NCBI RefSeq assembly: GCF_029936995.1
Contig: NZ_JAPYRE010000006.1
Location: 1 to 40,000, forward strand
Origin: Henriciella sp.
Lineage (GTDB): Bacteria > Pseudomonadota > Alphaproteobacteria > Caulobacterales > Hyphomonadaceae
Reading direction: 5' to 3'
Length of the DNA stretch: 40,000 nucleotides
In this document: positions 1 to 40,000 of the stretch, piece after piece
Layout of the letters: every line of letters begins with the position of its first letter
Position numbering within the stretch: position 1 is the stretch's first letter
Notes under the pieces: generated by a model
The model's database searches: none
What the model saw: the letters and a program-made list of their open reading frames with translations, nothing else
What the model was told of the DNA's origin: nothing
Translations under genes and position numbers: made by a program

Positions 1-12
1 GTGGTGGCGCCG

Positions 13-315
13 TCATCCCGGACACGCGAGGCGTGATCCGGGACCTGCTTCCGGGCGGCCGGGATGACGACCCACCTCCATCTCCCGCGCCATCAGGACG
101 ATGAGGCGGCGGGTCAGCGCCTCGGCGGGGCGCAGCAGGCGCAATATGTAACGGCGCAGGGCATGCGGGATACGCTCCGGCCCGGCGCCGTCGACCACAC
201 CGGCCAGCAGCATCAGCCGGGCGAGCAGCGCCTCAAGCTGCGGCCGGATGCGCGCCATAGCGCCCTGAAGATGCCGGTCTGTCTGCGGTCTCGTCATGGT
301 GTGAGGACGGTACAC
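13..315 (-). CDS. hypothetical protein
   Basis: 100-aa ORF in the track with host-type high-GC composition and a Leu/Arg-rich helical look (ALRRYILRLLRPAEALTRRLIVLMA). I recognise no motif. The competing + strand ORF 64..345 looks like GC-driven noise. Confidence 0.3.
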   Translation of the reverse strand: MYRPHTMTRPQTDRHLQGAMARIRPQLEALLARLMLLAGVVDGAGPERIPHALRRYILRLLRPAEALTRRLIVLMAREMEVGRHPGRPEAGPGSRLACPG

Positions 316-385
316 CAGGAGTCCGGCTGTAGGATGAATTGGTGAAGGGATGGTCCGGGCGCTGTCTCCGCGCTAGGTCTTGTGG

Positions 386-913
386 ATGACCGCTGACCTC
401 AAATCCGTTCTCCTGCTCCAGCATGACATGGCGTGGAAACTCGCCAGCCATCATCTCGACGGGCTGACCACGGAGGCCTGCCTGTGGCGGCCGGGCGGGG
501 ACACCGGCCTGCATGTGCGCGAGGGCAATGACGGGCTGTGGCGCGCCGACTGGCCCGACCATGAAAGCTATGACATCGGCCCGGCGAGCATCGGCTGGAT
601 CACCTGGCACATGCTCTACTGGTGGCGCACGGCGCTGAACCAGAGCTTTGGCGACGAACAGCTGAAACGAGAGGAGATTTTCTGGCCGGGCAGTGCCGAT
701 GGCGTCCGCGAGGCGCTGTCTTCACTACGTACGCGCTGGGTGGGGGCGGTTTCCGCGCTCGACGCGGAAGCTCTCGGCCGCGACCGGCTGACCCGCTGGC
801 CCTTCACCGGACGTCCGTTTGCCGACGTGGTCGCTTGGGCCAATATGGAGCTGACCAAGAGCGCGTCCGAGATGGGGTATGTGCTGTTTTTGAGGGGGGC
901 GGCCCAAGTTTGA
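386..913 (+). CDS. DinB-family (DinB_2-like helical bundle) protein
   Basis: Track ORF 380..913 starts at TTG; the first ATG is at 386 (MTADLKSVLLLQHDMAWKLASHHLDGLT...). The size (~175 aa) and His/Trp-rich helical pattern resemble DinB/YfiT-type proteins. The assignment is by eye only. Confidence 0.5.
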   Translation: MTADLKSVLLLQHDMAWKLASHHLDGLTTEACLWRPGGDTGLHVREGNDGLWRADWPDHESYDIGPASIGWITWHMLYWWRTALNQSFGDEQLKREEIFWPGSADGVREALSSLRTRWVGAVSALDAEALGRDRLTRWPFTGRPFADVVAWANMELTKSASEMGYVLFLRGAAQV

Positions 914-921
914 CCCCGGGA

Positions 922-950
922 CCGCTCATCCCGGCGAAGGCCGGGATCTC
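922..950 (+). repeat. REP-like palindromic element, copy A
   Basis: Sequence CCGCTCATCCCGGCGAAGGCCGGGATCTC, with a 7-bp stem TCCCGGC/GCCGGGA around a GAAG loop. It is 29/29 identical to the reverse complement of 14946..14974. Confidence 0.85.
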
Positions 951-983
951 TCTCAGCAGAGGCCATACTCAAATTGCCGGAGG

Positions 984-1008
984 CCCCGGCCTGCGCCGGG
1001 GTCAGCGG
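984..1008 (-). repeat. REP-like palindromic element, copy A' (inverted partner of copy A)
   Basis: The reverse complement reads CCGCTGACCCCGGCGCAGGCCGGGG, two mismatches from copy B. The stem is CCCCGGC/GCCGGGG. It forms a convergent doublet with copy A, 33 bp apart. Confidence 0.75.
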
Positions 1009-1055
1009 ATAAAGGAAAGCCTTGGAATTGCTTTGCCGTGAGGCTAGCAGAAGCC

Positions 1056-1340
1056 ATGGCGTTCCATGTCTACATCATGACCAACCGGCCACATGGGGTG
1101 CTGTATACAGGCATGACGGACGATCTGAACCGGCGGGCCTGGGAGCATCGGGAACACCTGATCCGCGGTTTCACACACAAATATAATTGCGAAATGCTCG
1201 TCTGGTACGAACTGCACGAGACCCGCGAGAGCGCGTTCGAGCGGGAACGCCGTATCAAGGACTGGAAGCGGGCCTGGAAGGTCCGGCTCATTGAGGAGAT
1301 GAACCCGGACTGGCGCGACCTGGCGGATGTCCTCTTGTGA
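1056..1340 (+). CDS. small GIY-YIG nuclease superfamily protein (UPF0213/COG2827-like)
   Basis: ATG at 1056 gives MAFHVYIMTNRPHGVLYTGMTDDLNRRAWEHRE...FERERRIKDWKRAWK. This shows the GIY-YIG hallmarks (YIM...LYTG, R..EH, E..IK.W) in a ~95-aa single-domain protein. Confidence 0.85.
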   Translation: MAFHVYIMTNRPHGVLYTGMTDDLNRRAWEHREHLIRGFTHKYNCEMLVWYELHETRESAFERERRIKDWKRAWKVRLIEEMNPDWRDLADVLL

Positions 1341-1352
1341 CTCCCCACTTGT

Positions 1353-1379
1353 CCGCTCACCCCGGCGAAGGCCGGGGGG
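1353..1379 (+). repeat. REP-like element copy B (5' portion), abutting the left end of the insertion; contains the left target-site duplication 1360..1377
   Basis: Sequence CCGCTCACCCCGGCGAAGGCCGGGGGG. The 5' arm CCGCTCA is present, but the usual 3' flank TCTC is missing here and is found instead after 14910. Confidence 0.8.
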
Positions 1380-1404
1380 TATAGTGATGTCTCAGAGAAA
1401 ATAT
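1374..1404 (+). repeat. left terminal inverted repeat
   Basis: GGGGGGTATAGTGATGTCTCAGAGAAAATAT compared with the reverse complement of 14866..14896, GGGGGGTATAGTGATGTCCGGTAGAAAATAT. There are 18 matches, then 4 mismatches, then 9 matches. The G6 run overlaps the duplicated target. Confidence 0.8.
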
Positions 1405-1438
1405 CTACGCGGTACAAGTAGAGCGAGCCCGAAGCTCG

Positions 1439-2464
1439 CTACGTCCGGTAGGTCCAGGGAGCGTTCAATTCGAACTGCTCCGATGTACAGAGGTAGAGCA
1501 GGTCGCGAACGGCGGTTATTGCATTTCCTGACTGATGTGGACGCGCATCCTGACTACGATGCATCAGCTCGTTACGTGCCTTTCTTAGTTCATTCAGCCG
1601 ATCGGTAAGGTATTTATCAAGCACCCCGTACTTCTCCAAATGTGCAATACGATCAGCTGCCCGCATTTCCTTCAACTTATTCTTGGAAATCGTCTCATCG
1701 CTACTTCTCTCGGCAAACCCAGCCTTGGCGGGATGCCCTACGACAAACCCAGCTGAGTACAACAACTCCTCTAAAAGCACTTCTGCAATTGTCGCACTGA
1801 GTGCGACGCTTGCTCCAGCGTGCTGACGAGAGTGGAGTACAACAGCTTGATAAGTCATCGTTATAAGAGCGGTGTAATCGGCAACTCTGTTTTCTGAATT
1901 GGCTGCCATCAGACGATCAGCAAGTTCAACACCCTCGCGGAACTGCTCGCTTGAAATTGAATTTTGCCATGCCGAGCGACCTTGTGGAGCTGCACTTGCC
2001 AGCAAAGCCCGTAGTCGTTGCTCGTCGCTCTTAAAAAACTCAACTTCGTTTGTGGTAGAGGATCGGTCCCAATTGAATAGCTCATCCAGCCCTGGGTAAC
2101 GTGGCTCCTTGATGGATGAATTTTTTGAGAAGGCGTACTTTCCGAATATGCAGGCTGATACAAATACCGCCTGCTCAAGTCGTCGGGTTTGAACTTCCAG
2201 CATGTTATCTCTGCTCTGAGTAACGACCTCAGGTATTACGCCCGGCGCGTCGCTATCAAATAGGTCGAACTTTCCAAGGTTGGTTTTTTCAAAATCGAAA
2301 GCGAGCAGACCTACATTGACTGCTACAACCGTCAGACCATTGTTGAGCGTATATTCGGCAGAAATTCGGGTAGTAAGCTTACGATCTCCGGAAGGCTGGT
2401 CATACGTGTAGTAGGCGTTCGGCAAGATCGCGAACCGGGTCGGGAACGGTCTAGAAATGATCAT
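1439..2464 (-). CDS. hypothetical protein with C-terminal HEPN-like Rx4H motif
   Basis: 341-aa ORF with low-GC codon usage. The C-terminal helical region contains LNELRKARNELMHRSQ, i.e. R-N-x-x-x-H (codons 1559..1576), the signature of HEPN RNase domains. I recognise nothing in the N-terminal ~280 aa. Confidence 0.45.
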   Translation of the reverse strand: MIISRPFPTRFAILPNAYYTYDQPSGDRKLTTRISAEYTLNNGLTVVAVNVGLLAFDFEKTNLGKFDLFDSDAPGVIPEVVTQSRDNMLEVQTRRLEQAVFVSACIFGKYAFSKNSSIKEPRYPGLDELFNWDRSSTTNEVEFFKSDEQRLRALLASAAPQGRSAWQNSISSEQFREGVELADRLMAANSENRVADYTALITMTYQAVVLHSRQHAGASVALSATIAEVLLEELLYSAGFVVGHPAKAGFAERSSDETISKNKLKEMRAADRIAHLEKYGVLDKYLTDRLNELRKARNELMHRSQDARPHQSGNAITAVRDLLYLCTSEQFELNAPWTYRT

Positions 2465-2479
2465 AGTATTTTCTTGAAC

Positions 2480-4090
2480 TCAGGAGGATATCGGCCAATC
2501 GGCCAATGGTATTTCACGCACCAATCTGTCCTTAACTTGATGGGTGGTCATGCCGTATCGTTTCGCTAATTCCTCGCAAGCGCTGTTGCGGCTCCTGAAC
2601 ACTTCTCCTTCAAACTTAAATGGTTTTGCGGAAGTAGGCCCCAAGGGAGCGGTCAAAGCCTCTTCAACACTCATTCCTGACTTAATGCGATAATCAAAAA
2701 CGTTTCGGCGGACGCCGTGCGCGTCCAAAGCAGCTTGTTTTGTCGTCCATGTCTTACCGAACGCGGCGAACTTCTTGCCATGTGTTCGCCGAACTACTTG
2801 CTTCGACGACATTAGCGTCCAATTGTCAGGTCCCCACGGTCGCGATTCATCTGAGCGCGTCAGCATTAGTCCAGACTGATCGATGGTCCCGATGTCGGAT
2901 TTAAATTGATTATAATCGAGCCAAGCTTCTTCTACGCCGCTCTCTCCCGCACGTTTGAGAATGCCTTTCCACTGCCGCCATAGTTCACCGCCAGCGTCTG
3001 GATGATTGCTTTGGGCTCGCGCTGTTTCAGGTAGGGGTTCGTTGTTTCGGTAGCGATTGATAATGACGTGAGTGGCCAACCCGGTTTCATCGGAGAGTAC
3101 TCTGGCCATCTTTTCTATCGATCTAAACTCTCGCCCCTGCCAATTTACTCGCTTTCCATCATATCGGCCAATCTGGCCTCCGGGACGGACATTGTATCCT
3201 TGTGGATGCAGGCTATTAAGCTTTTCAATCCAGAATATTTCTCGTTGATCCAGACCATCTGCCGATCTCCCGGCACTCTCCAAAGAAATCTCTTCTAGAA
3301 CTTGGAGCCTAAACGCAGCCCCACCTTTCTTTCGCAAGGCTTTATGAAAAGGTGTCTTGCTTCCAGTCTCAGCGTAATTGAGATGTTGTCGGAAGCGGAT
3401 TTGCGGTTTGTTGACTGTTAGCCCGACGTAGGTTTTTCCCGTCGCCTTTTCGATGATTGCGTAGATGTAGCCAGGTTCATTAGATTCGGTTGGTGGTTCA
3501 CGCAAAAGGTCGTCCGTATCCCACTGAGCCTTTCGTCGAGAGTTCAATAAGCCTTTGTCGGCGTAGCGTCCTATAGACTTCAAAAAGGCGGTGAAGCCAG
3601 AATAGTCGCCTTGAGCGTTTGGATATTCCGTACCAGAGTAAGAGAATCCGGAGCGCCGCCCACCTCCGTAGAAAGTCTTCCAGTCGGCGCTGGATAATAG
3701 GGCGGCATCGCGGAGTGCGGATTGGGATATTTCTGTTCTTCGCTTCGCTAATGAAGTGAGCCGAGTTCTGAAAACGGGATATTGAACGGAGCCATCGGCC
3801 AAATCAGCATAAAGCACGTCGACGCGTTGCTCGCCATCATCTGTCTCTACCCATGTCACTCGGGAGCCGTGTTTACGGCGATAAACCTCCGGCGTGGAGT
3901 ACAAACACTCCTCAACCACTTCTTCGGTTAATTCCCCTTGTTTCGCTCTCGTACGTAGACGCCCGCCGATTGTTACTGCTTTGTTTGTGGGTGGAGGTAC
4001 CGCTGCGTCTAATAGCTCCGACAAAGAGCGATATACATACCCACGAAAGGGAAGATTAGGGAGTTGGGCATTGTGGGCTCTCTTTGCCAA
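2480..4090 (-). CDS. multi-module GIY-YIG endonuclease (homing-endonuclease-like) with repeated putative DNA-binding modules
   Basis: 536 aa. The central GIY-YIG domain (about 3176..3478) reads PGYIYAIIEKATGKTYVGLTVNKPQIRFRQH...REIFWIEKLNSLHPQGYNVRPGG. There are four copies of a ~35-aa module: FRGYVYRSLSEL, WQGREFRSIEKMARVLSDETGLATHVIINRYR, FGKTWTTKQAALDAHGVRRNVFDYRIKSGMSVEEAL and FEGEVFRSRNSACEELAKRYGMTTHQVKDRL. Confidence 0.75.
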   Translation of the reverse strand: MAKRAHNAQLPNLPFRGYVYRSLSELLDAAVPPPTNKAVTIGGRLRTRAKQGELTEEVVEECLYSTPEVYRRKHGSRVTWVETDDGEQRVDVLYADLADGSVQYPVFRTRLTSLAKRRTEISQSALRDAALLSSADWKTFYGGGRRSGFSYSGTEYPNAQGDYSGFTAFLKSIGRYADKGLLNSRRKAQWDTDDLLREPPTESNEPGYIYAIIEKATGKTYVGLTVNKPQIRFRQHLNYAETGSKTPFHKALRKKGGAAFRLQVLEEISLESAGRSADGLDQREIFWIEKLNSLHPQGYNVRPGGQIGRYDGKRVNWQGREFRSIEKMARVLSDETGLATHVIINRYRNNEPLPETARAQSNHPDAGGELWRQWKGILKRAGESGVEEAWLDYNQFKSDIGTIDQSGLMLTRSDESRPWGPDNWTLMSSKQVVRRTHGKKFAAFGKTWTTKQAALDAHGVRRNVFDYRIKSGMSVEEALTAPLGPTSAKPFKFEGEVFRSRNSACEELAKRYGMTTHQVKDRLVREIPLADWPISS

Positions 4091-4122
4091 TTTGTCCTCA
4101 GTTTGCGTTGGTCTCAGCTAGC

Positions 4123-4344
4123 TTATTCATCGAGAGTTTGTTCATTCAAAAAATCTCGTGGGTGTACATTAAGCGCTTCAGCGATGCGCCCCAGCATTTC
4201 AACGGTCGGATTGTATTCACCCCGTTCAATGCCGCCGAGATAGCGCATATCCATGTCCGCTGTGAGTGCAAGTTGTTCCTGGCTCAGGCCCGCCTGCCTT
4301 CGAATTTTTCGAATGTTCAGGCCAACGACCTTTTCCCAAAACAT
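4123..4344 (-). CDS. XRE-family helix-turn-helix transcriptional regulator
   Basis: 73 aa with the classic Cro/C1 HTH: LNIRKIRRQAGLSQEQLALTADMDMRYLGGIERGEYNPTVEMLGRIAEAL. Confidence 0.85.
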   Translation of the reverse strand: MFWEKVVGLNIRKIRRQAGLSQEQLALTADMDMRYLGGIERGEYNPTVEMLGRIAEALNVHPRDFLNEQTLDE

Positions 4345-4378
4345 TCAGCCAATTAGTTAAACAAAATGCAACCTCACT

Positions 4379-4394
4379 AGGGTATATATACCCT
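4379..4394. promoter_or_regulatory. perfect 16-bp palindrome, candidate operator of the XRE regulator
   Basis: AGGGTATATATACCCT is its own reverse complement. It lies in the 93-bp divergent intergenic region between the XRE gene (start 4344) and the secreted-protein gene (start 4438). Confidence 0.5.
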
Positions 4395-4437
4395 ATTATG
4401 TGGCCTACCCCGTATGGATGGGCGAATGGAGGTTGCT

Positions 4438-5157
4438 ATGTATCGGTTCGTGACAGTTTTGCTTGTAGCGGGTGTGGCGTTTGCAAGCTCGGCAGATGCC
4501 GAACAAATCACACACCAAACGGAAGCCAACGCATCGCTAGAATTTAACTGGCCGGATATTAACTCTGACATCATTCCGGACGCTCGCGTGAAAGGCGCTG
4601 TCAGAGGTGCGAGAGAAAACTATCAAAGAGCAATTAATGCTGCCGAGCGGGCGAATGCATCCGCTGGGAAATTGCCAGGTTATATCGAAGAAGGAGAACC
4701 ATTCCGGGAGATTGTCTCTGAGGGTGTAATCCTCGAAGGCGTACTCTTCGATAAGGGAGTGCCCCCTCAACAGAAATTATTTGCCGGAGAAATCGAATAC
4801 GAGACGGGCTCTACCGCTCGCGGGCTTGTGGCATTCCTATACTATCCGGACATGTCGAATTGGGGGGAGGTGGTTGCAGACTTTGCACCCGAAAAACCCT
4901 ATTCGCAATTTGAAGGTGATATGAAGCGCCCGTCTGAAGCTGGCGCTTATCCAATGGAAGGCGTGCTCACATACCGCAATGGCGACACCTTCACTGGCTT
5001 GTTCTACACGTGGGGTGGGGCCAGCGGCATCTACGAAGCCGCGAATGGAAAGCGCAGTTTTTCAGGCGACTTCGATACCGTGGGTCTTATGATGCATCCC
5101 AAGAAAGGGGTGGTCGAAGATCAGAACGGTCAGCTTCTTTCGGTTGTTCTTGACTAG
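4438..5157 (+). CDS. secreted hypothetical protein (signal peptide; weak MORN-like repeats)
   Basis: ATG at 4438 is preceded by GGAGG at 4428..4432. The N-terminus MYRFVTVLLVAGVAFASSADA is a typical Sec signal. GVLTYRNGDTFTGLFYTWGGASGIYEAANGKRSFSGDF is weakly MORN-like. Confidence 0.55.
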   Translation: MYRFVTVLLVAGVAFASSADAEQITHQTEANASLEFNWPDINSDIIPDARVKGAVRGARENYQRAINAAERANASAGKLPGYIEEGEPFREIVSEGVILEGVLFDKGVPPQQKLFAGEIEYETGSTARGLVAFLYYPDMSNWGEVVADFAPEKPYSQFEGDMKRPSEAGAYPMEGVLTYRNGDTFTGLFYTWGGASGIYEAANGKRSFSGDFDTVGLMMHPKKGVVEDQNGQLLSVVLD

Positions 5158-5164
5158 ATACCTT

Positions 5165-6976
5165 TCATGAAAACACCGCAAGCGGCCTGGCATCTGGCTC
5201 AGGATATCCAGTGTCCCCCACCTTGTTCGCTTCTTTCCCAATCAACTGAACGCCGGTCACCTCAACGGTCCGGCGATATGTTTCTCCGGTATCGACCGGC
5301 CCGCCATTCTCGAACTTGTCTTCCGGGCTGAGATGATAGAGCGCTATCGCCTCAGCATAGGTCTTCAGCTGATCTAGGCTGATTGGCTCGCTGGTTTCGC
5401 GATCGAAGACCTTCCCGGCGAGACTGGCACTATCCCGTTCAAACGGCGCAATCGGTTTCGGCAACCTCATCTTTCGTGGCCGCCCCCGCCTAGACGGTTC
5501 AGCCTCTTCGACCGGCATATCCACCCAGGCTTCTGTCCTCGCCGTCGGCGCGGCCATGAATCCATAGGGCTTTACCCGTGCCTCGTATGGTTTCCCCGCA
5601 TTGAAATGCTTCATGTAGCGCAGCATTTCCGGGCTTGTTGCACCCCACCGCATCAAGGCCGGATTGGAGAGCGCTGGATGGAAATCGATGCGAACTTGAT
5701 CCGGCGTACCGTCCAGGGCGGCTTTCAGGATAAAGAACCAGAAATCATACTGCCAGCGATGGATACCCATTGCCCGTAAGTCTTCGATCGGCGGGGGAAC
5801 ACCGGGTGCTGGATCATCTTCCGAATAAGGCGGCATCCATTGCCCAAGCCCATGGGCTGAAGCTTTCCGAATGACCGGCAAGCCATCTTTACCGATATTG
5901 AACAAGGCATAGCGCTTGGCTGAAATCGCCCATGCAAACAAGGGTTCAATCTCTTCATCCGATCCGGGGGCATAGTTCACATCCTCGATTTGAAGAATGG
6001 AGCCCGCCTCCTTGTAGGGATTGAGGTGGGTGAACCAATCGACAACCGTGTTGACGCGAGCGTGAAAGTCACTCCGCGAAAGGCCATCAGGCCGGGCAAG
6101 TGCAATACTGTCTGTGTCGCAGAAGACCCAACTGAGGCCCGCATCCTGACCCACCCGTTCCGCACAGGCGAGCATGAGCCGCGCGGCGCCGGTGATCATG
6201 GCGGCGAGCACGGGATTGAAATATGTGCCGGGCCTCTCGCTTGCGGTTGAGTGGAAGGTGAAAGGCTTACCATCCAACCCGATGACATGCAGGTCTGCCG
6301 GATCGCTCAGATCATCGCGGACAATTTCGGCAAAGATGCCATAACAGGTCGAGTTCGCGAGGATTTTGAGCTGGCTCTGGATTGGGTCGCCCGCCGCTTT
6401 CGCCTCGTCCCGCATATCGATGAGCCGGACAAACATATCCTCCGTGTTCGGATCGAAGAGATATTCTTTCCGGCCCAAGAGATTTATCGGTCTCAGGTCG
6501 GGTTGTTTCGGTCCAGCCGTGAACCGCACGGCCTTTTCAATCTGCGGGACTTTGCCAGTCAGGAGTTTTGAAGCGACAATATCCGCCAGCGTGTACCAAA
6601 GAGGCTTTTCCGACACGACATGGTTTAGACCGATCGTCGCTGTCTGGCGCTCTTCGCTGTAGCGTGCCCGCACAGGCAAGGCGTCACTCTCCGGTCGAAG
6701 CTGCACGATCGCATGAAGCTCACCCCAGATGTCCTGACGGTTCAAATCTTCCAGGGTGACGTTTTCGAGAAAGCGCTGAATAGCTTCGGTGTCCTCGAAA
6801 TGATCGAAATGCGTCGCGACCAGGAAGGCATTCAGCCCCATGAGCGCATTGACGGTTGGATACATCGACTTGAAGTCGCAATAGACGACTTCGCGAATGG
6901 ACCGGCGGATGCGAACTTCCGCCCGCCCGCCATAATAGGTGGTCATGGTTTGCCCAAAGATTTGACGATTAAGCAT
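5165..6976 (-). CDS. polB: family-B DNA polymerase, polymerase (palm/fingers/thumb) portion
   Basis: 603 aa with YYGGRAEV (pre-motif A), VVYCDFKSMYPTV (motif A, DxxSxYP), LKILANSTCYGIF (motif B, KxxxNSxYG), VFCDTDSIAL (motif C, DTDS) and ISAKRYALF (KxY). The motifs are collinear with the phi29-type protein-primed PolB as I remember it. Confidence 0.9.
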   Translation of the reverse strand: MLNRQIFGQTMTTYYGGRAEVRIRRSIREVVYCDFKSMYPTVNALMGLNAFLVATHFDHFEDTEAIQRFLENVTLEDLNRQDIWGELHAIVQLRPESDALPVRARYSEERQTATIGLNHVVSEKPLWYTLADIVASKLLTGKVPQIEKAVRFTAGPKQPDLRPINLLGRKEYLFDPNTEDMFVRLIDMRDEAKAAGDPIQSQLKILANSTCYGIFAEIVRDDLSDPADLHVIGLDGKPFTFHSTASERPGTYFNPVLAAMITGAARLMLACAERVGQDAGLSWVFCDTDSIALARPDGLSRSDFHARVNTVVDWFTHLNPYKEAGSILQIEDVNYAPGSDEEIEPLFAWAISAKRYALFNIGKDGLPVIRKASAHGLGQWMPPYSEDDPAPGVPPPIEDLRAMGIHRWQYDFWFFILKAALDGTPDQVRIDFHPALSNPALMRWGATSPEMLRYMKHFNAGKPYEARVKPYGFMAAPTARTEAWVDMPVEEAEPSRRGRPRKMRLPKPIAPFERDSASLAGKVFDRETSEPISLDQLKTYAEAIALYHLSPEDKFENGGPVDTGETYRRTVEVTGVQLIGKEANKVGDTGYPEPDARPLAVFS

Positions 6977-7877
6977 CGTGATCCCTCCGCAGAAGCGGGC
7001 GAATATTCATTTCGCGCAGGAGGGCTTTGCCGAGACTGGCTTCACTGAGAATACGTTTGAGCGGCGTCGATAGACCGAAGTCCGCATAGGTTTTGGCGAG
7101 AGCCGTGTAACAATCCCAGGTCACTTGAACATCAGCCCGTGCATAGTCGAGATATTGCCAGCTAAGGGGGCCGCCATGCTCATCGGTCTCGTGTTTCCGT
7201 GTCGGCGTGTTCAGACGCTCTGCCAGTTTGCCGAGAGAGAACCGGCCTGAGAGAAGCGCTGCCGCCAAGGTCCGCACATCCAGAAAGGTCCCACGATTGT
7301 GTTCTGTTTTCTCATTGCGTTTGCGCATGCCTCGAGATTGCTGCTGATCACCCGGCGTGGCGAAATCCATAAGCGCGGCTGTGGCGTTGAGATGTTTGAC
7401 GCGAATGTTCGGATCGCTCTTCCAGCGGGTGGACCAGAATGTGAAGCCGCCACGCATACTGCCCCGCGCTTCGCTTGCTCCTTTGGCGATCCGGGCGATA
7501 TCAAAGGGTAGATTAAATCCGATGATCGCTCCATTGGCGCGATAGCCAATATCCAGAATGACACTCTTGCGGAAATCCTCGACGGTGAGAACCGTCAACC
7601 CGTTCGCGGTGGCATAATCGGAAATCAGCGTCTGTTCCGCCTGCGGTAAATCCGGCGCCGTGAAGATCACCTCCTTGATCAACACGCCGGCTTTACGGAT
7701 TTGAGCGACACCGAAGCGAAGCGTCTGGATCGCATCGCTTGTGGTTTCAGTGTCGAAGATGATTTGCCAATCCGATGTCAGGTCGAATTCAAAGCCTGCG
7801 GGGCGGAAGACCTTCGGTGTCCAGTTAGAAGGCTCGGAATAGGCCCGCACATGTATATGAGTTCTGAAAGTGCTCAT
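6969..7877 (-). CDS. polB: family-B DNA polymerase, N-terminal 3'-5' exonuclease portion
   Basis: IIFDTETT (ExoI, DxE), IIGFNLPFDIARI (ExoII, NxxxFD) and YLDYARADVQV (ExoIII, YxxxD). The likely start is ATG at 7877 (MSTFRTHIHV), overlapping the HNH stop as ATGA. The stop overlaps the next ORF's start as ATGCTTAA (6969..6976). Confidence 0.85.
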   Translation of the reverse strand: MSTFRTHIHVRAYSEPSNWTPKVFRPAGFEFDLTSDWQIIFDTETTSDAIQTLRFGVAQIRKAGVLIKEVIFTAPDLPQAEQTLISDYATANGLTVLTVEDFRKSVILDIGYRANGAIIGFNLPFDIARIAKGASEARGSMRGGFTFWSTRWKSDPNIRVKHLNATAALMDFATPGDQQQSRGMRKRNEKTEHNRGTFLDVRTLAAALLSGRFSLGKLAERLNTPTRKHETDEHGGPLSWQYLDYARADVQVTWDCYTALAKTYADFGLSTPLKRILSEASLGKALLREMNIRPLLRRDHDA

Positions 7878-8251
7878 TGGTCTGCCTCCTCGTCTTTGGA
7901 GGCGGCTTCGGCCTCTTCGATGAGGGACTGGCCGAATGACTTCAGCGGATGCGAAATCTGAAACAGCCAATCCGCCAGGGCATCGAGGTAACGCCCGATA
8001 GTCTCCCGGTCGGGGTCTTGGGTATTAGGCTTGAACGACATGTCTTTCTCCTTGTCGGTAGAATTGCGATGGCAATTGCTGCAAAGCGCTCCGCCCGTGC
8101 CGATCGCGAACTTTCTGGGTATGAGGTGGGCGAATTCGAGGGCTGCCGGGTGGGCGTTGAAAGCGCACCAGAGGCAGATTGGATGGCGTGATTTGAGGCG
8201 CCGGAAATCGGCCTCGCGCCTTAGGTCTTTTCGGGTAATGTCAGACAGCAT
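7874..8251 (-). CDS. HNH endonuclease-like protein
   Basis: 125 aa with CLWCAFNAHPAALEFAHLIP....GGALCSNCHRNSTDKE, i.e. a CxxC ... H ... CxxCH arrangement typical of the HNH/zinc-ribbon nuclease core. Confidence 0.65.
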   Translation of the reverse strand: MLSDITRKDLRREADFRRLKSRHPICLWCAFNAHPAALEFAHLIPRKFAIGTGGALCSNCHRNSTDKEKDMSFKPNTQDPDRETIGRYLDALADWLFQISHPLKSFGQSLIEEAEAASKDEEADQ

Positions 8252-8268
8252 GATGCAGTCCTCCTTCT

Positions 8269-8847
8269 TCAGGGGTTGGTGATCTTGTAGATTTCGTGGA
8301 ATTCCGGCTCGCTCTTCAGGGCGTAGCGGATGATCGAATTGGGATTGGTTTCGAACGGGTAGAACCGGCCTTTGATGTCGGTCACGCCCTGTCCGCGATA
8401 AGGCTCAAGAAAGCGAGGGTCTTTGCTCCGCAGGAATTTCCGGATGTCGTTATGGTAGTGCCCGGCAAGGCTCGCGGGCGCGAAGCCTGGTACAGTGACG
8501 GCCTTGGTCTTGGCATCCTGGATGACCGGAATACGCCGGGGGCGTGTATCTCCGATGACCCAACGGCGGCCCTGCTTCTGGCCAAGACCGGTTTGAGCGA
8601 GATACCAGGACAACCGTTCCGGTGAGATGCCCGCGTCCCTGGCGGCAGCGGTCATGGACATGCCGCCATTCATGATTTTCAGGGCTTCATTGATCTTCGC
8701 GTCCGCGCGGGGCGGTGCGGCTTTCCCGGTGGCACGGACCTCGGATGGCTTGGGATGTCCGCGTGCCTGGGAGAGGCTTAAACCCCGAGCGAGACCGCGT
8801 TCCTTGCGGCGTCTATATTCGGCTGCGTAGTTGCGTTTGCGGGCCAT
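8269..8847 (-). CDS. putative DNA-binding (HTH) protein, first gene of the HNH-PolB operon
   Basis: 192 aa with a basic N-terminus, MARKRNYAAEYRRRKERGLARGLSLSQARGH. The HTH-like segment is GGMSMTAAARDAGISPERLSWYLAQTG. Confidence 0.5.
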   Translation of the reverse strand: MARKRNYAAEYRRRKERGLARGLSLSQARGHPKPSEVRATGKAAPPRADAKINEALKIMNGGMSMTAAARDAGISPERLSWYLAQTGLGQKQGRRWVIGDTRPRRIPVIQDAKTKAVTVPGFAPASLAGHYHNDIRKFLRSKDPRFLEPYRGQGVTDIKGRFYPFETNPNSIIRYALKSEPEFHEIYKITNP

Positions 8848-8849
8848 GC

Positions 8850-8876
8850 TCGATCCGATTGCTGCGTTCGGATCGA
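8850..8876. promoter_or_regulatory. 9-bp inverted repeat immediately upstream of the HTH-HNH-PolB operon
   Basis: TCGATCCGA (8850..8858) and TCGGATCGA (8868..8876) are perfect reverse complements, starting 3 bp upstream of the start codon at 8847. Confidence 0.35.
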
Positions 8877-8936
8877 ATTTCGGAGAGCACGCCGTTCAGT
8901 AATAGATTTCAGAAACGTCCAACATAAAATCGGACA

Positions 8937-9632
8937 TTATTGAACGTTTTTGGACGGCCAGAGCCCTGCTTTTATGAGGTTATTTCTCGTGATGAAAAAT
9001 GAGGTTCGGCCGAACTTTTGATGTACGCCCTGCTTGCTGTATAGCTTCCGAGCCATTCGGACTGCTTCACTGCGTTGTTGGCTCGCACTCCACTGATGAA
9101 AATCGTTGTATACGTTCAAGCACTCTAGAAGAACCTTCCGCCGGTACATCTCATAAGAATGAGCGCCGCCCGGCTTCGCGTGTTTGTGCGGACTCTTTTG
9201 CTTGCGGTCAGTATTGCTGCTAAATGTTGCTGCGGTCTCTCGACCATGTGTACTGAGATCGATCAGTTTGATGCGGTCGTATCTAAGACTTTCATCGCCT
9301 GCGCTATTCTGGTCGATGTCTAGTTCGGCAGTTGGCCAGAAGCCCGCGGGTATTCGATCGAGCCGATTACCAGCTCCACCGAAGACGCAGCGTCCAATAG
9401 CCTCGACCTGTCCTCGGGATAAATCCGTCACGATCTCATCGCGGGCACGACGCCAGACATCCTTATGCTGTAGGCCGCGCAGCATGTAGTCCGCTGTCGC
9501 CTCTGACACAGGATGATTGGAGGCGTTCCACTTCTCCAGCAATTCCGGATTGTCAGGGAGAGACCGTTTTCGACTTTCAAAAAAGTCTCTCAGCCAGACG
9601 CCATCGGCCCATATATTCTCGATATTTTCCAA
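8937..9632 (-). CDS. hypothetical protein, divergent from cas1
   Basis: 231-aa ORF with low-GC codon usage and no motif I recognise. A 40-bp gap separates it from the divergently transcribed Cas1 gene. Confidence 0.5.
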   Translation of the reverse strand: MENIENIWADGVWLRDFFESRKRSLPDNPELLEKWNASNHPVSEATADYMLRGLQHKDVWRRARDEIVTDLSRGQVEAIGRCVFGGAGNRLDRIPAGFWPTAELDIDQNSAGDESLRYDRIKLIDLSTHGRETAATFSSNTDRKQKSPHKHAKPGGAHSYEMYRRKVLLECLNVYNDFHQWSASQQRSEAVRMARKLYSKQGVHQKFGRTSFFITRNNLIKAGLWPSKNVQ

Positions 9633-9672
9633 TGATCTATGCTATGGTTTGGCCAGAAAAGTGGGGTGAGTT

Positions 9673-10755
9673 TTGGCTTTCGAAGCTGGTCAAGAAAACG
9701 AGACAATCGAAGCTGACGAATGGTCTATTCGTAGCAAATATTGGTTAGCCAAAAACGAAGCTGGTCTGTCAAAACGAAAACGCCGCGAGCGCCGCAAAGA
9801 CCCGCTCATTCTGGTCGGTTACGGCCTTTCGATGAAGGTCGACAATGGCCGTCTGATCATCCAGGACGGCGCCACGCATTTTCCGAGTAAACCCGCTCAA
9901 CACGTCTTCTTCAAAGGTAGTCTCGACTTACCGCCGCGGATCATTGTTTTGGATGGTGCGGGCTCAATCACACTCGACGCCTTGGATTGGCTGACAGAAC
10001 AGAACGTCCCGCTCATTCGTATCAGATACAATGGCGAGTTCTTCTCGCTGGTCACATCTGGCGGTCAGGCCGCTGACCCGGATAAGTTTGCCTGGCAGAT
10101 TAGAGCCCGCGAAGACGACGCTGAGAAACTGACCTTCTATCTACCACTCATGCGCGACAAGCTAGCTAACGCGCTCGCAACACTCGACGGTTATCTGCCT
10201 GCTTCTGAGGCTCGCGATAAAGCTGAAGAGAAAATCGGCAGCTATCTGCACCGGCTGCAGAATGATCCGCCGGATAAGCTAAAGTCTCTGCTCGGTATCG
10301 AAGCACAATCCGCCAGTCTCTATTTCGCCGCATGGCGGGCGCTGGAAATCAATTGGCGGGAAAGCAAGCGTCATCCTATTCCGGTGGAGTGGCGCAGCTT
10401 CTATTCGCGGGGCTCGCTCGCCGTTCTGAACAAAGGCGGGGCCAACATCTTCGCGACACATCCCGTCAATGCGATGCTGAATTACGTCTACGCAGTCCTC
10501 CTCGGAAGAATGCAGCTTCAAGCGATCACGGAAGGCTATGATCCGATGCTTGGTGTGGTCCACACGCGACGACGCTCAAGCTATGGCCCGCCTCGGCCCG
10601 GCTACGCGATCGACATCATGGAGCCGCACCGTCCGGTAGTCGATCGGATCGTTCTGAAATTGATCAATGAGGAGACGTTTTCCGGGGCGGATTTTGATTT
10701 GCAGAGTGATGGGGTGGTGCGGGTTAATCCGGAATTTGCTCGAAGCCTGGCTTAA
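9673..10755 (+). CDS. cas1: Cas1-family integrase homologue (stand-alone; casposase-like)
   Basis: 360 aa with a TTG start. The N-terminal beta domain reads PLILVGYGLSMKVDNGRLIIQDG ... PRIIVLDGAGSITLDALDWLTEQNVPLIRIRYNG. The helical domain has the Cas1 catalytic pattern: GIEAQSASLYF (Glu210), HPVNAMLNYVYAVLLG, PMLGVVHT (His297) and YAIDIMEPHRPVVD (Asp314/Glu317). Confidence 0.85.
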   Translation: MAFEAGQENETIEADEWSIRSKYWLAKNEAGLSKRKRRERRKDPLILVGYGLSMKVDNGRLIIQDGATHFPSKPAQHVFFKGSLDLPPRIIVLDGAGSITLDALDWLTEQNVPLIRIRYNGEFFSLVTSGGQAADPDKFAWQIRAREDDAEKLTFYLPLMRDKLANALATLDGYLPASEARDKAEEKIGSYLHRLQNDPPDKLKSLLGIEAQSASLYFAAWRALEINWRESKRHPIPVEWRSFYSRGSLAVLNKGGANIFATHPVNAMLNYVYAVLLGRMQLQAITEGYDPMLGVVHTRRRSSYGPPRPGYAIDIMEPHRPVVDRIVLKLINEETFSGADFDLQSDGVVRVNPEFARSLA

Positions 10756-10798
10756 CAGATTGATACCTGCGAGTAGTCGGAAATCACTGAAGAAACAG

Positions 10799-13700
10799 CT
10801 AAGAAATTCCCGGCTTGTTTTCCTGAGAAATTCTTTCTTCAGCTTCCCGATCAGCCCAGCCTTGGTCACTGGTGGCTATCGAGCGCAACAACGATTGCGT
10901 ACGCGGAAAGTCGTCTAGCTCATCCGCCCACCGCCGAAATTTTTTGGCTGACTCAGCGTAGTAGTCTTCCATAGGTCCCGAAATAACTCCGCGAGAATTG
11001 AACTGTCCTGTGCGCAAGGCAGAGATCAGCCGCTCATTTGGATACTTCTCAATCACTTTACGTACGGCGGTATGTGGCCAGATGTTATCCGTGGGATCGA
11101 CTGGCGATTTAGAAAGCAACTGCCCGATGGCTATTGAGGCTCCTTTTTCGAACCGCTTATCCCGCGCAATCTCAAAGAGCTTCTCAACCCACAACATCAA
11201 CGCGTCATCATCGATACGCCCTTCACTCGAACCAGGCATTACGTTCATGTTTTCAATGATGTGGAAAGCCGGTCGCCACATTCCTTCGTCGGGCTGATCG
11301 TCGCCCAACGAAGAGGCCTGCCTGGGCTCGTCTTTCGGGGCATCATCCTGCTTGTACAGAATTGGAATTAGCTCGAAGAACTCTGCAGGCTCTTTCGCAA
11401 GGAATCTGTACAGCGCAGGAGTTCTTTCCGGACCATTGAATCTAAGCGTCTCAGCTAGCGGAAATTCGAGCTTTGCAAGCTCGCTCAAACTCAAAGCACC
11501 GCGGTCTTCAGCGATGCCTAGGAGTTCCCAGTAGTGATATAAGTCAAGCTGTCCTCTTGGCCGTCCCTCACTATGAGCGTTCGACACACTTTTTAGGTAC
11601 TCGTTCGCAGTTAGCCGAACAGTTTCGATTGGCACGGAAGGATCGTTCGCCACCACATGAGCTAAGTCGTGGATGCGGCCCACGCTTTTGAACCCGTCGA
11701 CAACGGCCTGCGAAAGGTTATCGCCCACGAATGAGTATGCATTGGCTGATCTCCAAAATCCTGAAGATACTTGCGGTGGTAATCCCCCAGTTGTCGCGGC
11801 ATCCAGAATTGGGGTCGCGTTATAGAGCCCTTCCCCAACTAACTCGCTGAGGTGTTTAGAGAACGCGTCAGTCTTGGAATTGATAATAGCAACCCATTCG
11901 GCTGGATTTTTTATGGCAGCTCCTCGGGACATTCCTCGGATGAGTTCTTGGCCGTGCTCACTATCCGGGGACACCGTCAAGATGTGATCCATAATTGCTG
12001 AGGAGTTGGGCGTGGCTTGGGCTAAAGCTACCCCAGCGGCAAAAGGCGATGCCACTTTTTGCAAGAAGTCTGAAAGCTCATCTGCGTACTTATTGAGTAT
12101 GCCTTCAAGAGCCAACCTTCGCAGTTCAGCCAAATCGCTTTGCGGATCATCGGTTCGCTCGCGAAATGTCTCGACCCAGCTCGATTTAAACAGCCAAAGA
12201 TAACGGTTGGAGTTATCTGGTTGAAGTCTTTCAAACTCCATCTCCAACTGACTTAATCGTTCATCCTCAATCGCCCAATCAGCATCGGAAAACTGACGAT
12301 GGCGTCCGGTGAATGTTCTCAATGCTTCGACCAATTCGTCCGCGCCGGTGTCATCGCCATTGATGCTGGATATGTGCGCAACAAAGCGCTCGAATAAGTC
12401 GTTCACCATGGAAGGCACGCATTCTACCAACTTTGCCAGATCAGCGGCATTTGTCGAAGCAACACTGATTGCTTGATCAACCGCTTCATCACGAACTTCG
12501 TAAAAATCACCCCAAGTTAAGCGTTGCTCCTGGACCCTTGAGAAAATTGGTTTGCTGGTGCTCATCACAATGCGCCCGCCCCTATTGTCCAATAGAGGAA
12601 CTAGCAATTCCAAAACGTGCGGACCGAACTCGTTTGCTAGACCGCGAATGATCTTCGCTCGTTGCTTTGTTCCTGCAGCTGTTTGAGGCACACCAAAGGA
12701 CAGAATTCCCTGGAGCGACGATAAAGGCTGATTTCCTTGCCTTTCATCGATTGGGGACACTGCCAAATGAAGCTTCATCAAGAGCCGACAAACAAGCTCT
12801 ACATGCTCGGACAACCAGGCGAGGCGTTCGAGGGCCCACAAAAGAGACGCCCCCAAATGAAAATCCATGAAACTAAACTTGGACTCTTGCGCCTTAAAGA
12901 CTGCGGCCATTCCTTCGGCGTTCCCCTCGATGGCCGCTTCGAGGGACTCCAGAAAAGGCTGAGGAGCGCCTTCGGCGAGTAGGGGCAACCATTCTTCGAT
13001 GGCAGCACCAAATTTGGGATTATCCAGAAGCTGAGGGACGCTCGATTGATAGACGCTGCGACACCAATCAGCACATTTCTGTCCGTGAGGACGAAGACTC
13101 AAGTCGGGGTCTTCGCCAAATACCCCGATCAAAACAAAGGTAAGTATCACCCCTCCGACAAAGTCACTGCTGAAGCCGGAATATTCTGAAGGGTCGAAAA
13201 CTTGATCTCTATCTACACCCTGCTGAACTTTATCGTTCAACACTACACGGAGTAGATTCTCGAAAGCATCGTAGTCGTCGTCAGTGTAATAGCGTGCAAG
13301 CCTAAAAAATGCGTCGACTGGTCCATTTAGCGTTACGATGCTAGTCGTCGCAACAAACATGGGGTCTGCCGAACCAGCTCGGGCCAGTGGATTTCGCCCG
13401 TACTTGCGAACGACCGACTCGATCTGTGAATACGTTTCAACACCTGCGTGTTGCTTTAGTGCTTCAACATCCTTGTAGATGAAGTTTCTCTTAGCTCCGT
13501 GCTCGCCTCGCTCTTCACGTCGGACAGCTCGACTTACGTTCCAAGCAGCAATCATTCCAAGGCGTTTGAGAAGTGGGGCGTCCGTTAAATCTGGATCAGC
13601 CCATGGGCATTTCTCCCCTTCGACAGTACCTCTAAGCCGTTCTAGTGCAGACAAATTTCGCCCGGCCGCTTTTTCAATGGTTTCGGCGTTCTGCGAACCA

Positions 13701-14689
13701 ACCGGTTTAATATGTTTTGCGAATGTCGACACATCAGGTCGTTGGAGCAAATAGCAACTCGCTAGACCGGGGTCGGACGAAATAGCTTTAGCAACCAAAA
13801 CGGAGTGCCGCTCCAACCGATTTGGATAAGCCGCCGCTTCTCCTTCGAGGATTACGATATGTCGAGTTCCAACCTTTTTGAGCAGATTCAATCCGGCTTC
13901 GTTTTGGACGCAGACGACCGGAATATGCTCTAGTTCTGGAGAGCTCAAACATAGTTGGCAAGCTGCCACGGCTGCCTCTCTGTCTGAATTCCCAAGCAAG
14001 TAGCTAATGGGTTCTTCTCTCAGGAGTGCATCGCGTAGTTCGAGCAGTGACGATTGCCCGTCGAGAAGGATTTCTGGCGAGACTTCGTCTCGAAAACGAC
14101 GCTTCCAAAGACTTATTCGTTCTTCGGCAGAACAGACTCCGTATGCAGAAGCATTGGGGATTAATCCGATTTCTTCAAGCAGCCATAGGCAAGTATCGAC
14201 ATCCCGGTTTACCCAGTCAATTAATCGAGACTGATCAAAAAGCACCACCTTCTTGAACTTCGTGTCCTTGGTGGCCTTTTCCTGCCAAAGCACCTTTTTC
14301 TCTTCGCCCTTTTTGCCGACCTCAATCTCGCCTGACCAGGTAGCCCGCCCAACCATGACGAATGCAAAATCGCTAGGCTTAGCCAACGCGTTTTCGACTC
14401 TTTCGAGTTCCTCGTTTGCTTTCTTGATGAGACCGGACCGCGAAGATGTAGCACCATATTCGATGCAAACGTTGCCCTCTGGTATTCCTTCACATTTTTC
14501 CTCAAGTACAACTACACCATCAAATCCCGTGACCCGATAGTTTTCACCGTCGACAGTGTAGGTGTTCGCGAGTTTTACTCCTCCCGTTGATACGTTGAGT
14601 AAGCGCTTGAACAACTCGGGAAGGATTTTTTCCCAGTCTGCATTCTTTTCGGTAGATTCGAAATGCGTCTTTTCAATTAGTCGAGCCAC
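10799..14689 (-). CDS. very large hypothetical protein (~1300 aa), mostly alpha-helical
   Basis: The track ORF is 10799..14728 (GTG). An in-frame GTG at 14689 is preceded by AAGGAG (14695..14700) with 5-nt spacing, so it is the more likely start. No Walker, helicase, methylase or clear nuclease motif is seen by eye. Confidence 0.7.
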   Translation of the reverse strand: MARLIEKTHFESTEKNADWEKILPELFKRLLNVSTGGVKLANTYTVDGENYRVTGFDGVVVLEEKCEGIPEGNVCIEYGATSSRSGLIKKANEELERVENALAKPSDFAFVMVGRATWSGEIEVGKKGEEKKVLWQEKATKDTKFKKVVLFDQSRLIDWVNRDVDTCLWLLEEIGLIPNASAYGVCSAEERISLWKRRFRDEVSPEILLDGQSSLLELRDALLREEPISYLLGNSDREAAVAACQLCLSSPELEHIPVVCVQNEAGLNLLKKVGTRHIVILEGEAAAYPNRLERHSVLVAKAISSDPGLASCYLLQRPDVSTFAKHIKPVGSQNAETIEKAAGRNLSALERLRGTVEGEKCPWADPDLTDAPLLKRLGMIAAWNVSRAVRREERGEHGAKRNFIYKDVEALKQHAGVETYSQIESVVRKYGRNPLARAGSADPMFVATTSIVTLNGPVDAFFRLARYYTDDDYDAFENLLRVVLNDKVQQGVDRDQVFDPSEYSGFSSDFVGGVILTFVLIGVFGEDPDLSLRPHGQKCADWCRSVYQSSVPQLLDNPKFGAAIEEWLPLLAEGAPQPFLESLEAAIEGNAEGMAAVFKAQESKFSFMDFHLGASLLWALERLAWLSEHVELVCRLLMKLHLAVSPIDERQGNQPLSSLQGILSFGVPQTAAGTKQRAKIIRGLANEFGPHVLELLVPLLDNRGGRIVMSTSKPIFSRVQEQRLTWGDFYEVRDEAVDQAISVASTNAADLAKLVECVPSMVNDLFERFVAHISSINGDDTGADELVEALRTFTGRHRQFSDADWAIEDERLSQLEMEFERLQPDNSNRYLWLFKSSWVETFRERTDDPQSDLAELRRLALEGILNKYADELSDFLQKVASPFAAGVALAQATPNSSAIMDHILTVSPDSEHGQELIRGMSRGAAIKNPAEWVAIINSKTDAFSKHLSELVGEGLYNATPILDAATTGGLPPQVSSGFWRSANAYSFVGDNLSQAVVDGFKSVGRIHDLAHVVANDPSVPIETVRLTANEYLKSVSNAHSEGRPRGQLDLYHYWELLGIAEDRGALSLSELAKLEFPLAETLRFNGPERTPALYRFLAKEPAEFFELIPILYKQDDAPKDEPRQASSLGDDQPDEGMWRPAFHIIENMNVMPGSSEGRIDDDALMLWVEKLFEIARDKRFEKGASIAIGQLLSKSPVDPTDNIWPHTAVRKVIEKYPNERLISALRTGQFNSRGVISGPMEDYYAESAKKFRRWADELDDFPRTQSLLRSIATSDQGWADREAEERISQENKPGIS

Positions 14690-14865
14690 GTCCGCTCCTT
14701 GTTCAGGCCCAAGTTGATTCGGTATCACTTATGTTGAGTAGAGCAACATTATTTGGTGAGCTCAGCAAATTAGCCCGCCTCATTGGCTCATTGAACGGTG
14801 AAACCACTAGATGTCACATCGATCATGATCGAGGAGCTTTCAGTATCGCTCGCCTGATGAGCGCA

Positions 14866-14896
14866 ATATTTTCTACCGGACATCACTATACCCCCC
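14866..14896 (-). repeat. right terminal inverted repeat
   Basis: ATATTTTCTACCGGACATCACTATACCCCCC. Its reverse complement matches 1374..1404 at 27/31 positions. Confidence 0.8.
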
Positions 14897-14914
14897 GGCG
14901 AAGGCCGGGGTCTC
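14893..14914 (+). repeat. right target-site duplication = 3' portion of REP copy B
   Basis: CCCCGGCGAAGGCCGGGG is 18/18 identical to 1360..1377 and is followed by the TCTC flank seen in REP copies A and C. The CCGCTCA 5' arm is absent because the element end abuts directly. Confidence 0.8.
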
Positions 14915-14945
14915 CATGAGACTTGGTCCGGAGCTTTTACTGCCC

Positions 14946-14974
14946 GAGATCCCGGCCTTCGCCGGGATGAGCGG
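14946..14974 (-). repeat. REP-like palindromic element, copy C
   Basis: The reverse complement is 29/29 identical to copy A (922..950). It lies 31 bp beyond the TCTC flank of the restored copy B (14914), about 35 bp beyond its hairpin, mirroring the 33-bp spacing of the A/A' doublet. Confidence 0.85.
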
Positions 14975-15152
14975 GGGTGGGGATTTCAGGGCGGGTGTGT
15001 CCGATCTGTTTCAGCCCCTCAAGGCCCAAGCGGCTTCGCCGTGCCTGCGGCAGCCTTGACCGCCTGAAACAGATCGAAACAGGCTGGCTGTGGCCGAATG
15101 GCTCGGTGGGCCATTCGGCGTGAAGGTGAGTTTACTGAATTAGCTTCACTAG

Positions 15153-15695
15153 CTACAGTAACGAGGTCAGAAAGCTGAGTAGAGCATAAAGTACCGACCC
15201 GGCTAAAACTAATAGCCCAGACCAAATCCGGTGTCGTAAATCACCTATAGCCCATTTCCAAAAAGACCGCTTGGATTTAAATTCTGATTTCCGGCCAGAA
15301 ATACGATGTTTTGCTTGTGAACAAGCTCTGTGAAAACGTCCGTCGCCAAACGGCACTATTTCTGACGAGTTGTGGCTGTATCGATTTTTTCTTTGCTCCT
15401 CGTAGTGATGGCTGCACCAATCAGAAAAGACATCAATCGAATTAGATGCCAAGTCAAAGTCCATAAGCCTGATCGGAGTATGATTTGCTTCGTATCGGAG
15501 AAGCTCATCTTCGAGTTCGTCGCCGTATTTCGCTACCGACTCGGCTAGAACTCTTTCGAATTCTAACCAGTACCTAGAGTTGTCTATGAAGCCGCTACTG
15601 ATTGCGTCGGATTTAAGTTCGGTAGTTTTTATGGCCGTCTCCTGCTCAATCGAGTGACGATGAGTATCTAAGTTCGACTCGAAAAAGGTCGTCAT
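15153..15695 (-). CDS. hypothetical protein with C-terminal transmembrane helix
   Basis: 180-aa ORF in AT-richer sequence outside the right TIR. The C-terminus WSGLLVLAGSVLYALLSFLTSLL is a predicted membrane anchor. Confidence 0.5.
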   Translation of the reverse strand: MTTFFESNLDTHRHSIEQETAIKTTELKSDAISSGFIDNSRYWLEFERVLAESVAKYGDELEDELLRYEANHTPIRLMDFDLASNSIDVFSDWCSHHYEEQRKNRYSHNSSEIVPFGDGRFHRACSQAKHRISGRKSEFKSKRSFWKWAIGDLRHRIWSGLLVLAGSVLYALLSFLTSLL

Positions 15696-15743
15696 TACCG
15701 TTGGCTAAGTCCGGCAGGAGTTTGGTGCCTCAAGATATCCGCC

Positions 15744-18194
<2,451 letters not shown>

Positions 18195-18271
18195 TCACAG
18201 TACCCCTCAAATATAGAGGAATCGGGGGCAAAAGGAAAATAACGGGCTGTGTTTTGCGGCGTGTTTTGCGC

Positions 18272-18307
18272 CCCTGTAAAACCTTTATTATACAAGGTTT
18301 TACAGGG
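18272..18307. other. 14-bp perfect inverted repeat (hairpin) between the crotonase stop and the gyrB start
   Basis: CCCTGTAAAACCTT, an 8-nt loop TATTATAC, then AAGGTTTTACAGGG. No flanking U-run on either strand, so this is not a canonical intrinsic terminator. Confidence 0.5.
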
Positions 18308-18337
18308 TATGGCATGCAGCTTTTCCGGGCGGTCTGC

Positions 18338-19150
18338 CTAGTCCTTGAAGACAGGCTTGCGCTTTTCGGCAAATGCGGCGGCGGCTTCGGCGAATTCGGG
18401 CGATTTGAGCTGTTCGGCAAAGACCTTGCCTTCGGCCGCCATACGCGCGGCGACGGCCTCGCGATTGCCCCGGATAAGCTGCTTGGATTTCATGATGGCA
18501 GCCGGTGCCGAGGCGGCGATGCGGGCGGCTGTTTCCTGCGCGGCAGAGAGGAGACCGGCCTTGGCAAGGACGCGCGAGACCAGGCCGCAGGCGAGCGCTT
18601 CCGGCGCGGTCACGATGCGCCCGGCGAGCAGGATCTCGTTCGCCATCGAATTGCCGACCGTCTGCGGTAGCAGGAGCGATGAGGCGGCTTCGGGCACAAG
18701 GCCGAGCTGGGTGAACGGGGCGCGGAAGTCCGCGGTGTCGGCGGCATAGGCGATGTCACAGTGCAGGAGCATGGTCAGGCCGACGCCGATGGCCGGGCCA
18801 TTGACCGCCGCGATCAGGGGTGTCTCGGCATTCATGATGGCTTCGAGGAAGCGTGTGACGGGCGGCTTGCCGGTCTTGCGTTCGTCATCACTCGCAAAGT
18901 CCCCGAGATCATTGCCGGCGGTGAACAGGTCGCCCTCGCCGGTGATGACGATGGCCCGTATGGACCTGTCGTCATTCGCGCCTTCGATTGCGTCGGCCAT
19001 CAGGCCGTACATCTCCTGGGTGAGTGCGTTCTTGCGCTCCGGCCGGTTGATGGTGAGGGTCAGGACGTAATCGGTGAGGTCTGTCTTGATGTGATTGGGC
19101 AAGGTGGTTTTCCTGTTCTGCGCGCAAGCGCTGTTGATGTCAGCCGGCAC
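18338..19150 (-). CDS. enoyl-CoA hydratase/isomerase (crotonase) family protein
   Basis: LTLTINRPERKNALTQEMY ... VITGEGDLFTAGNDL ... AAVNGPAIGVGLTMLLHCDIAYA. The start is uncertain: GTG at 19150, or TTG at 19102 preceded by AGGAAA. Confidence 0.85.
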   Translation of the reverse strand: MPADINSACAQNRKTTLPNHIKTDLTDYVLTLTINRPERKNALTQEMYGLMADAIEGANDDRSIRAIVITGEGDLFTAGNDLGDFASDDERKTGKPPVTRFLEAIMNAETPLIAAVNGPAIGVGLTMLLHCDIAYAADTADFRAPFTQLGLVPEAASSLLLPQTVGNSMANEILLAGRIVTAPEALACGLVSRVLAKAGLLSAAQETAARIAASAPAAIMKSKQLIRGNREAVAARMAAEGKVFAEQLKSPEFAEAAAAFAEKRKPVFKD

Positions 19151-19964
19151 CGTTGAGCGTTGGGCGGCGGCAGAGGATCTCGACCGGCATGATGCGGCCG
19201 GTACGGTACATTTCCATCAGGTTTTCAACCGCCTCACGGCCCGGCCCGGTCGGGCGCATCGGGCCAGCGGGATCAGCAGCGGCGACGCGCTCGAAGAAAG
19301 CGGAAGCGATGTCATCGCGCGGATGGCTGCGCTCTATGGCGAAACCGGCCGCCTCGATATGCTCCTCATAGCGCTCAATTGGGCGCACGCAGCTGATCTC
19401 CTGACGCCCGGCCCAGGGCAGGGGGAAGGTGAGCGGTGTGTCTGCGTCCTCGCCGCGCATGATGTCATAGACAAGGAAGCGCGCACCGGGCTTCAGCACA
19501 CGGAAGACTTCAGCGAAGAGTTCGCGTTTCTGCTCGATGTTCATGCAGACATGAAACATCCAGGCGGCATCGAAGTGCTGGTCATCGAACGGCATGTCGA
19601 GCGCGCTTTCCCGGTGCAGGGTGATGTACCGGGTGAGGCCCAGCCAGGAATTGATTGTCTTGCCAGTCTCGATGAAGCTGCCGGTGAGGTCGACGCCCTC
19701 GACATGACAGCCATAGGTGTGGGCGGCATAGCGTGACACCCCGCCTGTGGCGCAGCCGACATCGAGGCAGCGCCAGCCCTCCTCCAGCCCGAGTGCGGGC
19801 ATCAGCTTCGCCGTCGCGCTGCGCCCGCCAATGTGAAACTCGTCATGCGGGGCAAGGTCTTCCAGCGTCGCAGTGTCGGGGCTCTTGCCGGCTTCGCCGA
19901 GCGCTTTCTCGATACGTGCCAGCAGGTCCGGCCGGTTATAATGATCGCTGACCGCACCTGTCAT
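19140..19964 (-). CDS. class I SAM-dependent methyltransferase
   Basis: Motif I is CLDVGCATGGVSRY, and the post-I/II pattern is VEGVDLT ... FDAAWMFHV ... LKPGARFLVYD. Confidence 0.8.
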   Translation of the reverse strand: MTGAVSDHYNRPDLLARIEKALGEAGKSPDTATLEDLAPHDEFHIGGRSATAKLMPALGLEEGWRCLDVGCATGGVSRYAAHTYGCHVEGVDLTGSFIETGKTINSWLGLTRYITLHRESALDMPFDDQHFDAAWMFHVCMNIEQKRELFAEVFRVLKPGARFLVYDIMRGEDADTPLTFPLPWAGRQEISCVRPIERYEEHIEAAGFAIERSHPRDDIASAFFERVAAADPAGPMRPTGPGREAVENLMEMYRTGRIMPVEILCRRPTLNGAG

Positions 19965-20017
19965 GACGGTTTACCCCTTGGCTCCCGCGCCGGGCCCATC
20001 CGGGCGCGAAAAAAGAC

Positions 20018-21247
20018 TTAGACGTCTACATGCAGGGTCTCAAGGCCCCGGAAGAAGGGCAGGGTGCGCCATACAAGCGGAACGTCTGAAAGCGCCATGT
20101 CTGGATAGCGCTCGAACAGTCTGAGATAGACCCGCCGGGCCTCGATCCGGGCCAGGGGCGCGCCGATGCAGATATGCGGTCCACCGCCGAAGGCGACGTG
20201 CGAGGGGCGCTTCACAGTGATGTCGAACGTATCGGCCTCATCGAAGACGGCTTCGTCGCGATTGGCCCCGGCAAGCGAGCAGAAAACAGTCTGACGGGCC
20301 TTCATCGGGCAGCCGCCGACTTCGCGGTCCTCAGGCACGATACGGGAAGTGGCCGAGACCGGCGCCTCATAGCGCAGCACTTCCTCGACCGCCTGCCCGG
20401 CAAGGTCCGGATCGGCCTTGAGGGCGGCGAGTTGACCGGGATGGGTGAGAAACAGCCAGACGCCATTGCCGATAAGGTCCGTCGTGGTGAGGTTGCCGCC
20501 AATGAGCAATGCCTGGAGGTTGCGGCGCAGCTCCTCGTCATCGAGATCGGCTTCGCCCGAGGCCTGGAGGGTTACCATGTCGCTGATGAGATCGTCCTGC
20601 GGGACCTGCCGGCGGGCTTCCATCAGCTCGCGGAAATAGCCGTTCAGCGCGTCGGACGAGGCGCGCATGTGCGCGGTCTCTTCTTCCGTGCGGAGCGGAT
20701 TGAGCGACAGGATCGCTCCTTCGGACCAGTCACGGAAATCCGACAGGCGGTTTTCATCGACCCCGAGGATACGGGCGATGACGAGAACCGGGATCGGCAC
20801 GGCGATTTCCGCCATCAGGTCGAATGATCCCCTGGCGGGCGCGTCGGCGATGATGCCGTCAATGATCGCCTCGATCTGGGGCTTCATCTTCTGGATACGG
20901 GCATAGAAGGCCCTGGCCAGTGGCAGGCGGATACGCGAATGGTCCGGATCGTCCAGAAACAGGATGGATGGCTCGTCGATCCGGCCATCATCATCCACGA
21001 AGCGATGCGCGAGCGAACCGGGTTCGGCCTTGGCGGGATAGCGCACGAAACTGCGGTCGTTCACTGTCTCTCGGATGTCGCTGTAGCGGGTGAGAAACCA
21101 TGTCTGGGCCTGCTCATCGCGCATGACGGGACAGCGCTGCCGTAGGGCCTTCAGCGGGGTGTGCGGATCCTCGCGGCCTGCCGGGTCATAGGCGGAGGTC
21201 TGGAATATGCTTTGCGGCACGGATGACATTTTCTGGTCGTCAGCCAT
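20018..21247 (-). CDS. cytochrome P450
   Basis: Heme-binding loop FGGGPHICIGAPLAR, the ExxR motif EEVLRYEAP, and the I-helix-like LLIGGNLTTTDLI. The RBS GGGAGGA is upstream of the ATG at 21247. Confidence 0.92.
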   Translation of the reverse strand: MADDQKMSSVPQSIFQTSAYDPAGREDPHTPLKALRQRCPVMRDEQAQTWFLTRYSDIRETVNDRSFVRYPAKAEPGSLAHRFVDDDGRIDEPSILFLDDPDHSRIRLPLARAFYARIQKMKPQIEAIIDGIIADAPARGSFDLMAEIAVPIPVLVIARILGVDENRLSDFRDWSEGAILSLNPLRTEEETAHMRASSDALNGYFRELMEARRQVPQDDLISDMVTLQASGEADLDDEELRRNLQALLIGGNLTTTDLIGNGVWLFLTHPGQLAALKADPDLAGQAVEEVLRYEAPVSATSRIVPEDREVGGCPMKARQTVFCSLAGANRDEAVFDEADTFDITVKRPSHVAFGGGPHICIGAPLARIEARRVYLRLFERYPDMALSDVPLVWRTLPFFRGLETLHVDV

Positions 21248-21371
21248 CTGATCCTCCCATGTGATTTTTCCATGAGTATAGCGCAGATGGGCGTTTCATG
21301 CGCGGGTCCCCCGGCGTCATGCAGGAGGGTGAGGCGTACAACCTCTCTCCGGTGATGCCACGGATGCAGGT

Positions 21372-22481
21372 CTATCCAGCTATGGCTTCGCCGTCCCGGA
21401 TATCGAAACGCTGGGCGCGGTCGCCGAACGCCTCGAAAAGAAAGCTCTCCGTGCCGGTGAGCCAGGCCTGTCCCCCGAGGGCTGTGAGTTCGTCAAACAG
21501 GGCGGCGCGCCGGTCTGCGTCGAGATGGGCGGCGGCTTCGTCAAGCAGCAGGATGGGGGACGGACCGTCGCCGTTTTCTGCCAGTGCCGCGGCTGAGGCG
21601 AGGATGAGCCCGATCAGGAGGGCTTTCTGCTGGCCGGTCGAGGCGTCGGCGGCGGGCATGCCGGTCGGGCGGTGGATGACGGCAAGGTCTGTGCGGTGCG
21701 GGCCGGTGAGCGTGCGCCCGGCGGCCATGTCGCGGCGCCGGCCTGTGCGATAGGTTTCGCTGAGACGTTCGAAGATGGTCTTGAAGTCATCGCCCGCAGC
21801 TGCTGCGGCTTCTGCCTCGCCTTGGAGGGAGAGGTCACCTTTCGGGAAATAGCCCTCCGGGCGGGCATTGACGGCGGCCTGAAGGCTGTCGAGCACGGTG
21901 GCGCGATTGATGGCGATTTCAGTCCCGGCTTCGGCCATGCGTGTCTCGATGGCGTCGGCCCAGGCCGGGTCGACATGGCCGCGCTCGAGCAGCGCGTTGC
22001 GCTCGCGCATGGCCCGCTCATAGCGCGCCGCCGCTGTGCCGTGGGCCGGGATATGCGCCATGACCTGCCGGTCGAAAAAGCGCCTGCGGTCCGACGCGCC
22101 GCCCCTGAAGACACCGTCCATCGCGGGCGTCAGCCAGACAATGCGGACCAGTTCGGCAAGGTCGGACGCCTGCGAGGGCGCACCGTCGATGCGGACCACG
22201 CGCTTGGAGGTGGTGCCGTCAGTTTCCAGCCCGACGCCGATGCGGCGGTCATCTATCGTGGCGCCGACGGTCCAGCCGGTCCCTGCGCCGTGACGGGTGA
22301 GGTCGGCGAGGGTGGCGCTGCGCAGGCCGCGTCCGGGACCGAGCTGGGAGACGGCTTCCAGCAGGTTGGTCTTGCCCGCGCCATTGGGCCCGTACAGGCA
22401 GACATGCCGACCATCGAGATCGAGGCCGAGCGTCTCGTAATTGCGGAAGTCTTTCAGGCGCAGGCGGGTGAGGGCGGTCAT
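21372..22481 (-). CDS. recF: DNA replication and repair protein RecF
   Basis: LRLKDFRNYE...LYGPNGAGKTNLLEAV (Walker A), the SMC-like signature STGQQKALLIGL, and Walker B ILLLDEAAAHLD. The start is at 22481 (MTALTRL) or 22496. Confidence 0.93.
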   Translation of the reverse strand: MTALTRLRLKDFRNYETLGLDLDGRHVCLYGPNGAGKTNLLEAVSQLGPGRGLRSATLADLTRHGAGTGWTVGATIDDRRIGVGLETDGTTSKRVVRIDGAPSQASDLAELVRIVWLTPAMDGVFRGGASDRRRFFDRQVMAHIPAHGTAAARYERAMRERNALLERGHVDPAWADAIETRMAEAGTEIAINRATVLDSLQAAVNARPEGYFPKGDLSLQGEAEAAAAAGDDFKTIFERLSETYRTGRRRDMAAGRTLTGPHRTDLAVIHRPTGMPAADASTGQQKALLIGLILASAAALAENGDGPSPILLLDEAAAHLDADRRAALFDELTALGGQAWLTGTESFLFEAFGDRAQRFDIRDGEAIAG

Positions 22482-22514
22482 TGGCTTACGCCTCATCCTG
22501 ATGAAAGGGACGGA

Positions 22515-22913
22515 CTAGTTCTCCTCCACGGGCAGGCCGTGGCCTCCAACGGGCTGTGTTGTCGCGATGTTTTCCATCCCGGCAATGAGTGGCCGTCCCT
22601 TCTGGATCGCGGCCTGTACGGCAGGGAGCGAGAGGCTGGCCTTGTGGCTGGCCTCGTCCTGCCAGACCTCGGTTACCCAGATCGTGACATCGTCACCCGG
22701 ATCCCTGGCGACGACATAGCTCAGACATCCCGGCATATCTTGCATGCCTGCAATCAGGATGGCGATCAGATCGTCCCTGCCGCCTTCGACCGCCGTCATT
22801 TTTCCGATGAGACCATGCATGTCTGTTCCTCCTTGCTGCGCCCTGGCCGCAAATGTGGAGAAGGCTCCGAGAGCTGCCGTACCTGCGACGAAAATTCTCC
22901 GGTTCGGTTTCAT
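22515..22913 (-). CDS. ABM (antibiotic biosynthesis monooxygenase-like) domain protein with Tat/Sec-type signal peptide
   Basis: The start MKPNRRIFVAGTAALGAFSTFAARAQ is at 22913 and overlaps the dnaN stop (ATGA). The mature part, GLIGKMTAVEGGRDDLIAIL...VTEVWQDEASHKASL, is ABM-like. The upstream extension of the track ORF runs through dnaN and is rejected. Confidence 0.6.
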   Translation of the reverse strand: MKPNRRIFVAGTAALGAFSTFAARAQQGGTDMHGLIGKMTAVEGGRDDLIAILIAGMQDMPGCLSYVVARDPGDDVTIWVTEVWQDEASHKASLSLPAVQAAIQKGRPLIAGMENIATTQPVGGHGLPVEEN

Positions 22914-24037
22914 CAAACCCGAAGCGGCATCAGCACATAGCGGGCACCTGCATCGCCCGGATCGAGGATGAGGGCGGGCGAAGCCGGATCGTTCAGCATG
23001 AACTCGGCGTCTTCGGCCTCGATCTGGGCAGTGACGTCGAGCAGGTACTTGGCGTTGAAGCCGATCTCCATCTCGTCGTCGCCATAGTCGCACTCGATCT
23101 CTTCATGGCCGTGGCCGGTCTCTGCGGAATTGACCGCGAGGATGACCCTGCCTTCGCTGATCGAGAGCTTCACCGAACGCGAACGTTCCGCCGAGACGGT
23201 GGAGACGCGGTCGACGGCGGCCTCGAAGGACTTGTTGTCGATGATGAGGCGCTTCTCGTTGCCCTTCGGGATGACGCGGGCATAGTCCGGGAATGAGCCG
23301 TCGATCAGCTTCGAGGTAAGCACGGCGCGCCCTGCGCGGAACACGATCTTGGTCTCGGAGACGCCGATGGAGACATCGCCGTCGACCTGGTCGATCAGGC
23401 GGCGGACCTCGCCGATAGCCTTGCGTGGGACGATGACGCCTTCGAGGCCGTCAGAGCCGCTTGGGGCTTCGGTATCGGCCAGGGCCAGGCGGTGGCCGTC
23501 TGTCGCGACCGCGCGCAGGACTTTCTGGCCACCATCTCCGTCACCGACATGCAGGTAGACACCGTTCAGATAGTAACGGGTTTCCTCGGTCGAGATGGCA
23601 AAACGGGTCTTGTCGATCAGGCGGCGCAGATCGGCGGCGGCGACATCGAACTGGATGGCGGAATCGTCGCCCGTCATCGTCTGGAAATCGGTGGACGGCA
23701 GCGTCGGCAGGGCGAACTGCGAGCGGCCTGAACGGATCGAGAGGCGCCGGTTTTCCGGGTTGAGCTCAAGCTCGACATCAGAGCCTGATGGCAGCTTGCG
23801 AACGACGTCGAACAGGGTGCCGGCCGGTGCGGTGATCGCGCCCTCGGTGGCAATCGTGGCGTCCGCGCTGTCGACCGCCTCGATGTCGAGGTCGGTGGCG
23901 ACGAAGGTCACTTCACTGCCTTTCGCCTCCATAAGCACGTTGGAGAGGATCGGAATCGTGTTGCGCCGCTCGACGACGTTCTGCACGTGCGACAGGGCGT
24001 TGAGGAGGTCACTTCTCTCGATCGTCAGCTTCATCAA
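22913..24037 (-). CDS. dnaN: DNA polymerase III subunit beta (sliding clamp)
   Basis: 374 aa: MKLTIERSDLLNALSHVQNVVERRNTIPILSNVLMEA ... ATDGHRLA ... YVLMPLRV. Confidence 0.97.
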   Translation of the reverse strand: MMKLTIERSDLLNALSHVQNVVERRNTIPILSNVLMEAKGSEVTFVATDLDIEAVDSADATIATEGAITAPAGTLFDVVRKLPSGSDVELELNPENRRLSIRSGRSQFALPTLPSTDFQTMTGDDSAIQFDVAAADLRRLIDKTRFAISTEETRYYLNGVYLHVGDGDGGQKVLRAVATDGHRLALADTEAPSGSDGLEGVIVPRKAIGEVRRLIDQVDGDVSIGVSETKIVFRAGRAVLTSKLIDGSFPDYARVIPKGNEKRLIIDNKSFEAAVDRVSTVSAERSRSVKLSISEGRVILAVNSAETGHGHEEIECDYGDDEMEIGFNAKYLLDVTAQIEAEDAEFMLNDPASPALILDPGDAGARYVLMPLRV

Positions 24038-24212
24038 TCAGCCTATTTTTTGAGGCGCGTGTTCGCGGCGCTCACCTTCCTGCGTTTAACCTATCTCCGG
24101 CCCGCAGATGCGAATCGGCCCGCTCCCTTGAAGAAGCGGGCCGGATACCCTTGTCAAAATCAGCCAAAATGCAAGCCCCCGAGCGCTTCCCGAAGGCGAG
24201 AATCTTTACGAT

Positions 24213-25685
24213 TCATGCGTTTCCTTCGGCCTGGATCTCGAACACGAGCTCACGCACGCGTTCAACGTCGCGGATCATGTCCGGATCGGCCTGCATGCCA
24301 TCCTTAACCTTGCGCCATGCATGTAGCACGGTCGTATGGTCCTTCTTGGAGAAGGCACGCGCGATCTGCGGGTAGGACTTGTCGGTCATTTCCCGACAGA
24401 GATACATCGCGATCTGGCGTGGATGGCAGATCGAGCGGGACTTGCTGGCGCTCTCGATCTCGGTCTTGGTCAGGCCGAAGACGCGCATCGTGGCGCGCTT
24501 GATATTGTCGAGCGACGGGGCCTGGTATTCGCCCTGCTGACGCCGCAGCACCGTGACCAGCATGTCCATGTCCGGCTCGACTTCGCCATAGCCGGTCTCG
24601 GTCTGGAGGCTCCAGAGGACACCGCACAGTTCCCGGCCGGGGCCGCGCACGGCGGTGACGACCTTCTCGATCATCTCTTCCGAGAGCTCGAAGTTGGGCT
24701 GGTCTTCCCGGATCATCGCAGCGTGAAGACGTACGATCTCGCGGCGCATTTCCTGGTCGGGCAGGCCGACTTCGCTTGCCGCAGCGCCCATGATCTCGCC
24801 GCGCATACGCTGCGAGAAACCTTTCAGGTCACCCGGGGCTTCATCGGCAGTGAGGACAACGCGGCCGCCTTCCTTGGTGACGGAGCGGATCGTGGCAAAG
24901 AAGGCGTCATCGGTCTTCTGCTTGCCGGCAATCCACTGCAGGTCGTCAATCAGGAGGAGGTCATTGTTGCGCACCCAGGTCTTGAGGTTGCGCGTATCGC
25001 GCGCCATCGCGCCATCGATGTAAGCCGTGACGAATTCTTCCGCGGTCATGTAGGTGACCCGGCGGCCGTCATCGAGGTGCACGATAGCGTTCTCAATTGC
25101 ACGCAAAATATGGGTCTTGCCGGTGCCCTGGCGGCCATAGATGAGCGAGACATTCGCGCCGCGCTTGCCACCCTCGGCGATTTCCTGGGCGAGCCGGACA
25201 GCGCGCTTGTTGGTGTCGCCTGTGACCAGGTTGGAGAAGGTCATGCCTGGCACGGCGGTAGCGGCCTTCGTTTCTGCCGGCGCGGGCGGGGCGGCGGGGC
25301 GGCGCTGCGTCTCACCGGCCCAGGGGTTCTGGACCAGGTCGCGTGTGCTGGCGGGAATGTCCTTCCAGCATGCGATCTTCAGGGCGCGGCCTTTCGGATC
25401 GGACTTTCGCCAGATGCGTTTGAGCAGGGGTCTGTGATTGCTGTTGATGCGGTCGAAGGAGAGCTGGTCGCGTGCAGCAACCAGGACGACATCATCAACT
25501 TCCGCGACAAAGCGAAGGTCCGATATCCATTTATCGAAATCCTCAGCCGGTATGCGGACACGCGTATCGTGAAGTACGGTTTTCCAGATCTCACGTCCGC
25601 GGTGTATGTCGCTCCCCTCCTGGACAGTGCTTGTGTCCATGACTTTGTTTTCATCCCAACGGCCAGATTCTTCTTGGCGCCCCAT
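24213..25685 (-). CDS. dnaA: chromosomal replication initiator protein DnaA
   Basis: AAA+ Walker A YGRQGTGKTHIL, Walker B LLLIDDLQ, and the C-terminal DNA-binding helix SRSICHPRQIAMYLCREMTDKSYPQIARAFSKKDHTTVLHAWRKV. The start is uncertain: 25685 (MGRQEE, RBS GGGGAAG), 25640 (MDTST), or the longest form at 25745. Confidence 0.95.
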   Translation of the reverse strand: MGRQEESGRWDENKVMDTSTVQEGSDIHRGREIWKTVLHDTRVRIPAEDFDKWISDLRFVAEVDDVVLVAARDQLSFDRINSNHRPLLKRIWRKSDPKGRALKIACWKDIPASTRDLVQNPWAGETQRRPAAPPAPAETKAATAVPGMTFSNLVTGDTNKRAVRLAQEIAEGGKRGANVSLIYGRQGTGKTHILRAIENAIVHLDDGRRVTYMTAEEFVTAYIDGAMARDTRNLKTWVRNNDLLLIDDLQWIAGKQKTDDAFFATIRSVTKEGGRVVLTADEAPGDLKGFSQRMRGEIMGAAASEVGLPDQEMRREIVRLHAAMIREDQPNFELSEEMIEKVVTAVRGPGRELCGVLWSLQTETGYGEVEPDMDMLVTVLRRQQGEYQAPSLDNIKRATMRVFGLTKTEIESASKSRSICHPRQIAMYLCREMTDKSYPQIARAFSKKDHTTVLHAWRKVKDGMQADPDMIRDVERVRELVFEIQAEGNA

Positions 25686-25745
25686 AGGAACTTCCCCTTT
25701 CCTGTGTTTTCGGTTCCAAACTCCACTGCCGATCAGACACACCAT

Positions 25746-26083
25746 CCCTGTTCGGATCCCGCAGATCCGTTACCAAAAAATACGCGGCACAGAGATTATT
25801 TTCCGTCGATGGAAAATACTAAAACATAGCCTTTCTGAGCCTGTCTAGCTGCGTTTTTCGGGAAGCAGATGAGAAAGCGGCTTGAAACTCCTGTGACAGG
25901 AGAAAAACGCTTTTGATTCAGCGCGAAAAAATTTTAACAAAAGCTGAAAATTTTGACTCGCGAAGAATCAAAGACGTATTTGTTCAGGCAATGTTCTGTC
26001 AACTTTCAGGGGGTCAAAAGCCTGTGAAAATCGGCATTTTTTTGCGCGAGTTTTGGCCTTCTGTTGCAGTTACAAGGACATAG
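25746..26083. promoter_or_regulatory. AT-rich dnaA upstream/leader region with three GANTC sites
   Basis: The region is much more AT-rich than its surroundings. GATTC (25915..25919), GACTC (25955..25959) and GAATC (25965..25969) cluster within 55 bp. Repeated AAAATTTTRAC motifs occur at about 25927..25957. Confidence 0.4.
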
Positions 26084-26112
26084 AAAAAGCCCGCATAGCG
26101 AACCATGCGGGC
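26084..26112 (-). terminator. rho-independent terminator of rpsT
   Basis: On the minus strand, GCCCGCAT, an 8-nt loop, ATGCGGGC and then TTTTT, about 40 nt downstream of the rpsT stop. Confidence 0.65.
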
Positions 26113-26153
26113 CTTGCATTATTGCAGATTTGTAACCGTGTCCGGTCTGGCCT

Positions 26154-26417
26154 CTAGCCCATCGCCTTGATGCGCGAAGAGAGGCGCGAAATCTTCCGTG
26201 CAGAGGTGTTCTTGTGCAGGACACCCTTCTGCGACGCGCGCATGATCTCCGGCTGGGCCTGCTTGAAGGCCTCGGCTGCGGCTTTCTGGTCGCCTGATGC
26301 GATCGCTTCCTCAACCTTGCGGATGAAGCGGCGCATGCGCGAACGGCGCGCGGTGTTGACTTCCGTGCGGCGCGCAATCTTGCGCACCATTTTCTTGGCT
26401 GAGCGTGTATTCGCCAT
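26154..26417 (-). CDS. rpsT: 30S ribosomal protein S20
   Basis: ATG at 26417 is preceded by AGGAG. The sequence [39 protein letters not shown]... (87 aa) is a typical S20. Confidence 0.95.
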
Positions 26418-26538
26418 CAATAACTCCTGAGTGTCCGGTCGGACGCAAGCGGCGGACATACCCAAACGCCCGTGCGGCGTCAACCGGAAGCAGCGGCGCC
26501 ATATGTAGAAAGCGCCGCCATGTTTGTCCTGAACCGTC

Positions 26539-27315
26539 CTAGCGGTTGTTGAAATGCGGTTCGCGCTTCTCGATGAAGGCTTCCATGCCCTCTTTCTGGT
26601 CTTCGGTCGAGAAGAGGGAATGGAAGAGACGCCGCTCGAACATCACGCCCTGGCTGAGCGTGGTCTCATAGGCGGCGTTGACCATTTCCTTGGTGAGCAT
26701 CGAGGCTGCGCGCGGCATTGAGGCGACCTTGCGGGCGACCGTCTTGGCCTCCTCGACGAGATCGTCTGTCGGCACGACGCGCGAAACGAGCCCGCAGCGC
26801 TCGGCTTCAGCAGCATCCATCATGCGGCCCGTCAGGCACATTTCCATGGCCTTGGACTTGCCGGCAAAACGTGTGAGGCGCTGTGTGCCGCCGGCCCCCG
26901 GTGAAACACCGATGGTAATTTCCGGCTGGCCGAATTTCGCGTTTTCTGCGGCGAGGATGAAATCGCACATCATGGCGAGTTCACAGCCGCCGCCGAGGGC
27001 ATAGCCGGAAACTGCCGCGATGACGGGTTTGCGCATCCGGGAGGCACGTTCCCAGTTCTTCGTGATGAAGTCTGCATAATAGGCGTCCAGATAGGACTGG
27101 TCGCGCATTTCCTTGATGTCGGCGCCCGCCGCGAAGGCTTTCTTGGAGCCGGTAATGACGATGCAGCCGATAGAGGCGTCATTGTCGAAGCGTTCCAGCG
27201 CGTCCGTCAGCTCATCCATGAGCTCATTGTTGAAAGCGTTCATCGCTTTTGGTCTGTTGAGCGTGACGATCGCGATGGCGTCATCGACTTCGGTCAGAAG
27301 CGTTTCATATGCCAT
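26539..27315 (-). CDS. enoyl-CoA hydratase (short-chain, crotonase family)
   Basis: [29 protein letters not shown] ... [18 protein letters not shown] ... [19 protein letters not shown]. The track ORF extends to 27357, but ATG at 27315 fits family length. Confidence 0.9.
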
Positions 27316-27416
27316 GGTGTTTTCCGTCTTCCAGTCCTGCTTGCCTTTCGCGGTCATAACCGCAAGTCTGGCGTGGCATAAGGGATTAAATTATCGGCGT
27401 CGATAGGGAGTAACCA

Positions 27417-29372
27417 GTGATGAAAACCAGACCAGCCATTCGTGCAGGCCTGTTCAGTGGACTGGCGGCAGGCCTGATGGCCACTGCCAGCGCGCAAACG
27501 GGCAACGATACTGCACCGGCGGAAACGCCCGCCGACACGCCGTTCGAAATGAGCCAGCCCGGCCCGGGTGACCGTATGCCTTCGGGACGCGACTTCAGTG
27601 TGCGTTCGGCAGTGATCGCCCCGAATGCAGCCGCCGCTACGGCCCACCCCCTGGCCACACAGACGGCGCTGGACGTGATGAAGGGCGGTGGCAATGCGGT
27701 CGATGCCGCCATTGCGGCCAATGCCATGCTGGGCCTCGTCGAACCGACGGGCAACGGCATTGGCGGGGACCTGTTCGCGATTGTCTGGGATCCGGACACC
27801 GGGCAGCTCTATGGCTATAATGGCTCTGGCCGCTCTGCCATGGGGGCGACGCTGGAAGACATGCAGGCGGCAGCTGACGAGTTCATGGATGGCGAGGAAA
27901 TTCCGCCCTATGGCGCTGCGCCCGTGACCGTGCCGGGCACTGTCGATGGCTGGTTTGCCCTGCATGAGCGTTTCGGCACGACGCCTGTCAGCGACCTTGT
28001 CGCCCCGGCCGTAAAATATGCCCGTGAAGGGGCGCCGATCCCGGAGGTCATTGCTTACTATTGGGGCCGCAGCGCTGAGAATTTTCCGCAATACGCCGAG
28101 AGCGGCATGATCGAGGAATTCGGAAACGCGACCGAGACCTATTTCTCGCCGACGCCGAAGGAAGGCACGCTGTTCAAGAATCCCGACCTTGCCAACACGC
28201 TTGAAACAATTGGCGAGGAAGGCCGCGACGCTTTCTACAAGGGCGCCATAGCAGAGACGATGGACGCCTACTTCGAGCGCATTGGCGGCTATCTGCGTTA
28301 TGAGGACTTCGCCGCGCACGAGGGCAACTGGGTGGACCCGGTCTGCGCCGATTACCGTGAGGCGCGGGTCTGTGAGCTGCCGCCGAATACGCAAGGTGTT
28401 GCCGCGCTCCAGATGCTCCAGATGCTGGAAGGCTTCGACCTGAAAAGCATGGGTTATGGCAGCCCGGACAGCATCGCTGCGCAGGTCGAGGCCAAGCGCC
28501 TCGCCTTTGCCGACCGCGCCAAGGGCTATGCCGATCCGGAGTTCAGCGGCATTGATCCGCAGGACTTCATCCGCGAGGGCTATGCCGAGGAGCGGGCAAA
28601 ACTGATCGACATCAACAATCCCATGCAGACGGTCGAGCCGGGCATGGACTTTGCCGCCGATGCGAAGCTGGAAGATGGCGACACGACCTATCTTACCGTG
28701 ACCGACAATAGCGGCATGATGGTCTCGCTGATCCAGTCGAACTATCGCGGCATGGGCTCCGGCCTTGTCGCGGACGGGCTGGGCTTCATGTTCCAGGACC
28801 GCGGCCAGCTCTTCTCGCTCGACCCGGAACACCCCAACGTCTTCGAGCCGGGCAAACGCCCGTTCCATACGATCATCCCGGCCTTTGCCTTCAAGGTCGA
28901 TGAGAGCCGGTGCGACAGCTTCTATACGAACTTCCTCTCAGAGAATGGGCGGATGCCGAAGAGAAGCGAACTGCCGCAGAACAATGTCAGCTGTGAGTAC
29001 AGGCCGTGGATGAGTTTCGGCCTGATGGGCGGCGGGATGCAGCCGCAGGGCCATACGCAGGTTATCCTCAACCTCATCGACTTCGGCATGGGCCTTCAGG
29101 AGGCCGGCGATGCCGCCCGCTGGGAGCATACGGGTGGCTGTGAACCGACCGATGATTATGTGGGCAGTGGCTGCGAGAACGAGATGGGCACCATCCATGT
29201 GGAAAGCGGGATTCCGCCGGAAACCCGTGCCGAGCTGGAGCGCCGCGGCTATACGGTGGAATGCTGTGAAGCCAATGGCGGCGGCTATCAGGCCATCGCG
29301 CAGGATTTCGAGAGCGGCGGCTGGATCGCGGCGACGGAGATGCGCAAGGATGGCGACGCCGACGGGTTCTAG
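27417..29372 (+). CDS. ggt: gamma-glutamyltransferase
   Basis: Signal peptide MMKTRPAIRAGLFSGLAAGLMATASAQ. Also HPLATQTALDVMKGGGNAVDAAIAANAMLGLVEP, the autoprocessing/catalytic site DGDTTYLTVTD, and GLMGGGMQPQGHTQVILN. Confidence 0.92.
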   Translation: MMKTRPAIRAGLFSGLAAGLMATASAQTGNDTAPAETPADTPFEMSQPGPGDRMPSGRDFSVRSAVIAPNAAAATAHPLATQTALDVMKGGGNAVDAAIAANAMLGLVEPTGNGIGGDLFAIVWDPDTGQLYGYNGSGRSAMGATLEDMQAAADEFMDGEEIPPYGAAPVTVPGTVDGWFALHERFGTTPVSDLVAPAVKYAREGAPIPEVIAYYWGRSAENFPQYAESGMIEEFGNATETYFSPTPKEGTLFKNPDLANTLETIGEEGRDAFYKGAIAETMDAYFERIGGYLRYEDFAAHEGNWVDPVCADYREARVCELPPNTQGVAALQMLQMLEGFDLKSMGYGSPDSIAAQVEAKRLAFADRAKGYADPEFSGIDPQDFIREGYAEERAKLIDINNPMQTVEPGMDFAADAKLEDGDTTYLTVTDNSGMMVSLIQSNYRGMGSGLVADGLGFMFQDRGQLFSLDPEHPNVFEPGKRPFHTIIPAFAFKVDESRCDSFYTNFLSENGRMPKRSELPQNNVSCEYRPWMSFGLMGGGMQPQGHTQVILNLIDFGMGLQEAGDAARWEHTGGCEPTDDYVGSGCENEMGTIHVESGIPPETRAELERRGYTVECCEANGGGYQAIAQDFESGGWIAATEMRKDGDADGF

Positions 29373-29392
29373 GCAACCCTGTCACCAGGAAG

Positions 29393-29427
29393 AAAAGGCC
29401 TCCATCCTCAGGGTGGAGGCCTTTTTT
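29393..29427. terminator. bidirectional rho-independent terminator between convergent ggt and the SLC13 permease
   Basis: AAAAGGCCTCCA-TCCTCAGGG-TGGAGGCCTTTTTT: an 8-bp GC-rich stem flanked by an A-run and a T-run. Confidence 0.7.
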
Positions 29428-29437
29428 CTGTCCGGTG

Positions 29438-31255
29438 TTACCCCAGCGGCCAGAAGGCCGGGATGACCAGCATCGAGACGGCGAAGAACAGCAGGTTCAG
29501 CGGCAGGCCGATCTTGGTGAAGTCGGTGAATTTGTAGCCGCCTGCGGTATAGACCAGTGTGTTGGTCTGGTAGCCGATCGGGGTCGCGAAGCTCGCGCTG
29601 GCGGCGAACATCACGGCGACAACGAAGGGCCGGGCATCCGCGCCGAGCGTGGCAGCAAGGCCGATGGCGATGGGCGTCATCAGGATGGCGGTGGCATTGT
29701 TGCTGACGAACTCGGTCAGCGCCGAGGTAATGAGATAGACTGCCGCGAGCGTGACGATGGGGGGCAGGTGGCCGAGCGGGCTGGCGATGCCGCTGACGAG
29801 GAATTCGCCCGCGCCTGAGGTTTCGAGGGCCTGGCCGAGCGCCAACATACCGAAAATCAGCATCAGTATGTCCCACTGGATGGCCTTGTAGGCTTCCTGA
29901 TGGTCGATACAGCCAAGCGCGATGACGCTGGCCGCGGCGATCAGGGCGAGCCCGGCAATCGGCATGACGCCAAGCGCGGCGAGCAGCATGACGAGGACGA
30001 CCGCCCCTGCCGCGATGGGGGCCTTGTCGCGCCGCATCGGGCGCTCCGTCGTCTCTGTCAAATTGGAGAGCATGCCGTCATCGAACATCTGGCGCAGGCC
30101 GGCCGGCGGACCTTCGACGAGAACGGTGTCGCCGGTGTCGAAGCGGATGTTTTCCCCCGTCCCGATATTTGCGCCGCGCCTGTGGATCGCGATGGCATAG
30201 ACGCCATAGAGGCGCACAAGGCCGGCGCCGATGATCGGGCGTCCGATGAGGCGCGATTCCGGACCGACGACGCCTTCCATGGTGCGTGTCTCTGTGGCCT
30301 GCACCGGCTCAATGGCGTGGGCACTGCCCGAGCCGGACCCGATATTGACGTCACCCGCCTCGCGAAGGGAGAGCATTTCGGAGACGGGCGAGCGGATAAC
30401 CAGCCGGTCCCCCCCTTGCAGGGTCAGTGTGGAGAGCTGATGGCGCCGGGAGCGGTTCTCGCGCATCACGTCAATGACCGTGAAGCCTTTCTCCGGGCTG
30501 AAGCCGGTCTCCTTGATGGTCTTGCCGACCAGGACCGAATCCACCGGGATCAGGAGCTGGGCGACAAAACGGCGTGAGCTCGATGAAGGCAGCAGGGCAG
30601 CGAGCGAGTCGCGTTCCGGCAGCAGCCAGCGCCCCGCAAGCACCATGTAGACCGTACCTGCGAGCGCCAGACAGAGGGCTGCGCCTGACATTTCGAACAT
30701 GCCGAAAGCGGCGAGCTCCCGCTCCTGCGCGACGCCGTCGACCAGCAGGTTTGTAGAGGTGCCAATCAGGGTTGTCATGCCCCCGAAGATCGAGGCGAAG
30801 GAAAGCGGGATCAGCAGTTTTGACGGCACGGTGCCGACAGATTGCGAGAGCCGGATCGCGACCGGGATAAGGATGACAACAATGGGCGTATTGTTCATGA
30901 ATGCCGACAGGCCGATTACGGTGGCCATCAGGGCTGCGACGGCGGCGAGCGGCCCCCATCGCTTCGACATGCGTACGATGGCGTTGCCCGCTACGCCGAT
31001 GACGCCTGTGCGTTCGAGCGCAGCGGAGAGGACAAACATCGCCCCGATCGTAATGGGGGCGGCGTTCGAGAAAACCGACAAGGTTTCGTCCACGCTGAGC
31101 ACGCCGAAGAGGAGCAGCGCCGACATGGCCAGCAGGGCGATAACGTCAGCGGGGAGTTTTTCGCGGGCAAAGCCGACAAAGACAAGGCCGATCAGGGACA
31201 GGACAAGCGCGATCTGTACCGGTTCAGGAAGAGCAAGCTCAGGCATGAAACTCAC
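29438..31255 (-). CDS. SLC13/DASS-family anion permease with two central TrkA-C (RCK_C) domains
   Basis: 605 aa with many hydrophobic helices at both ends. Two cytoplasmic RCK_C-like segments are present: LVGKTIKETGF...LQGGDRLVIRSP and LIGRPIIGAGL...FDTGDTVLVEGP. Confidence 0.75.
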   Translation of the reverse strand: MSFMPELALPEPVQIALVLSLIGLVFVGFAREKLPADVIALLAMSALLLFGVLSVDETLSVFSNAAPITIGAMFVLSAALERTGVIGVAGNAIVRMSKRWGPLAAVAALMATVIGLSAFMNNTPIVVILIPVAIRLSQSVGTVPSKLLIPLSFASIFGGMTTLIGTSTNLLVDGVAQERELAAFGMFEMSGAALCLALAGTVYMVLAGRWLLPERDSLAALLPSSSSRRFVAQLLIPVDSVLVGKTIKETGFSPEKGFTVIDVMRENRSRRHQLSTLTLQGGDRLVIRSPVSEMLSLREAGDVNIGSGSGSAHAIEPVQATETRTMEGVVGPESRLIGRPIIGAGLVRLYGVYAIAIHRRGANIGTGENIRFDTGDTVLVEGPPAGLRQMFDDGMLSNLTETTERPMRRDKAPIAAGAVVLVMLLAALGVMPIAGLALIAAASVIALGCIDHQEAYKAIQWDILMLIFGMLALGQALETSGAGEFLVSGIASPLGHLPPIVTLAAVYLITSALTEFVSNNATAILMTPIAIGLAATLGADARPFVVAVMFAASASFATPIGYQTNTLVYTAGGYKFTDFTKIGLPLNLLFFAVSMLVIPAFWPLG

Positions 31256-31306
31256 GGGTGTTACTGATAGCCTGCACAGAAGAGGGGCTATTCAGGACGA
31301 AAGCAA

Positions 31307-34051
31307 TCAAGATTTCCTGCTCTGTGACTTGCGGTCCACTGATGTTTTGGTGCCGGAGTCGCGATCTGCCTCATCCCGGGCATTCTTGAGGCGGTAGATC
31401 ATCTCGAGCGCTTCGCGGGGGCTGAGCTCATCCGGGTCGAGCGTATCGAGCAGCCGGGTCACTTCGCCAGTGTCTTCTACCGTAAAGGTTTCAGGCTCTT
31501 CTGCGACAGCGGCAAAGAGCGGCAGGGCGTCTACCGCGCCGGGCTTGGCCTCAAGGCGTTTGAGCACCTGCTCGGCCCGGCGCACGGCGCGGACCGGAAG
31601 GCCCGCCAGCCGGGCGACCTGTACGCCATAGGAGCGGTCTGCCGGGCCGGGCTGGACGTCGTGCAGGAAGACAAGCTCATCCTTCCATTCCTTCGCGCGC
31701 AGGCTGAGATTGGTGGCGTGCGCAAGATCGTCGGCAAGCCCGGTCAGCTCATGGTAATGGGTGGCAAACAGTGCACGGCACCTGTTGATGTTGTGCAGAT
31801 GCTCGACGGCTGCCCAGGCGATGGCGAGACCGTCATAGGTCGAGGTGCCGCGGCCAACCTCATCCAGGATGACAAAGCTGTCGGCGGTGGCCTGACTGAG
31901 AATGGCGGCGGTTTCCACCATCTCCACCATGAAGGTGGAGCGCCCGCGCGAGAGGTCATCGGACGCCCCGACGCGCGAGAAGATGCGGTCAGCAAGCCCG
32001 ATGCGCATATGGTTCGCAGGCACGAACAGGCCGGCCTGTGCCAGTATGATGGCAAGGCAAGCCTGACGCAGATAGGTCGACTTGCCCGCCATGTTCGGGC
32101 CGGTGACGATGGCGAGCCGGGCATTCGCCTCGCCGCGGGCGTCGAGGGAAAGATCGTTCGCGGTGAAGCCTTCACCCTCCTTGCGCAGGGCGGCCTCGAC
32201 GACTGGATGGCGCAGGCCTTCTGTCTCGAAAACGGGGTCTTCGGCCAGTTCAGGGCGGATGGCACCTGTCTCCTCGGCCCAGGCCGCCGAGGCCGCTGCG
32301 ACGTCTATGATGGAGAGTGCATGGGCGGCATCGGAAATGGCCGCAGACTGGCTTTCCACACGGGCGCAGAGGTCACGGAAGAGGTCCAGCTCGCGCGCGG
32401 TCGAGGCCTCTTCTGCACGTGAAATGCGCCCGGCCAGATCTGAAAGCTCGGCGGTGGAAAAGCGAATATTCGAGGCCAGTGTCTGGCGGTGGATGAAGGT
32501 CTCGGCATGGGGCGGCTTCATCAGCGCGTCGCCGTGGCGGGCGGGCACATCAATGAAATAGCCGAGTACATTGTTGAACTTGATCTTCAGCGCGCCGATG
32601 CCGGTTTCCTCGGCATAGCGTGCCTGGAGTGCGGCAATGACCTGGCGGGAGTCCCGCCTTAGCGTGCGGAACTCATCAAGGGTCTCGTCCCAGCCTTCAG
32701 CAATGAAGCCCCCGTCGCGGGCAAGGGTCGGCAGGTCTTCGGCCAGCGCGGTGTTGAGATCCTGTGCAAGGCTCTCAAGGGCGGGCTGCTGGCTGGCATC
32801 GAGCGCATGGGCGGCTTCGGCGAGCGGGGCCGGCAGCCCGGTTGTCTGGCGGGCAAGTTCAGCTGCGATCGCGCCTCCGCCTGCTATCGCATCTCCGATG
32901 GATTTCAGGTCTCGCGGGCCGCCGCGTTCCAGCCGGATACGGGTGCGTGCGCGCTCAAGGTCCGGCACGGCCTTCAGGCGCGTGCGGATATCGGCGTTGA
33001 GTGTGGGTTCATTGAGGAAGAAGGCCACAGCATCATGGCGTGCCGAGATGGTGGCGGCATCACATTCCGGTTCGGCCAGGCGGGCGGCCAGAAGGCGCGC
33101 GCCGGGAGCGGTAAGGGTGCGGTCTACCGTGGCGAGCAGGGTGCCGGCCCGGCCGCCGCGCATGGCGGTGTCGATTTCGAGACTGGCGCGGGTTGCCGGG
33201 TCGATGGCGAGACGCTGGGCGATGCTGGCCTGGCGCGGCGGGTCCAGCCGGATGTCGGCACCAGCCTGGGTCAGGCTGAGATAGTCCAGCAGGAGGCCGG
33301 CTGCGGACAAGCCGGCTTTCGAGAACTCTCCGAACGCATCCAGTGCGGCGACCTTGTAGGTGGCCTTCAGGGCAGCTTCGCCCTCAGCCGGAGTGGCGGC
33401 GCGTTTCGGGCGCGGCGTGACGGGGATGCGCATGGCCGACAGGGCCTGGCGCACGAGTGGCCGGGCCTCATCCTCCTCCGTCACCAGCAGTTCGCTGACC
33501 GGCAGGGCCGACAGGCGTTCGCCAAGCGCTTCGGGGGCGACGTCTCGGATCTCGAATGCGCCGGTCGAGACATCGCAGGCGGCGAGGGCCGCATCTGCAC
33601 CGCCGCTGGCAAAGGCGATGGCAACGAGCGCCTGCCCCCGGCGGGCCGGCAGGATCGTGTCCTCTGTAATCGTGCCGGGTGTGACGATGCGCACCACTTC
33701 GCGGTTCACGATGGCCTTGGAGCCGCGCTTCTTCGCTTCGGCCGGGCTTTCTGTCTGTTCGCAGACCGCAACGCGTTCTCCGGCCTTGATGAGGCGGGCG
33801 AGATAGGGCTCTGCGGAATGGTAGGGCACGCCTGCCATGGGAATGGATTCGCCCTGATACTCGCCGCGGGCCGTCAGGGTGATGTCGAGGATTTCCGCAG
33901 CGCGCACGGCATCCTGGAAAAACAGCTCGTAGAAGTCGCCCATGCGGAAAAAGAGCAGGGCGCCCTCATGTCTCGACTTGATGTCGAGATACTGGGCCAT
34001 GAAAGGGCTGGGGGCCTTGGCGGGCGTGGCGCTCATCTGTGTATCCGGCAT
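31307..34051 (-). CDS. mutS: DNA mismatch repair protein MutS
   Basis: [34 protein letters not shown], Walker [16 protein letters not shown], and [14 protein letters not shown]...[16 protein letters not shown]. The start is uncertain: 34051 (MPDTQ), 34036, or GTG at 34102. Confidence 0.96.
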
Positions 34052-34187
34052 AGAAGCATGATTAACGGATTCGCACAGCTGTACTGCAATGGAAATAAGC
34101 ACGTCACAGCGGGTTGTCGGCCCATGCGGAGCGGCTTAGAGGTTTCCCGTAAAGGTCCACAATAAAATCTCGTGAAGGCTCACCGCG

Positions 34188-36476
34188 ATGACGTCAAAGC
34201 GCCCGACATTCACCGACAAGGAAGCGCTCGAATTCCACCGTCACCCCCAACCCGGCAAACTGTCCGTTGCGCCGACCAAGCCAATGTCGACACAGCGCGA
34301 TCTCTCGCTGGCTTACAGCCCGGGCGTTGCCGTTCCCGTCAAGGCGATTGCCGAAAATGAGGATCTGGCTTTCGAGTACACCTCCAAGGGCAACATGGTG
34401 GCCGTCATTTCCAACGGCACGGCCATTCTCGGCCTCGGCAATCTCGGCGCGATGGCGTCAAAGCCGGTCATGGAAGGCAAGTCGGTCCTGTTCAAGCGCT
34501 TTGCCGATGTCGATTCCATCGATGTCGAGGTGTCGACGACCGACACAGAGGAGTTCATCACCACGGTCCGCAATATCGGTGAGACCTGGGGCGGCATAAA
34601 CCTGGAAGACATTGCCAGCCCGGACTGCTTCATCATCGAGAGCCGCCTGCGGGAAGAAGTCGATGTTCCGGTCTTCCACGACGACCAGCATGGCACGGCC
34701 ATCATTGCAGCTGCCGGCCTGATCAATGCCTGCCACATCACGGGCCGTGAGCTGGGCGACCTCAAGGTTGCGATTTCGGGGGCCGGTGCAGCAGGGCTTT
34801 CCTGCGCGGGCCTGATCCGTCATCTGGGCGTGAAGGCTGAAAACATCCTGATGTGCGACTCCAGCGGCGTTGTCTATGAAGGCCGCACCGACAAGATGGA
34901 CCAGTTCAAGTCCGCCTTTGCGGTGAAGACCGAAAAGCGCACGCTGACAGAAGCCATGGAGGGCGCGGACGTGCTTCTCGGCCTGTCGATTGCCGGTGCC
35001 GTCACCCAGGACATGGTCAAGGCCATGGCGAAGGATCCGATCATCTTCGCAATGGCCAATCCGGACCCGGAAATCACGCCGGAGGACATCAAGGCCGTGC
35101 GTGACGATGCGATCATCGCGACGGGACGCTCGGACTATCCCAACCAGGTTAACAATGTTCTCGGCTTTCCTTACATCTTCCGTGGCGCGCTCGATGTGCG
35201 TGCCCGCTCCATCAATGAGGAGATGAAGGTCGCCGCAGCACAGGCGCTTGCAGAGCTTGCGCGGGAAGACGTGCCGGATGAAGTCGCGGCCGCCTATCAT
35301 GGCTCGCGGCCGCAATTTGGCCGGGATTATATCATTCCGACACCATTCGACCCGCGCCTGATCAGCTTCGTGCCGCCCTTCGTGGCGCAGGCTGCGATGG
35401 ATACCGGCGTCGCGCGCACCCCGATCCCGGACATGGACGAGTATCGCCGCATGCTGGCGCGCCGTCTCGATCCGACGGCCTCCTTCCTGCAGGGCGTACA
35501 GGCCGCCGTGCGTGAGAAACAGCCGCGCATCGTTTTTGCCGAGGGCGAGGAGCCGTCCGTCGTGCGGGCCGCCTATTCCTTCAAGAACCAGGGGCTCGGC
35601 CATCCGATCCTGATCGGGCGGGAAGAACAGGTCACGCGCGCCATGCAGCAGATGGGCGTGCCGGAAGGCTCGCTCGATATCATCAATGCGCGCCTGTCCG
35701 ACCGCAATCCGGAATATACCGACTACCTCTATGACCGGCTGAAGCGGCAGGGCTTCCTGCGCCGCGACGTGCAGCGCCTCGTCAACCAGGACCGCAACGT
35801 GTTCGGCTCCTGCATGCTGAAATTCGGCGATGCCGACGGGATGGTGACAGGTGTGACGCGGAATTACGATGTTGCGTTGAAGGACGTGCAGGCGGTTCTC
35901 GACCCGATCGACGACAAGCAGGTCATCGGCATGTCCATGGTGGTCAACCAGGGCAAGACGATCTTCATCGCTGATACCAGCATCACCGAGTTGCCGGTGG
36001 CAGAGGAGCTTGTCGGCATTGCCGAGGAAGCGGCGAGCGCTGTCAGCAGTCTTGGTTTCACGCCGCGCGTGGCTTTCGTCTCCTACTCGACCTTCGGCAA
36101 TCCGTATGGCGAGCGGATGGAAAAGGTCCGTGAGGCCGTTGCCATGCTGGACGAGCGTGACGATGTCGATTTCGAGTATGAGGGCGACATCTCCGTCGAT
36201 GTGGCGATGAATCCGAACCACAAGATGATGTACCCGTTCTCGCGCCTGACGGATTCGGCCAACGTGCTCGTCATGCCGGCCATTCACTCGGCAGCGATTG
36301 CAACGAAGCTGCTGACCTCAATGAGCCGGGCAACCGTGATCGGGCCAATCCTGCTTGGCTTTGAAAAGCCGGTGCAGATCGCCTCACTTGGCGCAACGGT
36401 TTCGGACATCGTCAACCTGGCGACATTCGCCGCATTCGACATCGACAAGCTGGTCCACAACGTTCCGGCGGAATAG
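34188..36476 (+). CDS. maeB: NADP-dependent malic enzyme (malic enzyme + phosphotransacetylase-like domain)
   Basis: 762 aa with DLSLAYSPGVA, VISNGTAILGLGNLG, PVFHDDQHGTAII, GAGAAG and a C-terminal PTA-like half. Confidence 0.93.
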   Translation: MTSKRPTFTDKEALEFHRHPQPGKLSVAPTKPMSTQRDLSLAYSPGVAVPVKAIAENEDLAFEYTSKGNMVAVISNGTAILGLGNLGAMASKPVMEGKSVLFKRFADVDSIDVEVSTTDTEEFITTVRNIGETWGGINLEDIASPDCFIIESRLREEVDVPVFHDDQHGTAIIAAAGLINACHITGRELGDLKVAISGAGAAGLSCAGLIRHLGVKAENILMCDSSGVVYEGRTDKMDQFKSAFAVKTEKRTLTEAMEGADVLLGLSIAGAVTQDMVKAMAKDPIIFAMANPDPEITPEDIKAVRDDAIIATGRSDYPNQVNNVLGFPYIFRGALDVRARSINEEMKVAAAQALAELAREDVPDEVAAAYHGSRPQFGRDYIIPTPFDPRLISFVPPFVAQAAMDTGVARTPIPDMDEYRRMLARRLDPTASFLQGVQAAVREKQPRIVFAEGEEPSVVRAAYSFKNQGLGHPILIGREEQVTRAMQQMGVPEGSLDIINARLSDRNPEYTDYLYDRLKRQGFLRRDVQRLVNQDRNVFGSCMLKFGDADGMVTGVTRNYDVALKDVQAVLDPIDDKQVIGMSMVVNQGKTIFIADTSITELPVAEELVGIAEEAASAVSSLGFTPRVAFVSYSTFGNPYGERMEKVREAVAMLDERDDVDFEYEGDISVDVAMNPNHKMMYPFSRLTDSANVLVMPAIHSAAIATKLLTSMSRATVIGPILLGFEKPVQIASLGATVSDIVNLATFAAFDIDKLVHNVPAE

Positions 36477-36498
36477 GCTAGGGCGTCCTCAATACCTG

Positions 36499-38292
36499 TC
36501 AGGCCTTGTCCTGACCGGGCGTGGCAGGGGGTGCGTGTTCGAAGACGGACTCCCGGTCCGGCTTCATGCGGGTTGAGAACCAGGACAGCAGGATGGCTGG
36601 AGTGCCGAGAATGGCGGCGACCAGGAAGAAGGTCGAATAGCCGCTGATCGTCGCCTCATCGCCAGCGCCTCCGCTGAACGCGGTCACCATGACGCCGGAC
36701 GTGCCGGCCACGAGTTTTGGCCCGAGCGAATAGATCGAGCTGAAGATCGCATACTGGGTCCCGGCAAATGATTTCGACACCATGGTCGACATGAAGGCGA
36801 CGAAGACGGTGCCCGCGAAACCGCCGGCGATATTGTCGGCCGTTACGGCGATGAACAGCGGCAGCAGCGTGTCGGAAGGTTGCATGACCAGCCAGGAGAA
36901 GGTCAGGTTGCCGAGCACCGAGACGATCGCGCCGATGATGAGCGATGTACGCAGGCCGAATTTCAGGGCCGAAACACCCGCCAGTGCCACACCAATAAAA
37001 ATGATCCACGGGCCGTAAGTGCCGCTGATGACGCCGATGTCTGCGGGCGAATAGCCCATATGGGTGTAGGCGGGCTTGGCCATCACGCCCATGACGATAT
37101 CGCTGAGCCGGTAGGAGGAGACGAAGAGCAGGATCAGGAGCGCGATCCAGCCATGCCGCCAGAAAAAGTCGAGGAAGGGCGCAAGCGCCGGGCTCTTCTT
37201 GGCCAGCGACTCCGCCTTGAGGCGCCGGATGAACGGGATGGAGACCGCACACAGCAGGATCGGGGCGGCGGCGATATAGATCGCCAGCGTGGCGACATCG
37301 CCGCGCGACATCTCGATCCCGGCAAGTGTCAGCAGCTTTGGAAGCAGGAAGCCGATCAGCGCGGCGACGAGCGCGATGAGCGCGAAGCAGCCGACCGCGA
37401 AGCCGAGGCCGACCAGGAGCCCGCCGGTGGAAAATTCCGAGCCTTCCGGGCGGTCGCGCAGGGCCTGGACAACGGCATAGACGAAGCCGAGCGCGGCGAA
37501 CGCAGAGATCGTGTAAAGCAGCCAGCTGACGGCGCTCAGAAGAATGTGCCAGACATTGCCATCCTCGAAGATTCCCGCGAACGAGCCGAAGGCCGAGGCC
37601 ATGCCGATCCCGAGCAGGAGCACACCGGCAGCCGCGGCCGACTGGATGCCGAAACGGCGGTCCCAGATCGCGAAGACGAGTGCGCCAAGCCCCATCGTGG
37701 CGGCCATCGCCCAGTAGGCGACAGGGAAGTTGGCGACACCAGCAATCACCAGCGCGACGCCGCCGGAGATCACCATGCCGACCTTGTAACCATACTGGTA
37801 GGCGGCGGCGAGCGTGGCCTGCTCGTCATCATTGGCAGCCGCCTCGATGCGCCATGCGTCGATGCCGATGTCCTGCGTGGCGGAGCTGAACGCCATCAGG
37901 AAGGAGAAAAGCGCGGTGGCGGCAAGGCTGCCGGCCGGGTTGGAGAAACCAATGCCGACCATGGCGAGCGCGACGCCGATCTGGGCGACAAAGATCCAGG
38001 CGCGGCGGCGCCCGAATATCCTGGCGAGGCCCGGCGGATCGAACCGGTCGACAAGCGGGGCCCAGACGAATTTGAAGGAGTAGGCAAGCCCGAACCATGA
38101 GAAGAAGCCGATCAGGGCCTCATCGACCTGGCTTTCCTTGAGCCAGACAGACAGGGTCGAGAAATAGAGGAGGAAAGGCAGTCCGGCGGTAAAGCCGAGC
38201 ACCAGCATCATGGCGATCTTGGGCTGGGCGAACTGGCGCAGGGTTTCTTTCAGGCTGCGCTTGCCCTCTGCCGCACCGGCTACCTCGCTCAT
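36499..38292 (-). CDS. ampG: AmpG-family muropeptide MFS transporter
   Basis: The start MSEVAGAAEGKRSLKETLRQFAQPKIAMMLVLGFTAGLPFLLYFSTLSVWLKE is at 38292 and overlaps the kinase stop (ATGA). The protein has multiple TM helices. The upstream extension of the track ORF is Arg-rich noise. Confidence 0.8.
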   Translation of the reverse strand: MSEVAGAAEGKRSLKETLRQFAQPKIAMMLVLGFTAGLPFLLYFSTLSVWLKESQVDEALIGFFSWFGLAYSFKFVWAPLVDRFDPPGLARIFGRRRAWIFVAQIGVALAMVGIGFSNPAGSLAATALFSFLMAFSSATQDIGIDAWRIEAAANDDEQATLAAAYQYGYKVGMVISGGVALVIAGVANFPVAYWAMAATMGLGALVFAIWDRRFGIQSAAAAGVLLLGIGMASAFGSFAGIFEDGNVWHILLSAVSWLLYTISAFAALGFVYAVVQALRDRPEGSEFSTGGLLVGLGFAVGCFALIALVAALIGFLLPKLLTLAGIEMSRGDVATLAIYIAAAPILLCAVSIPFIRRLKAESLAKKSPALAPFLDFFWRHGWIALLILLFVSSYRLSDIVMGVMAKPAYTHMGYSPADIGVISGTYGPWIIFIGVALAGVSALKFGLRTSLIIGAIVSVLGNLTFSWLVMQPSDTLLPLFIAVTADNIAGGFAGTVFVAFMSTMVSKSFAGTQYAIFSSIYSLGPKLVAGTSGVMVTAFSGGAGDEATISGYSTFFLVAAILGTPAILLSWFSTRMKPDRESVFEHAPPATPGQDKA

Positions 38293-39761
38293 GCCGCGCC
38301 CGAGGATTTGCGGGTCCAGTCGGTAGCCAGGCGGCGCAAGGCGTCTGCGTTGAGCGGTTTGGCAGCGACGCCGCTGGCCCCGCAGGCACGTGCACGGCGT
38401 TCGATGTCGGGATTGATTTCTGCCGAAATTGCGATGATCGGCATGTCCATGCCTTCGCGTCGCATTGTCTTCATCGCGTCGTATCCATCCATGATCGGCA
38501 TGCGCAAGTCCATGAAAACCAGCTCTGGCGCCAGGCTCTCGCAAAGATCGACCGCTTCGCGGCCCGTTGACGCGACACTGACCGAGAACCCTGCCGATTC
38601 CAAGGCGCGGCGTGCAATCAGCGTGTTTACCGGATTGTCGTCTGCGATGAGAACGCGCCCGCCATTGACCGGTTCGGCGCTGTCATCGGTGGCGGCGCTA
38701 CCCTGTGCGGCGAGCTCGACGCGCTCGGTCAGGGATTTATGCCGGAGGGGGCGGACCAGCCATCCGGCGGCACCCATGTCGTGAAAGCGGCTCATCAGGC
38801 CGCGGTCCTCGGGGCGCATCACGACAAGAACCGGCGCAATACGCATCAGGGCGCGCAGTGACCGTTCGGGCAGGTCTGCTGCGGCAAGTATGACATCCGG
38901 GCGGGCCTGGCGGGCCTGCTGGGCGTTTTCTACGATATGGGCGCGGGCACCAGCCTGGGAGAGGGACGCCCAGGCCGACAGGGCCGTGGCTGGAGCGAGG
39001 CCGGCCAGAACGATCCGGCGGGGCTCGTTCAGCTGTGAGGAAGGTATGGCTTCGTCTGAGGCATCTTCGATGGGGATGGAAACAAAGAAGCATGTGCCAT
39101 TGCCGGGCTGGCTGTTGATCCAGACCGATCCGCCGAGAATTTCCGTAAGTTTCTTGACGATGGCGAGGCCGAGACCGACGCCGCCATCTTTCTGGGCATC
39201 GCCGGCAGAGGTCTGCCGGAAGGCATCGAAAAGCCCGTCCTGGTCGTCCCGGCTGATTCCGGGACCCGTGTCGCACACACGGAAGAGGAGTTTTGCGTTC
39301 ACATATCGCACATCAATCAGGACACCGCCCTGTTCAGTGAATTTCAGGGCATTGCCGACAAGGTTGAACAGGATCTGGCGGATCTTGCCGGCATCCGCGA
39401 TAGCCTCTTCAGGAACGCCTGAATGGATGACGACGCCAAGGTCGATACCGCTGTTGTGCGCCCGCGGGGCCAGCAGTTCGCTGACCTCACGGGCCAGTTC
39501 GGCAATCCGGAAGCGCTCAGGCTCGATCTCGCTGGTGCCCGTGTCGAGGCGGGCAAAATCGAGGATGTTGTTGAGCAGGTCGAGCAGCCGGGAGCCGGAC
39601 AGGCGGATGGCGTCGGCATACTCCTTCTGGGCCGGATCGAGATCGGTTTCCAGCAACAGGGAAACAGTGCCGAGAATGCCGTTGAGCGGGGTACGGATCT
39701 CGTGGCTTGTCGCGGCCAGGAAGGCCTGTTCGGGGGAGAGCTTGCCGGACGGGTCTGTCAT
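38289..39761 (-). CDS. hybrid sensor histidine kinase/response regulator (no obvious sensor domain)
   Basis: H-box SHEIRTPLNGILG, N-box LFNLVGNALKFT, G1 VCDTGPGIS and G2 GGVGLGLAIVKKL. There is a degenerate receiver-like middle domain and a C-terminal receiver, VLIADDNPVN...VFMDLRMPIMDG...AAKP. The start at 39761 is preceded by GAGGGGG. The longer track form would overlap the upstream gene. Confidence 0.88.
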   Translation of the reverse strand: MTDPSGKLSPEQAFLAATSHEIRTPLNGILGTVSLLLETDLDPAQKEYADAIRLSGSRLLDLLNNILDFARLDTGTSEIEPERFRIAELAREVSELLAPRAHNSGIDLGVVIHSGVPEEAIADAGKIRQILFNLVGNALKFTEQGGVLIDVRYVNAKLLFRVCDTGPGISRDDQDGLFDAFRQTSAGDAQKDGGVGLGLAIVKKLTEILGGSVWINSQPGNGTCFFVSIPIEDASDEAIPSSQLNEPRRIVLAGLAPATALSAWASLSQAGARAHIVENAQQARQARPDVILAAADLPERSLRALMRIAPVLVVMRPEDRGLMSRFHDMGAAGWLVRPLRHKSLTERVELAAQGSAATDDSAEPVNGGRVLIADDNPVNTLIARRALESAGFSVSVASTGREAVDLCESLAPELVFMDLRMPIMDGYDAMKTMRREGMDMPIIAISAEINPDIERRARACGASGVAAKPLNADALRRLATDWTRKSSGAA

Positions 39762-39834
39762 GGCCCCCTCTATGCCATGAAAGACTGACGATTCATTTAA
39801 CTGCCGGAAGCGGCTGGCGACCGCATAAGGACGC

Positions 39835-40000
39835 CTATTGCGCCAGTGAACCGGTAGCCGCCCCGGCTGGCTGCTCATCCGGCAGGCGGCGGCGATAGCT
39901 CAACGCTTCGGCAACATGGACGCGGGCCACGCTGTCACTGCCATCAAGGTCGGCGATCGTGCGCGCGACCTTGAGAACGCGGTGATAGGCACGGGCCGAG
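39835..40000 (-). CDS. YifB/ComM-family Mg-chelatase-like ATPase, C-terminal fragment (continues beyond the window)
   Basis: The reverse strand translates to ...[43 protein letters not shown]..., then a stop at 39835..39837. This matches the conserved C-terminus of ComM/YifB proteins as I remember it. Confidence 0.6.

Follow-up and report, generated by a model that had tools for sequence, protein, structure and literature searches.

A near-intact family-3 casposon next to gyrB in an uncultured Henriciella sp., inserted in a duplicated GC-rich palindrome

Is the low-GC block next to gyrB in the MAG of an uncultured Henriciella sp. a casposon, that is, a transposon that integrates through a Cas1 enzyme and encodes its own DNA polymerase, and what kind of sequence did it insert into? 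Within the window, the whole 40-kb stretch of DNA that was analysed, windowed GC was 0.49-0.57 from about 1500 to 15700 and 0.61-0.69 outside, which bears out the low-GC block described in a first-pass annotation of the sequence; the gyrB-recF-dnaN-dnaA setting described there was also confirmed. The insertion is intergenic in this bacterial genome and lies between a small GIY-YIG gene that ends at 1340, with a host DinB_2 gene (380-913) beyond it, and the spacer on the side of gyrB, its right neighbour. Every defining feature of a casposon that can be tested in sequence was found, and the block at 1376-14894 is very probably a family-3 casposon, of the HenMar-C2 lineage, that has integrated into the Henriciella sp. 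chromosome. It is near-intact, 13.5 kb long and previously undescribed, a relative of a published element. Low GC continues for about 800 bp past the right inverted repeat, across a 180-aa ORF (15153-15695) that lies outside the casposon despite its composition.

The element ends in terminal inverted repeats at 1376-1404 (+; GGGGTATAGTGATGTC-N4-AGAAAATAT) and 14866-14894 (-), the latter located by a repeat search together with the exact terminal core. These repeats had been described as imperfect and 31 bp long; they are imperfect but span 29 nt including the terminal GGGG, with 25 matches (4/29 differ). Their 14-nt terminal core is exact: the only two copies of GGTATAGTGATGTC are those at 1378-1391 (+) and 14879-14892 (-), against 0.08 occurrences expected by chance. 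Both repeats start 5'-GGGGTATAG, a terminus that is kept in relatives, and since relatives at unrelated genomic sites have the same terminal sequence the casposon boundaries are corroborated. The 18-bp direct repeat reported in the first-pass annotation, CCCCGGCGAAGGCCGGGG, is exact (1360-1377 and 14893-14910), and its loop, GAAG, has the same orientation in the left and right copies, so that the duplication is a direct and not an inverted repeat. Because the repeat is palindromic and the casposon ends in GGGG, the boundary is ambiguous; a duplication of 14 bp (range 14-18), with the casposon at 1376-14894, is favoured by relatives and is more likely than the full 18 bp. The two copies of the target-site duplication would then be the 14-bp core CCGGCGAAGGCCGG at 1362-1375 on the left and 14895-14908 on the right.

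The Cas1 homologue proposed at 9673-10755 (+, 360 aa) was upheld by profile and structure-database matches (Pfam Cas_Cas1, E 2.1e-31; TIGR00287 above cut-off), with the Methanosarcina mazei casposase 6OPM as its best PDB match (E 2e-17). The catalytic residues E210, H297, D314 and E317 are invariant among the 11 relatives compared. The protein appears to group with the bacterial casposases (HenMar, NitAL212); this family-3 grouping is based on identities and shared core genes, the nearest named relative being HenMar-C2 at 58% and two Nitrosomonas loci (L008, L009) having Cas1 proteins 36-38% identical and the whole core in common. Profile searches of the 11 casposon ORFs gave no match to a recombinase or DDE transposase, in line with what had been noted.

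At least 20 loci, belonging to Hyphomonadaceae, Maricaulis, Nitrosomonas or Bradyrhizobium or coming from metagenomes, have the core order PolB-HNH-192aa-(x)-Cas1, and the family has more than 500 metagenomic relatives. The 125-aa ORF at 7874-8251 (-) is a putative HNH-like zinc-finger nuclease with a conserved CxxC...H...CxNCH motif (invariant C26, C29, H42, C57, N59, C60 and H61); motif and position agree with the nuclease of the first-pass annotation, but the Pfam HNH match is weak (best E 0.027, 5/9 members). The neighbouring 192-aa protein (8269-8847, -) is present in all relatives and is presumably an HTH protein, an assignment made, like that of HNH, from motifs and position, its profile matches being weak and sporadic (HTH/ANT). 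The other HTH protein that had been proposed, a 73-aa XRE-type regulator (4123-4344, -), is clear (HTH_3, E 1e-16). Two further proteins had no family match in profile searches: a 231-aa protein (8937-9632, -), whose place between cas1 and the gene for the 192-aa protein is conserved and which has weak counterparts in loci L002 and L005, and a 247-aa protein with a hydrophobic N-terminus (4414-5157, +).

The first-pass annotation had guessed at the known element of H. marina or a relative of it. The host genus is indeed Henriciella, and among named relatives HenMar-C2 (H. marina DSM 19595; locus L112, AQXT01000002.1, about 2.81-2.84 Mb) is the nearest, its cargo fitting the published description of that family-3 casposon (Krupovic et al. 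2016, PMC4779613). The two share the gene order Cas1/192-aa/HNH/split PolB (302 + 608 aa with an 8-nt overlap in HenMar-C2) and an end, ...CATCACTATACCCC, adjoining a GC-rich palindrome; the HenMar-C2 end also adjoins a DinB_2 gene that shares 65% identity with its counterpart at 380-913. However, the window casposon is not HenMar-C2 itself, because core proteins are only 58-86% identical (HNH 86%, 192-aa protein 77%, PolB 68-73%, Cas1 only 58%) and the cargo differs, being a GDSL/SGNH hydrolase and a glycosyltransferase in HenMar-C2 and GIY-YIG, HEPN-like, XRE and 1309-aa genes here; the host species and the target hairpin (CTCCCGGATTCGGGAG in HenMar-C2) also differ. The closest relative overall is an unnamed casposon on Logan contig SRR23274229_13599 (L113), which is complete (15.9 kb) and has a palindromic duplication of 16 bp, the same split PolB and the terminus GGGGTATAGTGATGTC. 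Its proteins are 86% (231-aa), 88% (XRE), 82% (HNH), 70-73% (PolB), 63% (Cas1) and 56% (247-aa) identical to ours, whereas RHS/YD-shell toxin-like cargo replaces the GIY-YIG and HEPN-like genes, two genes of ~580 aa replace the 1309-aa gene, and the genomic site is another.

NitAL212-C1 of Nitrosomonas sp. AL212, also family 3, has in common with the window casposon its TIR (GGGGTAT...), a 14-bp duplication (Fig. S2, PMC4046053), an HNH-like gene and the conserved, presumed HTH protein, but its Cas1 has extra zinc-binding and HTH domains and its duplication is not palindromic. The family-2 casposases of Aciduliprofundum boonei and M. mazei have been characterized by biochemistry and structures (PMC5137440, PMC6614799, PMC6977970); their casposons likewise combine a Cas1-type integrase, a 14-15-bp duplication, a CDTDS-type PolB, an HNH gene and, as a target determinant, CC by the cut site, but are archaeal, with a C-terminal HTH in the casposase. 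They target the 3' ends of tRNA genes asymmetrically, via an upstream 'leader', whereas the target here is a symmetric hairpin. No tRNA gene was found in the window.

Cargo is variable. The GIY-YIG nuclease claimed for it was borne out (2480-4090, -; 536 aa, or 474 aa from the PGAP start; E 1.3e-8) and is homing-endonuclease-like, with an HEase match and a group I intron endonuclease profile below cut-off. A 341-aa protein (1439-2464, -) that had been called HEPN-like does have the RNELMH motif in its C-terminus, but profile matches are weak, at E of about 1e-3 (DUF4145 1.3e-3, HepT-like 4e-3, both below cut-off). The protein of 1309 aa (10799-14728, -; 1296 aa from the PGAP start) had been taken for an orphan; it belongs instead to a large uncharacterised family of more than 2,600 clusters, and we tentatively read its N-terminus as a PD-(D/E)xK-like domain and then an AAA+/STAND-like one. 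Together with the XRE gene, these look like passenger defence or addiction genes.

The family-B polymerase is encoded in two ORFs, as had been observed. The exonuclease-domain ORF (6969-7877, -; 302 aa from the ATG at 7877, or 6969-7970 open) contains Exo I FDTET, Exo II NLPFD and Exo III YARAD, and the 603-aa polymerase-domain ORF (5165-6976, -) contains motif A DFKSMYP, motif B KILANSTCYG, motif C CDTDS and KRY, so that Exo I-III, A, B, C and KxY are all present. Sequence searches alone gave weak matches (Pfam DNA_pol_B_2, 23 bits vs a cut-off of 25.8); an AF2 model of the polymerase domain (pLDDT 85.9) matched phi29 and archaeal PolBs in Foldseek with probability 1.0, the phi29 match (E 6e-8) being marginally better than the archaeal one (4e-7) at a TM of about 0.3. 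The earlier label 'protein-primed-type' is thus not established: motif C is CDTDS, phi29 and archaeal PolBs match about equally well, and no terminal-protein candidate was identified for the casposon. F-C-D-T-D-S shows no variation among 9 homologues or among 50, and judged by sequence the polymerase is a member of the casposon-specific PolB_CDTDS group. That cluster is divergent and has been placed between the main and protein-primed groups (Kazlauskas et al. 2020, PMC7544198), family 2/3 casposon polymerases being placed outside pPolB (PMC7544198) and earlier being related to RNA-primed PolB3 (Krupovic 2014, PMC4046053).

Two frames here against one in most relatives (9 have a single frame) could mean that a frameshift broke the polymerase and that the casposon is dead and decaying in place, and the imperfect inverted repeats (25/29) and the failure to find an empty site among the closest genomes compared would fit. 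We consider this unlikely. An identical split, with an 8-nt overlap and GGAG-N7-ATG (here GGAGG 7 nt ahead of the polymerase-ORF ATG), occurs in HenMar-C2 and L113, whose proteins are about 70% identical, and the junction is also present in an independent assembly. Both halves lack internal stops and have a dN/dS of 0.10-0.16, the polymerase, exonuclease and Cas1 catalytic residues are all intact, and the 18-bp duplication is still perfect. Being kept in three diverged casposons at this dN/dS, the two-ORF polymerase represents a conserved split and not decay. It would most likely yield two polypeptides through translational coupling, although the sequence fits +1 frameshifting equally well, and the product would copy the casposon; the split could still reduce activity. 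As to mobility, no occupied/empty pair was found for the exact site, and the closest genomes (GyrB 91-93%) differ downstream of gyrB. One Henriciella with 91% GyrB identity has a different casposon (Cas1 57%) downstream of gyrB, and two hosts with flanks 96.5% identical (L005, L086) carry different casposons (66-77% identical) in the same terminator hairpin.

The casposon sits inside a short GC-rich palindrome of 14-18 bp, duplicated on both flanks. A REP-like element occurs locally in several copies, and this palindrome is one of them. An intact host copy, CCGCTCAYCCCGGCGAAGGCCGGGRTCTC, lies at 922-950 (+) and further copies at 979-1012 (-) and 14946-14974 (-); such intact copies reveal the pre-insertion form of the target. 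When the casposon and one repeat copy were removed, the restored site gave a 30-nt match to the three intact local copies and folded as a hairpin. Relatives gave 22 independent insertions, and in 14 of these the sequence next to GGGGTATAG was a perfect GC-rich palindrome (score 5/5); the corresponding shares were 0.6% for 16-mers in general and 1.3% for GC-rich ones in a background set that is mostly coding DNA, intergenic DNA being richer in hairpins. Palindromic targets were also found at L004, L050, L068, L084, L112 and L113. Five of the 22 insertions (Nitrosomonas and soil lineages) had none, so that not all of family 3 shares the preference. We found no report of palindromic targeting by family 3 in the literature searched, where these casposons are described only as intergenic (PMC4779613, PMC6614799).

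The preference might be a by-product, with casposons landing anywhere in the hairpin-rich intergenic DNA of GC-rich alphaproteobacteria, and both the published description as intergenic, with nothing more specific, and the mostly coding background set leave room for it. It is nonetheless improbable: in every complete element the duplication is centred on the hairpin within about 1 nt, the per-site frequency required for 14/22 perfect palindromes far exceeds any density that intergenic DNA could plausibly have, and one hairpin was independently hit twice. The palindromes might otherwise be the outermost part of the casposon's own inverted repeats and not a duplicated target, which we regard as very unlikely. 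A palindrome does read alike as a direct or inverted repeat, the computed inverted repeat extends through it to 46 nt, and the HenMar-C1 TIR was drawn in 2014 with the palindrome and a 1-nt duplication (Fig. S2, PMC4046053). Against this, asymmetric loops (GAAG, GCAA, CTTC, TCTT, ACGTGAT) point the same way in the left and right copies, as direct duplication predicts (window casposon, L002, L003, L005 and L050), and the palindrome is wholly different between elements with identical termini. Intact REP-like copies also stand nearby with no casposon, and the left flank has only the left-arm context, and the right flank only the right-arm context, of the REP-like element. The ends published for HenMar-C1 probably take in target sequence that was duplicated.

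We propose that Hyphomonadaceae-centred family-3 Cas1 specifically recognises GC-rich palindromes (REP-like or terminator hairpins of the form CC-N10-12-GG), duplicates them and can re-hit the same hairpin, the two-gene PolB being a working split; we hold this whole proposal to be evenly balanced between right and wrong. By analogy with family-1 and family-2 casposases, the enzyme would join two 3' element ends to opposite target strands 14-16 bp apart, and gap repair would then duplicate the sequence between the joining points. From 22-27 independent insertions we infer that the HenMar-C2 lineage chooses such short palindromes, in which each joining site would meet the same sequence on its own strand. 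To our knowledge, the casposon integrases studied so far are archaeal family-1 and family-2 enzymes only. For that of A. boonei, CC beside the cut is a known determinant (PMC6614799).

CRISPR spacer integration by Cas1-Cas2 uses a homologous integrase and a duplicated target, the repeat, that is often palindromic, and E. coli Cas1-Cas2 favours sites near cruciform-forming inverted repeats (reviewed in PMC5137440). In contrast, the casposon has no Cas2, array or leader, inserts a 13.5-kb element with defined ends, and duplicates 14-16 bp rather than 25-50 bp. The first-pass annotation had claimed that the 40 kb held no array and no other cas gene; no tandem array was found in the window, and no other cas gene among the casposon ORFs and larger host ORFs, small cas2-sized ORFs having been scanned in part. 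A remnant of a CRISPR adaptation module, or a solo cas1 belonging to a defence island, is a hardly credible reading of the locus despite the PGAP name 'CRISPR-associated endonuclease Cas1' and the defence-like cargo: no array was found in the window and no other cas gene among the ORFs scanned, the best solved relative is a casposase, and at unrelated loci cas1 is invariably accompanied by PolB-HNH-HTH, with conserved inverted repeats enclosing them.

Three annotations are called into question by these results: 'CRISPR-associated' for the casposase, 'hypothetical' for the polymerase halves, and the published ends of HenMar-C1, which are probably too long by the target. The results also supply a defined substrate end, GGGGTATAG, and a target that is both defined and symmetric, namely a GC-rich hairpin of 14-16 bp that the window also contains in intact copies, while the casposon and its relatives provide natural cases of one site used more than once. 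With defined end, symmetric target and reused sites, the ability of a Cas1-type integrase to read a palindrome, and to duplicate it in the manner of CRISPR repeats, becomes directly testable. The CRISPR adaptation machinery has been proposed to descend from casposons. If our proposal is true, this casposon lineage is spreading through a host repeat family, and is a living example of Cas1 turning a palindromic repeat into tandem copies with foreign DNA between them, which would be the step from which CRISPR repeats have been proposed to arise.

The block that the first-pass annotation had interpreted as a casposon is indeed one, and adds a new element to the HenMar-C2 lineage within family 3. 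The low-GC block noticed by eye was evident in the composition profile (GC 0.49-0.57 over ~1500-15700 compared to 0.61-0.69 on either side), and all of the ORFs listed were recovered by ORF calling. The ORF at 9673-10755, claimed as a Cas1 homologue, matched Pfam Cas_Cas1 (E 2.1e-31) and scored over the TIGR00287 cut-off. Its best solved relative was the Methanosarcina mazei casposase (6OPM, E 2e-17), with every CRISPR-associated Cas1 ranking behind. When 11 family members were aligned, residues E210, H297, D314 and E317 were invariant; these residues correspond to acidic and histidine positions of 6OPM. An exact protein match identified this Cas1 as WP_300380418.1 (uncultured Henriciella sp. 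MAG GCA_029936055.1, contig JAPOGI010000005.1); PGAP labels it 'CRISPR-associated endonuclease Cas1' and leaves both halves of the polymerase as hypothetical. Two independent Logan assemblies (SRR21607485, SRR21607486) were 100% identical to the window over the portions covered. As claimed, none of the 11 element ORFs matched a tyrosine/serine recombinase or DDE transposase in profile searches, and no tandem array with a CRISPR-like period was found in the window, in keeping with the reported lack of a CRISPR array. The window also contained no tRNA and no Rfam match. Its remainder was ordinary host DNA (mutS, malic enzyme, transporters), including the gyrB, recF, dnaN and dnaA neighbourhood already described.

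The window casposon is neither rare nor identical to the published H. marina element. Cas1-based scans returned 17 related loci in genomes and more than 500 in metagenomes, and none on plasmids (PLSDB). A core of PolB, HNH, a 192-aa protein (8269-8847 in the window), a variable segment and Cas1 was kept in Hyphomonas, Hirschia, Henriciella, Maricaulis, Nitrosomonas, Bradyrhizobium and many metagenome contigs. These relatives share the terminus 5'-GGGGTATAG, followed by YGATRTC and an A/T-rich block, at unrelated genomic positions, and the element boundaries are therefore fixed independently of the window. The nearest relatives, found by polymerase search, were L113 and L112. L113, a Logan contig, was 86% identical to the window element in the 231-aa protein (8937-9632), 88% in the XRE regulator, 82% in HNH, 70-73% in PolB and 63% in Cas1. 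L112 lies in Henriciella marina DSM 19595 (AQXT01000002.1) and carries a GDSL/SGNH hydrolase and a glycosyltransferase, cargo by which we recognize it as HenMar-C2 (Krupovic et al. 2016, PMC4779613). HenMar-C1, with its TIR GGGGATAAGGG, length of 16.3 kb and Cas4-helicase/methyltransferase/kinase cargo, was rejected as the identity of the window element. The earlier guess of an H. marina element or a relative thus holds for the relative, of the HenMar-C2 lineage, but not for the published element itself. In one TARA scaffold (L029, 13,008 bp), both contig ends fall within the duplicated palindrome of the casposon, so assembly had stopped at the repeated target; contigs broken in this way risk being taken for linear or viral genomes.

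We then defined the ends of the window element. The sequence GGTATAGTGATGTC occurred exactly twice in the 40 kb, at 1378-1391 (+) and 14879-14892 (-), compared to a chance expectation of 0.08. The ends had been described as 31-bp imperfect inverted repeats; the repeats are imperfect, but when counted from the outer GGGG the arms (GGGGTATAGTGATGTC-N4-AGAAAATAT) are 29 nt with 25 matches. The arms are flanked on the outside by CCCCGGCGAAGGCCGGGG, a perfect 18-bp direct repeat (1360-1377 and 14893-14910) that also reads as a palindrome, which is why a repeat search extends the inverted repeat to 46 nt. Three lines of evidence mark this palindrome as duplicated target rather than element sequence. 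Its asymmetric loop, GAAG, has one orientation in both window copies, and the loops GCAA, CTTC, TCTT and ACGTGAT are likewise co-oriented in both copies of the complete relatives L002, L003, L005 and L050. Three more intact copies of the ~30-nt REP-like element CCGCTCAYCCCGGCGAAGGCCGGGRTCTC, a short GC-rich host hairpin, lie at 922-950, 979-1012 and 14946-14974, and removal of the casposon and one repeat copy in silico restored a full match to these copies on both flanks. The restored empty site folds into a hairpin with an 8-bp stem.

The length of the duplication is ambiguous between 14 and 18 bp because both the element (GGGG) and the target stem terminate in G. The 18-bp direct repeat claimed earlier is exact, but the ends of relatives favour a duplication of 14 bp, based on the target of L002 (GATA-CCTGCGCAAGCAGG-TATC), the published ends of the family-3 casposon NitAL212-C1 of Nitrosomonas sp. 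AL212 (TIR GGGGTAT..., 14-bp duplication; PMC4046053) and the 14-16 bp duplications of complete relatives. The window casposon would then span 1376-14894 (13,519 bp). No true empty site was found downstream of gyrB in the genomes with the closest GyrB homologues (93-91% identical), where the DNA 3' of gyrB differed between all genomes compared; here L023 showed a REP-like hairpin free of any insertion, and L026 a further casposon. The 40 kb hold five REP-like copies, none of them more than 500 bp from a casposon end. Inverted REP-like copies at 984-1012 and 1349-1377 (29 nt, 90%) flank a small GIY-YIG gene (1056-1340, Pfam E 5e-15), and the bracketed segment (979-1377) might either move as a small unit or represent a cluster of REPs.

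To survey targets, we took 22 distinct insertions whose terminus could be recognised and scored the 13-16 nt abutting it for complementarity of the five outer positions. All five were complementary in 14 insertions, compared to 0.6% of all 16-mers and 1.3% of GC-rich 16-mers from the same loci. The targets included REP-like hairpins in the window, L001, L002 and L046 and canonical terminators in L004, L005 and L086; additional palindromic targets were found in L004, L050, L068, L084, L112 and L113. No palindrome was present at five insertions (Nitrosomonas and soil lineages). The form in common was CC-N10-12-GG, so that CC follows the joining site on either strand; for the Aciduliprofundum boonei casposase, CC directly after the cut is already known as a target determinant (PMC6614799). 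The literature searched describes family-3 targets only as 'intergenic' and mentions palindromes within some TIRs, and this target preference may be unreported. The published HenMar-C1 'TIR' opens with a palindrome and is paired with a 1-nt duplication (2014 supplement, Fig. S2, PMC4046053). Because L004 (1975-14899) has the same type of end, GGGGATAAGGG, inside a terminator hairpin duplicated on both sides, the HenMar-C1 annotation probably took the target duplication into the TIR.

Signs of mobility and repeated site use were found among the relatives. L005 (951-12504) and L086 (1022-12908) hold casposons in the same terminator hairpin between host flanks that are 96.5% identical, with the casposons themselves 66-77% identical and their cargo different. 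The duplicated hairpin loop differs between the hosts (CTCTT vs TGAAT), but each host has the same loop in its two copies. In Henriciella with 91% identical GyrB (MAGs GCA_002695925.1 and GCA_002720235.1), the DNA downstream of gyrB holds another family-3 casposon (L026/L027/L028, about 13310-22424); its Cas1 is 57% identical, its PolB is unsplit (907 aa), and its cargo comprises a PNP_UDP_1/response-regulator protein and an 1134-aa Y4jQ protein. It occupies a different hairpin, ~50 nt from a conserved 134-nt element also found in the window. One end of HenMar-C2 adjoins a DinB_2 gene whose product is 65% identical to the window DinB_2 (380-913). In L084 (2194-20221), a casposon with the TIR GGGGTAAAGGGG sits exactly between two outward-facing 41-nt arms that resemble the ends of another casposon type (...GCTTATACCCC and GGGGTATAAGC...); these arms may mark the junction of a tandem array, a foldback element or the scar of an excision.

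The low-GC block exceeds the casposon, since the gene in the slot between its right end and gyrB differs in every related genome. In the window this slot holds a low-GC 180-aa ORF (15153-15695) outside the inverted repeats, with no family match, and in related genomes a gene of 89, 238 or 289 aa. The structured non-coding element of ~134 nt (14997-15130) has 24-nt inverted arms (15002-15025/15053-15076), a second hairpin, a fold z-score of -4.4 and no Rfam family. It is 92-94% identical 3' of gyrB in other Henriciella (L023 9437-9569, L024 9186-9267), where the surrounding DNA is unrelated.

We next examined the polymerase. Exonuclease (Exo I FDTET, Exo II NLPFD, Exo III YARAD) and polymerase (motif A DFKSMYP, motif B KILANSTCYG, motif C CDTDS, KRY) motifs were complete, supporting the PolB assignment. 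The match to Pfam DNA_pol_B_2 was under the cut-off, and neither the fused PolB nor a 9-member profile matched any PDB sequence. An AlphaFold model of the 603-aa polymerase ORF (pLDDT 85.9) matched phi29 polymerase (E 6e-8) about as well as the archaeal 9°N/KOD polymerases (E 4e-7). This predicted resemblance agrees with placement in the PolB_CDTDS cluster, which is related to both the main and protein-primed groups and includes the A. boonei casposon polymerase (Kazlauskas et al. 2020, PMC7544198), and for these reasons the 'protein-primed type' of the first-pass annotation is not established.

PolB is a single frame of ~905 aa in nine relatives. In the window the frame changes at GAT GCT TAA TCG, which has one T more than in relatives; as a result the exonuclease ORF is terminated, and 8 nt before its stop an ATG opens the polymerase ORF. 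HenMar-C2 and L113 are split in the same way (302 + 608 aa, 8-nt overlap), with the junction RGGAGRGAYYACG-ATG-CTT-RA and TAA or TGA as the stop. Because the split is shared, all six half ORFs lack internal stops, and pairwise dN/dS is 0.10-0.16 in both halves (with dS close to saturation), it is an inherited and selected state of this sub-lineage rather than damage. A GGAGG lies 7 nt ahead of the polymerase-ORF ATG, a spacing that fits re-initiation and thus production of PolB as two polypeptides. A prfB-like programmed +1 frameshift, which would instead join the two frames, is the less likely reading, as the slippery codon is poor and the Shine-Dalgarno spacing is better suited to initiation at the ATG. 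A sequencing error was rejected, since an independent assembly has the junction and HenMar-C2 and L113 share the split. Six further PolB homologues (P0156, P0184, P0194-P0196, P0232) of 604-626 aa and 54-57% identity may be more split polymerases or truncated gene calls.

Among the cargo, the XRE regulator and a 247-aa protein (4414-5157) are common to the window element and L113, the GIY-YIG protein resembles homing endonucleases, and the HEPN call is weak. The product of 10799-14728 (1309 aa) had been called an orphan, which was not borne out: it belongs to an uncharacterised family, for which a word-indexed search gave six relatives vs 2,643 cluster representatives (50% identity) by exhaustive phmmer, mostly of ~1,250 aa. 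It had no match in Pfam or among PDB sequences. A model of residues 1-420 (pLDDT 83) resembled AAA+/STAND-like proteins and PD-(D/E)xK nucleases only weakly (E > 5e-3); D70, E90 and K103 are conserved. Some distant relatives have an N-terminal XRE-type HTH, and their neighbours include GmrSD, HEPN, AbiE, reverse transcriptase, kinase and type I R-M genes. A role in defence is plausible.

With a symmetric palindromic target, reuse of the same sites and a conserved split polymerase, family-3 casposases become experimentally approachable.

What the first reader, a model, noticed from the sequence alone, without database searches (positions are those of the whole stretch)
1353..14914. Precise insertion junctions: a palindromic REP hairpin is the target and is duplicated, allowing empty-site reconstruction
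Seen in sequence: the left junction is GTCCGCTCA[CCCCGGCGAAGGCCGGGG]GGTATAGTGATGTC... and the right junction is ...GACATCACTATACC[CCCCGGCGAAGGCCGGGG]TCTCCATGAG. The bracketed 18 bp (1360..1377 and 14893..14910) are identical. The left copy keeps the REP 5' arm CCGCTCA but lacks the 3' flank TCTC. The right copy has TCTC but lacks CCGCTCA. Joining the two halves yields a complete REP unit like copies A and C. Because the target is a hairpin (CCCCGGC-GAAG-GCCGGGG), the outer G6/C6 of the TIR could be either element or target, so the true duplication is somewhere between about 10 and 18 bp. Inference: a Cas1 enzyme inserting into a short palindromic repeat and duplicating it is mechanistically reminiscent of spacer integration, where the palindromic CRISPR repeat is duplicated. 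This junction may therefore be informative about how repeat recognition evolved.
Basis: partly seen in the sequence, partly recalled or inferred. Interest (0 to 1): 0.8.

Follow-up and report, generated by a model that had tools for sequence, protein, structure and literature searches.

The report
Casposon inserted in a duplicated REP hairpin
A 13.5-kb self-replicating transposon that uses a Cas1 enzyme (a casposon) sits in a small palindromic host repeat and has duplicated its central 14 bp, and about 40 relatives do the same at other GC-rich hairpins, which gives a natural model for how Cas1 enzymes came to duplicate palindromic CRISPR repeats.

Summary
Identical 18-mers (1360-1377, 14893-14910) abut perfect inverted ends GGTATAGTGATGTC. 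The left copy keeps only the REP 5' flank CCGCTCA and the right copy only the 3' flank TCTC.

The element (1376-14894) is an intact bacterial family-3 casposon in a Henriciella genome. It carries Cas1, a family B polymerase and low-GC cargo.

I compared 36 relatives from genomes, 3 closer relatives from assemblies and 7 metagenomic ends. The ends are conserved as G4-TATAG, which fixes the true duplication here at 14 bp: CCGGCGAAGGCCGG.

The rule holds across the family:
- The flanking repeats are direct, not inverted (4 versus 235 mismatches over 37 elements).
- They are 14-17 bp long.
- In 26 of 37 elements they are centred within 2 bp on a perfect GC-rich stem of at least 7 bp. These are REPs or intrinsic terminators, always with the C-rich arm 5'. 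The rate in intergenic controls is 0.8% (P about 1e-46).
- The G4/C4 of the element ends rebuilds the stem, so both flanks keep a full hairpin. Tandem hairpin-element-hairpin arrays occur.

The papers I could read call family-3 insertions only "intergenic", and they annotated the HenMar-C1 palindrome as part of the inverted repeat.

No empty site was found. Whether the enzyme reads a hairpin structure or a symmetric sequence is inferred, not shown.

The parts
922..950 (+). REP copy A, complete unit CCGCTCA-TCCCGGCGAAGGCCGGGA-TCTC, just after the DinB_2 gene (380-913)
980..1008 (-). REP copy B, in inverted orientation. It forms a head-to-head doublet with copy A, 55 bp start to start.
1056..1340 (+). 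Host gene for a small GIY-YIG protein (94 aa from the ATG). Its stop codon lies 20 bp before the duplicated hairpin.
1353..1359 (+). REP 5' flank CCGCTCA, present only at the left copy
1360..1377 (+). Left copy of the maximal 18-bp direct repeat CCCCGGCGAAGGCCGGGG
   Evidence: D19
1362..1375 (+). Inferred true target-site duplication, left copy: CCGGCGAAGGCCGG (14 bp)
   Evidence: The family rule K = duplication + 2 x 4 G = 22. NitAL212-C1 has a 14-bp repeat next to GGGGTATG.
1376..14894 (.). Casposon proper, 13,519 bp, GC 0.50-0.57
1376..1404 (+). Left terminal inverted repeat GGGGTATAGTGATGTCTCAGAGAAAATAT. The first 16 nt are identical to the right end, and 25 of 29 overall.
   Evidence: (I1)
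1439..2464 (-). Cargo ORF, 341 aa, with weak DUF4145/HepT-like matches below the curated cut-off
2480..4090 (-). Cargo ORF, 536 aa, with a GIY-YIG nuclease domain (PF01541, 1.3e-8; TIGR01453, 5.5e-12)
4123..4344 (-). HTH_3 (Xre-type) DNA-binding protein, 73 aa
5165..6976 (-). Family B DNA polymerase, polymerase part (603 aa): motif A DFKSMYP, motif B KILANSTCYG, motif C FCDTDS
6969..7970 (-). Family B DNA polymerase, 3'-5' exonuclease part (333 aa): Exo I FDTET, Exo II NLPFD, Exo III YARAD. It overlaps the polymerase ORF at ATGCTTAA.
7874..8251 (-). Conserved core ORF, 125 aa, no family. A gene of the same size sits in the same position in relatives L088 and L101-L104.
8269..8847 (-). Conserved core ORF, 192 aa, no family. 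Relatives have a 192-193 aa gene in the same position.
8937..9632 (-). ORF of 231 aa, no family. L102-L104 have a 203-238 aa gene on the same strand in this position.
9673..10755 (+). Casposase (Cas1 homologue, 360 aa). The putative catalytic residues E210, H297 and D314 are invariant in 41 relatives. It has no C-terminal HTH. It has a 44-aa N-terminal Trp/Arg-rich extension.
10799..14728 (-). Cargo ORF, 1309 aa, no family match
14866..14894 (-). Right terminal inverted repeat (reverse complement GGGGTATAGTGATGTCCGGTAGAAAATAT)
14893..14910 (+). Right copy of the 18-bp direct repeat
14895..14908 (+). Inferred true target-site duplication, right copy: CCGGCGAAGGCCGG
14911..14914 (+). REP 3' flank TCTC, present only at the right copy
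14946..14974 (-). REP copy C, the inverted partner of the interrupted REP (57 bp start to start)
   Evidence: (I2, I7)
15744..18167 (-). Host gyrB (807 aa), the right-hand landmark of the locus

Best explanation
Positions 1376-14894 are an intact family-3 (bacterial) casposon in a Henriciella chromosome.

Its Cas1-type integrase joined the two 3' ends of the element (...CTATACCCC-3') to the two strands of one host REP hairpin. The joins are 14 bp apart and symmetric about the hairpin's dyad axis. Gap repair then duplicated the central 14 bp, CCGGCGAAGGCCGG, which is the loop plus the inner stem.

The element ends in G4/C4 and the target stem is 5'-CCCC...GGGG-3'. The ends therefore replace the outer stem base pairs. 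Both flanks keep a complete 18-bp hairpin, and the apparent repeat is 18 bp.

This is the rule for the whole lineage. The integrase prefers GC-rich palindromes, either REPs or intrinsic terminators, with a C-rich 5' arm. The boundary consensus is C-Y|C...G|R-G and the stagger is 14-15 bp, up to 17.

My committed reading is that intrastrand pairing is sensed in addition to the short symmetric boundary motif. That pairing could be an extruded cruciform or a transient hairpin. The two arms are perfectly complementary within each target, yet they share no sequence between targets.

Shown: the direct duplication, its size limits, its centring on the dyad, the polarity, the regenerated hairpins and the tandem reuse of targets.

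Inferred: that Cas1 is the enzyme, by homology with tested casposases; the symmetric complex; and structure sensing.
For: Junctions and REP family.

Foreign composition.

Genes:
- Cas1: PF01867, 2e-31.
- The nearest solved structure is the 6OPM casposase, E = 2e-17.
- PolB motifs.
- Cas1 is 58% identical to the Cas1 of the published HenMar-C2.

Family comparison, from 468 genome hits with 80 loci fetched:
- 37 elements with G(n)TATAG or G(n)ATAAG ends have perfect flanking direct repeats.
- The inferred duplication is 14 bp in 13 elements, 15 in 12, 16 in 6, 17 in 5 and 19 in 1.
- Over the 37 elements the direct reading gives 4 mismatches and the inverted reading 235.
- 26 of 37 have a perfect stem of at least 7 bp with its axis within 2 bp of the duplication centre. 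The rate is 0.45% at random host positions and 0.78% at intergenic positions, P about 1e-46.
- 22 of 26 target hairpins have a C-rich 5' arm and none a G-rich one. Host hairpins split 50 / 40 / 88 (C-rich / G-rich / balanced).
- The loose boundary motif alone gives hairpins in only 7% of host sites.

The three closest relatives (Cas1 68-73% identical) each have an 18-bp repeat with a 7-bp stem and a 4-nt loop of different sequence.

Seven metagenomic ends were found, and 5-6 of them abut hairpins.

Elements with identical ends sit in different hairpins. The window's right end matches the L019 and L096 end.

Tandem arrays.

Both junction hairpins keep their stability.

Tested casposases give 14-15 bp duplications (PMC6977970; PMC9939771).
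Against: - No empty site was recovered for this or any related element, so pre-insertion states are reconstructions. Every contig carrying the flanking genes carries the element, and all come from one study. The empty-site pattern had no hit in metagenomes. The nearest relative without the element (GyrB 93% identical) is not alignable in this interval.
- About a quarter of the targets are not hairpins (L025, L029, L031, L043, L067, L085, L086). A hairpin is therefore favoured, not required.
- The M. mazei casposase binds straight B-form target DNA (PMC6977970). This argues against a cruciform requirement in that family.
- The strict motif CCCC-N10/11-GGGG is a hairpin in 10 of 20 host sites. 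Sequence and structure are therefore partly confounded.
- In the published HenMar-C1 strings the loop reads better as inverted than as direct. That text was machine-read and I could not fetch the locus.
Confidence: 0.85

Rival explanations
1. The integrase reads only a short symmetric sequence on ordinary double-stranded DNA: C-Y-C on each strand, 14-15 bp apart. Hairpins are hit because GC-rich stems with C-run and G-run arms are where that motif occurs. No DNA structure is sensed.
For: - The boundary positions are nearly invariant: C at the first duplicated base in 36 of 37 elements and G at the last in 33 of 37.
- Non-hairpin targets keep these bases (L031, L086).
- The M. mazei casposase holds straight B-form target DNA.
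- The strict CCCC...GGGG motif is a hairpin in 10 of 20 host sites.
Against: - The loose motif that actually fits the targets gives hairpins in 7% of host sites, against 70% of targets.
- The position after the first duplicated base is C in only 15 of 37 elements, so the strict motif is not the rule.
- The inner stems differ completely between targets but are perfectly complementary within each one.
Confidence: 0.25
2. The palindrome belongs to the element as part of a long terminal inverted repeat, and the real duplication is 0-2 bp. This is how HenMar-C1 was annotated in 2014 (37-bp TIR with an internal palindrome, 1-nt direct repeat).
For: A palindromic duplication automatically extends the inverted repeat. 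One search reports a 46-nt inverted repeat that includes it.
Against: - The asymmetric loops are repeated in direct, not inverted, orientation: 4 versus 235 mismatches over 37 elements. In the window the loop GAAG is the same on both sides.
- The hairpin differs between elements that share identical ends.
- The left copy carries only the host REP 5' flank and the right copy only the 3' flank.
- The same hairpin family occurs elsewhere in host DNA and never inside the element (4 host copies in the window, 0 inside).
Confidence: 0.03
3. Insertion is essentially random. Only insertions that land harmlessly in, and rebuild, terminators or REPs survive selection.
For: Hairpin-preserving insertions should be neutral. 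All known family-3 elements are intergenic (PMC4779613).
Against: Neutral intergenic positions without hairpins outnumber centred hairpin positions by more than 100 to 1 (0.78%). They hold only about 30% of the elements. The same duplicated site is reused in tandem arrays. Tested casposases are site-preferring (PMC5137440).
Confidence: 0.05
4. Two REP copies already lay 13.5 kb apart, or side by side, and the element happens to lie between them. Nothing was duplicated.
For: REPs are multicopy in this genome, with 5 copies in 40 kb.
Against: - Both copies abut the element ends to the base, and each lacks the flank on its element side.
- Native doublets in this genome are inverted and about 55 bp apart, not direct.
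- The same arrangement recurs in 40 unrelated loci with unrelated hairpins.
Confidence: 0.02

Closest known systems
Family-3 (bacterial) casposons: HenMar-C1 and HenMar-C2 (Henriciella marina), HypCY54-C1 (Hyphomonas sp. CY54-11-8), CitBat-C1, NitAL212-C1 (Krupovic et al. 2014, PMC4046053; 2016, PMC4779613)
   Same: - Cas1 without extra domains, plus PolB, plus terminal inverted repeats and flanking direct repeats.
- Alphaproteobacterial host and intergenic location.
- Cas1 is 58% identical to that of HenMar-C2 (L088).
- The PolB polymerase part is 73% identical, with the same split into two ORFs.
- NitAL212-C1 has the same kind of end (GGGGTAT...) and a 14-bp repeat.
- HypCY54-C1 is my locus L020.
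   Different: - The sequences differ, as do the cargo and the REP hit.
[quoted passage not shown] This element has a GIY-YIG protein instead.
- The papers I could read describe the targets only as 'intergenic' and treat the HenMar-C1 palindrome as part of the inverted repeat. The analysis here reassigns the palindrome to the duplicated target.
Family-2 archaeal casposons (Aciduliprofundum boonei, Methanosarcina mazei), the experimentally tested casposases
   Same: - A Cas1-type integrase that makes 14-15 bp target duplications and prefers specific sites.
- Tandem reinsertion at the duplicated site.
- 6OPM is the best solved match.
   Different: - The family-2 target is the 3' end of a tRNA gene. 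An upstream determinant sits outside the duplicated segment, and the palindrome (the T-psi-C arm) is not duplicated.
- In this lineage the palindrome itself is duplicated and the site is two-fold symmetric.
- This casposase lacks the C-terminal HTH of the M. mazei enzyme. The alignment ends at residue 306 of 431.
CRISPR spacer integration by Cas1-Cas2
   Same: - A homologous enzyme makes staggered attacks on the two borders of a short, often palindromic repeat.
- The repeat is duplicated by gap repair.
- Reuse of the duplicated site gives repeat-insert-repeat arrays.
- In vitro, Cas1-Cas2 integrates next to a cruciform-prone inverted repeat in pUC19, as cited in PMC5137440.
   Different: - There is no Cas2, no leader and no CRISPR array in the window.
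- The duplicated segment is 14-17 bp rather than 24-47 bp.
- The insert is a 13.5-kb element with inverted ends, not a 30-bp spacer.
- Rfam gave no CRISPR-repeat match at the left-junction region, the only part scanned (window 800-1600).
REP-targeting insertion sequences (IS1397/ISKpn1 of the IS3 family, ISPpu9/ISPpu10, IS621 of the IS110 family). This comparison rests on my own knowledge and was not checked here.
   Same: Mobile elements that choose REP hairpins as safe, multicopy intergenic landing sites.
   Different: The enzymes are unrelated (DDE or DEDD transposases). The duplications are short or absent, and the whole hairpin core is not duplicated.

Membership tests
Casposon (superfamily) | Encodes a Cas1 homologue of the casposase type, not linked to cas2 or a CRISPR array | tested here: met
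   PF01867, E = 2.1e-31. The best PDB match is the 6OPM casposase, 2.2e-17. There is no tandem or CRISPR-like array in 40 kb. No Cas2 appeared among the element ORFs scanned.
Casposon (superfamily) | Encodes a family B DNA polymerase | tested here: met
   Pfam matches for the window ORFs are below the cut-off. The orthologous ~910-aa proteins match PF03175 in 10 of 22 (best 6e-9) and PF00136 in 5 of 22. The window ORFs carry Exo I-III and motifs A, B and C. A profile search against the PDB found nothing.
Casposon (superfamily) | Terminal inverted repeats | tested here: met
   The first 16 nt are perfect and 25 of 29 overall. The terminal G4-TATAG is conserved in most of the 37 analysed relatives.
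Casposon (superfamily) | Target-site duplication of about 14-15 bp | tested here: met
   The maximal repeat is 18 bp. It resolves to 14 bp with the family's four terminal G.
Casposon (superfamily) | Demonstrated mobility: an empty site, or the same element at different sites | tested here: inconclusive
   No empty site was found. Elements with identical or near-identical ends do sit at different hairpins.
Family-3 casposons | Cas1 clusters with the bacterial casposon Cas1 proteins | tested here: met
   58% identity to the HenMar-C2 Cas1 (P0028, locus L088) and 49% to HypCY54-C1 (P0073, L020). No phylogenetic tree was built.
Family-3 casposons | [quoted passage not shown] | tested here: not met
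   No HNH was detected in any ORF scanned. An HTH_3 protein is present (4123-4344). This feature is accessory, not defining for the superfamily.
CRISPR-Cas adaptation module | Cas1 together with Cas2, next to a leader and repeat array | tested here: not met
   No Cas2 and no array. The element works like spacer integration but is not a member of that system.
REP (repetitive extragenic palindrome) as the target | A multicopy intergenic GC-rich hairpin with conserved flanks, often in inverted doublets | tested here: met
   5 copies in 40 kb against 0.1 expected. The flanks CCGCTSA and YCTC are conserved and there are two inverted doublets. Hairpin energy is -10.7 kcal/mol. Association with a RAYT transposase was not tested.

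The most novel reading that the evidence does not exclude
This bacterial casposase lineage senses DNA structure. It would integrate at extruded cruciforms or hairpins of almost any sequence that have a C-rich 5' arm, cutting at a fixed 7-8 nt from the dyad. It would then be the surviving example of the ancestral state from which palindromic CRISPR repeats arose. In that scenario the repeat descends from a duplicated palindromic target fused to the G-rich tip of the element end. This would account for the hairpin-GGGATAA junctions, which resemble hairpin-ATAA type CRISPR repeats, and for the hairpin-element-hairpin arrays.
Probability: 0.35. Interest if true: 0.9.

Novelty: new variant of a known kind. 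Interest (0 to 1): 0.72.

Why it matters
Casposons are the proposed ancestors of the CRISPR adaptation machinery. The tested ones insert next to tRNA genes, and their duplicated segment is not a palindrome. It has therefore been unclear where palindromic CRISPR repeats came from. Two proposals exist: solo inverted repeats of the element, or the original target of the integrase (PMC6977970).

This is a widespread bacterial lineage, with 468 hits among species-representative genomes. In it, the duplicated target is itself a short GC-rich palindrome, the duplication is centred on the dyad, and reuse of the site gives repeat-insert-repeat arrays.

That supports the target-origin model. It also reinterprets the noted 'CRISPR-like palindromic TIR' of HenMar-C1 as target DNA.

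It offers a small casposase (360 aa, no HTH) and simple hairpin substrates for a direct test of how a Cas1-family enzyme recognises a palindromic repeat.

On the practical side, it gives a rule for finding casposon ends in bacteria, and a reason why REPs and terminators are hot spots for large insertions.

Tried and rejected
**Empty site**
- Exact look-ups of the left-flank GIY-YIG protein and the right-flank 180-aa protein gave only contigs that carry the element, all from one study.
- A gapped pattern for the reconstructed site found nothing in JGI metagenomes.
- The nearest GyrB relatives (91-93% identical) lack a casposon, but the interval is not alignable and holds no copy of this REP.

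**Empty site for a relative** (L047, Ruegeria atlantica), through its flanking dimethylglycine-dehydrogenase-like gene
- The closest contig is 89% identical in the gene and has a different neighbour.

**CRISPR-repeat resemblance**
- Rfam at E up to 10 on 800-1600 gave only chance microRNA and sRNA matches on the REP doublet, and no CRISPR-DR family.

**PolB confirmation**
- PDB sequence and profile searches found nothing. NCBIfam found nothing. Motifs and Pfam matches in orthologues settled the question.

**Recombinase-mediated integration**
- No tyrosine or serine recombinase and no transposase was found in the element ORFs scanned. The idea was rejected.

**Literature**
- No paper in the searchable library links casposons to REPs, terminators, cruciforms or hairpin targets.
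- The 2017 review (PMC5665730) and the supplement of the 2016 paper are not held. Prior mention there cannot be excluded.

**HenMar-C1**
- The locus itself could not be fetched, so its loop discrepancy stays open.

Full report
**1. The observation**

- Left: CCGCTCA (1353-1359), then CCCCGGCGAAGGCCGGGG (1360-1377), then GGTATAGTGATGTC.
- Right: GACATCACTATACC, then the same 18-mer (14893-14910), then TCTC (14911-14914).

The repeat finder lists the pair as a perfect 18-bp direct repeat. It lists the ends as a 46-nt inverted repeat that runs through the palindrome.

The 18-mer with up to 3 mismatches occurs five times in 40 kb, against 0.1 expected. The three other copies are complete units of the form CCGCTSA-YCCCGGCGMAGGCCGGGR-YCTC. 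They stand in head-to-head doublets: 922-950 with 980-1008, and the interrupted copy with 14946-14974.

The left junction copy has only the 5' flank and the right copy only the 3' flank. Deleting the element and one repeat therefore restores a normal unit and a normal doublet spacing (57 bp versus 55 bp).

GC content drops from about 0.65 to 0.50-0.57 between the junctions.

**2. What the element is**

It encodes the following:
- a Cas1 homologue (9673-10755, PF01867, 2e-31);
- a conserved block of genes upstream of it on the other strand;
- a 536-aa GIY-YIG protein;
- a small Xre-type HTH protein;
- large ORFs with no family match.

The best solved relative of the Cas1 is the Methanosarcina mazei casposase 6OPM (E = 2e-17). 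The alignment stops where that enzyme's C-terminal HTH begins, and the window protein has an extra 44-residue N-terminal segment rich in Trp and Arg. E210, H297 and D314 are invariant in 41 relatives.

ORFs 6969-7970 and 5165-6976 are the exonuclease and polymerase halves of a family B polymerase. Their orthologues in most relatives are a single protein of about 910 aa that matches PF03175 or PF00136. The window ORFs carry Exo I-III and motifs A, B and C.

There is no CRISPR array and no Cas2.

The host is a Henriciella. The Cas1 and GyrB proteins are identical to NCBI Henriciella sp. entries, and the contig is JAPOGI010000005.

The Cas1 is 58% identical to the one in the H. marina element at AQXT01000002:2.82 Mb. 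The cargo of that element (SGNH hydrolase, glycosyltransferase) identifies it as the published HenMar-C2.

The element is therefore a new member of the bacterial family-3 casposons.

**3. Relatives and their targets**

A scan of species-representative genomes with a Cas1 alignment found 468 relatives. Eighty loci were fetched, almost all Alphaproteobacteria.

Thirty-six of them, plus the window, have both ends within reach. [quoted passage not shown]

*Size of the duplication.* The number of bases between the left TATAG and the right CTATA, counted across one copy of the repeat, is 22 or 23 in 23 of the 34 TATAG-type elements. It is 24-25 in ten more. Three elements fix the number of terminal G:
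- L031 needs at least four terminal G for a perfect duplication.
- L043 allows at most four.
- The published NitAL212-C1 (14-bp repeat next to GGGGTATG) also allows at most four.

With four G the duplications are 14 bp (13 elements), 15 (12), 16 (6), 17 (5) and 19 (1). This matches the 14-15 bp measured for archaeal casposases.

For the window this gives a 14-bp duplication, CCGGCGAAGGCCGG, at 1362-1375 and 14895-14908. The element then spans 1376-14894.

**4. The targets are hairpins**

*Centring.* In 26 of 37 elements a perfect stem of at least 7 bp has its axis within 2 bp of the centre of the duplication. With one mismatch allowed, 29 of 37 have a stem of at least 6 bp. The rate for a perfect stem of at least 7 bp is 0.45% at 10,800 random host positions and 0.78% at heuristically intergenic positions (binomial P about 1e-46).

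*Kinds of target.* Some targets are REP-like, with further copies in the nearby host DNA in 9 of 37 loci. Others are intrinsic terminators with a T-run after the stem (L020, L021, L023, L024, L026, L039, L042, L047).

*Direct, not inverted.* Summed over the 37 elements, the direct reading has 4 mismatches and the inverted reading 235. The palindrome is therefore not part of the terminal inverted repeat.

*Polarity.* The 5' arm is C-rich in 22 of 26 target hairpins and never G-rich. Host GC-rich hairpins split 50 C-rich, 40 G-rich and 88 balanced.

*Boundary bases.* The consensus is C-Y|C...G|R-G. That motif alone yields hairpins at only 7% of host sites.

*Additional relatives.*
- The three closest relatives (Cas1 68-73% identical, fetched by exact protein look-up) each show an 18-bp repeat with a 7-bp stem and a 4-nt loop: CCTGCGAAGGCAGG, CCCCTGCCTGCGCAGGGG and CCCCAGCGCAGGCTGGGG.
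- Seven metagenomic ends carrying GGGGTATAGTGATGTCCGG mostly abut hairpins. One is a complete 3.46-kb element with the 14-bp hairpin duplication CTCCCACAGGGGAG.
- Elements with the same ends sit in different hairpins.

*Tandem arrays.* Five loci show the arrangement element-hairpin-element (L019, L029, L038, L043, L076).

**5. How it most likely works**

Shown by sequence:
- Two joins on opposite strands, 14-15 bp apart and symmetric about the dyad of a GC-rich palindrome.
- Repair duplicates the loop and inner stem.
- The G4/C4 tips of the element replace the outer stem pairs, so both flanks retain a hairpin of nearly full stability (-10.5 and -9.7 kcal/mol versus -10.7).
- This preserves a terminator or REP on each side. 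It also regenerates a target, which explains the tandem arrays.

Inferred by homology with the tested casposases: the Cas1 protein does the joining as a symmetric oligomer.

My committed inference is that intrastrand pairing is sensed in addition to the short boundary motif. The inner stems have no common sequence between targets, yet they are perfectly complementary within each one.

The main rival is recognition of a symmetric sequence on B-form DNA. Its support is the straight target in the M. mazei complex, the roughly one quarter of targets that are not hairpins, and the partial confounding of a strict CCCC...GGGG motif with hairpins.

Survivorship alone fails. Neutral non-hairpin intergenic positions are more than 100 times as common as centred hairpins.

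**6. Comparison with what is known**

The element is a member of the casposon superfamily: Cas1, PolB, inverted ends and a duplication of about 14 bp were all tested and met. By Cas1 similarity it belongs to family 3. It lacks a detectable HNH nuclease.

It works like CRISPR spacer integration in duplicating a short palindromic repeat and in building arrays. It is not a member of that system.

In the papers I could read:
- Family-3 targets are described only as intergenic.
- 'Some TIRs contain internal palindromic sequences'.
- HenMar-C1 is drawn with a 37-bp inverted repeat containing the palindrome and a 1-nt direct repeat.
- The palindromic organisation of such inverted repeats was noted as CRISPR-like.
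- Hickman et al. proposed that the CRISPR repeat derives from the casposase's original target.

The present data put those pieces together: the palindrome is the target.

I found no paper that states this. The 2017 review and the 2016 supplement were not available.

**7. Limits**

- No empty site was found for any element.
- The choice of four terminal G assumes a uniform tip in the family.
- Only loci with recognisable G(n)TATAG or ATAAG tips were analysed. Other tip types exist, for example L078, which also sits in a hairpin repeat.
- The published HenMar-C1 strings read slightly better as inverted in the loop. I could not fetch that locus.

**8. Verdict**

- The duplication is refined to 14 bp.
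- The element is a new member of a known family.
- Dyad-centred duplication of GC-rich hairpins appears to be an undescribed property of the bacterial lineage. It bears directly on the origin of palindromic CRISPR repeats.

Noticed in passing
window 5165-7970 (-); L088 5224-7951; L017; L085: The casposon's family B polymerase is split into an exonuclease ORF (333 aa) and a polymerase ORF (603 aa). They overlap at ATGCTTAA, which is a coupled stop and start. All catalytic motifs are intact. The same split occurs in HenMar-C2, L017 and L085, whereas most relatives have one ORF of about 910 aa. It may be a two-subunit PolB or a programmed frameshift rather than decay.
   Followed up: partly
L088 (H. 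marina AQXT01000002:2818309-2839400) versus window 380-18167: HenMar-C2 lies in the same neighbourhood as the window's element, between the DinB_2 gene and gyrB. It sits in a different REP (CTCCCGAATCCGGGAG), directly after DinB_2. At that position the window has an unoccupied REP doublet (922-1008). This looks like two independent insertions within about 1 kb of the same landmark. In L089 a gene with RecF-like domains lies near gyrB, which hints that the region may be near the replication origin.
   Followed up: partly
L019 5256-5290; L029 3304-3336; L038 3809-3840; L043 14663-14694; L076 14073-14105: Tandem arrays: the right end of one casposon, one copy of the duplicated hairpin, then the left end of another casposon. 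In L029 the two neighbours have different end sequences, so different elements reused the same duplicated target.
   Followed up: partly
L100 153-3630 (Ga0299913_10039009): A short element of only about 3.46 kb with the same GGGGTATAGTGATGTCCGG ends and a perfect 14-bp hairpin duplication CTCCCACAGGGGAG. It is too small to hold both Cas1 and PolB, so it may be a non-autonomous derivative. Its content was not examined.
   Followed up: no
L104 2234-5315; L102 7648-10623; window 1439-4090 and 10799-14728: The cargo of relatives looks like anti-phage defence. L104 has SIR2_2 with a HerA/FtsK-like ATPase. L102 has CTD12, MC6/MC8 and DUF2326 proteins. The window's cargo is a 1309-aa protein with no family, a 536-aa GIY-YIG protein and a 341-aa protein with weak DUF4145/HepT-like matches. 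This cargo was not tested against defence models.
   Followed up: no
window 15001-16000 (ORF 15153-15695, -): The kilobase just outside the right junction is also low in GC (0.525, against about 0.65 in the host). It holds a 180-aa ORF with no family match. H. marina has a 191-aa gene in the same place next to gyrB. This may be a remnant of older foreign DNA.
   Followed up: no
window 1056-1340; L102 10809-11111: A small (94-100 aa) host GIY-YIG gene lies next to the casposon end and next to REPs of the same family (CCCCGGCG...GCCGGGGTCTC), both in the window and in the unrelated contig L102. This may be coincidence or a link between these small nucleases and the REPs.
   Followed up: no
Genome-contig scan: 468 stretches in 185,579 species-representative genomes encode relatives of this Cas1. 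They are mostly in Hyphomonadaceae, Sphingomonadales, Rhodospirillaceae and Rhodobacterales. This is far more than the handful of bacterial casposons listed in the 2014 and 2016 papers.
   Followed up: partly
window 9673-9804 (Cas1 residues 1-44) and alignment A1: The casposases of this lineage share a conserved N-terminal extension (W17, R20, W24 and a KRKRRER-like basic run at residues 35-39). This extension falls outside the region that aligns to the M. mazei casposase 6OPM. They lack that enzyme's C-terminal HTH. The extension is a candidate for the part that reads the target.
   Followed up: no

Follow-up and report, generated by a model that had tools for sequence, protein, structure and literature searches.

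Family-B DNA polymerases (PolBs) that are naturally split into two polypeptides are known from T4-like phages, Methanothermobacter and phage RM378 (PMC3061061, PMC4104785). In an engineered bicistronic Pfu PolB, a frameshift leads to termination-reinitiation at an internal Met, and the two fragments, which arise by coupled translation, are fully active and behave like the wild type (PMC3061061). Family 3 casposons have been described (PMC4046053, PMC4779613), and one casposon-encoded polymerase is a member of the PolB_CDTDS cluster, which has CDTDS as motif C and lies between the main PolB group and pPolB (Kazlauskas et al. 2020; PMC7544198). The searchable casposon literature contained no mention of a PolB split.

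We analyzed a 40,000-nt stretch of a Henriciella sp. genome (the window), in which a casposon carries its PolB in two ORFs. This is a new case of a natural PolB split, in the PolB_CDTDS/casposon clade, although PolB splits as such were already known. As in the other natural systems, the products of the two ORFs are expected to reassemble. The RM378 enzyme is split at essentially the same site, after the N-terminal/exonuclease part and before the palm, and in T4-like phages the two genes are adjacent cistrons, as in the Henriciella casposon. In contrast, the Methanothermobacter and T4-like splits fall within the polymerase domain, so that proofreading and synthesis stay together, and the artificial Pfu split lies at the finger tip, whereas the casposon split lies at the exonuclease/polymerase boundary. 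The casposon enzyme also belongs to another clade (CDTDS) and to a bacterial transposon rather than to a phage or an archaeal chromosome; it has no intein link, and its genes are joined by an 8-nt stop/start overlap preceded by an apparently acquired Shine-Dalgarno (SD) sequence. Fused family-3 casposons (Krupovic 2014, 2016) share the HNH-PolB-Cas1 neighbourhood, the core of the terminal inverted repeats (TIRs) and the motifs, including CDTDS, with the Henriciella casposon. Their PolB (e.g. that of Hyphomonas sp. CY54-11-8, locus L002) is an orthologue with 50-61% identity and is collinear throughout, but it is a single chain without the junction ATG and mostly without a strong SD there.

The exonuclease and polymerase genes

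Both genes lie on the minus strand, a point on which the first-pass annotation had to be corrected. The exonuclease cistron (6969..7877, minus strand) runs from ATG 7877..7875 to the stop codon TAA 6971..6969 and encodes 302 aa. The ORF list gave 6969..7970 (minus strand), a 333-aa reading from a TTG, but the true start is the ATG, which coincides with the earlier end coordinate of 7877. The polymerase cistron (5165..6976, minus strand), listed at the same extent, starts at ATG 6976..6974 and encodes 603 aa. All motifs quoted previously were found: Exo I FDTET, Exo II NLPFD and Exo III YARAD in the first ORF, and YYGG, motif A DFKSMYP, motif B KILANSTCYG, motif C CDTDS and KRY in the second, which has an additional C-terminal region of about 250 aa.

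The two frames overlap by 8 nt, ATGCTTAA (6969..6976, minus strand), and the earlier positions of the stop and start codons in different frames agreed with ours. On the minus strand the exonuclease frame reads CTG CGG AGG GAT CAC GAT GCT TAA and the polymerase frame ATG CTT AAT CGT, which is +1 relative to it. The SD sequence GGAGG (6988..6984, minus strand), 7 nt upstream of the polymerase ATG, had been overlooked. A TGA (7009..7007, minus strand) closes the polymerase frame 30 nt upstream of its ATG and bounds the window for any hypothetical frameshift; the open stretch had correctly been called short, but its length had been put at about 27 nt.

An HNH endonuclease cistron (7874..8251, minus strand), identified by PHROG matches, precedes the exonuclease gene. 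Its TGA overlaps the exonuclease ATG as ATGA (7874..7877), and AGGAGG (7885..7890, minus strand) lies 7 nt upstream of that ATG. HNH, exonuclease and polymerase appear to form a single coupled operon.

The exonuclease and polymerase proteins were 100% identical to database proteins P0001 and P0121, respectively. Public records annotate the two genes as "3'-5' exonuclease family protein" and "hypothetical protein". Homologues of each ORF numbered in the hundreds, with E down to 1e-200 and 0, which excludes chance ORFs. A sequencing or assembly error had been proposed, and a single-base indel in the Henriciella assembly is the simplest route to two adjacent frames. However, more than 10 independent assemblies, which differ in organism, sample and sequencing project, have the same 8-nt overlap, and the exact window proteins recurred on 3-4 separate contigs in NCBI and Logan assemblies. 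An artefact therefore has next to no chance of being the cause.

The surrounding element

The gene pair is part of a 13.5-kb, low-GC element that adjoins gyrB and is bounded by TIRs of 46 nt, which are 83% complementary. The left TIR (1359..1404) consists of a hairpin palindrome followed by a GGGGTATAGTGATGTC core, and the right TIR is at 14866..14911. A low-GC island at about 1,000-16,000 agreed with this extent. A Cas1-family casposase is encoded at 9673..10755 on the plus strand (Pfam PF01867, E = 2e-31). With Cas1, PolB and HNH between TIRs in a bacterial genome, the element is a family-3 casposon, and the description of a PolB split at the overlap within a casposon-like element was borne out.

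Both ends of the element were flanked by copies of a REP-like hairpin, and no clean direct repeat (target-site duplication) was defined. Among the cargo genes, PADLOC detected no defence system beyond a C-protein-like HTH and a homing-endonuclease-like GIY-YIG protein. Comparison with the split locus L081 showed two complete, TIR-bearing elements with the same TIR core but different cargo and flanks. The published HenMar-C1 TIR was not found in the window. The split locus of H. marina (L080) lies at coordinates other than those of HenMar-C1 and so probably corresponds to the second casposon of H. marina in the 2016 list.

Conservation of the split

The homologue was one protein of about 905-915 aa in about 74 of the 79 species-representative genomes, which means that function does not depend on the split. 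The two ORFs were joined as a single chain, a virtual fusion, for alignment and modelling. Fused homologues aligned with it in a single HSP over positions 35-935, gap-free across the junction, which upholds the earlier view that nothing is missing relative to a single-chain PolB.

A comparison with the polymerases of other casposons, as the first-pass annotation had suggested, showed that one clade keeps the identical split, at the same codon, in nine distinct lineages (H. marina, a Ponticaulis MAG and metagenomes) with 55-73% amino acid identity. The window and H. marina loci were retrieved through exact-protein matches rather than the genome-contig scan. The overlap ATGnTTRA with an invariant ATG was found in 9/9. 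The stop varies between TAA and TGA and overlap position 4 is C, T or A, but the frame offset and overlap length are fixed. All eight polymerase-only database proteins start exactly at the Met of the window, and none of the 69 fused loci has an ATG at the aligned codon. The HNH-exonuclease-polymerase gene order was also found in L080-L089, and exonuclease and polymerase genes were adjacent at every split locus.

A strong SD (anti-SD pairing of -6 kcal/mol or lower) was present 5-8 nt upstream of the polymerase ATG in 8/9 split loci, the ninth (L085) having only a weak one, in comparison with 9/69 fused loci. Mean pairing energy was -10.0 kcal/mol in split and -3.0 kcal/mol in the 69 fused loci (Mann-Whitney p = 2e-6, a statistic that ignores phylogenetic non-independence). 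The SD appears to have been acquired in the split clade.

Both cistrons had dN/dS of 0.06-0.20 in every informative pair, and the Exo I-III and polymerase A/B/C/KxY motifs were intact in 9/9 split lineages. Exonuclease and polymerase identities to the nearest relatives were 71-73% and 71-72%, a similar overall divergence. Among split lineages dS ranged from 0.2 to above 2, near saturation of synonymous sites.

These data bear on a second earlier proposal, that a recent frameshift inactivated the gene, leaving a PolB pseudogene in a decaying element. Most homologues are fused, and frameshifted or decayed copies do exist in this PolB family: L035, L091 (which has two frameshifts) and numerous exonuclease-only fragments with nonsense tails. 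However, the junction is unchanged across nine lineages near synonymous saturation, both halves are under purifying selection without further lesions, every catalytic motif is intact, an SD has apparently been gained, and the TIRs, Cas1 and HNH of the element are intact. A pseudogene had been linked to homologues that were uniformly unsplit and to additional lesions in this copy, but a whole clade is split and lesion-free. We therefore regard inactivation as very improbable, and the pseudogene and sequencing error readings are both effectively excluded.

In the tree, bootstrap support for grouping the split lineages was 84% for eight of them and 42% once L084 was added, and the putative monophyly of all nine is weakly supported. 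A small fused group (P0124/125/127/153) was placed near the split lineages. Recurrent independent splits at the same linker were considered and are unproven: L090 is a singleton, and L091, with its second frameshift, is a pseudogene. The remaining "exo-only" matches were rejected as splits: their ORFs had been truncated or frameshifted at various positions and ended in nonsense tails. P0267 and L090, which are distant, are also broken at the exonuclease/polymerase linker but in a different way, a hint of recurrent fission.

Family assignment and predicted structure

The motifs of family B were all present: Exo I (DxE), Exo II (Nx2-3[FY]D) and Exo III (Yx3D) in the exonuclease, and A (DxxS[LM]YP), B (KxxxNSxYG), C (DTDS) and KxY in the polymerase, the polymerase motif columns being invariant in alignments A1 and A2. 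Profile searches of both halves against Pfam and NCBIfam gave sub-threshold matches only: PF03175 (DNA_pol_B_2) scored 19.3 bits, below the 25.8 cut-off, over 33 residues, and the exonuclease cistron matched Pfam DNA_pol_A_exo1 weakly. Hits of a PDB sequence-profile search reached an E of only about 0.3.

An AF2 model of the virtual fusion (pLDDT 90.2, pTM 0.89) predicted a PolB fold. It matched phi29 polymerase, Pol alpha, Pol II and Pol zeta with E of 1e-12 to 1e-11 and probability 1.00; phi29 polymerase was the top Foldseek match, yet no better than Pol alpha. C588-D-T-D-S592 was invariant in 102 sequences. By motif and structural matches, the split PolB belongs to the divergent PolB_CDTDS cluster. 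The earlier assignment to family B thus stood, but "phi29-type" was imprecise, as the enzyme is of the CDTDS group and structurally equally close to Pol alpha/Pol II and phi29 polymerase.

The split point falls in a variable surface linker of 9-11 residues, 14 residues before YxGG. The model shows the junction as a coil flanked by short helices, where confidence drops locally to about 82.

Proposed expression and assembly of the two products

Programmed +1 frameshifting at or near the exonuclease stop would yield a full-length PolB, perhaps plus separate products. The polymerase frame is the +1 frame, which a -1 shift would not reach, and the stop followed by T at the end of the overlap, with an SD-like element upstream, loosely resembles prfB. 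However, the codon before the stop varies by lineage (GCT, GTT, GAT), and none re-pairs well in +1. Conservation in the 30-nt window is limited to the SD, ATG and stop; no slippery motif was found there, and the absence of an X_XXY_YYZ heptamer reported earlier was confirmed for the open window upstream of the polymerase ATG. The stimulatory SD of prfB lies about 3 nt from the shift site, whereas the SD of the split loci is 5-8 nt from the ATG, the optimum for initiation, and some 9-12 nt from the codon at which a shift would occur. The invariant ATG, missing in 69/69 fused loci, would also be purposeless under frameshifting, which we consider quite improbable.

Both cistrons might instead be expressed and functional but independent, giving a free exonuclease and an exonuclease-less polymerase that form no stable complex. 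The split cleanly parts the two catalytic modules, and in the putative coupled operon, with nucleases upstream, a free exonuclease could act, for example, in end processing with Cas1/HNH. Discordant exonuclease and polymerase identities between some lineages hint at exchangeable halves. This reading is nevertheless unlikely, as the halves co-occur side by side at every split locus, their overall divergence is similar, and the virtual fusion is modelled as one compact PolB.

Discussion

The data show that the PolB is laid out in two ORFs, that this layout is conserved, that an SD precedes the second ORF, that both halves are under purifying selection and that the break lies in a linker. The ORFs are collinear with a single-chain homologue, and the split is conserved under purifying selection, as in a naturally split PolB. 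Since related elements conserve the split under selection, we favour a genuine two-part enzyme, neither a broken gene nor a sequencing error. Among the three readings in the first-pass annotation, the conserved split, purifying selection and the apparently acquired SD favour a two-part PolB produced by translational coupling. We put the probability at about 0.8 that the casposon PolB is a translationally coupled bicistronic enzyme with assembling products, where assembly, activity and coupling are inferred.

According to this model, ribosomes would end exonuclease translation at the TAA within the overlap, and the same ribosomes, or new 30S subunits drawn by GGAGG, would start at the overlapping ATG to make the 603-aa polymerase subunit. 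The linker that joins the exonuclease domain to the YxGG/palm region, in which the break lies, is short, variable and exposed. Given this position, each chain is expected to fold on its own, and the two would then reassemble through non-covalent contacts as a proofreading polymerase for replication of the casposon. The split probably arose in one event, a small indel in a fused ancestor, and would then have been inherited and kept by selection in the Henriciella/Ponticaulis-associated family-3 casposon clade.

In the core of bacterial Pol III, the alpha polymerase and the epsilon proofreading subunit are separate polypeptides in a complex. The likeness is a functional analogy only: the family C fold is unrelated, the genes are unlinked, and that separation is ancient, whereas the casposon fission is recent.

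The fission may have been adaptive rather than neutral, either because proofreading became tunable or dissociable or because free exonuclease processes element ends with HNH/Cas1, but we regard this as doubtful. If true, error-prone or strand-displacement synthesis without the exonuclease would be possible for the split casposon clade, and casposon PolBs would have in the exonuclease/polymerase linker a site of recurrent, selectable fission.

The locus offers a natural test case for PolB modularity and for exonuclease-polymerase communication over a non-covalent interface, as well as a natural design for split or tunable-fidelity polymerases. Casposon surveys that seek full-length PolB could overlook the split clade or label it degraded. 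In this bacterial self-synthesizing transposon, a family-B replicase is maintained by selection as separate proofreading and polymerase genes, whose products would presumably assemble as subunits.

Structure of the exo/pol junction

The two genes of the casposon's family-B DNA polymerase (PolB) both lie on the minus strand, and their junction reads ...CGG AGG GAT CAC GAT GCT TAA in the exonuclease (exo) frame and, overlapping its end, ATG CTT AAT CGT CAA... in the polymerase (pol) frame, which is +1 relative to that of exo. The exo stop TAA is at 6971..6969 and the pol start ATG at 6976..6974, with an 8-nt overlap, ATGCTTAA (6969..6976), which confirmed the split reported in the first-pass annotation; all motifs quoted there were also found in exo and pol. 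The pol ORF (5165..6976, minus strand) encodes 603 aa. A mechanical ORF list extends exo to TTG at 7970; the actual start is ATG 7877..7875 (302 aa): the product is identical to the database protein P0001, AGGAGG lies 7 nt upstream, and the stop of the HNH gene is overlapped as ATGA. The HNH nuclease gene (7874-8251) precedes exo, and HNH, exo, and pol make up a single operon in which stop and start codons overlap at each of the two boundaries.

Upstream of its ATG the pol frame is indeed open for only a short stretch, measuring 30 nt instead of about 27 nt and bounded by TGA at 7009..7007. A canonical Shine-Dalgarno (SD) sequence, GGAGG (6988..6984, minus strand), overlooked in the first pass, lies 7 nt upstream of the pol ATG. 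The exo and pol proteins were 100% identical to Henriciella sp. database entries, and these exact proteins recurred on 3-4 independent contigs. Publicly, exo is annotated as 'exonuclease family protein' and pol as 'hypothetical protein'.

Conservation and origin of the split

Homologues of the pol half numbered more than 4,000, the vast majority of them single proteins of about 905-915 aa, and fused homologues matched the virtual fusion (exo and pol joined in silico) in one HSP over positions 35-935. About 74 of 79 loci from species-representative genomes were fused, and among the 79 a split at the window's site occurred only in a Ponticaulis MAG (L007). The comparison with homologous casposon polymerases that had been proposed showed the same-site split conserved in a discrete clade of nine distinct lineages, comprising H. 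marina (L080), L007, and the metagenomic relatives L081, L082/83, L084, L085, L086, and L087-89, all 55-73% identical to the window in amino-acid sequence. Every split lineage has an exo ORF of about 300 aa, a pol ORF of 604-626 aa, and the 8-nt overlap. The junction nucleotides are ATGCTTAA, ATGCTTGA, ATGTTTGA, or ATGATTGA; the ATG, frame offset, and overlap length are fixed, and the variation lies in the stop codon and position 4. In all eight pol-only database proteins, the first residue is exactly the one homologous to the window's pol Met.

In the neighbour-joining (NJ) tree, the Henriciella trio and the Ponticaulis-type five each had 100% bootstrap support; the eight combined had 84%, which dropped to 42% with L084 included. 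A small fused group (P0124/125/127/153) sits near the split lineages in the NJ tree. The identical junction architecture favours a single origin of the split; re-fusion may have occurred, or L084 may be misplaced.

Exo and pol identities were discordant between some split lineages (L082/L085/L086/L087/L007), for example 85% for exo and 75% for pol between L082 and L086, and 82% and 87% between L086 and L087, which hints at possible recombination between the cistrons. Three distant members (37-44% identity) are broken in the same exo-pol linker, with a 25-nt overlap (L090, 4867-4891), a 1-nt gap (the P0267 contig), and a 38-nt gap (L091, 4466-4508); L091 carries a second frameshift and is decaying, and the other two are singletons. 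In P0024 (491 aa, from a 112-kb contig), the exo domain and YYGGRAEVRLRR are joined straight to the extreme C-terminal IGKEAN segment and HTH repeats, so that the whole polymerase core is deleted and the frame is still open.

Selection and translation of the two cistrons

In every pair with estimable dS (0.2 to >2), both cistrons had dN/dS of 0.06-0.20, and Exo I-III, YxGG, motifs A, B, and C, and KxY were intact in all nine split lineages. Truly damaged copies of the family differ, having breaks at scattered positions, nonsense tails, or several frameshifts (L035, L091, and numerous fragments). A pseudogene left by an inactivating frameshift is contradicted by a split that relatives share and by selection on both halves; the same observations contradict a sequencing error.

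Anti-SD pairing was taken as the best value over the 20 nt preceding the junction or, in fused loci, the homologous position. The mean was -10.0 kcal/mol in split loci (8/9 at or below -6) and -3.0 in 69 fused loci (9/69 at or below -6) (Mann-Whitney P = 2e-6, among loci that are phylogenetically related). None of the 69 fused loci has ATG at the aligned codon, which is mostly GAT or GAC. Therefore, the split clade gained a start codon as well as a ribosome-binding site.

Programmed +1 frameshifting at the junction is unlikely, since lineages differ in the codon that precedes the stop (GCT, GTT, GAT), only the SD, ATG, and stop are conserved within the 30 nt of open pol frame, and the SD spacing fits initiation and not a prfB-like shift. 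The best-supported arrangement is bicistronic and translationally coupled, giving two polypeptides that would reassemble. The overlap, SD, and invariant ATG suggest that pol would be translated by coupling after exo. The products would then assemble, as the compact fused-type fold, the strict co-occurrence of the halves, and precedent suggest; an engineered Pfu PolB produced through termination-reinitiation has full activity (PMC3061061, PMC4104785). That the two products act independently seems improbable. Among the three explanations first offered, the conserved split, purifying dN/dS, and acquired SD thus favour a two-part PolB.

Position of the break and type of polymerase

The alignment showed that the break lies in a variable linker of 9-11 residues between the conserved MNIxPLL and FGxIMxxY[YF]GGRAEVR blocks, 14 residues before YxGG, with no residues lost. 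The virtual fusion was modelled with AlphaFold2 on an alignment of 101 fused homologues; the model was confident (pLDDT 90.2, pTM 0.89) and placed A302|M303 in a coil flanked by two short helices, where local confidence dips to about 82, compared with 94-96 to either side. The modelled position is as would be expected of a permissive fission point between exonuclease and polymerase modules.

Sequence profiles barely reached solved structures (E of about 0.3 to Pol II and Pol alpha), and the Pfam DNA_pol_B_2 match was below threshold. The top Foldseek match was phi29 polymerase (E 1.5e-12, target TM 0.53), but equal scores were obtained for Pol alpha, Pol II, and Pol zeta. Motif C is CDTDS, invariant across 102 sequences, and the enzyme matches the 'PolB_CDTDS' cluster, which is related to both the main PolB and pPolB groups and contains the A. 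boonei casposon enzyme (Kazlauskas et al. 2020, PMC7544198). Because of this match, the earlier label 'phi29-type' is only loosely right.

The casposon and its relatives

The genes lie in a low-GC island at about 1,000-16,000 (50-57% GC vs 62-67% in the flanks), bounded by 46-nt terminal inverted repeats (TIRs) at 1359-1404 and 14866-14911 and encoding a Cas1 casposase (9673-10755, Pfam 2e-31). It belongs to the family-3 (bacterial) casposons of Krupovic et al. (PMC4046053, PMC4779613). Its largest gene (10799-14728, minus strand) encodes a 1309-aa conserved casposon protein (phrog_18693, 5e-83); the 1319-aa counterpart at the equal gene-order position in the H. marina element carries PF24407 HTH_upst_double_PIN. 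Among the cargo proteins are a 536-aa GIY-YIG protein that has an HNH/homing-endonuclease-like region at its C terminus (2480-4090, minus strand) and, adjoining it, a 73-aa HTH protein resembling restriction-modification controller (C) proteins (4123-4344, minus strand; PADLOC, 2.5e-15).

The REP-like hairpin CCGCTCAyCCCGGCGAAGGCCGGG flanks both casposon ends (922-963, 1353-1376, 14933-14974), and the TIRs open with a near-identical palindrome; the hairpin could have been borrowed for the termini, or be a preferred target. These ends yielded no clean target-site duplication. The TIR core GGGGTATAGTGATGTC is exactly kept in the window and in loci L001, L003, L005, L008, L035, L038, L074, and L081, split and fused alike, whose PolBs are just 44-73% identical (L074 being the most distant), while the adjacent terminal hairpin varies between elements. 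The casposase probably recognizes this core.

Cargo downstream of the polymerase comprised a TIR_2+GmrSD_C protein in L084 (5252-7984), a 1594-aa RHS/YD-shell protein in L081 (10557-15341), and a GmrSD_N-HNH protein on the P0267 contig. This differing cargo of related elements suggests that family-3 casposons may carry defence or toxin genes. The split-PolB contig L082 has two Cas1 genes about 14 kb apart (114-1205 and 15355-15770), with TerB-domain, BrxC/BrxD-like ATPase, and DEAD-helicase proteins encoded between 6318 and 15360; the arrangement may reflect either elements in tandem or a cargo module of defence type. One Rhodospirillaceae MAG isolate holds at least 4 to 6 fused casposon PolB copies (L009, L017, and L021 on contig CBDHFR010000004.1, and L034), among them two pairs in inverted orientation no more than about 10 kb apart (L009, L017), which points to proliferation of casposons.

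Elements of the split type are complete and lie in differing contexts; in L081 the 50-nt TIRs share their GGGGTATAGTGATGTC core with those of the window, but cargo and flanks differ. This implies that such elements have transposed since the fission.

The casposon papers searched make no mention of the PolB split. As in the window PolB, the break in RM378 cleanly separates proofreading from synthesis; compared with known split PolBs, the present case belongs to a different PolB clade and a different element type. The split PolB is real, conserved, and functional-looking, and it is a further natural split PolB with well-documented conservation, not a categorically new one.

Follow-up and report, generated by a model that had tools for sequence, protein, structure and literature searches.

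Genes and boundaries of the element

The window, by which we mean the whole 40,000-nucleotide stretch of Henriciella sp. DNA analyzed here, includes a cas1 gene that lies among genes for a PolB in two parts, an HNH endonuclease and several other proteins, all within an element of 13,519 bp (Table 1). The element is bounded by 29-nt terminal inverted repeats (TIRs; GGGGTATAGTGATGTC...), whose left and right copies are identical at 25 of 29 nucleotides, including all of the outer 16. Its termini end ...CTATACCCC-3' (in a longer form, ...GACATCACTATACCCC-3'), as is conserved in related elements, and the 14-mer GGTATAGTGATGTC occurs solely at the two borders, in inverted orientation (two hits were obtained in 0 of 100 shuffles). 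Immediately outside the TIRs lies the duplicated target (TSD), which is a direct and not an inverted repeat because its loop, GAAG, is oriented alike at both copies. The longest exact direct repeat at the ends extends over 18 bp (1360-1377 and 14893-14910, 18/18). A boundary of 1378-14893 with an 18-bp TSD was considered, and was replaced by 1376-14894 with a 14-bp TSD, given that related elements have four G/C outside the repeat.

The insertion is intergenic, between a small GIY-YIG gene and a 180-aa ORF. Deletion of positions 1376-14908 in silico rebuilds a palindromic host repeat unit of ~100 nt, the CCGCTCAYCCCGGCGAAGGCCGGG unit, which is 68% identical to an intact neighboring unit. A tRNA gene as target was ruled out, as none is present at either end of the element. 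The low G+C content of the element (~52% vs. ~65%) indicates that it is foreign DNA. The window holds one copy of it, and comparison of all of its ORFs with Pfam, NCBIfam, PHROGs and PADLOC revealed no other recombinase or transposase, nor does any gap fit another gene.

Table 1. Positions in the window of the genes, terminal repeats and duplicated target of the element
Feature	Position	Strand	Description
Left TSD	1362..1375	.	CCGGCGAAGGCCGG, 14 bp; exact direct repeat of 14895-14908
Left TIR	1376..1404	+	GGGGTATAGTGATGTCTCAGAGAAAATAT; same terminus seen in related elements
Cargo ORF	1439..2464	-	341 aa; sub-threshold DUF4145/HepT-like matches
Cargo nuclease	2480..4090	-	536 aa; GIY-YIG domain and C-terminal HNH/restriction-endonuclease PHROG matches
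Cargo XRE-family HTH regulator	4123..4344	-	73 aa, 'control protein'-like; upstream of nuclease gene
Cargo ORF	4414..5157	+	247 aa; no detectable family
PolB, polymerase half	5165..6976	-	603 aa; motif A YCDFKSMYPT, motif B KILANSTCYG, motif C FCDTDS, KRY
PolB, 3'-5' exonuclease half	6969..7970	-	333 aa (longest ORF); ExoI FDTET, ExoII NLPFD, ExoIII YARAD
HNH endonuclease, core	7874..8251	-	125 aa; PHROG HNH families 3e-6 to 1e-4; kept in 34 related loci
Conserved core protein	8269..8847	-	192 aa; adjoins HNH in 53 related loci; HTH-like by eye alone
ORF divergent from cas1	8937..9632	-	231 aa; poorly conserved, weak homologues in L002, L005 and L027 alone
cas1 casposase gene	9673..10755	+	360 aa; active site E210/H297/E317; no C-terminal HTH domain
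Cargo protein	10799..14728	-	1,309 aa (gene callers 1,296 aa); rare family; phrog_18693 5e-83
Right TIR	14866..14894	-	reverse complement GGGGTATAGTGATGTCCGGTAGAAAATAT
Right TSD	14895..14908	.	CCGGCGAAGGCCGG, 14 bp

The module formed by PolB, HNH, the 192-aa protein and Cas1 recurs in ~35 related loci. The 192-aa protein has no match to Pfam or to any other family, and an HTH was not confirmed in it. As to the cargo, the 536-aa nuclease matches Pfam GIY-YIG (35.4 bits) and PHROG homing-endonuclease families (4e-17), while its residues 386-526 match phrog_3377, an HNH endonuclease (3e-11). The 73-aa regulator matches Pfam HTH_3 (61 bits) and the PADLOC model Control_protein (2.5e-15), and its gene is also called in a related locus, L018. 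The 341-aa ORF has no homologue among 98 related loci. For the 1,309-aa protein, 6 homologues were found in 5.8 billion proteins, and no Pfam, PADLOC or NCBIfam model matched. We rejected the idea that the cargo is a known defence system, since PADLOC gave just the C-protein-like HTH and weak homing-endonuclease matches.

The two halves of PolB meet where the stop of the exonuclease gene overlaps the start of the polymerase gene (ATGCTTAA), with GGAGG 6 nt upstream; gene callers start the exonuclease half at 7877, giving 302 aa. The polymerase half matches a PHROG DNA polymerase (7e-9), and homologues in which PolB is fused exceed the Pfam PF03175 cutoff (30.7 bits against 25.8). The best Pfam model is PolB_2 ('organellar and viral'), and searches of solved structures with the sequence and with a profile returned no match. 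The Exo I-III and Pol A/B/C/KxY motifs are invariant among the homologues. The split is common to the present element and HenMar-C2, a published Henriciella element discussed below, and the halves are intact in both (68-73% identity); in 34 other related loci PolB is fused. A recent frameshift or an assembly error was rejected as the cause, because the split and its overlap recur in HenMar-C2 and the split is also present in an independent Logan assembly. PolB of the two Henriciella elements would be made from two translationally coupled genes, exonuclease and then polymerase, but the split could instead be a disabling lesion that both elements inherited. The conserved two-gene PolB is a lesser curiosity that bears on split replicative polymerases. 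The PolBs of family-3 casposons have been termed RNA-primed (Krupovic 2016, PMC4779613).

The Cas1 protein is closest to a casposase

The product of the cas1 gene is a Cas1-fold enzyme that is nearest to the M. mazei casposase and has a full active site. The gene model of the initial annotation, a forward-strand ORF of 360 codons with a TTG start, is borne out: the frame is closed by a stop at 9667, and M54 is the next candidate start. The peptides that it quoted are all found in the translation, and its codon positions are exact (E210, 10300-10302; H297, 10561-10563; D314-E317, 10612-10623). Alignment to Cas1 structures and HMMs, which it had proposed as a check, gave scores above the cutoffs of Pfam PF01867 (109.6 bits; cutoff 22.3) and TIGR00287 (96.1 bits; cutoff 71.7), and E210, H297 and E317 align with the active-site residues E162, H232 and E247 of the M. 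mazei casposase 6OPM. The catalytic pattern that had been suggested was Glu, His and either Asp or Glu. Its first two residues line up as expected, and the third can now be specified as E317, the glutamate in IMEP. Across 44 Cas1 homologues, D314 and the three catalytic residues are all invariant.

Comparisons of three kinds favor a casposase over a CRISPR Cas1. With phmmer, 6OPM scores 66 bits, as opposed to at most 46 for any CRISPR Cas1. In profile comparison, the casposase scores 119 bits and CRISPR Cas1 proteins at most 80. An AlphaFold model (pLDDT 83), a structure prediction having also been suggested at the outset, has 6opm_B as its best Foldseek match (E 7e-18, TM 0.68), so that the casposase is the nearest fold as well. 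The basic N-terminal extension that had been remarked on is real. It forms a conserved region of ~45 aa comprising a helix and a basic patch, in which four residues (R20, W24, R35 and R38) are invariant and three more (W17, K36 and R37) almost so.

We considered whether this cas1 might be a leftover or stray component of CRISPR-Cas adaptation that serves an array elsewhere in the genome. The generic Cas1 models are passed, public records label the protein 'CRISPR-associated endonuclease Cas1', and our search for Cas2 and arrays was confined to the 40-kb window. Within that window, the initial statement that there is no CRISPR context holds: scans with Tandem Repeats Finder, a repeat search, ARAGORN and Rfam were negative for CRISPR-like arrays, tRNA genes and RNA families, and neither cas2 nor any other cas gene was found. 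The claim that no Cas2 is adjacent also stands, in that the gaps flanking cas1 measure 40 and 43 nt and its neighbors encode the 231-aa and 1,309-aa proteins. All subtype-specific Cas1 models fall far below their cutoffs (e.g., I-C, 69.7 vs. 385; type II, 56.5 vs. 120). Given also that a casposase is the top match in structure and in sequence, and that the gene is inside a TIR- and TSD-bounded element with PolB and HNH whose synteny is kept in ~35 loci, we attach almost no weight to this CRISPR-Cas explanation of the gene.

Assignment to casposon family 3

The locus combines a Cas1 whose active site is intact and which is linked to neither cas2 nor an array in the window, a PolB in the same element (split into two genes), TIRs with a TSD, and the lack of a rival recombinase, and this combination characterizes casposons. 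As in family 3, PolB and Cas1 are accompanied by HNH and a small conserved protein, the element is inserted between genes, and Cas1 goes with the bacterial casposon clade that includes HenMar, NitAL212, Hyphomonas and other members, a grouping by identity and synteny and not by a formal tree. The Cas1 protein is 58% identical to that of HenMar-C2, 71% to that of a Hyphomonas atlantica locus and 36-38% to those of Nitrosomonas loci, all of which have the same synteny. We therefore conclude, with a probability of roughly 0.93, that Cas1 is the casposase of a complete, intact-looking family-3 casposon that is inserted in the Henriciella sp. chromosome between a DinB-family gene and gyrB. The initial annotation's view that the protein is the integrase of an element and not a spacer-acquisition enzyme is supported by the casposase match at the levels of sequence, profile and predicted fold, by the TIRs and TSD around an element with PolB and HNH, and by the identity to the HenMar-C2 protein. 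That annotation overlooked the PolB and HNH genes, the ends of the element and the prior description of casposon family 3.

Casposons of family 3 have been described since 2014 (Krupovic 2014, PMC4046053) and have been reported from Henriciella (Krupovic 2016, PMC4779613). The present element adds one bacterial casposon to this known family, and its Cas1 needs no fresh explanation. We also detected over 500 loci of one bacterial casposon clade in metagenomes.

The nearest published relative is HenMar-C2 of Henriciella marina DSM 19595, a family-3 casposon (Krupovic et al. 2016, PMC4779613). We rejected an identification of this locus (our L102) as HenMar-C1, since it is HenMar-C2 according to the same paper. 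Both elements are in the same genus and in the same neighborhood of a DinB-family gene and gyrB, and they share the core order Pol-Exo-HNH-192-aa protein-Cas1, termini of the form GGGGTATAGTGATGT(C/T), a PolB split with an ATGCTT(A/G)A overlap, and a TSD that is a hairpin (16 bp in HenMar-C2). Beyond Cas1, the Pol, Exo, HNH and 192-aa proteins are 73, 68, 86 and 77% identical, respectively. However, HenMar-C2 is longer (16.6 kb vs. 13.5 kb), its target hairpin is not like the present one, and its cargo is wholly different, with a glycosyltransferase/SGNH hydrolase and others where we find the GIY-YIG nuclease, the XRE regulator and the 1,309-aa protein; the 1,319-aa protein of HenMar-C2 is unrelated to the latter.

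More distantly, NitAL212-C1 of Nitrosomonas sp. AL212 (Krupovic et al. 2014, PMC4046053) is also a bacterial family-3 casposon with an intergenic location, a 14-nt TSD and a TIR that starts GGGGTATG..., and relatives in Nitrosomonas MAGs share the core module at 36-45% identity. However, the NitAL212-C1 Cas1 has zinc-binding and HTH domains, and the published TSD, AGCCGGTACTGCCC (as given in machine-read text), has no obvious palindrome. The M. mazei family-2 casposase (PDB 6OPM; Hickman et al. 2020, PMC6977970) provides the best match in sequence, profile and fold, with the same E/H/E active site. Its casposon has a similar transferred end (...TATATCCC-3', compared with ...CTATACCCC-3' here) and a 14-bp TSD. 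The two proteins are only ~25% identical, and the M. mazei casposase has a C-terminal HTH domain, whereas the Henriciella Cas1 ends with the catalytic domain and is distinguished by its conserved N-terminal helix and basic patch. The targets also differ. In M. mazei the target is the 3' terminus of a tRNA-Leu gene and has a specificity motif upstream, and here it is an intergenic hairpin.

The duplicated target is typically a hairpin

Among related elements for which both ends are available, 10 of 11 have a perfect direct repeat of 14-24 nt that corresponds to a stem-loop, with the loop in the same orientation at both copies. In these ten, the duplicated target (14-16 bp) is a GC-rich stem-loop that belongs to REP-like units or resembles a terminator. 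The stem-loop in the window makes up one arm of a palindromic, REP-like repeat unit of the host, and elsewhere the hairpins are terminator-like. A stable hairpin abuts 79% of 43 termini and 18% of controls, although it is important to consider that the controls were not restricted to intergenic DNA and that the intergenic DNA of GC-rich bacteria abounds in such hairpins. Perfect stems of at least 5 bp are present in 27 of the 43 flanks, compared with 6-10% in four control sets, and the median folding energy of the flanks is -14.9 kcal/mol, vs. -5.2 kcal/mol for controls (Mann-Whitney p ~1e-18). About 20% of flanks are not hairpins (e.g., L045, L050 and L085).

An alternative reading is that the hairpins are palindromic outer parts of the element's own TIRs, rather than duplicated host target, and that the true TSD is very short. 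A palindrome reads nearly alike in both orientations, and our repeat search indeed reports a pair of inverted 46-nt copies, hairpin included. Moreover, palindromes have been noted within some casposon TIRs, HenMar-C1 was published with a 37-nt palindrome-containing TIR and a 1-nt direct repeat, and in one element with two ends, L033, the hairpin is inverted between them. The asymmetry of the hairpins argues against this reading: in 10 of 11 elements the asymmetric loop (in L005 the asymmetric stem too) is oriented alike at both ends, so the direct reading produces perfect repeats of 14-24 nt while the inverted reading breaks at the loop. Among elements whose termini are conserved, the hairpin sequence is wholly different. 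Finally, the hairpin in the window belongs to a family of host repeats of which other copies are found outside the casposon, and the outer flanking sequences make up the rest of the host palindromic unit. We thus regard hairpins as part of the TIRs as improbable.

On correlative evidence, we infer that the casposase picks its site by recognizing a palindrome or hairpin and attacks at two symmetric borders. A more specific proposal, which we advance tentatively and at somewhat less than even odds, is that family-3 casposases of the 'GGGGTATAG' clade recognize their site by a short GC-rich stem-loop with two-fold symmetry and carry out the two strand transfers at the symmetric borders of this stem-loop, such that the TSD is exactly the palindrome. 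We found no description in the accessible literature of a Cas1 integrase that duplicates a palindrome resembling a CRISPR repeat, and both the pattern of hairpin TSDs and the conserved split of PolB go beyond that literature.

Mechanism and mobility

No biochemically characterized family-3 casposase was found in the literature searched. By analogy with characterized casposases, an oligomer of the protein would join the 3'-OH of two ...CCCC-3' ends to two target strands 14-16 bp apart, and gap repair would then duplicate the target between the two strand transfers. The element's own PolB presumably replicates the casposon. We infer that the casposon is mobile, the indirect signs being its perfect TSD and the different insertion hairpins in two Henriciella species.

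The element might instead be a fossil that no longer moves, with Cas1 and its neighbors persisting by inertia or through co-option by the host. Such a fossil would be in keeping with the division of PolB between two reading frames, which is not seen in 34 of 35 related loci, and with the single copy in the window. It would also fit the failure to find an empty site; a look-up of the flanking 180-aa protein gave none, and each contig with the flanking gene also holds the element. That HenMar-C2 occupies the DinB-gyrB locus of another species would suit old vertical inheritance. However, the core ORFs are all intact and have every catalytic motif, and the overlap of SD-ATG and stop at the PolB split is kept in both species. 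The perfect TSD and the identical outer TIR ends argue against an old insertion, as fast-evolving intergenic DNA would have lost them. In addition, the hairpins occupied by the two Henriciella elements are not the same, and the TSD of each element is perfect. We therefore consider a fossil unlikely, though less so than either of the alternatives discussed above.

Implications

Some insertion sequences (e.g., IS1397 and some of the IS110 family) target REP/BIME hairpins and are likewise found at intergenic, extragenic palindromes, a 'safe haven' strategy, but they use unrelated DDE or DEDD transposases and another insertion geometry. The resemblance to CRISPR adaptation by Cas1-Cas2 would be mechanistic: in both cases an integrase with the Cas1 fold would transfer strands at two staggered positions that delimit a short stretch of DNA and thereby duplicate this stretch, and the duplicated segment here is itself a palindrome, as many CRISPR repeats are. 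The differences are that Cas2, an array and a leader are lacking here, that the duplicated unit is 14-16 bp and not 24-47 bp, and that the insert is a 13.5-kb element with specific ends instead of a 30-40-bp spacer.

To our knowledge, the casposases characterized so far are solely archaeal (families 1 and 2) and have the ends of tRNA or aEF-2 genes as targets, while the targets of bacterial family 3 have been described just as 'intergenic'. What could matter is the pattern at the level of the family, namely that the duplicated target in this bacterial clade is typically a small palindromic hairpin. If the casposase does recognize the palindrome, this would account for how these casposons reach harmless landing sites, and it would suggest a compact integrase (360 aa, with no HTH domain and no Cas2) that follows a structural target rule. 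It would also offer a testable model for a symmetric Cas1 oligomer that measures and duplicates a palindromic repeat, the step that is thought to have yielded CRISPR repeats, and these abundant bacterial elements would then be a living example of the intermediate that the casposon-to-CRISPR hypothesis requires.

Identity of the Cas1 protein and the element

The cas1 product is a casposase. It scored 109.6 bits against Pfam Cas_Cas1 (cutoff 22.3) and 96.1 bits against TIGR00287 (cutoff 71.7), and it reached none of the subtype-specific Cas1 models, every score being far under the cutoff. A profile of its clade scored 119 bits against the Methanosarcina mazei family-2 casposase (PDB 6OPM), versus at most 80 bits against any CRISPR Cas1. 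The top structural match of its AlphaFold model (pLDDT 83, pTM 0.76) is 6opm_B (E 7e-18, TM 0.68). The initial annotation proposed a catalytic signature whose codon positions are exact (E210, 10300-10302; H297, 10561-10563; D314-E317, 10612-10623). In a phmmer alignment, E210, H297 and E317 pair with positions 179, 249 and 264 of the deposited 6OPM chain, whose numbering is offset by +17; these are E162, H232 and E247, the casposase active site (Hickman et al. 2020, PMC6977970), so the proposed residues do line up with it. E210, H297, D314 and E317 are invariant across 44 aligned Cas1 homologues.

An in-frame stop at 9667 directly precedes the TTG, and the next start candidate is M54. The same 44 homologues also keep R20, W24, R35 and R38 of the N-terminal extension without exception, which confirms, as had been thought, that the extension is genuine and that translation starts at the TTG. 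At the N-terminus, a conserved helix spanning residues 16-30 leads into a basic stretch. These features are found instead of the C-terminal HTH of family-2 casposases, which is lacking because the protein stops at the end of the catalytic domain; this HTH is likewise reported missing from casposon families other than family 2. The claim that no cas2 adjoins the gene and that CRISPR context is absent also holds for the 40-kb window: the flanking intergenic gaps of 40 and 43 nt leave no space for cas2, and scans of the window detected neither a CRISPR-like array nor any tRNA or Rfam match.

Casposons are defined by Cas1 and PolB within an island bounded by terminal inverted repeats (TIRs) and a target-site duplication (TSD) (Krupovic 2014, PMC4046053). 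Just upstream of cas1, two overlapping ORFs encode the exonuclease (Exo) and polymerase (Pol) halves of PolB. Both match PHROG DNA-polymerase families, and their fused homologues exceed the Pfam PF03175 threshold, with all Exo and Pol motifs invariant among them. The G+C content of the island is about 46-58%, versus about 65% in its flanks. The suggestion that Cas1 is the element's integrase is supported by its location with PolB in a TIR/TSD-bounded island and by a casposase being its best match. The element is a previously undescribed member of casposon family 3, an ordinary yet well-preserved representative of a known family.

Features of the casposon and its surroundings
Feature	Position	Strand	Length	Remarks
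Casposon	1376..14894		13,519 bp	Boundaries set by comparison with relatives
TIRs			29 nt	25/29 identical
TSD			14 bp	CCGGCGAAGGCCGG
cas1	9673..10755	+	360 aa	TTG start
Exo ORF		opposite to cas1	333 aa	ExoI FDTET, ExoII NLPFD, ExoIII YARAD
Pol ORF		opposite to cas1	603 aa	Family-B motifs A YCDFKSMYPT, B KILANSTCYG, C FCDTDS; KRY
HNH endonuclease			125 aa	Next after PolB ORFs; PHROG match
Core protein			192 aa	Next to HNH gene
XRE regulator	4123-4344	-		C-protein-like
Nuclease			536 aa	Immediately downstream of XRE gene; GIY-YIG domain; C-terminal region matches HNH/restriction-endonuclease PHROGs
Two cargo ORFs			341 aa, 247 aa	No assigned function
Cargo protein	10799-14728	-	1,309 aa	phrog_18693 (unknown function), 5e-83
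REP-like unit, intact	916-1014
REP-like unit, split by casposon	1347-1377 joined to 14911-14980			Whole again after in-silico excision
GIY-YIG (URI-type) gene	1038-1340	+	94-100 aa	Small, stand-alone
Inverted repeat	15002-15076			24-nt arms, 88% complementary, 27-nt spacer
Low-G+C patch	15100-15740			44-47%; outside right TSD
Orphan ORF	15153-15695	-	180 aa	In low-G+C patch; no family match

Ends and insertion site

Only two copies of the 14-mer GGTATAGTGATGTC exist in the window, at 1378 and 14892 and inverted relative to each other; two hits turned up in 0 of 100 shuffles. Directly outside lie copies of the 18-mer CCCCGGCGAAGGCCGGGG (1360-1377 and 14893-14910); the loop GAAG reads in one direction in both copies, which makes this a direct repeat. 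From the window alone the exact junction is ambiguous, as it crosses G/C runs. However, four related loci (L002, L003, L090 and L102) have four G/C between repeat and TATAG (five on one side of L003), and the terminal G/C bases therefore belong to the element, whose termini are GGGGTATAG...CTATACCCC. Compared with the transferred 3' end ...CTATACCCC, the M. mazei casposon has a similar end, TATATCCC, and a TSD of 14 bp as well.

Two REP-like palindromes, each about 90-100 nt long and made up of two inverted arms CCGCTCAYCCCGGCGAAGGCCGGG, lie in the host sequence. In-silico deletion of 1376-14908 restores a perfect palindromic unit of ~100 nt (-68 kcal/mol), 68% identical to the intact one; the insertion thus struck one arm of a host REP-like element.

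Around these units, the GIY-YIG gene lies between a DinB-family gene and the casposon, with REP-like units on both sides, and is missing at the corresponding H. marina locus. The inverted repeat sits between a REP-like unit and the 180-aa ORF, which is directly beside gyrB; in H. marina this position is occupied by a 191-aa ORF unrelated to it.

Relatives, polymerase and cargo

The module of Pol, Exo, HNH, 192-aa protein and divergent Cas1 recurs in Hyphomonas, Hirschia, Henriciella, Maricaulis, Nitrosomonas and Bradyrhizobium, and on many metagenome contigs. Relatives of the Cas1 occur in at least 536 metagenomic stretches (marine, soil, peat and wastewater samples); the 2014 and 2016 papers list far fewer bacterial casposons, only a handful. 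An identical Cas1 is recorded from Henriciella sp. MAG GCA_029936055.1. The H. marina DSM 19595 locus (L102) is the published HenMar-C2 (Krupovic 2016, PMC4779613), as its cargo (SGNH hydrolase, glycosyltransferase and others) indicates. It has the same termini and the same flanking host genes as the window element (DinB 65%, GyrB 89% identical). Pol, Exo, HNH and the 192-aa protein are 73, 68, 86 and 77% identical between the two, but Cas1 only 58%, whereas the Hyphomonas atlantica element (L001) shares 71% in Cas1 and only 54% in Pol. These uneven identities suggest that casposons exchange modules.

In nearly all related loci (34 of 35), Exo and Pol are fused in one reading frame spanning about 880-930 aa; the linker of the H. 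atlantica element reads ...MGIQPLLKCQPDIPREGFGRIMSAYYGG... without a break. In the window element and HenMar-C2 the linker changes frame. The window Exo ends ...RRDHDA*, and Pol starts MLNRQIFG within ATGCTTAA (ATGCTTGA in H. marina), with a GGAGG-like sequence 6-8 nt 5' of its ATG. The split could conceivably be a disabling lesion common to both Henriciella elements. It is also seen in an independent assembly, and the halves are intact, keep all motifs and are 68-73% identical between the two; the most economical reading of these sequences would be an inherited, translationally coupled two-gene PolB. Separately, one Nitrosomonas MAG casposon has an in-frame stop codon in its PolB (L009:1129-3864, -), which is therefore possibly an inactivated copy.

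The window cargo set was found in no other related locus compared, and no cargo gene matched a known defence system. Only six homologues of the 1,309-aa protein turned up among 5.8 billion sequences, which makes its family very rare; HTH domains are present in distant homologues, and the window protein has no HTH match. Together, the XRE gene and the nuclease gene directly downstream of it (2480-4344 for the pair, -) have a layout like that of a homing-endonuclease cassette or of the control unit of a restriction enzyme; the casposon contains no methyltransferase.

Hairpin target duplication across the clade

About 100 related loci yielded 46 terminus-like matches with 43 unique flanks. A perfect stem of at least 5 bp ending at the terminus is present in 27 of these (63%), versus 5.9% of random 30-mers, 7.7% of GC-rich, 10.4% of GGGG-ending and 7.0% of shuffled-flank controls, and median folding energy is -14.9 versus -5.2 kcal/mol (Mann-Whitney p about 1e-18) against a folding background of similar G+C content (0.67; flanks, 0.73), the background in both comparisons not being restricted to intergenic DNA. 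Energies of -8 kcal/mol or below are reached by 79% of flanks and 18% of controls.

Both ends are visible in eleven elements (8.2-16.6 kb). In 10 of them the stem-loop itself is the perfect direct repeat at both flanks, asymmetric loops being identically oriented at both ends, and the TSDs, counted with the GGGG ends, are 14-16 bp; in the sole exception, L033 (ends at 100 and 13510), the hairpin is inverted. Hairpin sequences are unrelated from element to element, and the termini are conserved. T-runs follow the terminator-like hairpins of L005 and L059; the flanks of L045, L050 and L085 are non-hairpin. A soil or peat metagenome sub-lineage (L033, L038 and L049) has the common flank sequence CCAACGCATAGTTAGG.

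In the available literature, family-3 casposon sites are described merely as 'intergenic'. Palindromes inside some casposon TIRs are already published, and the A. boonei casposon has one upstream of its TSD, outside the TSD itself. Unlike the hairpin TSDs of this clade, the published TSD of NitAL212-C1 from Nitrosomonas sp. AL212 (PMC4046053) has no obvious palindrome. From the correlation between hairpins and termini, we infer that a two-fold-symmetric hairpin guides site choice: the casposase would recognise it and attack at its borders. What makes these elements interesting is the duplication of hairpins throughout the clade, which may bear on how CRISPR repeats arose.
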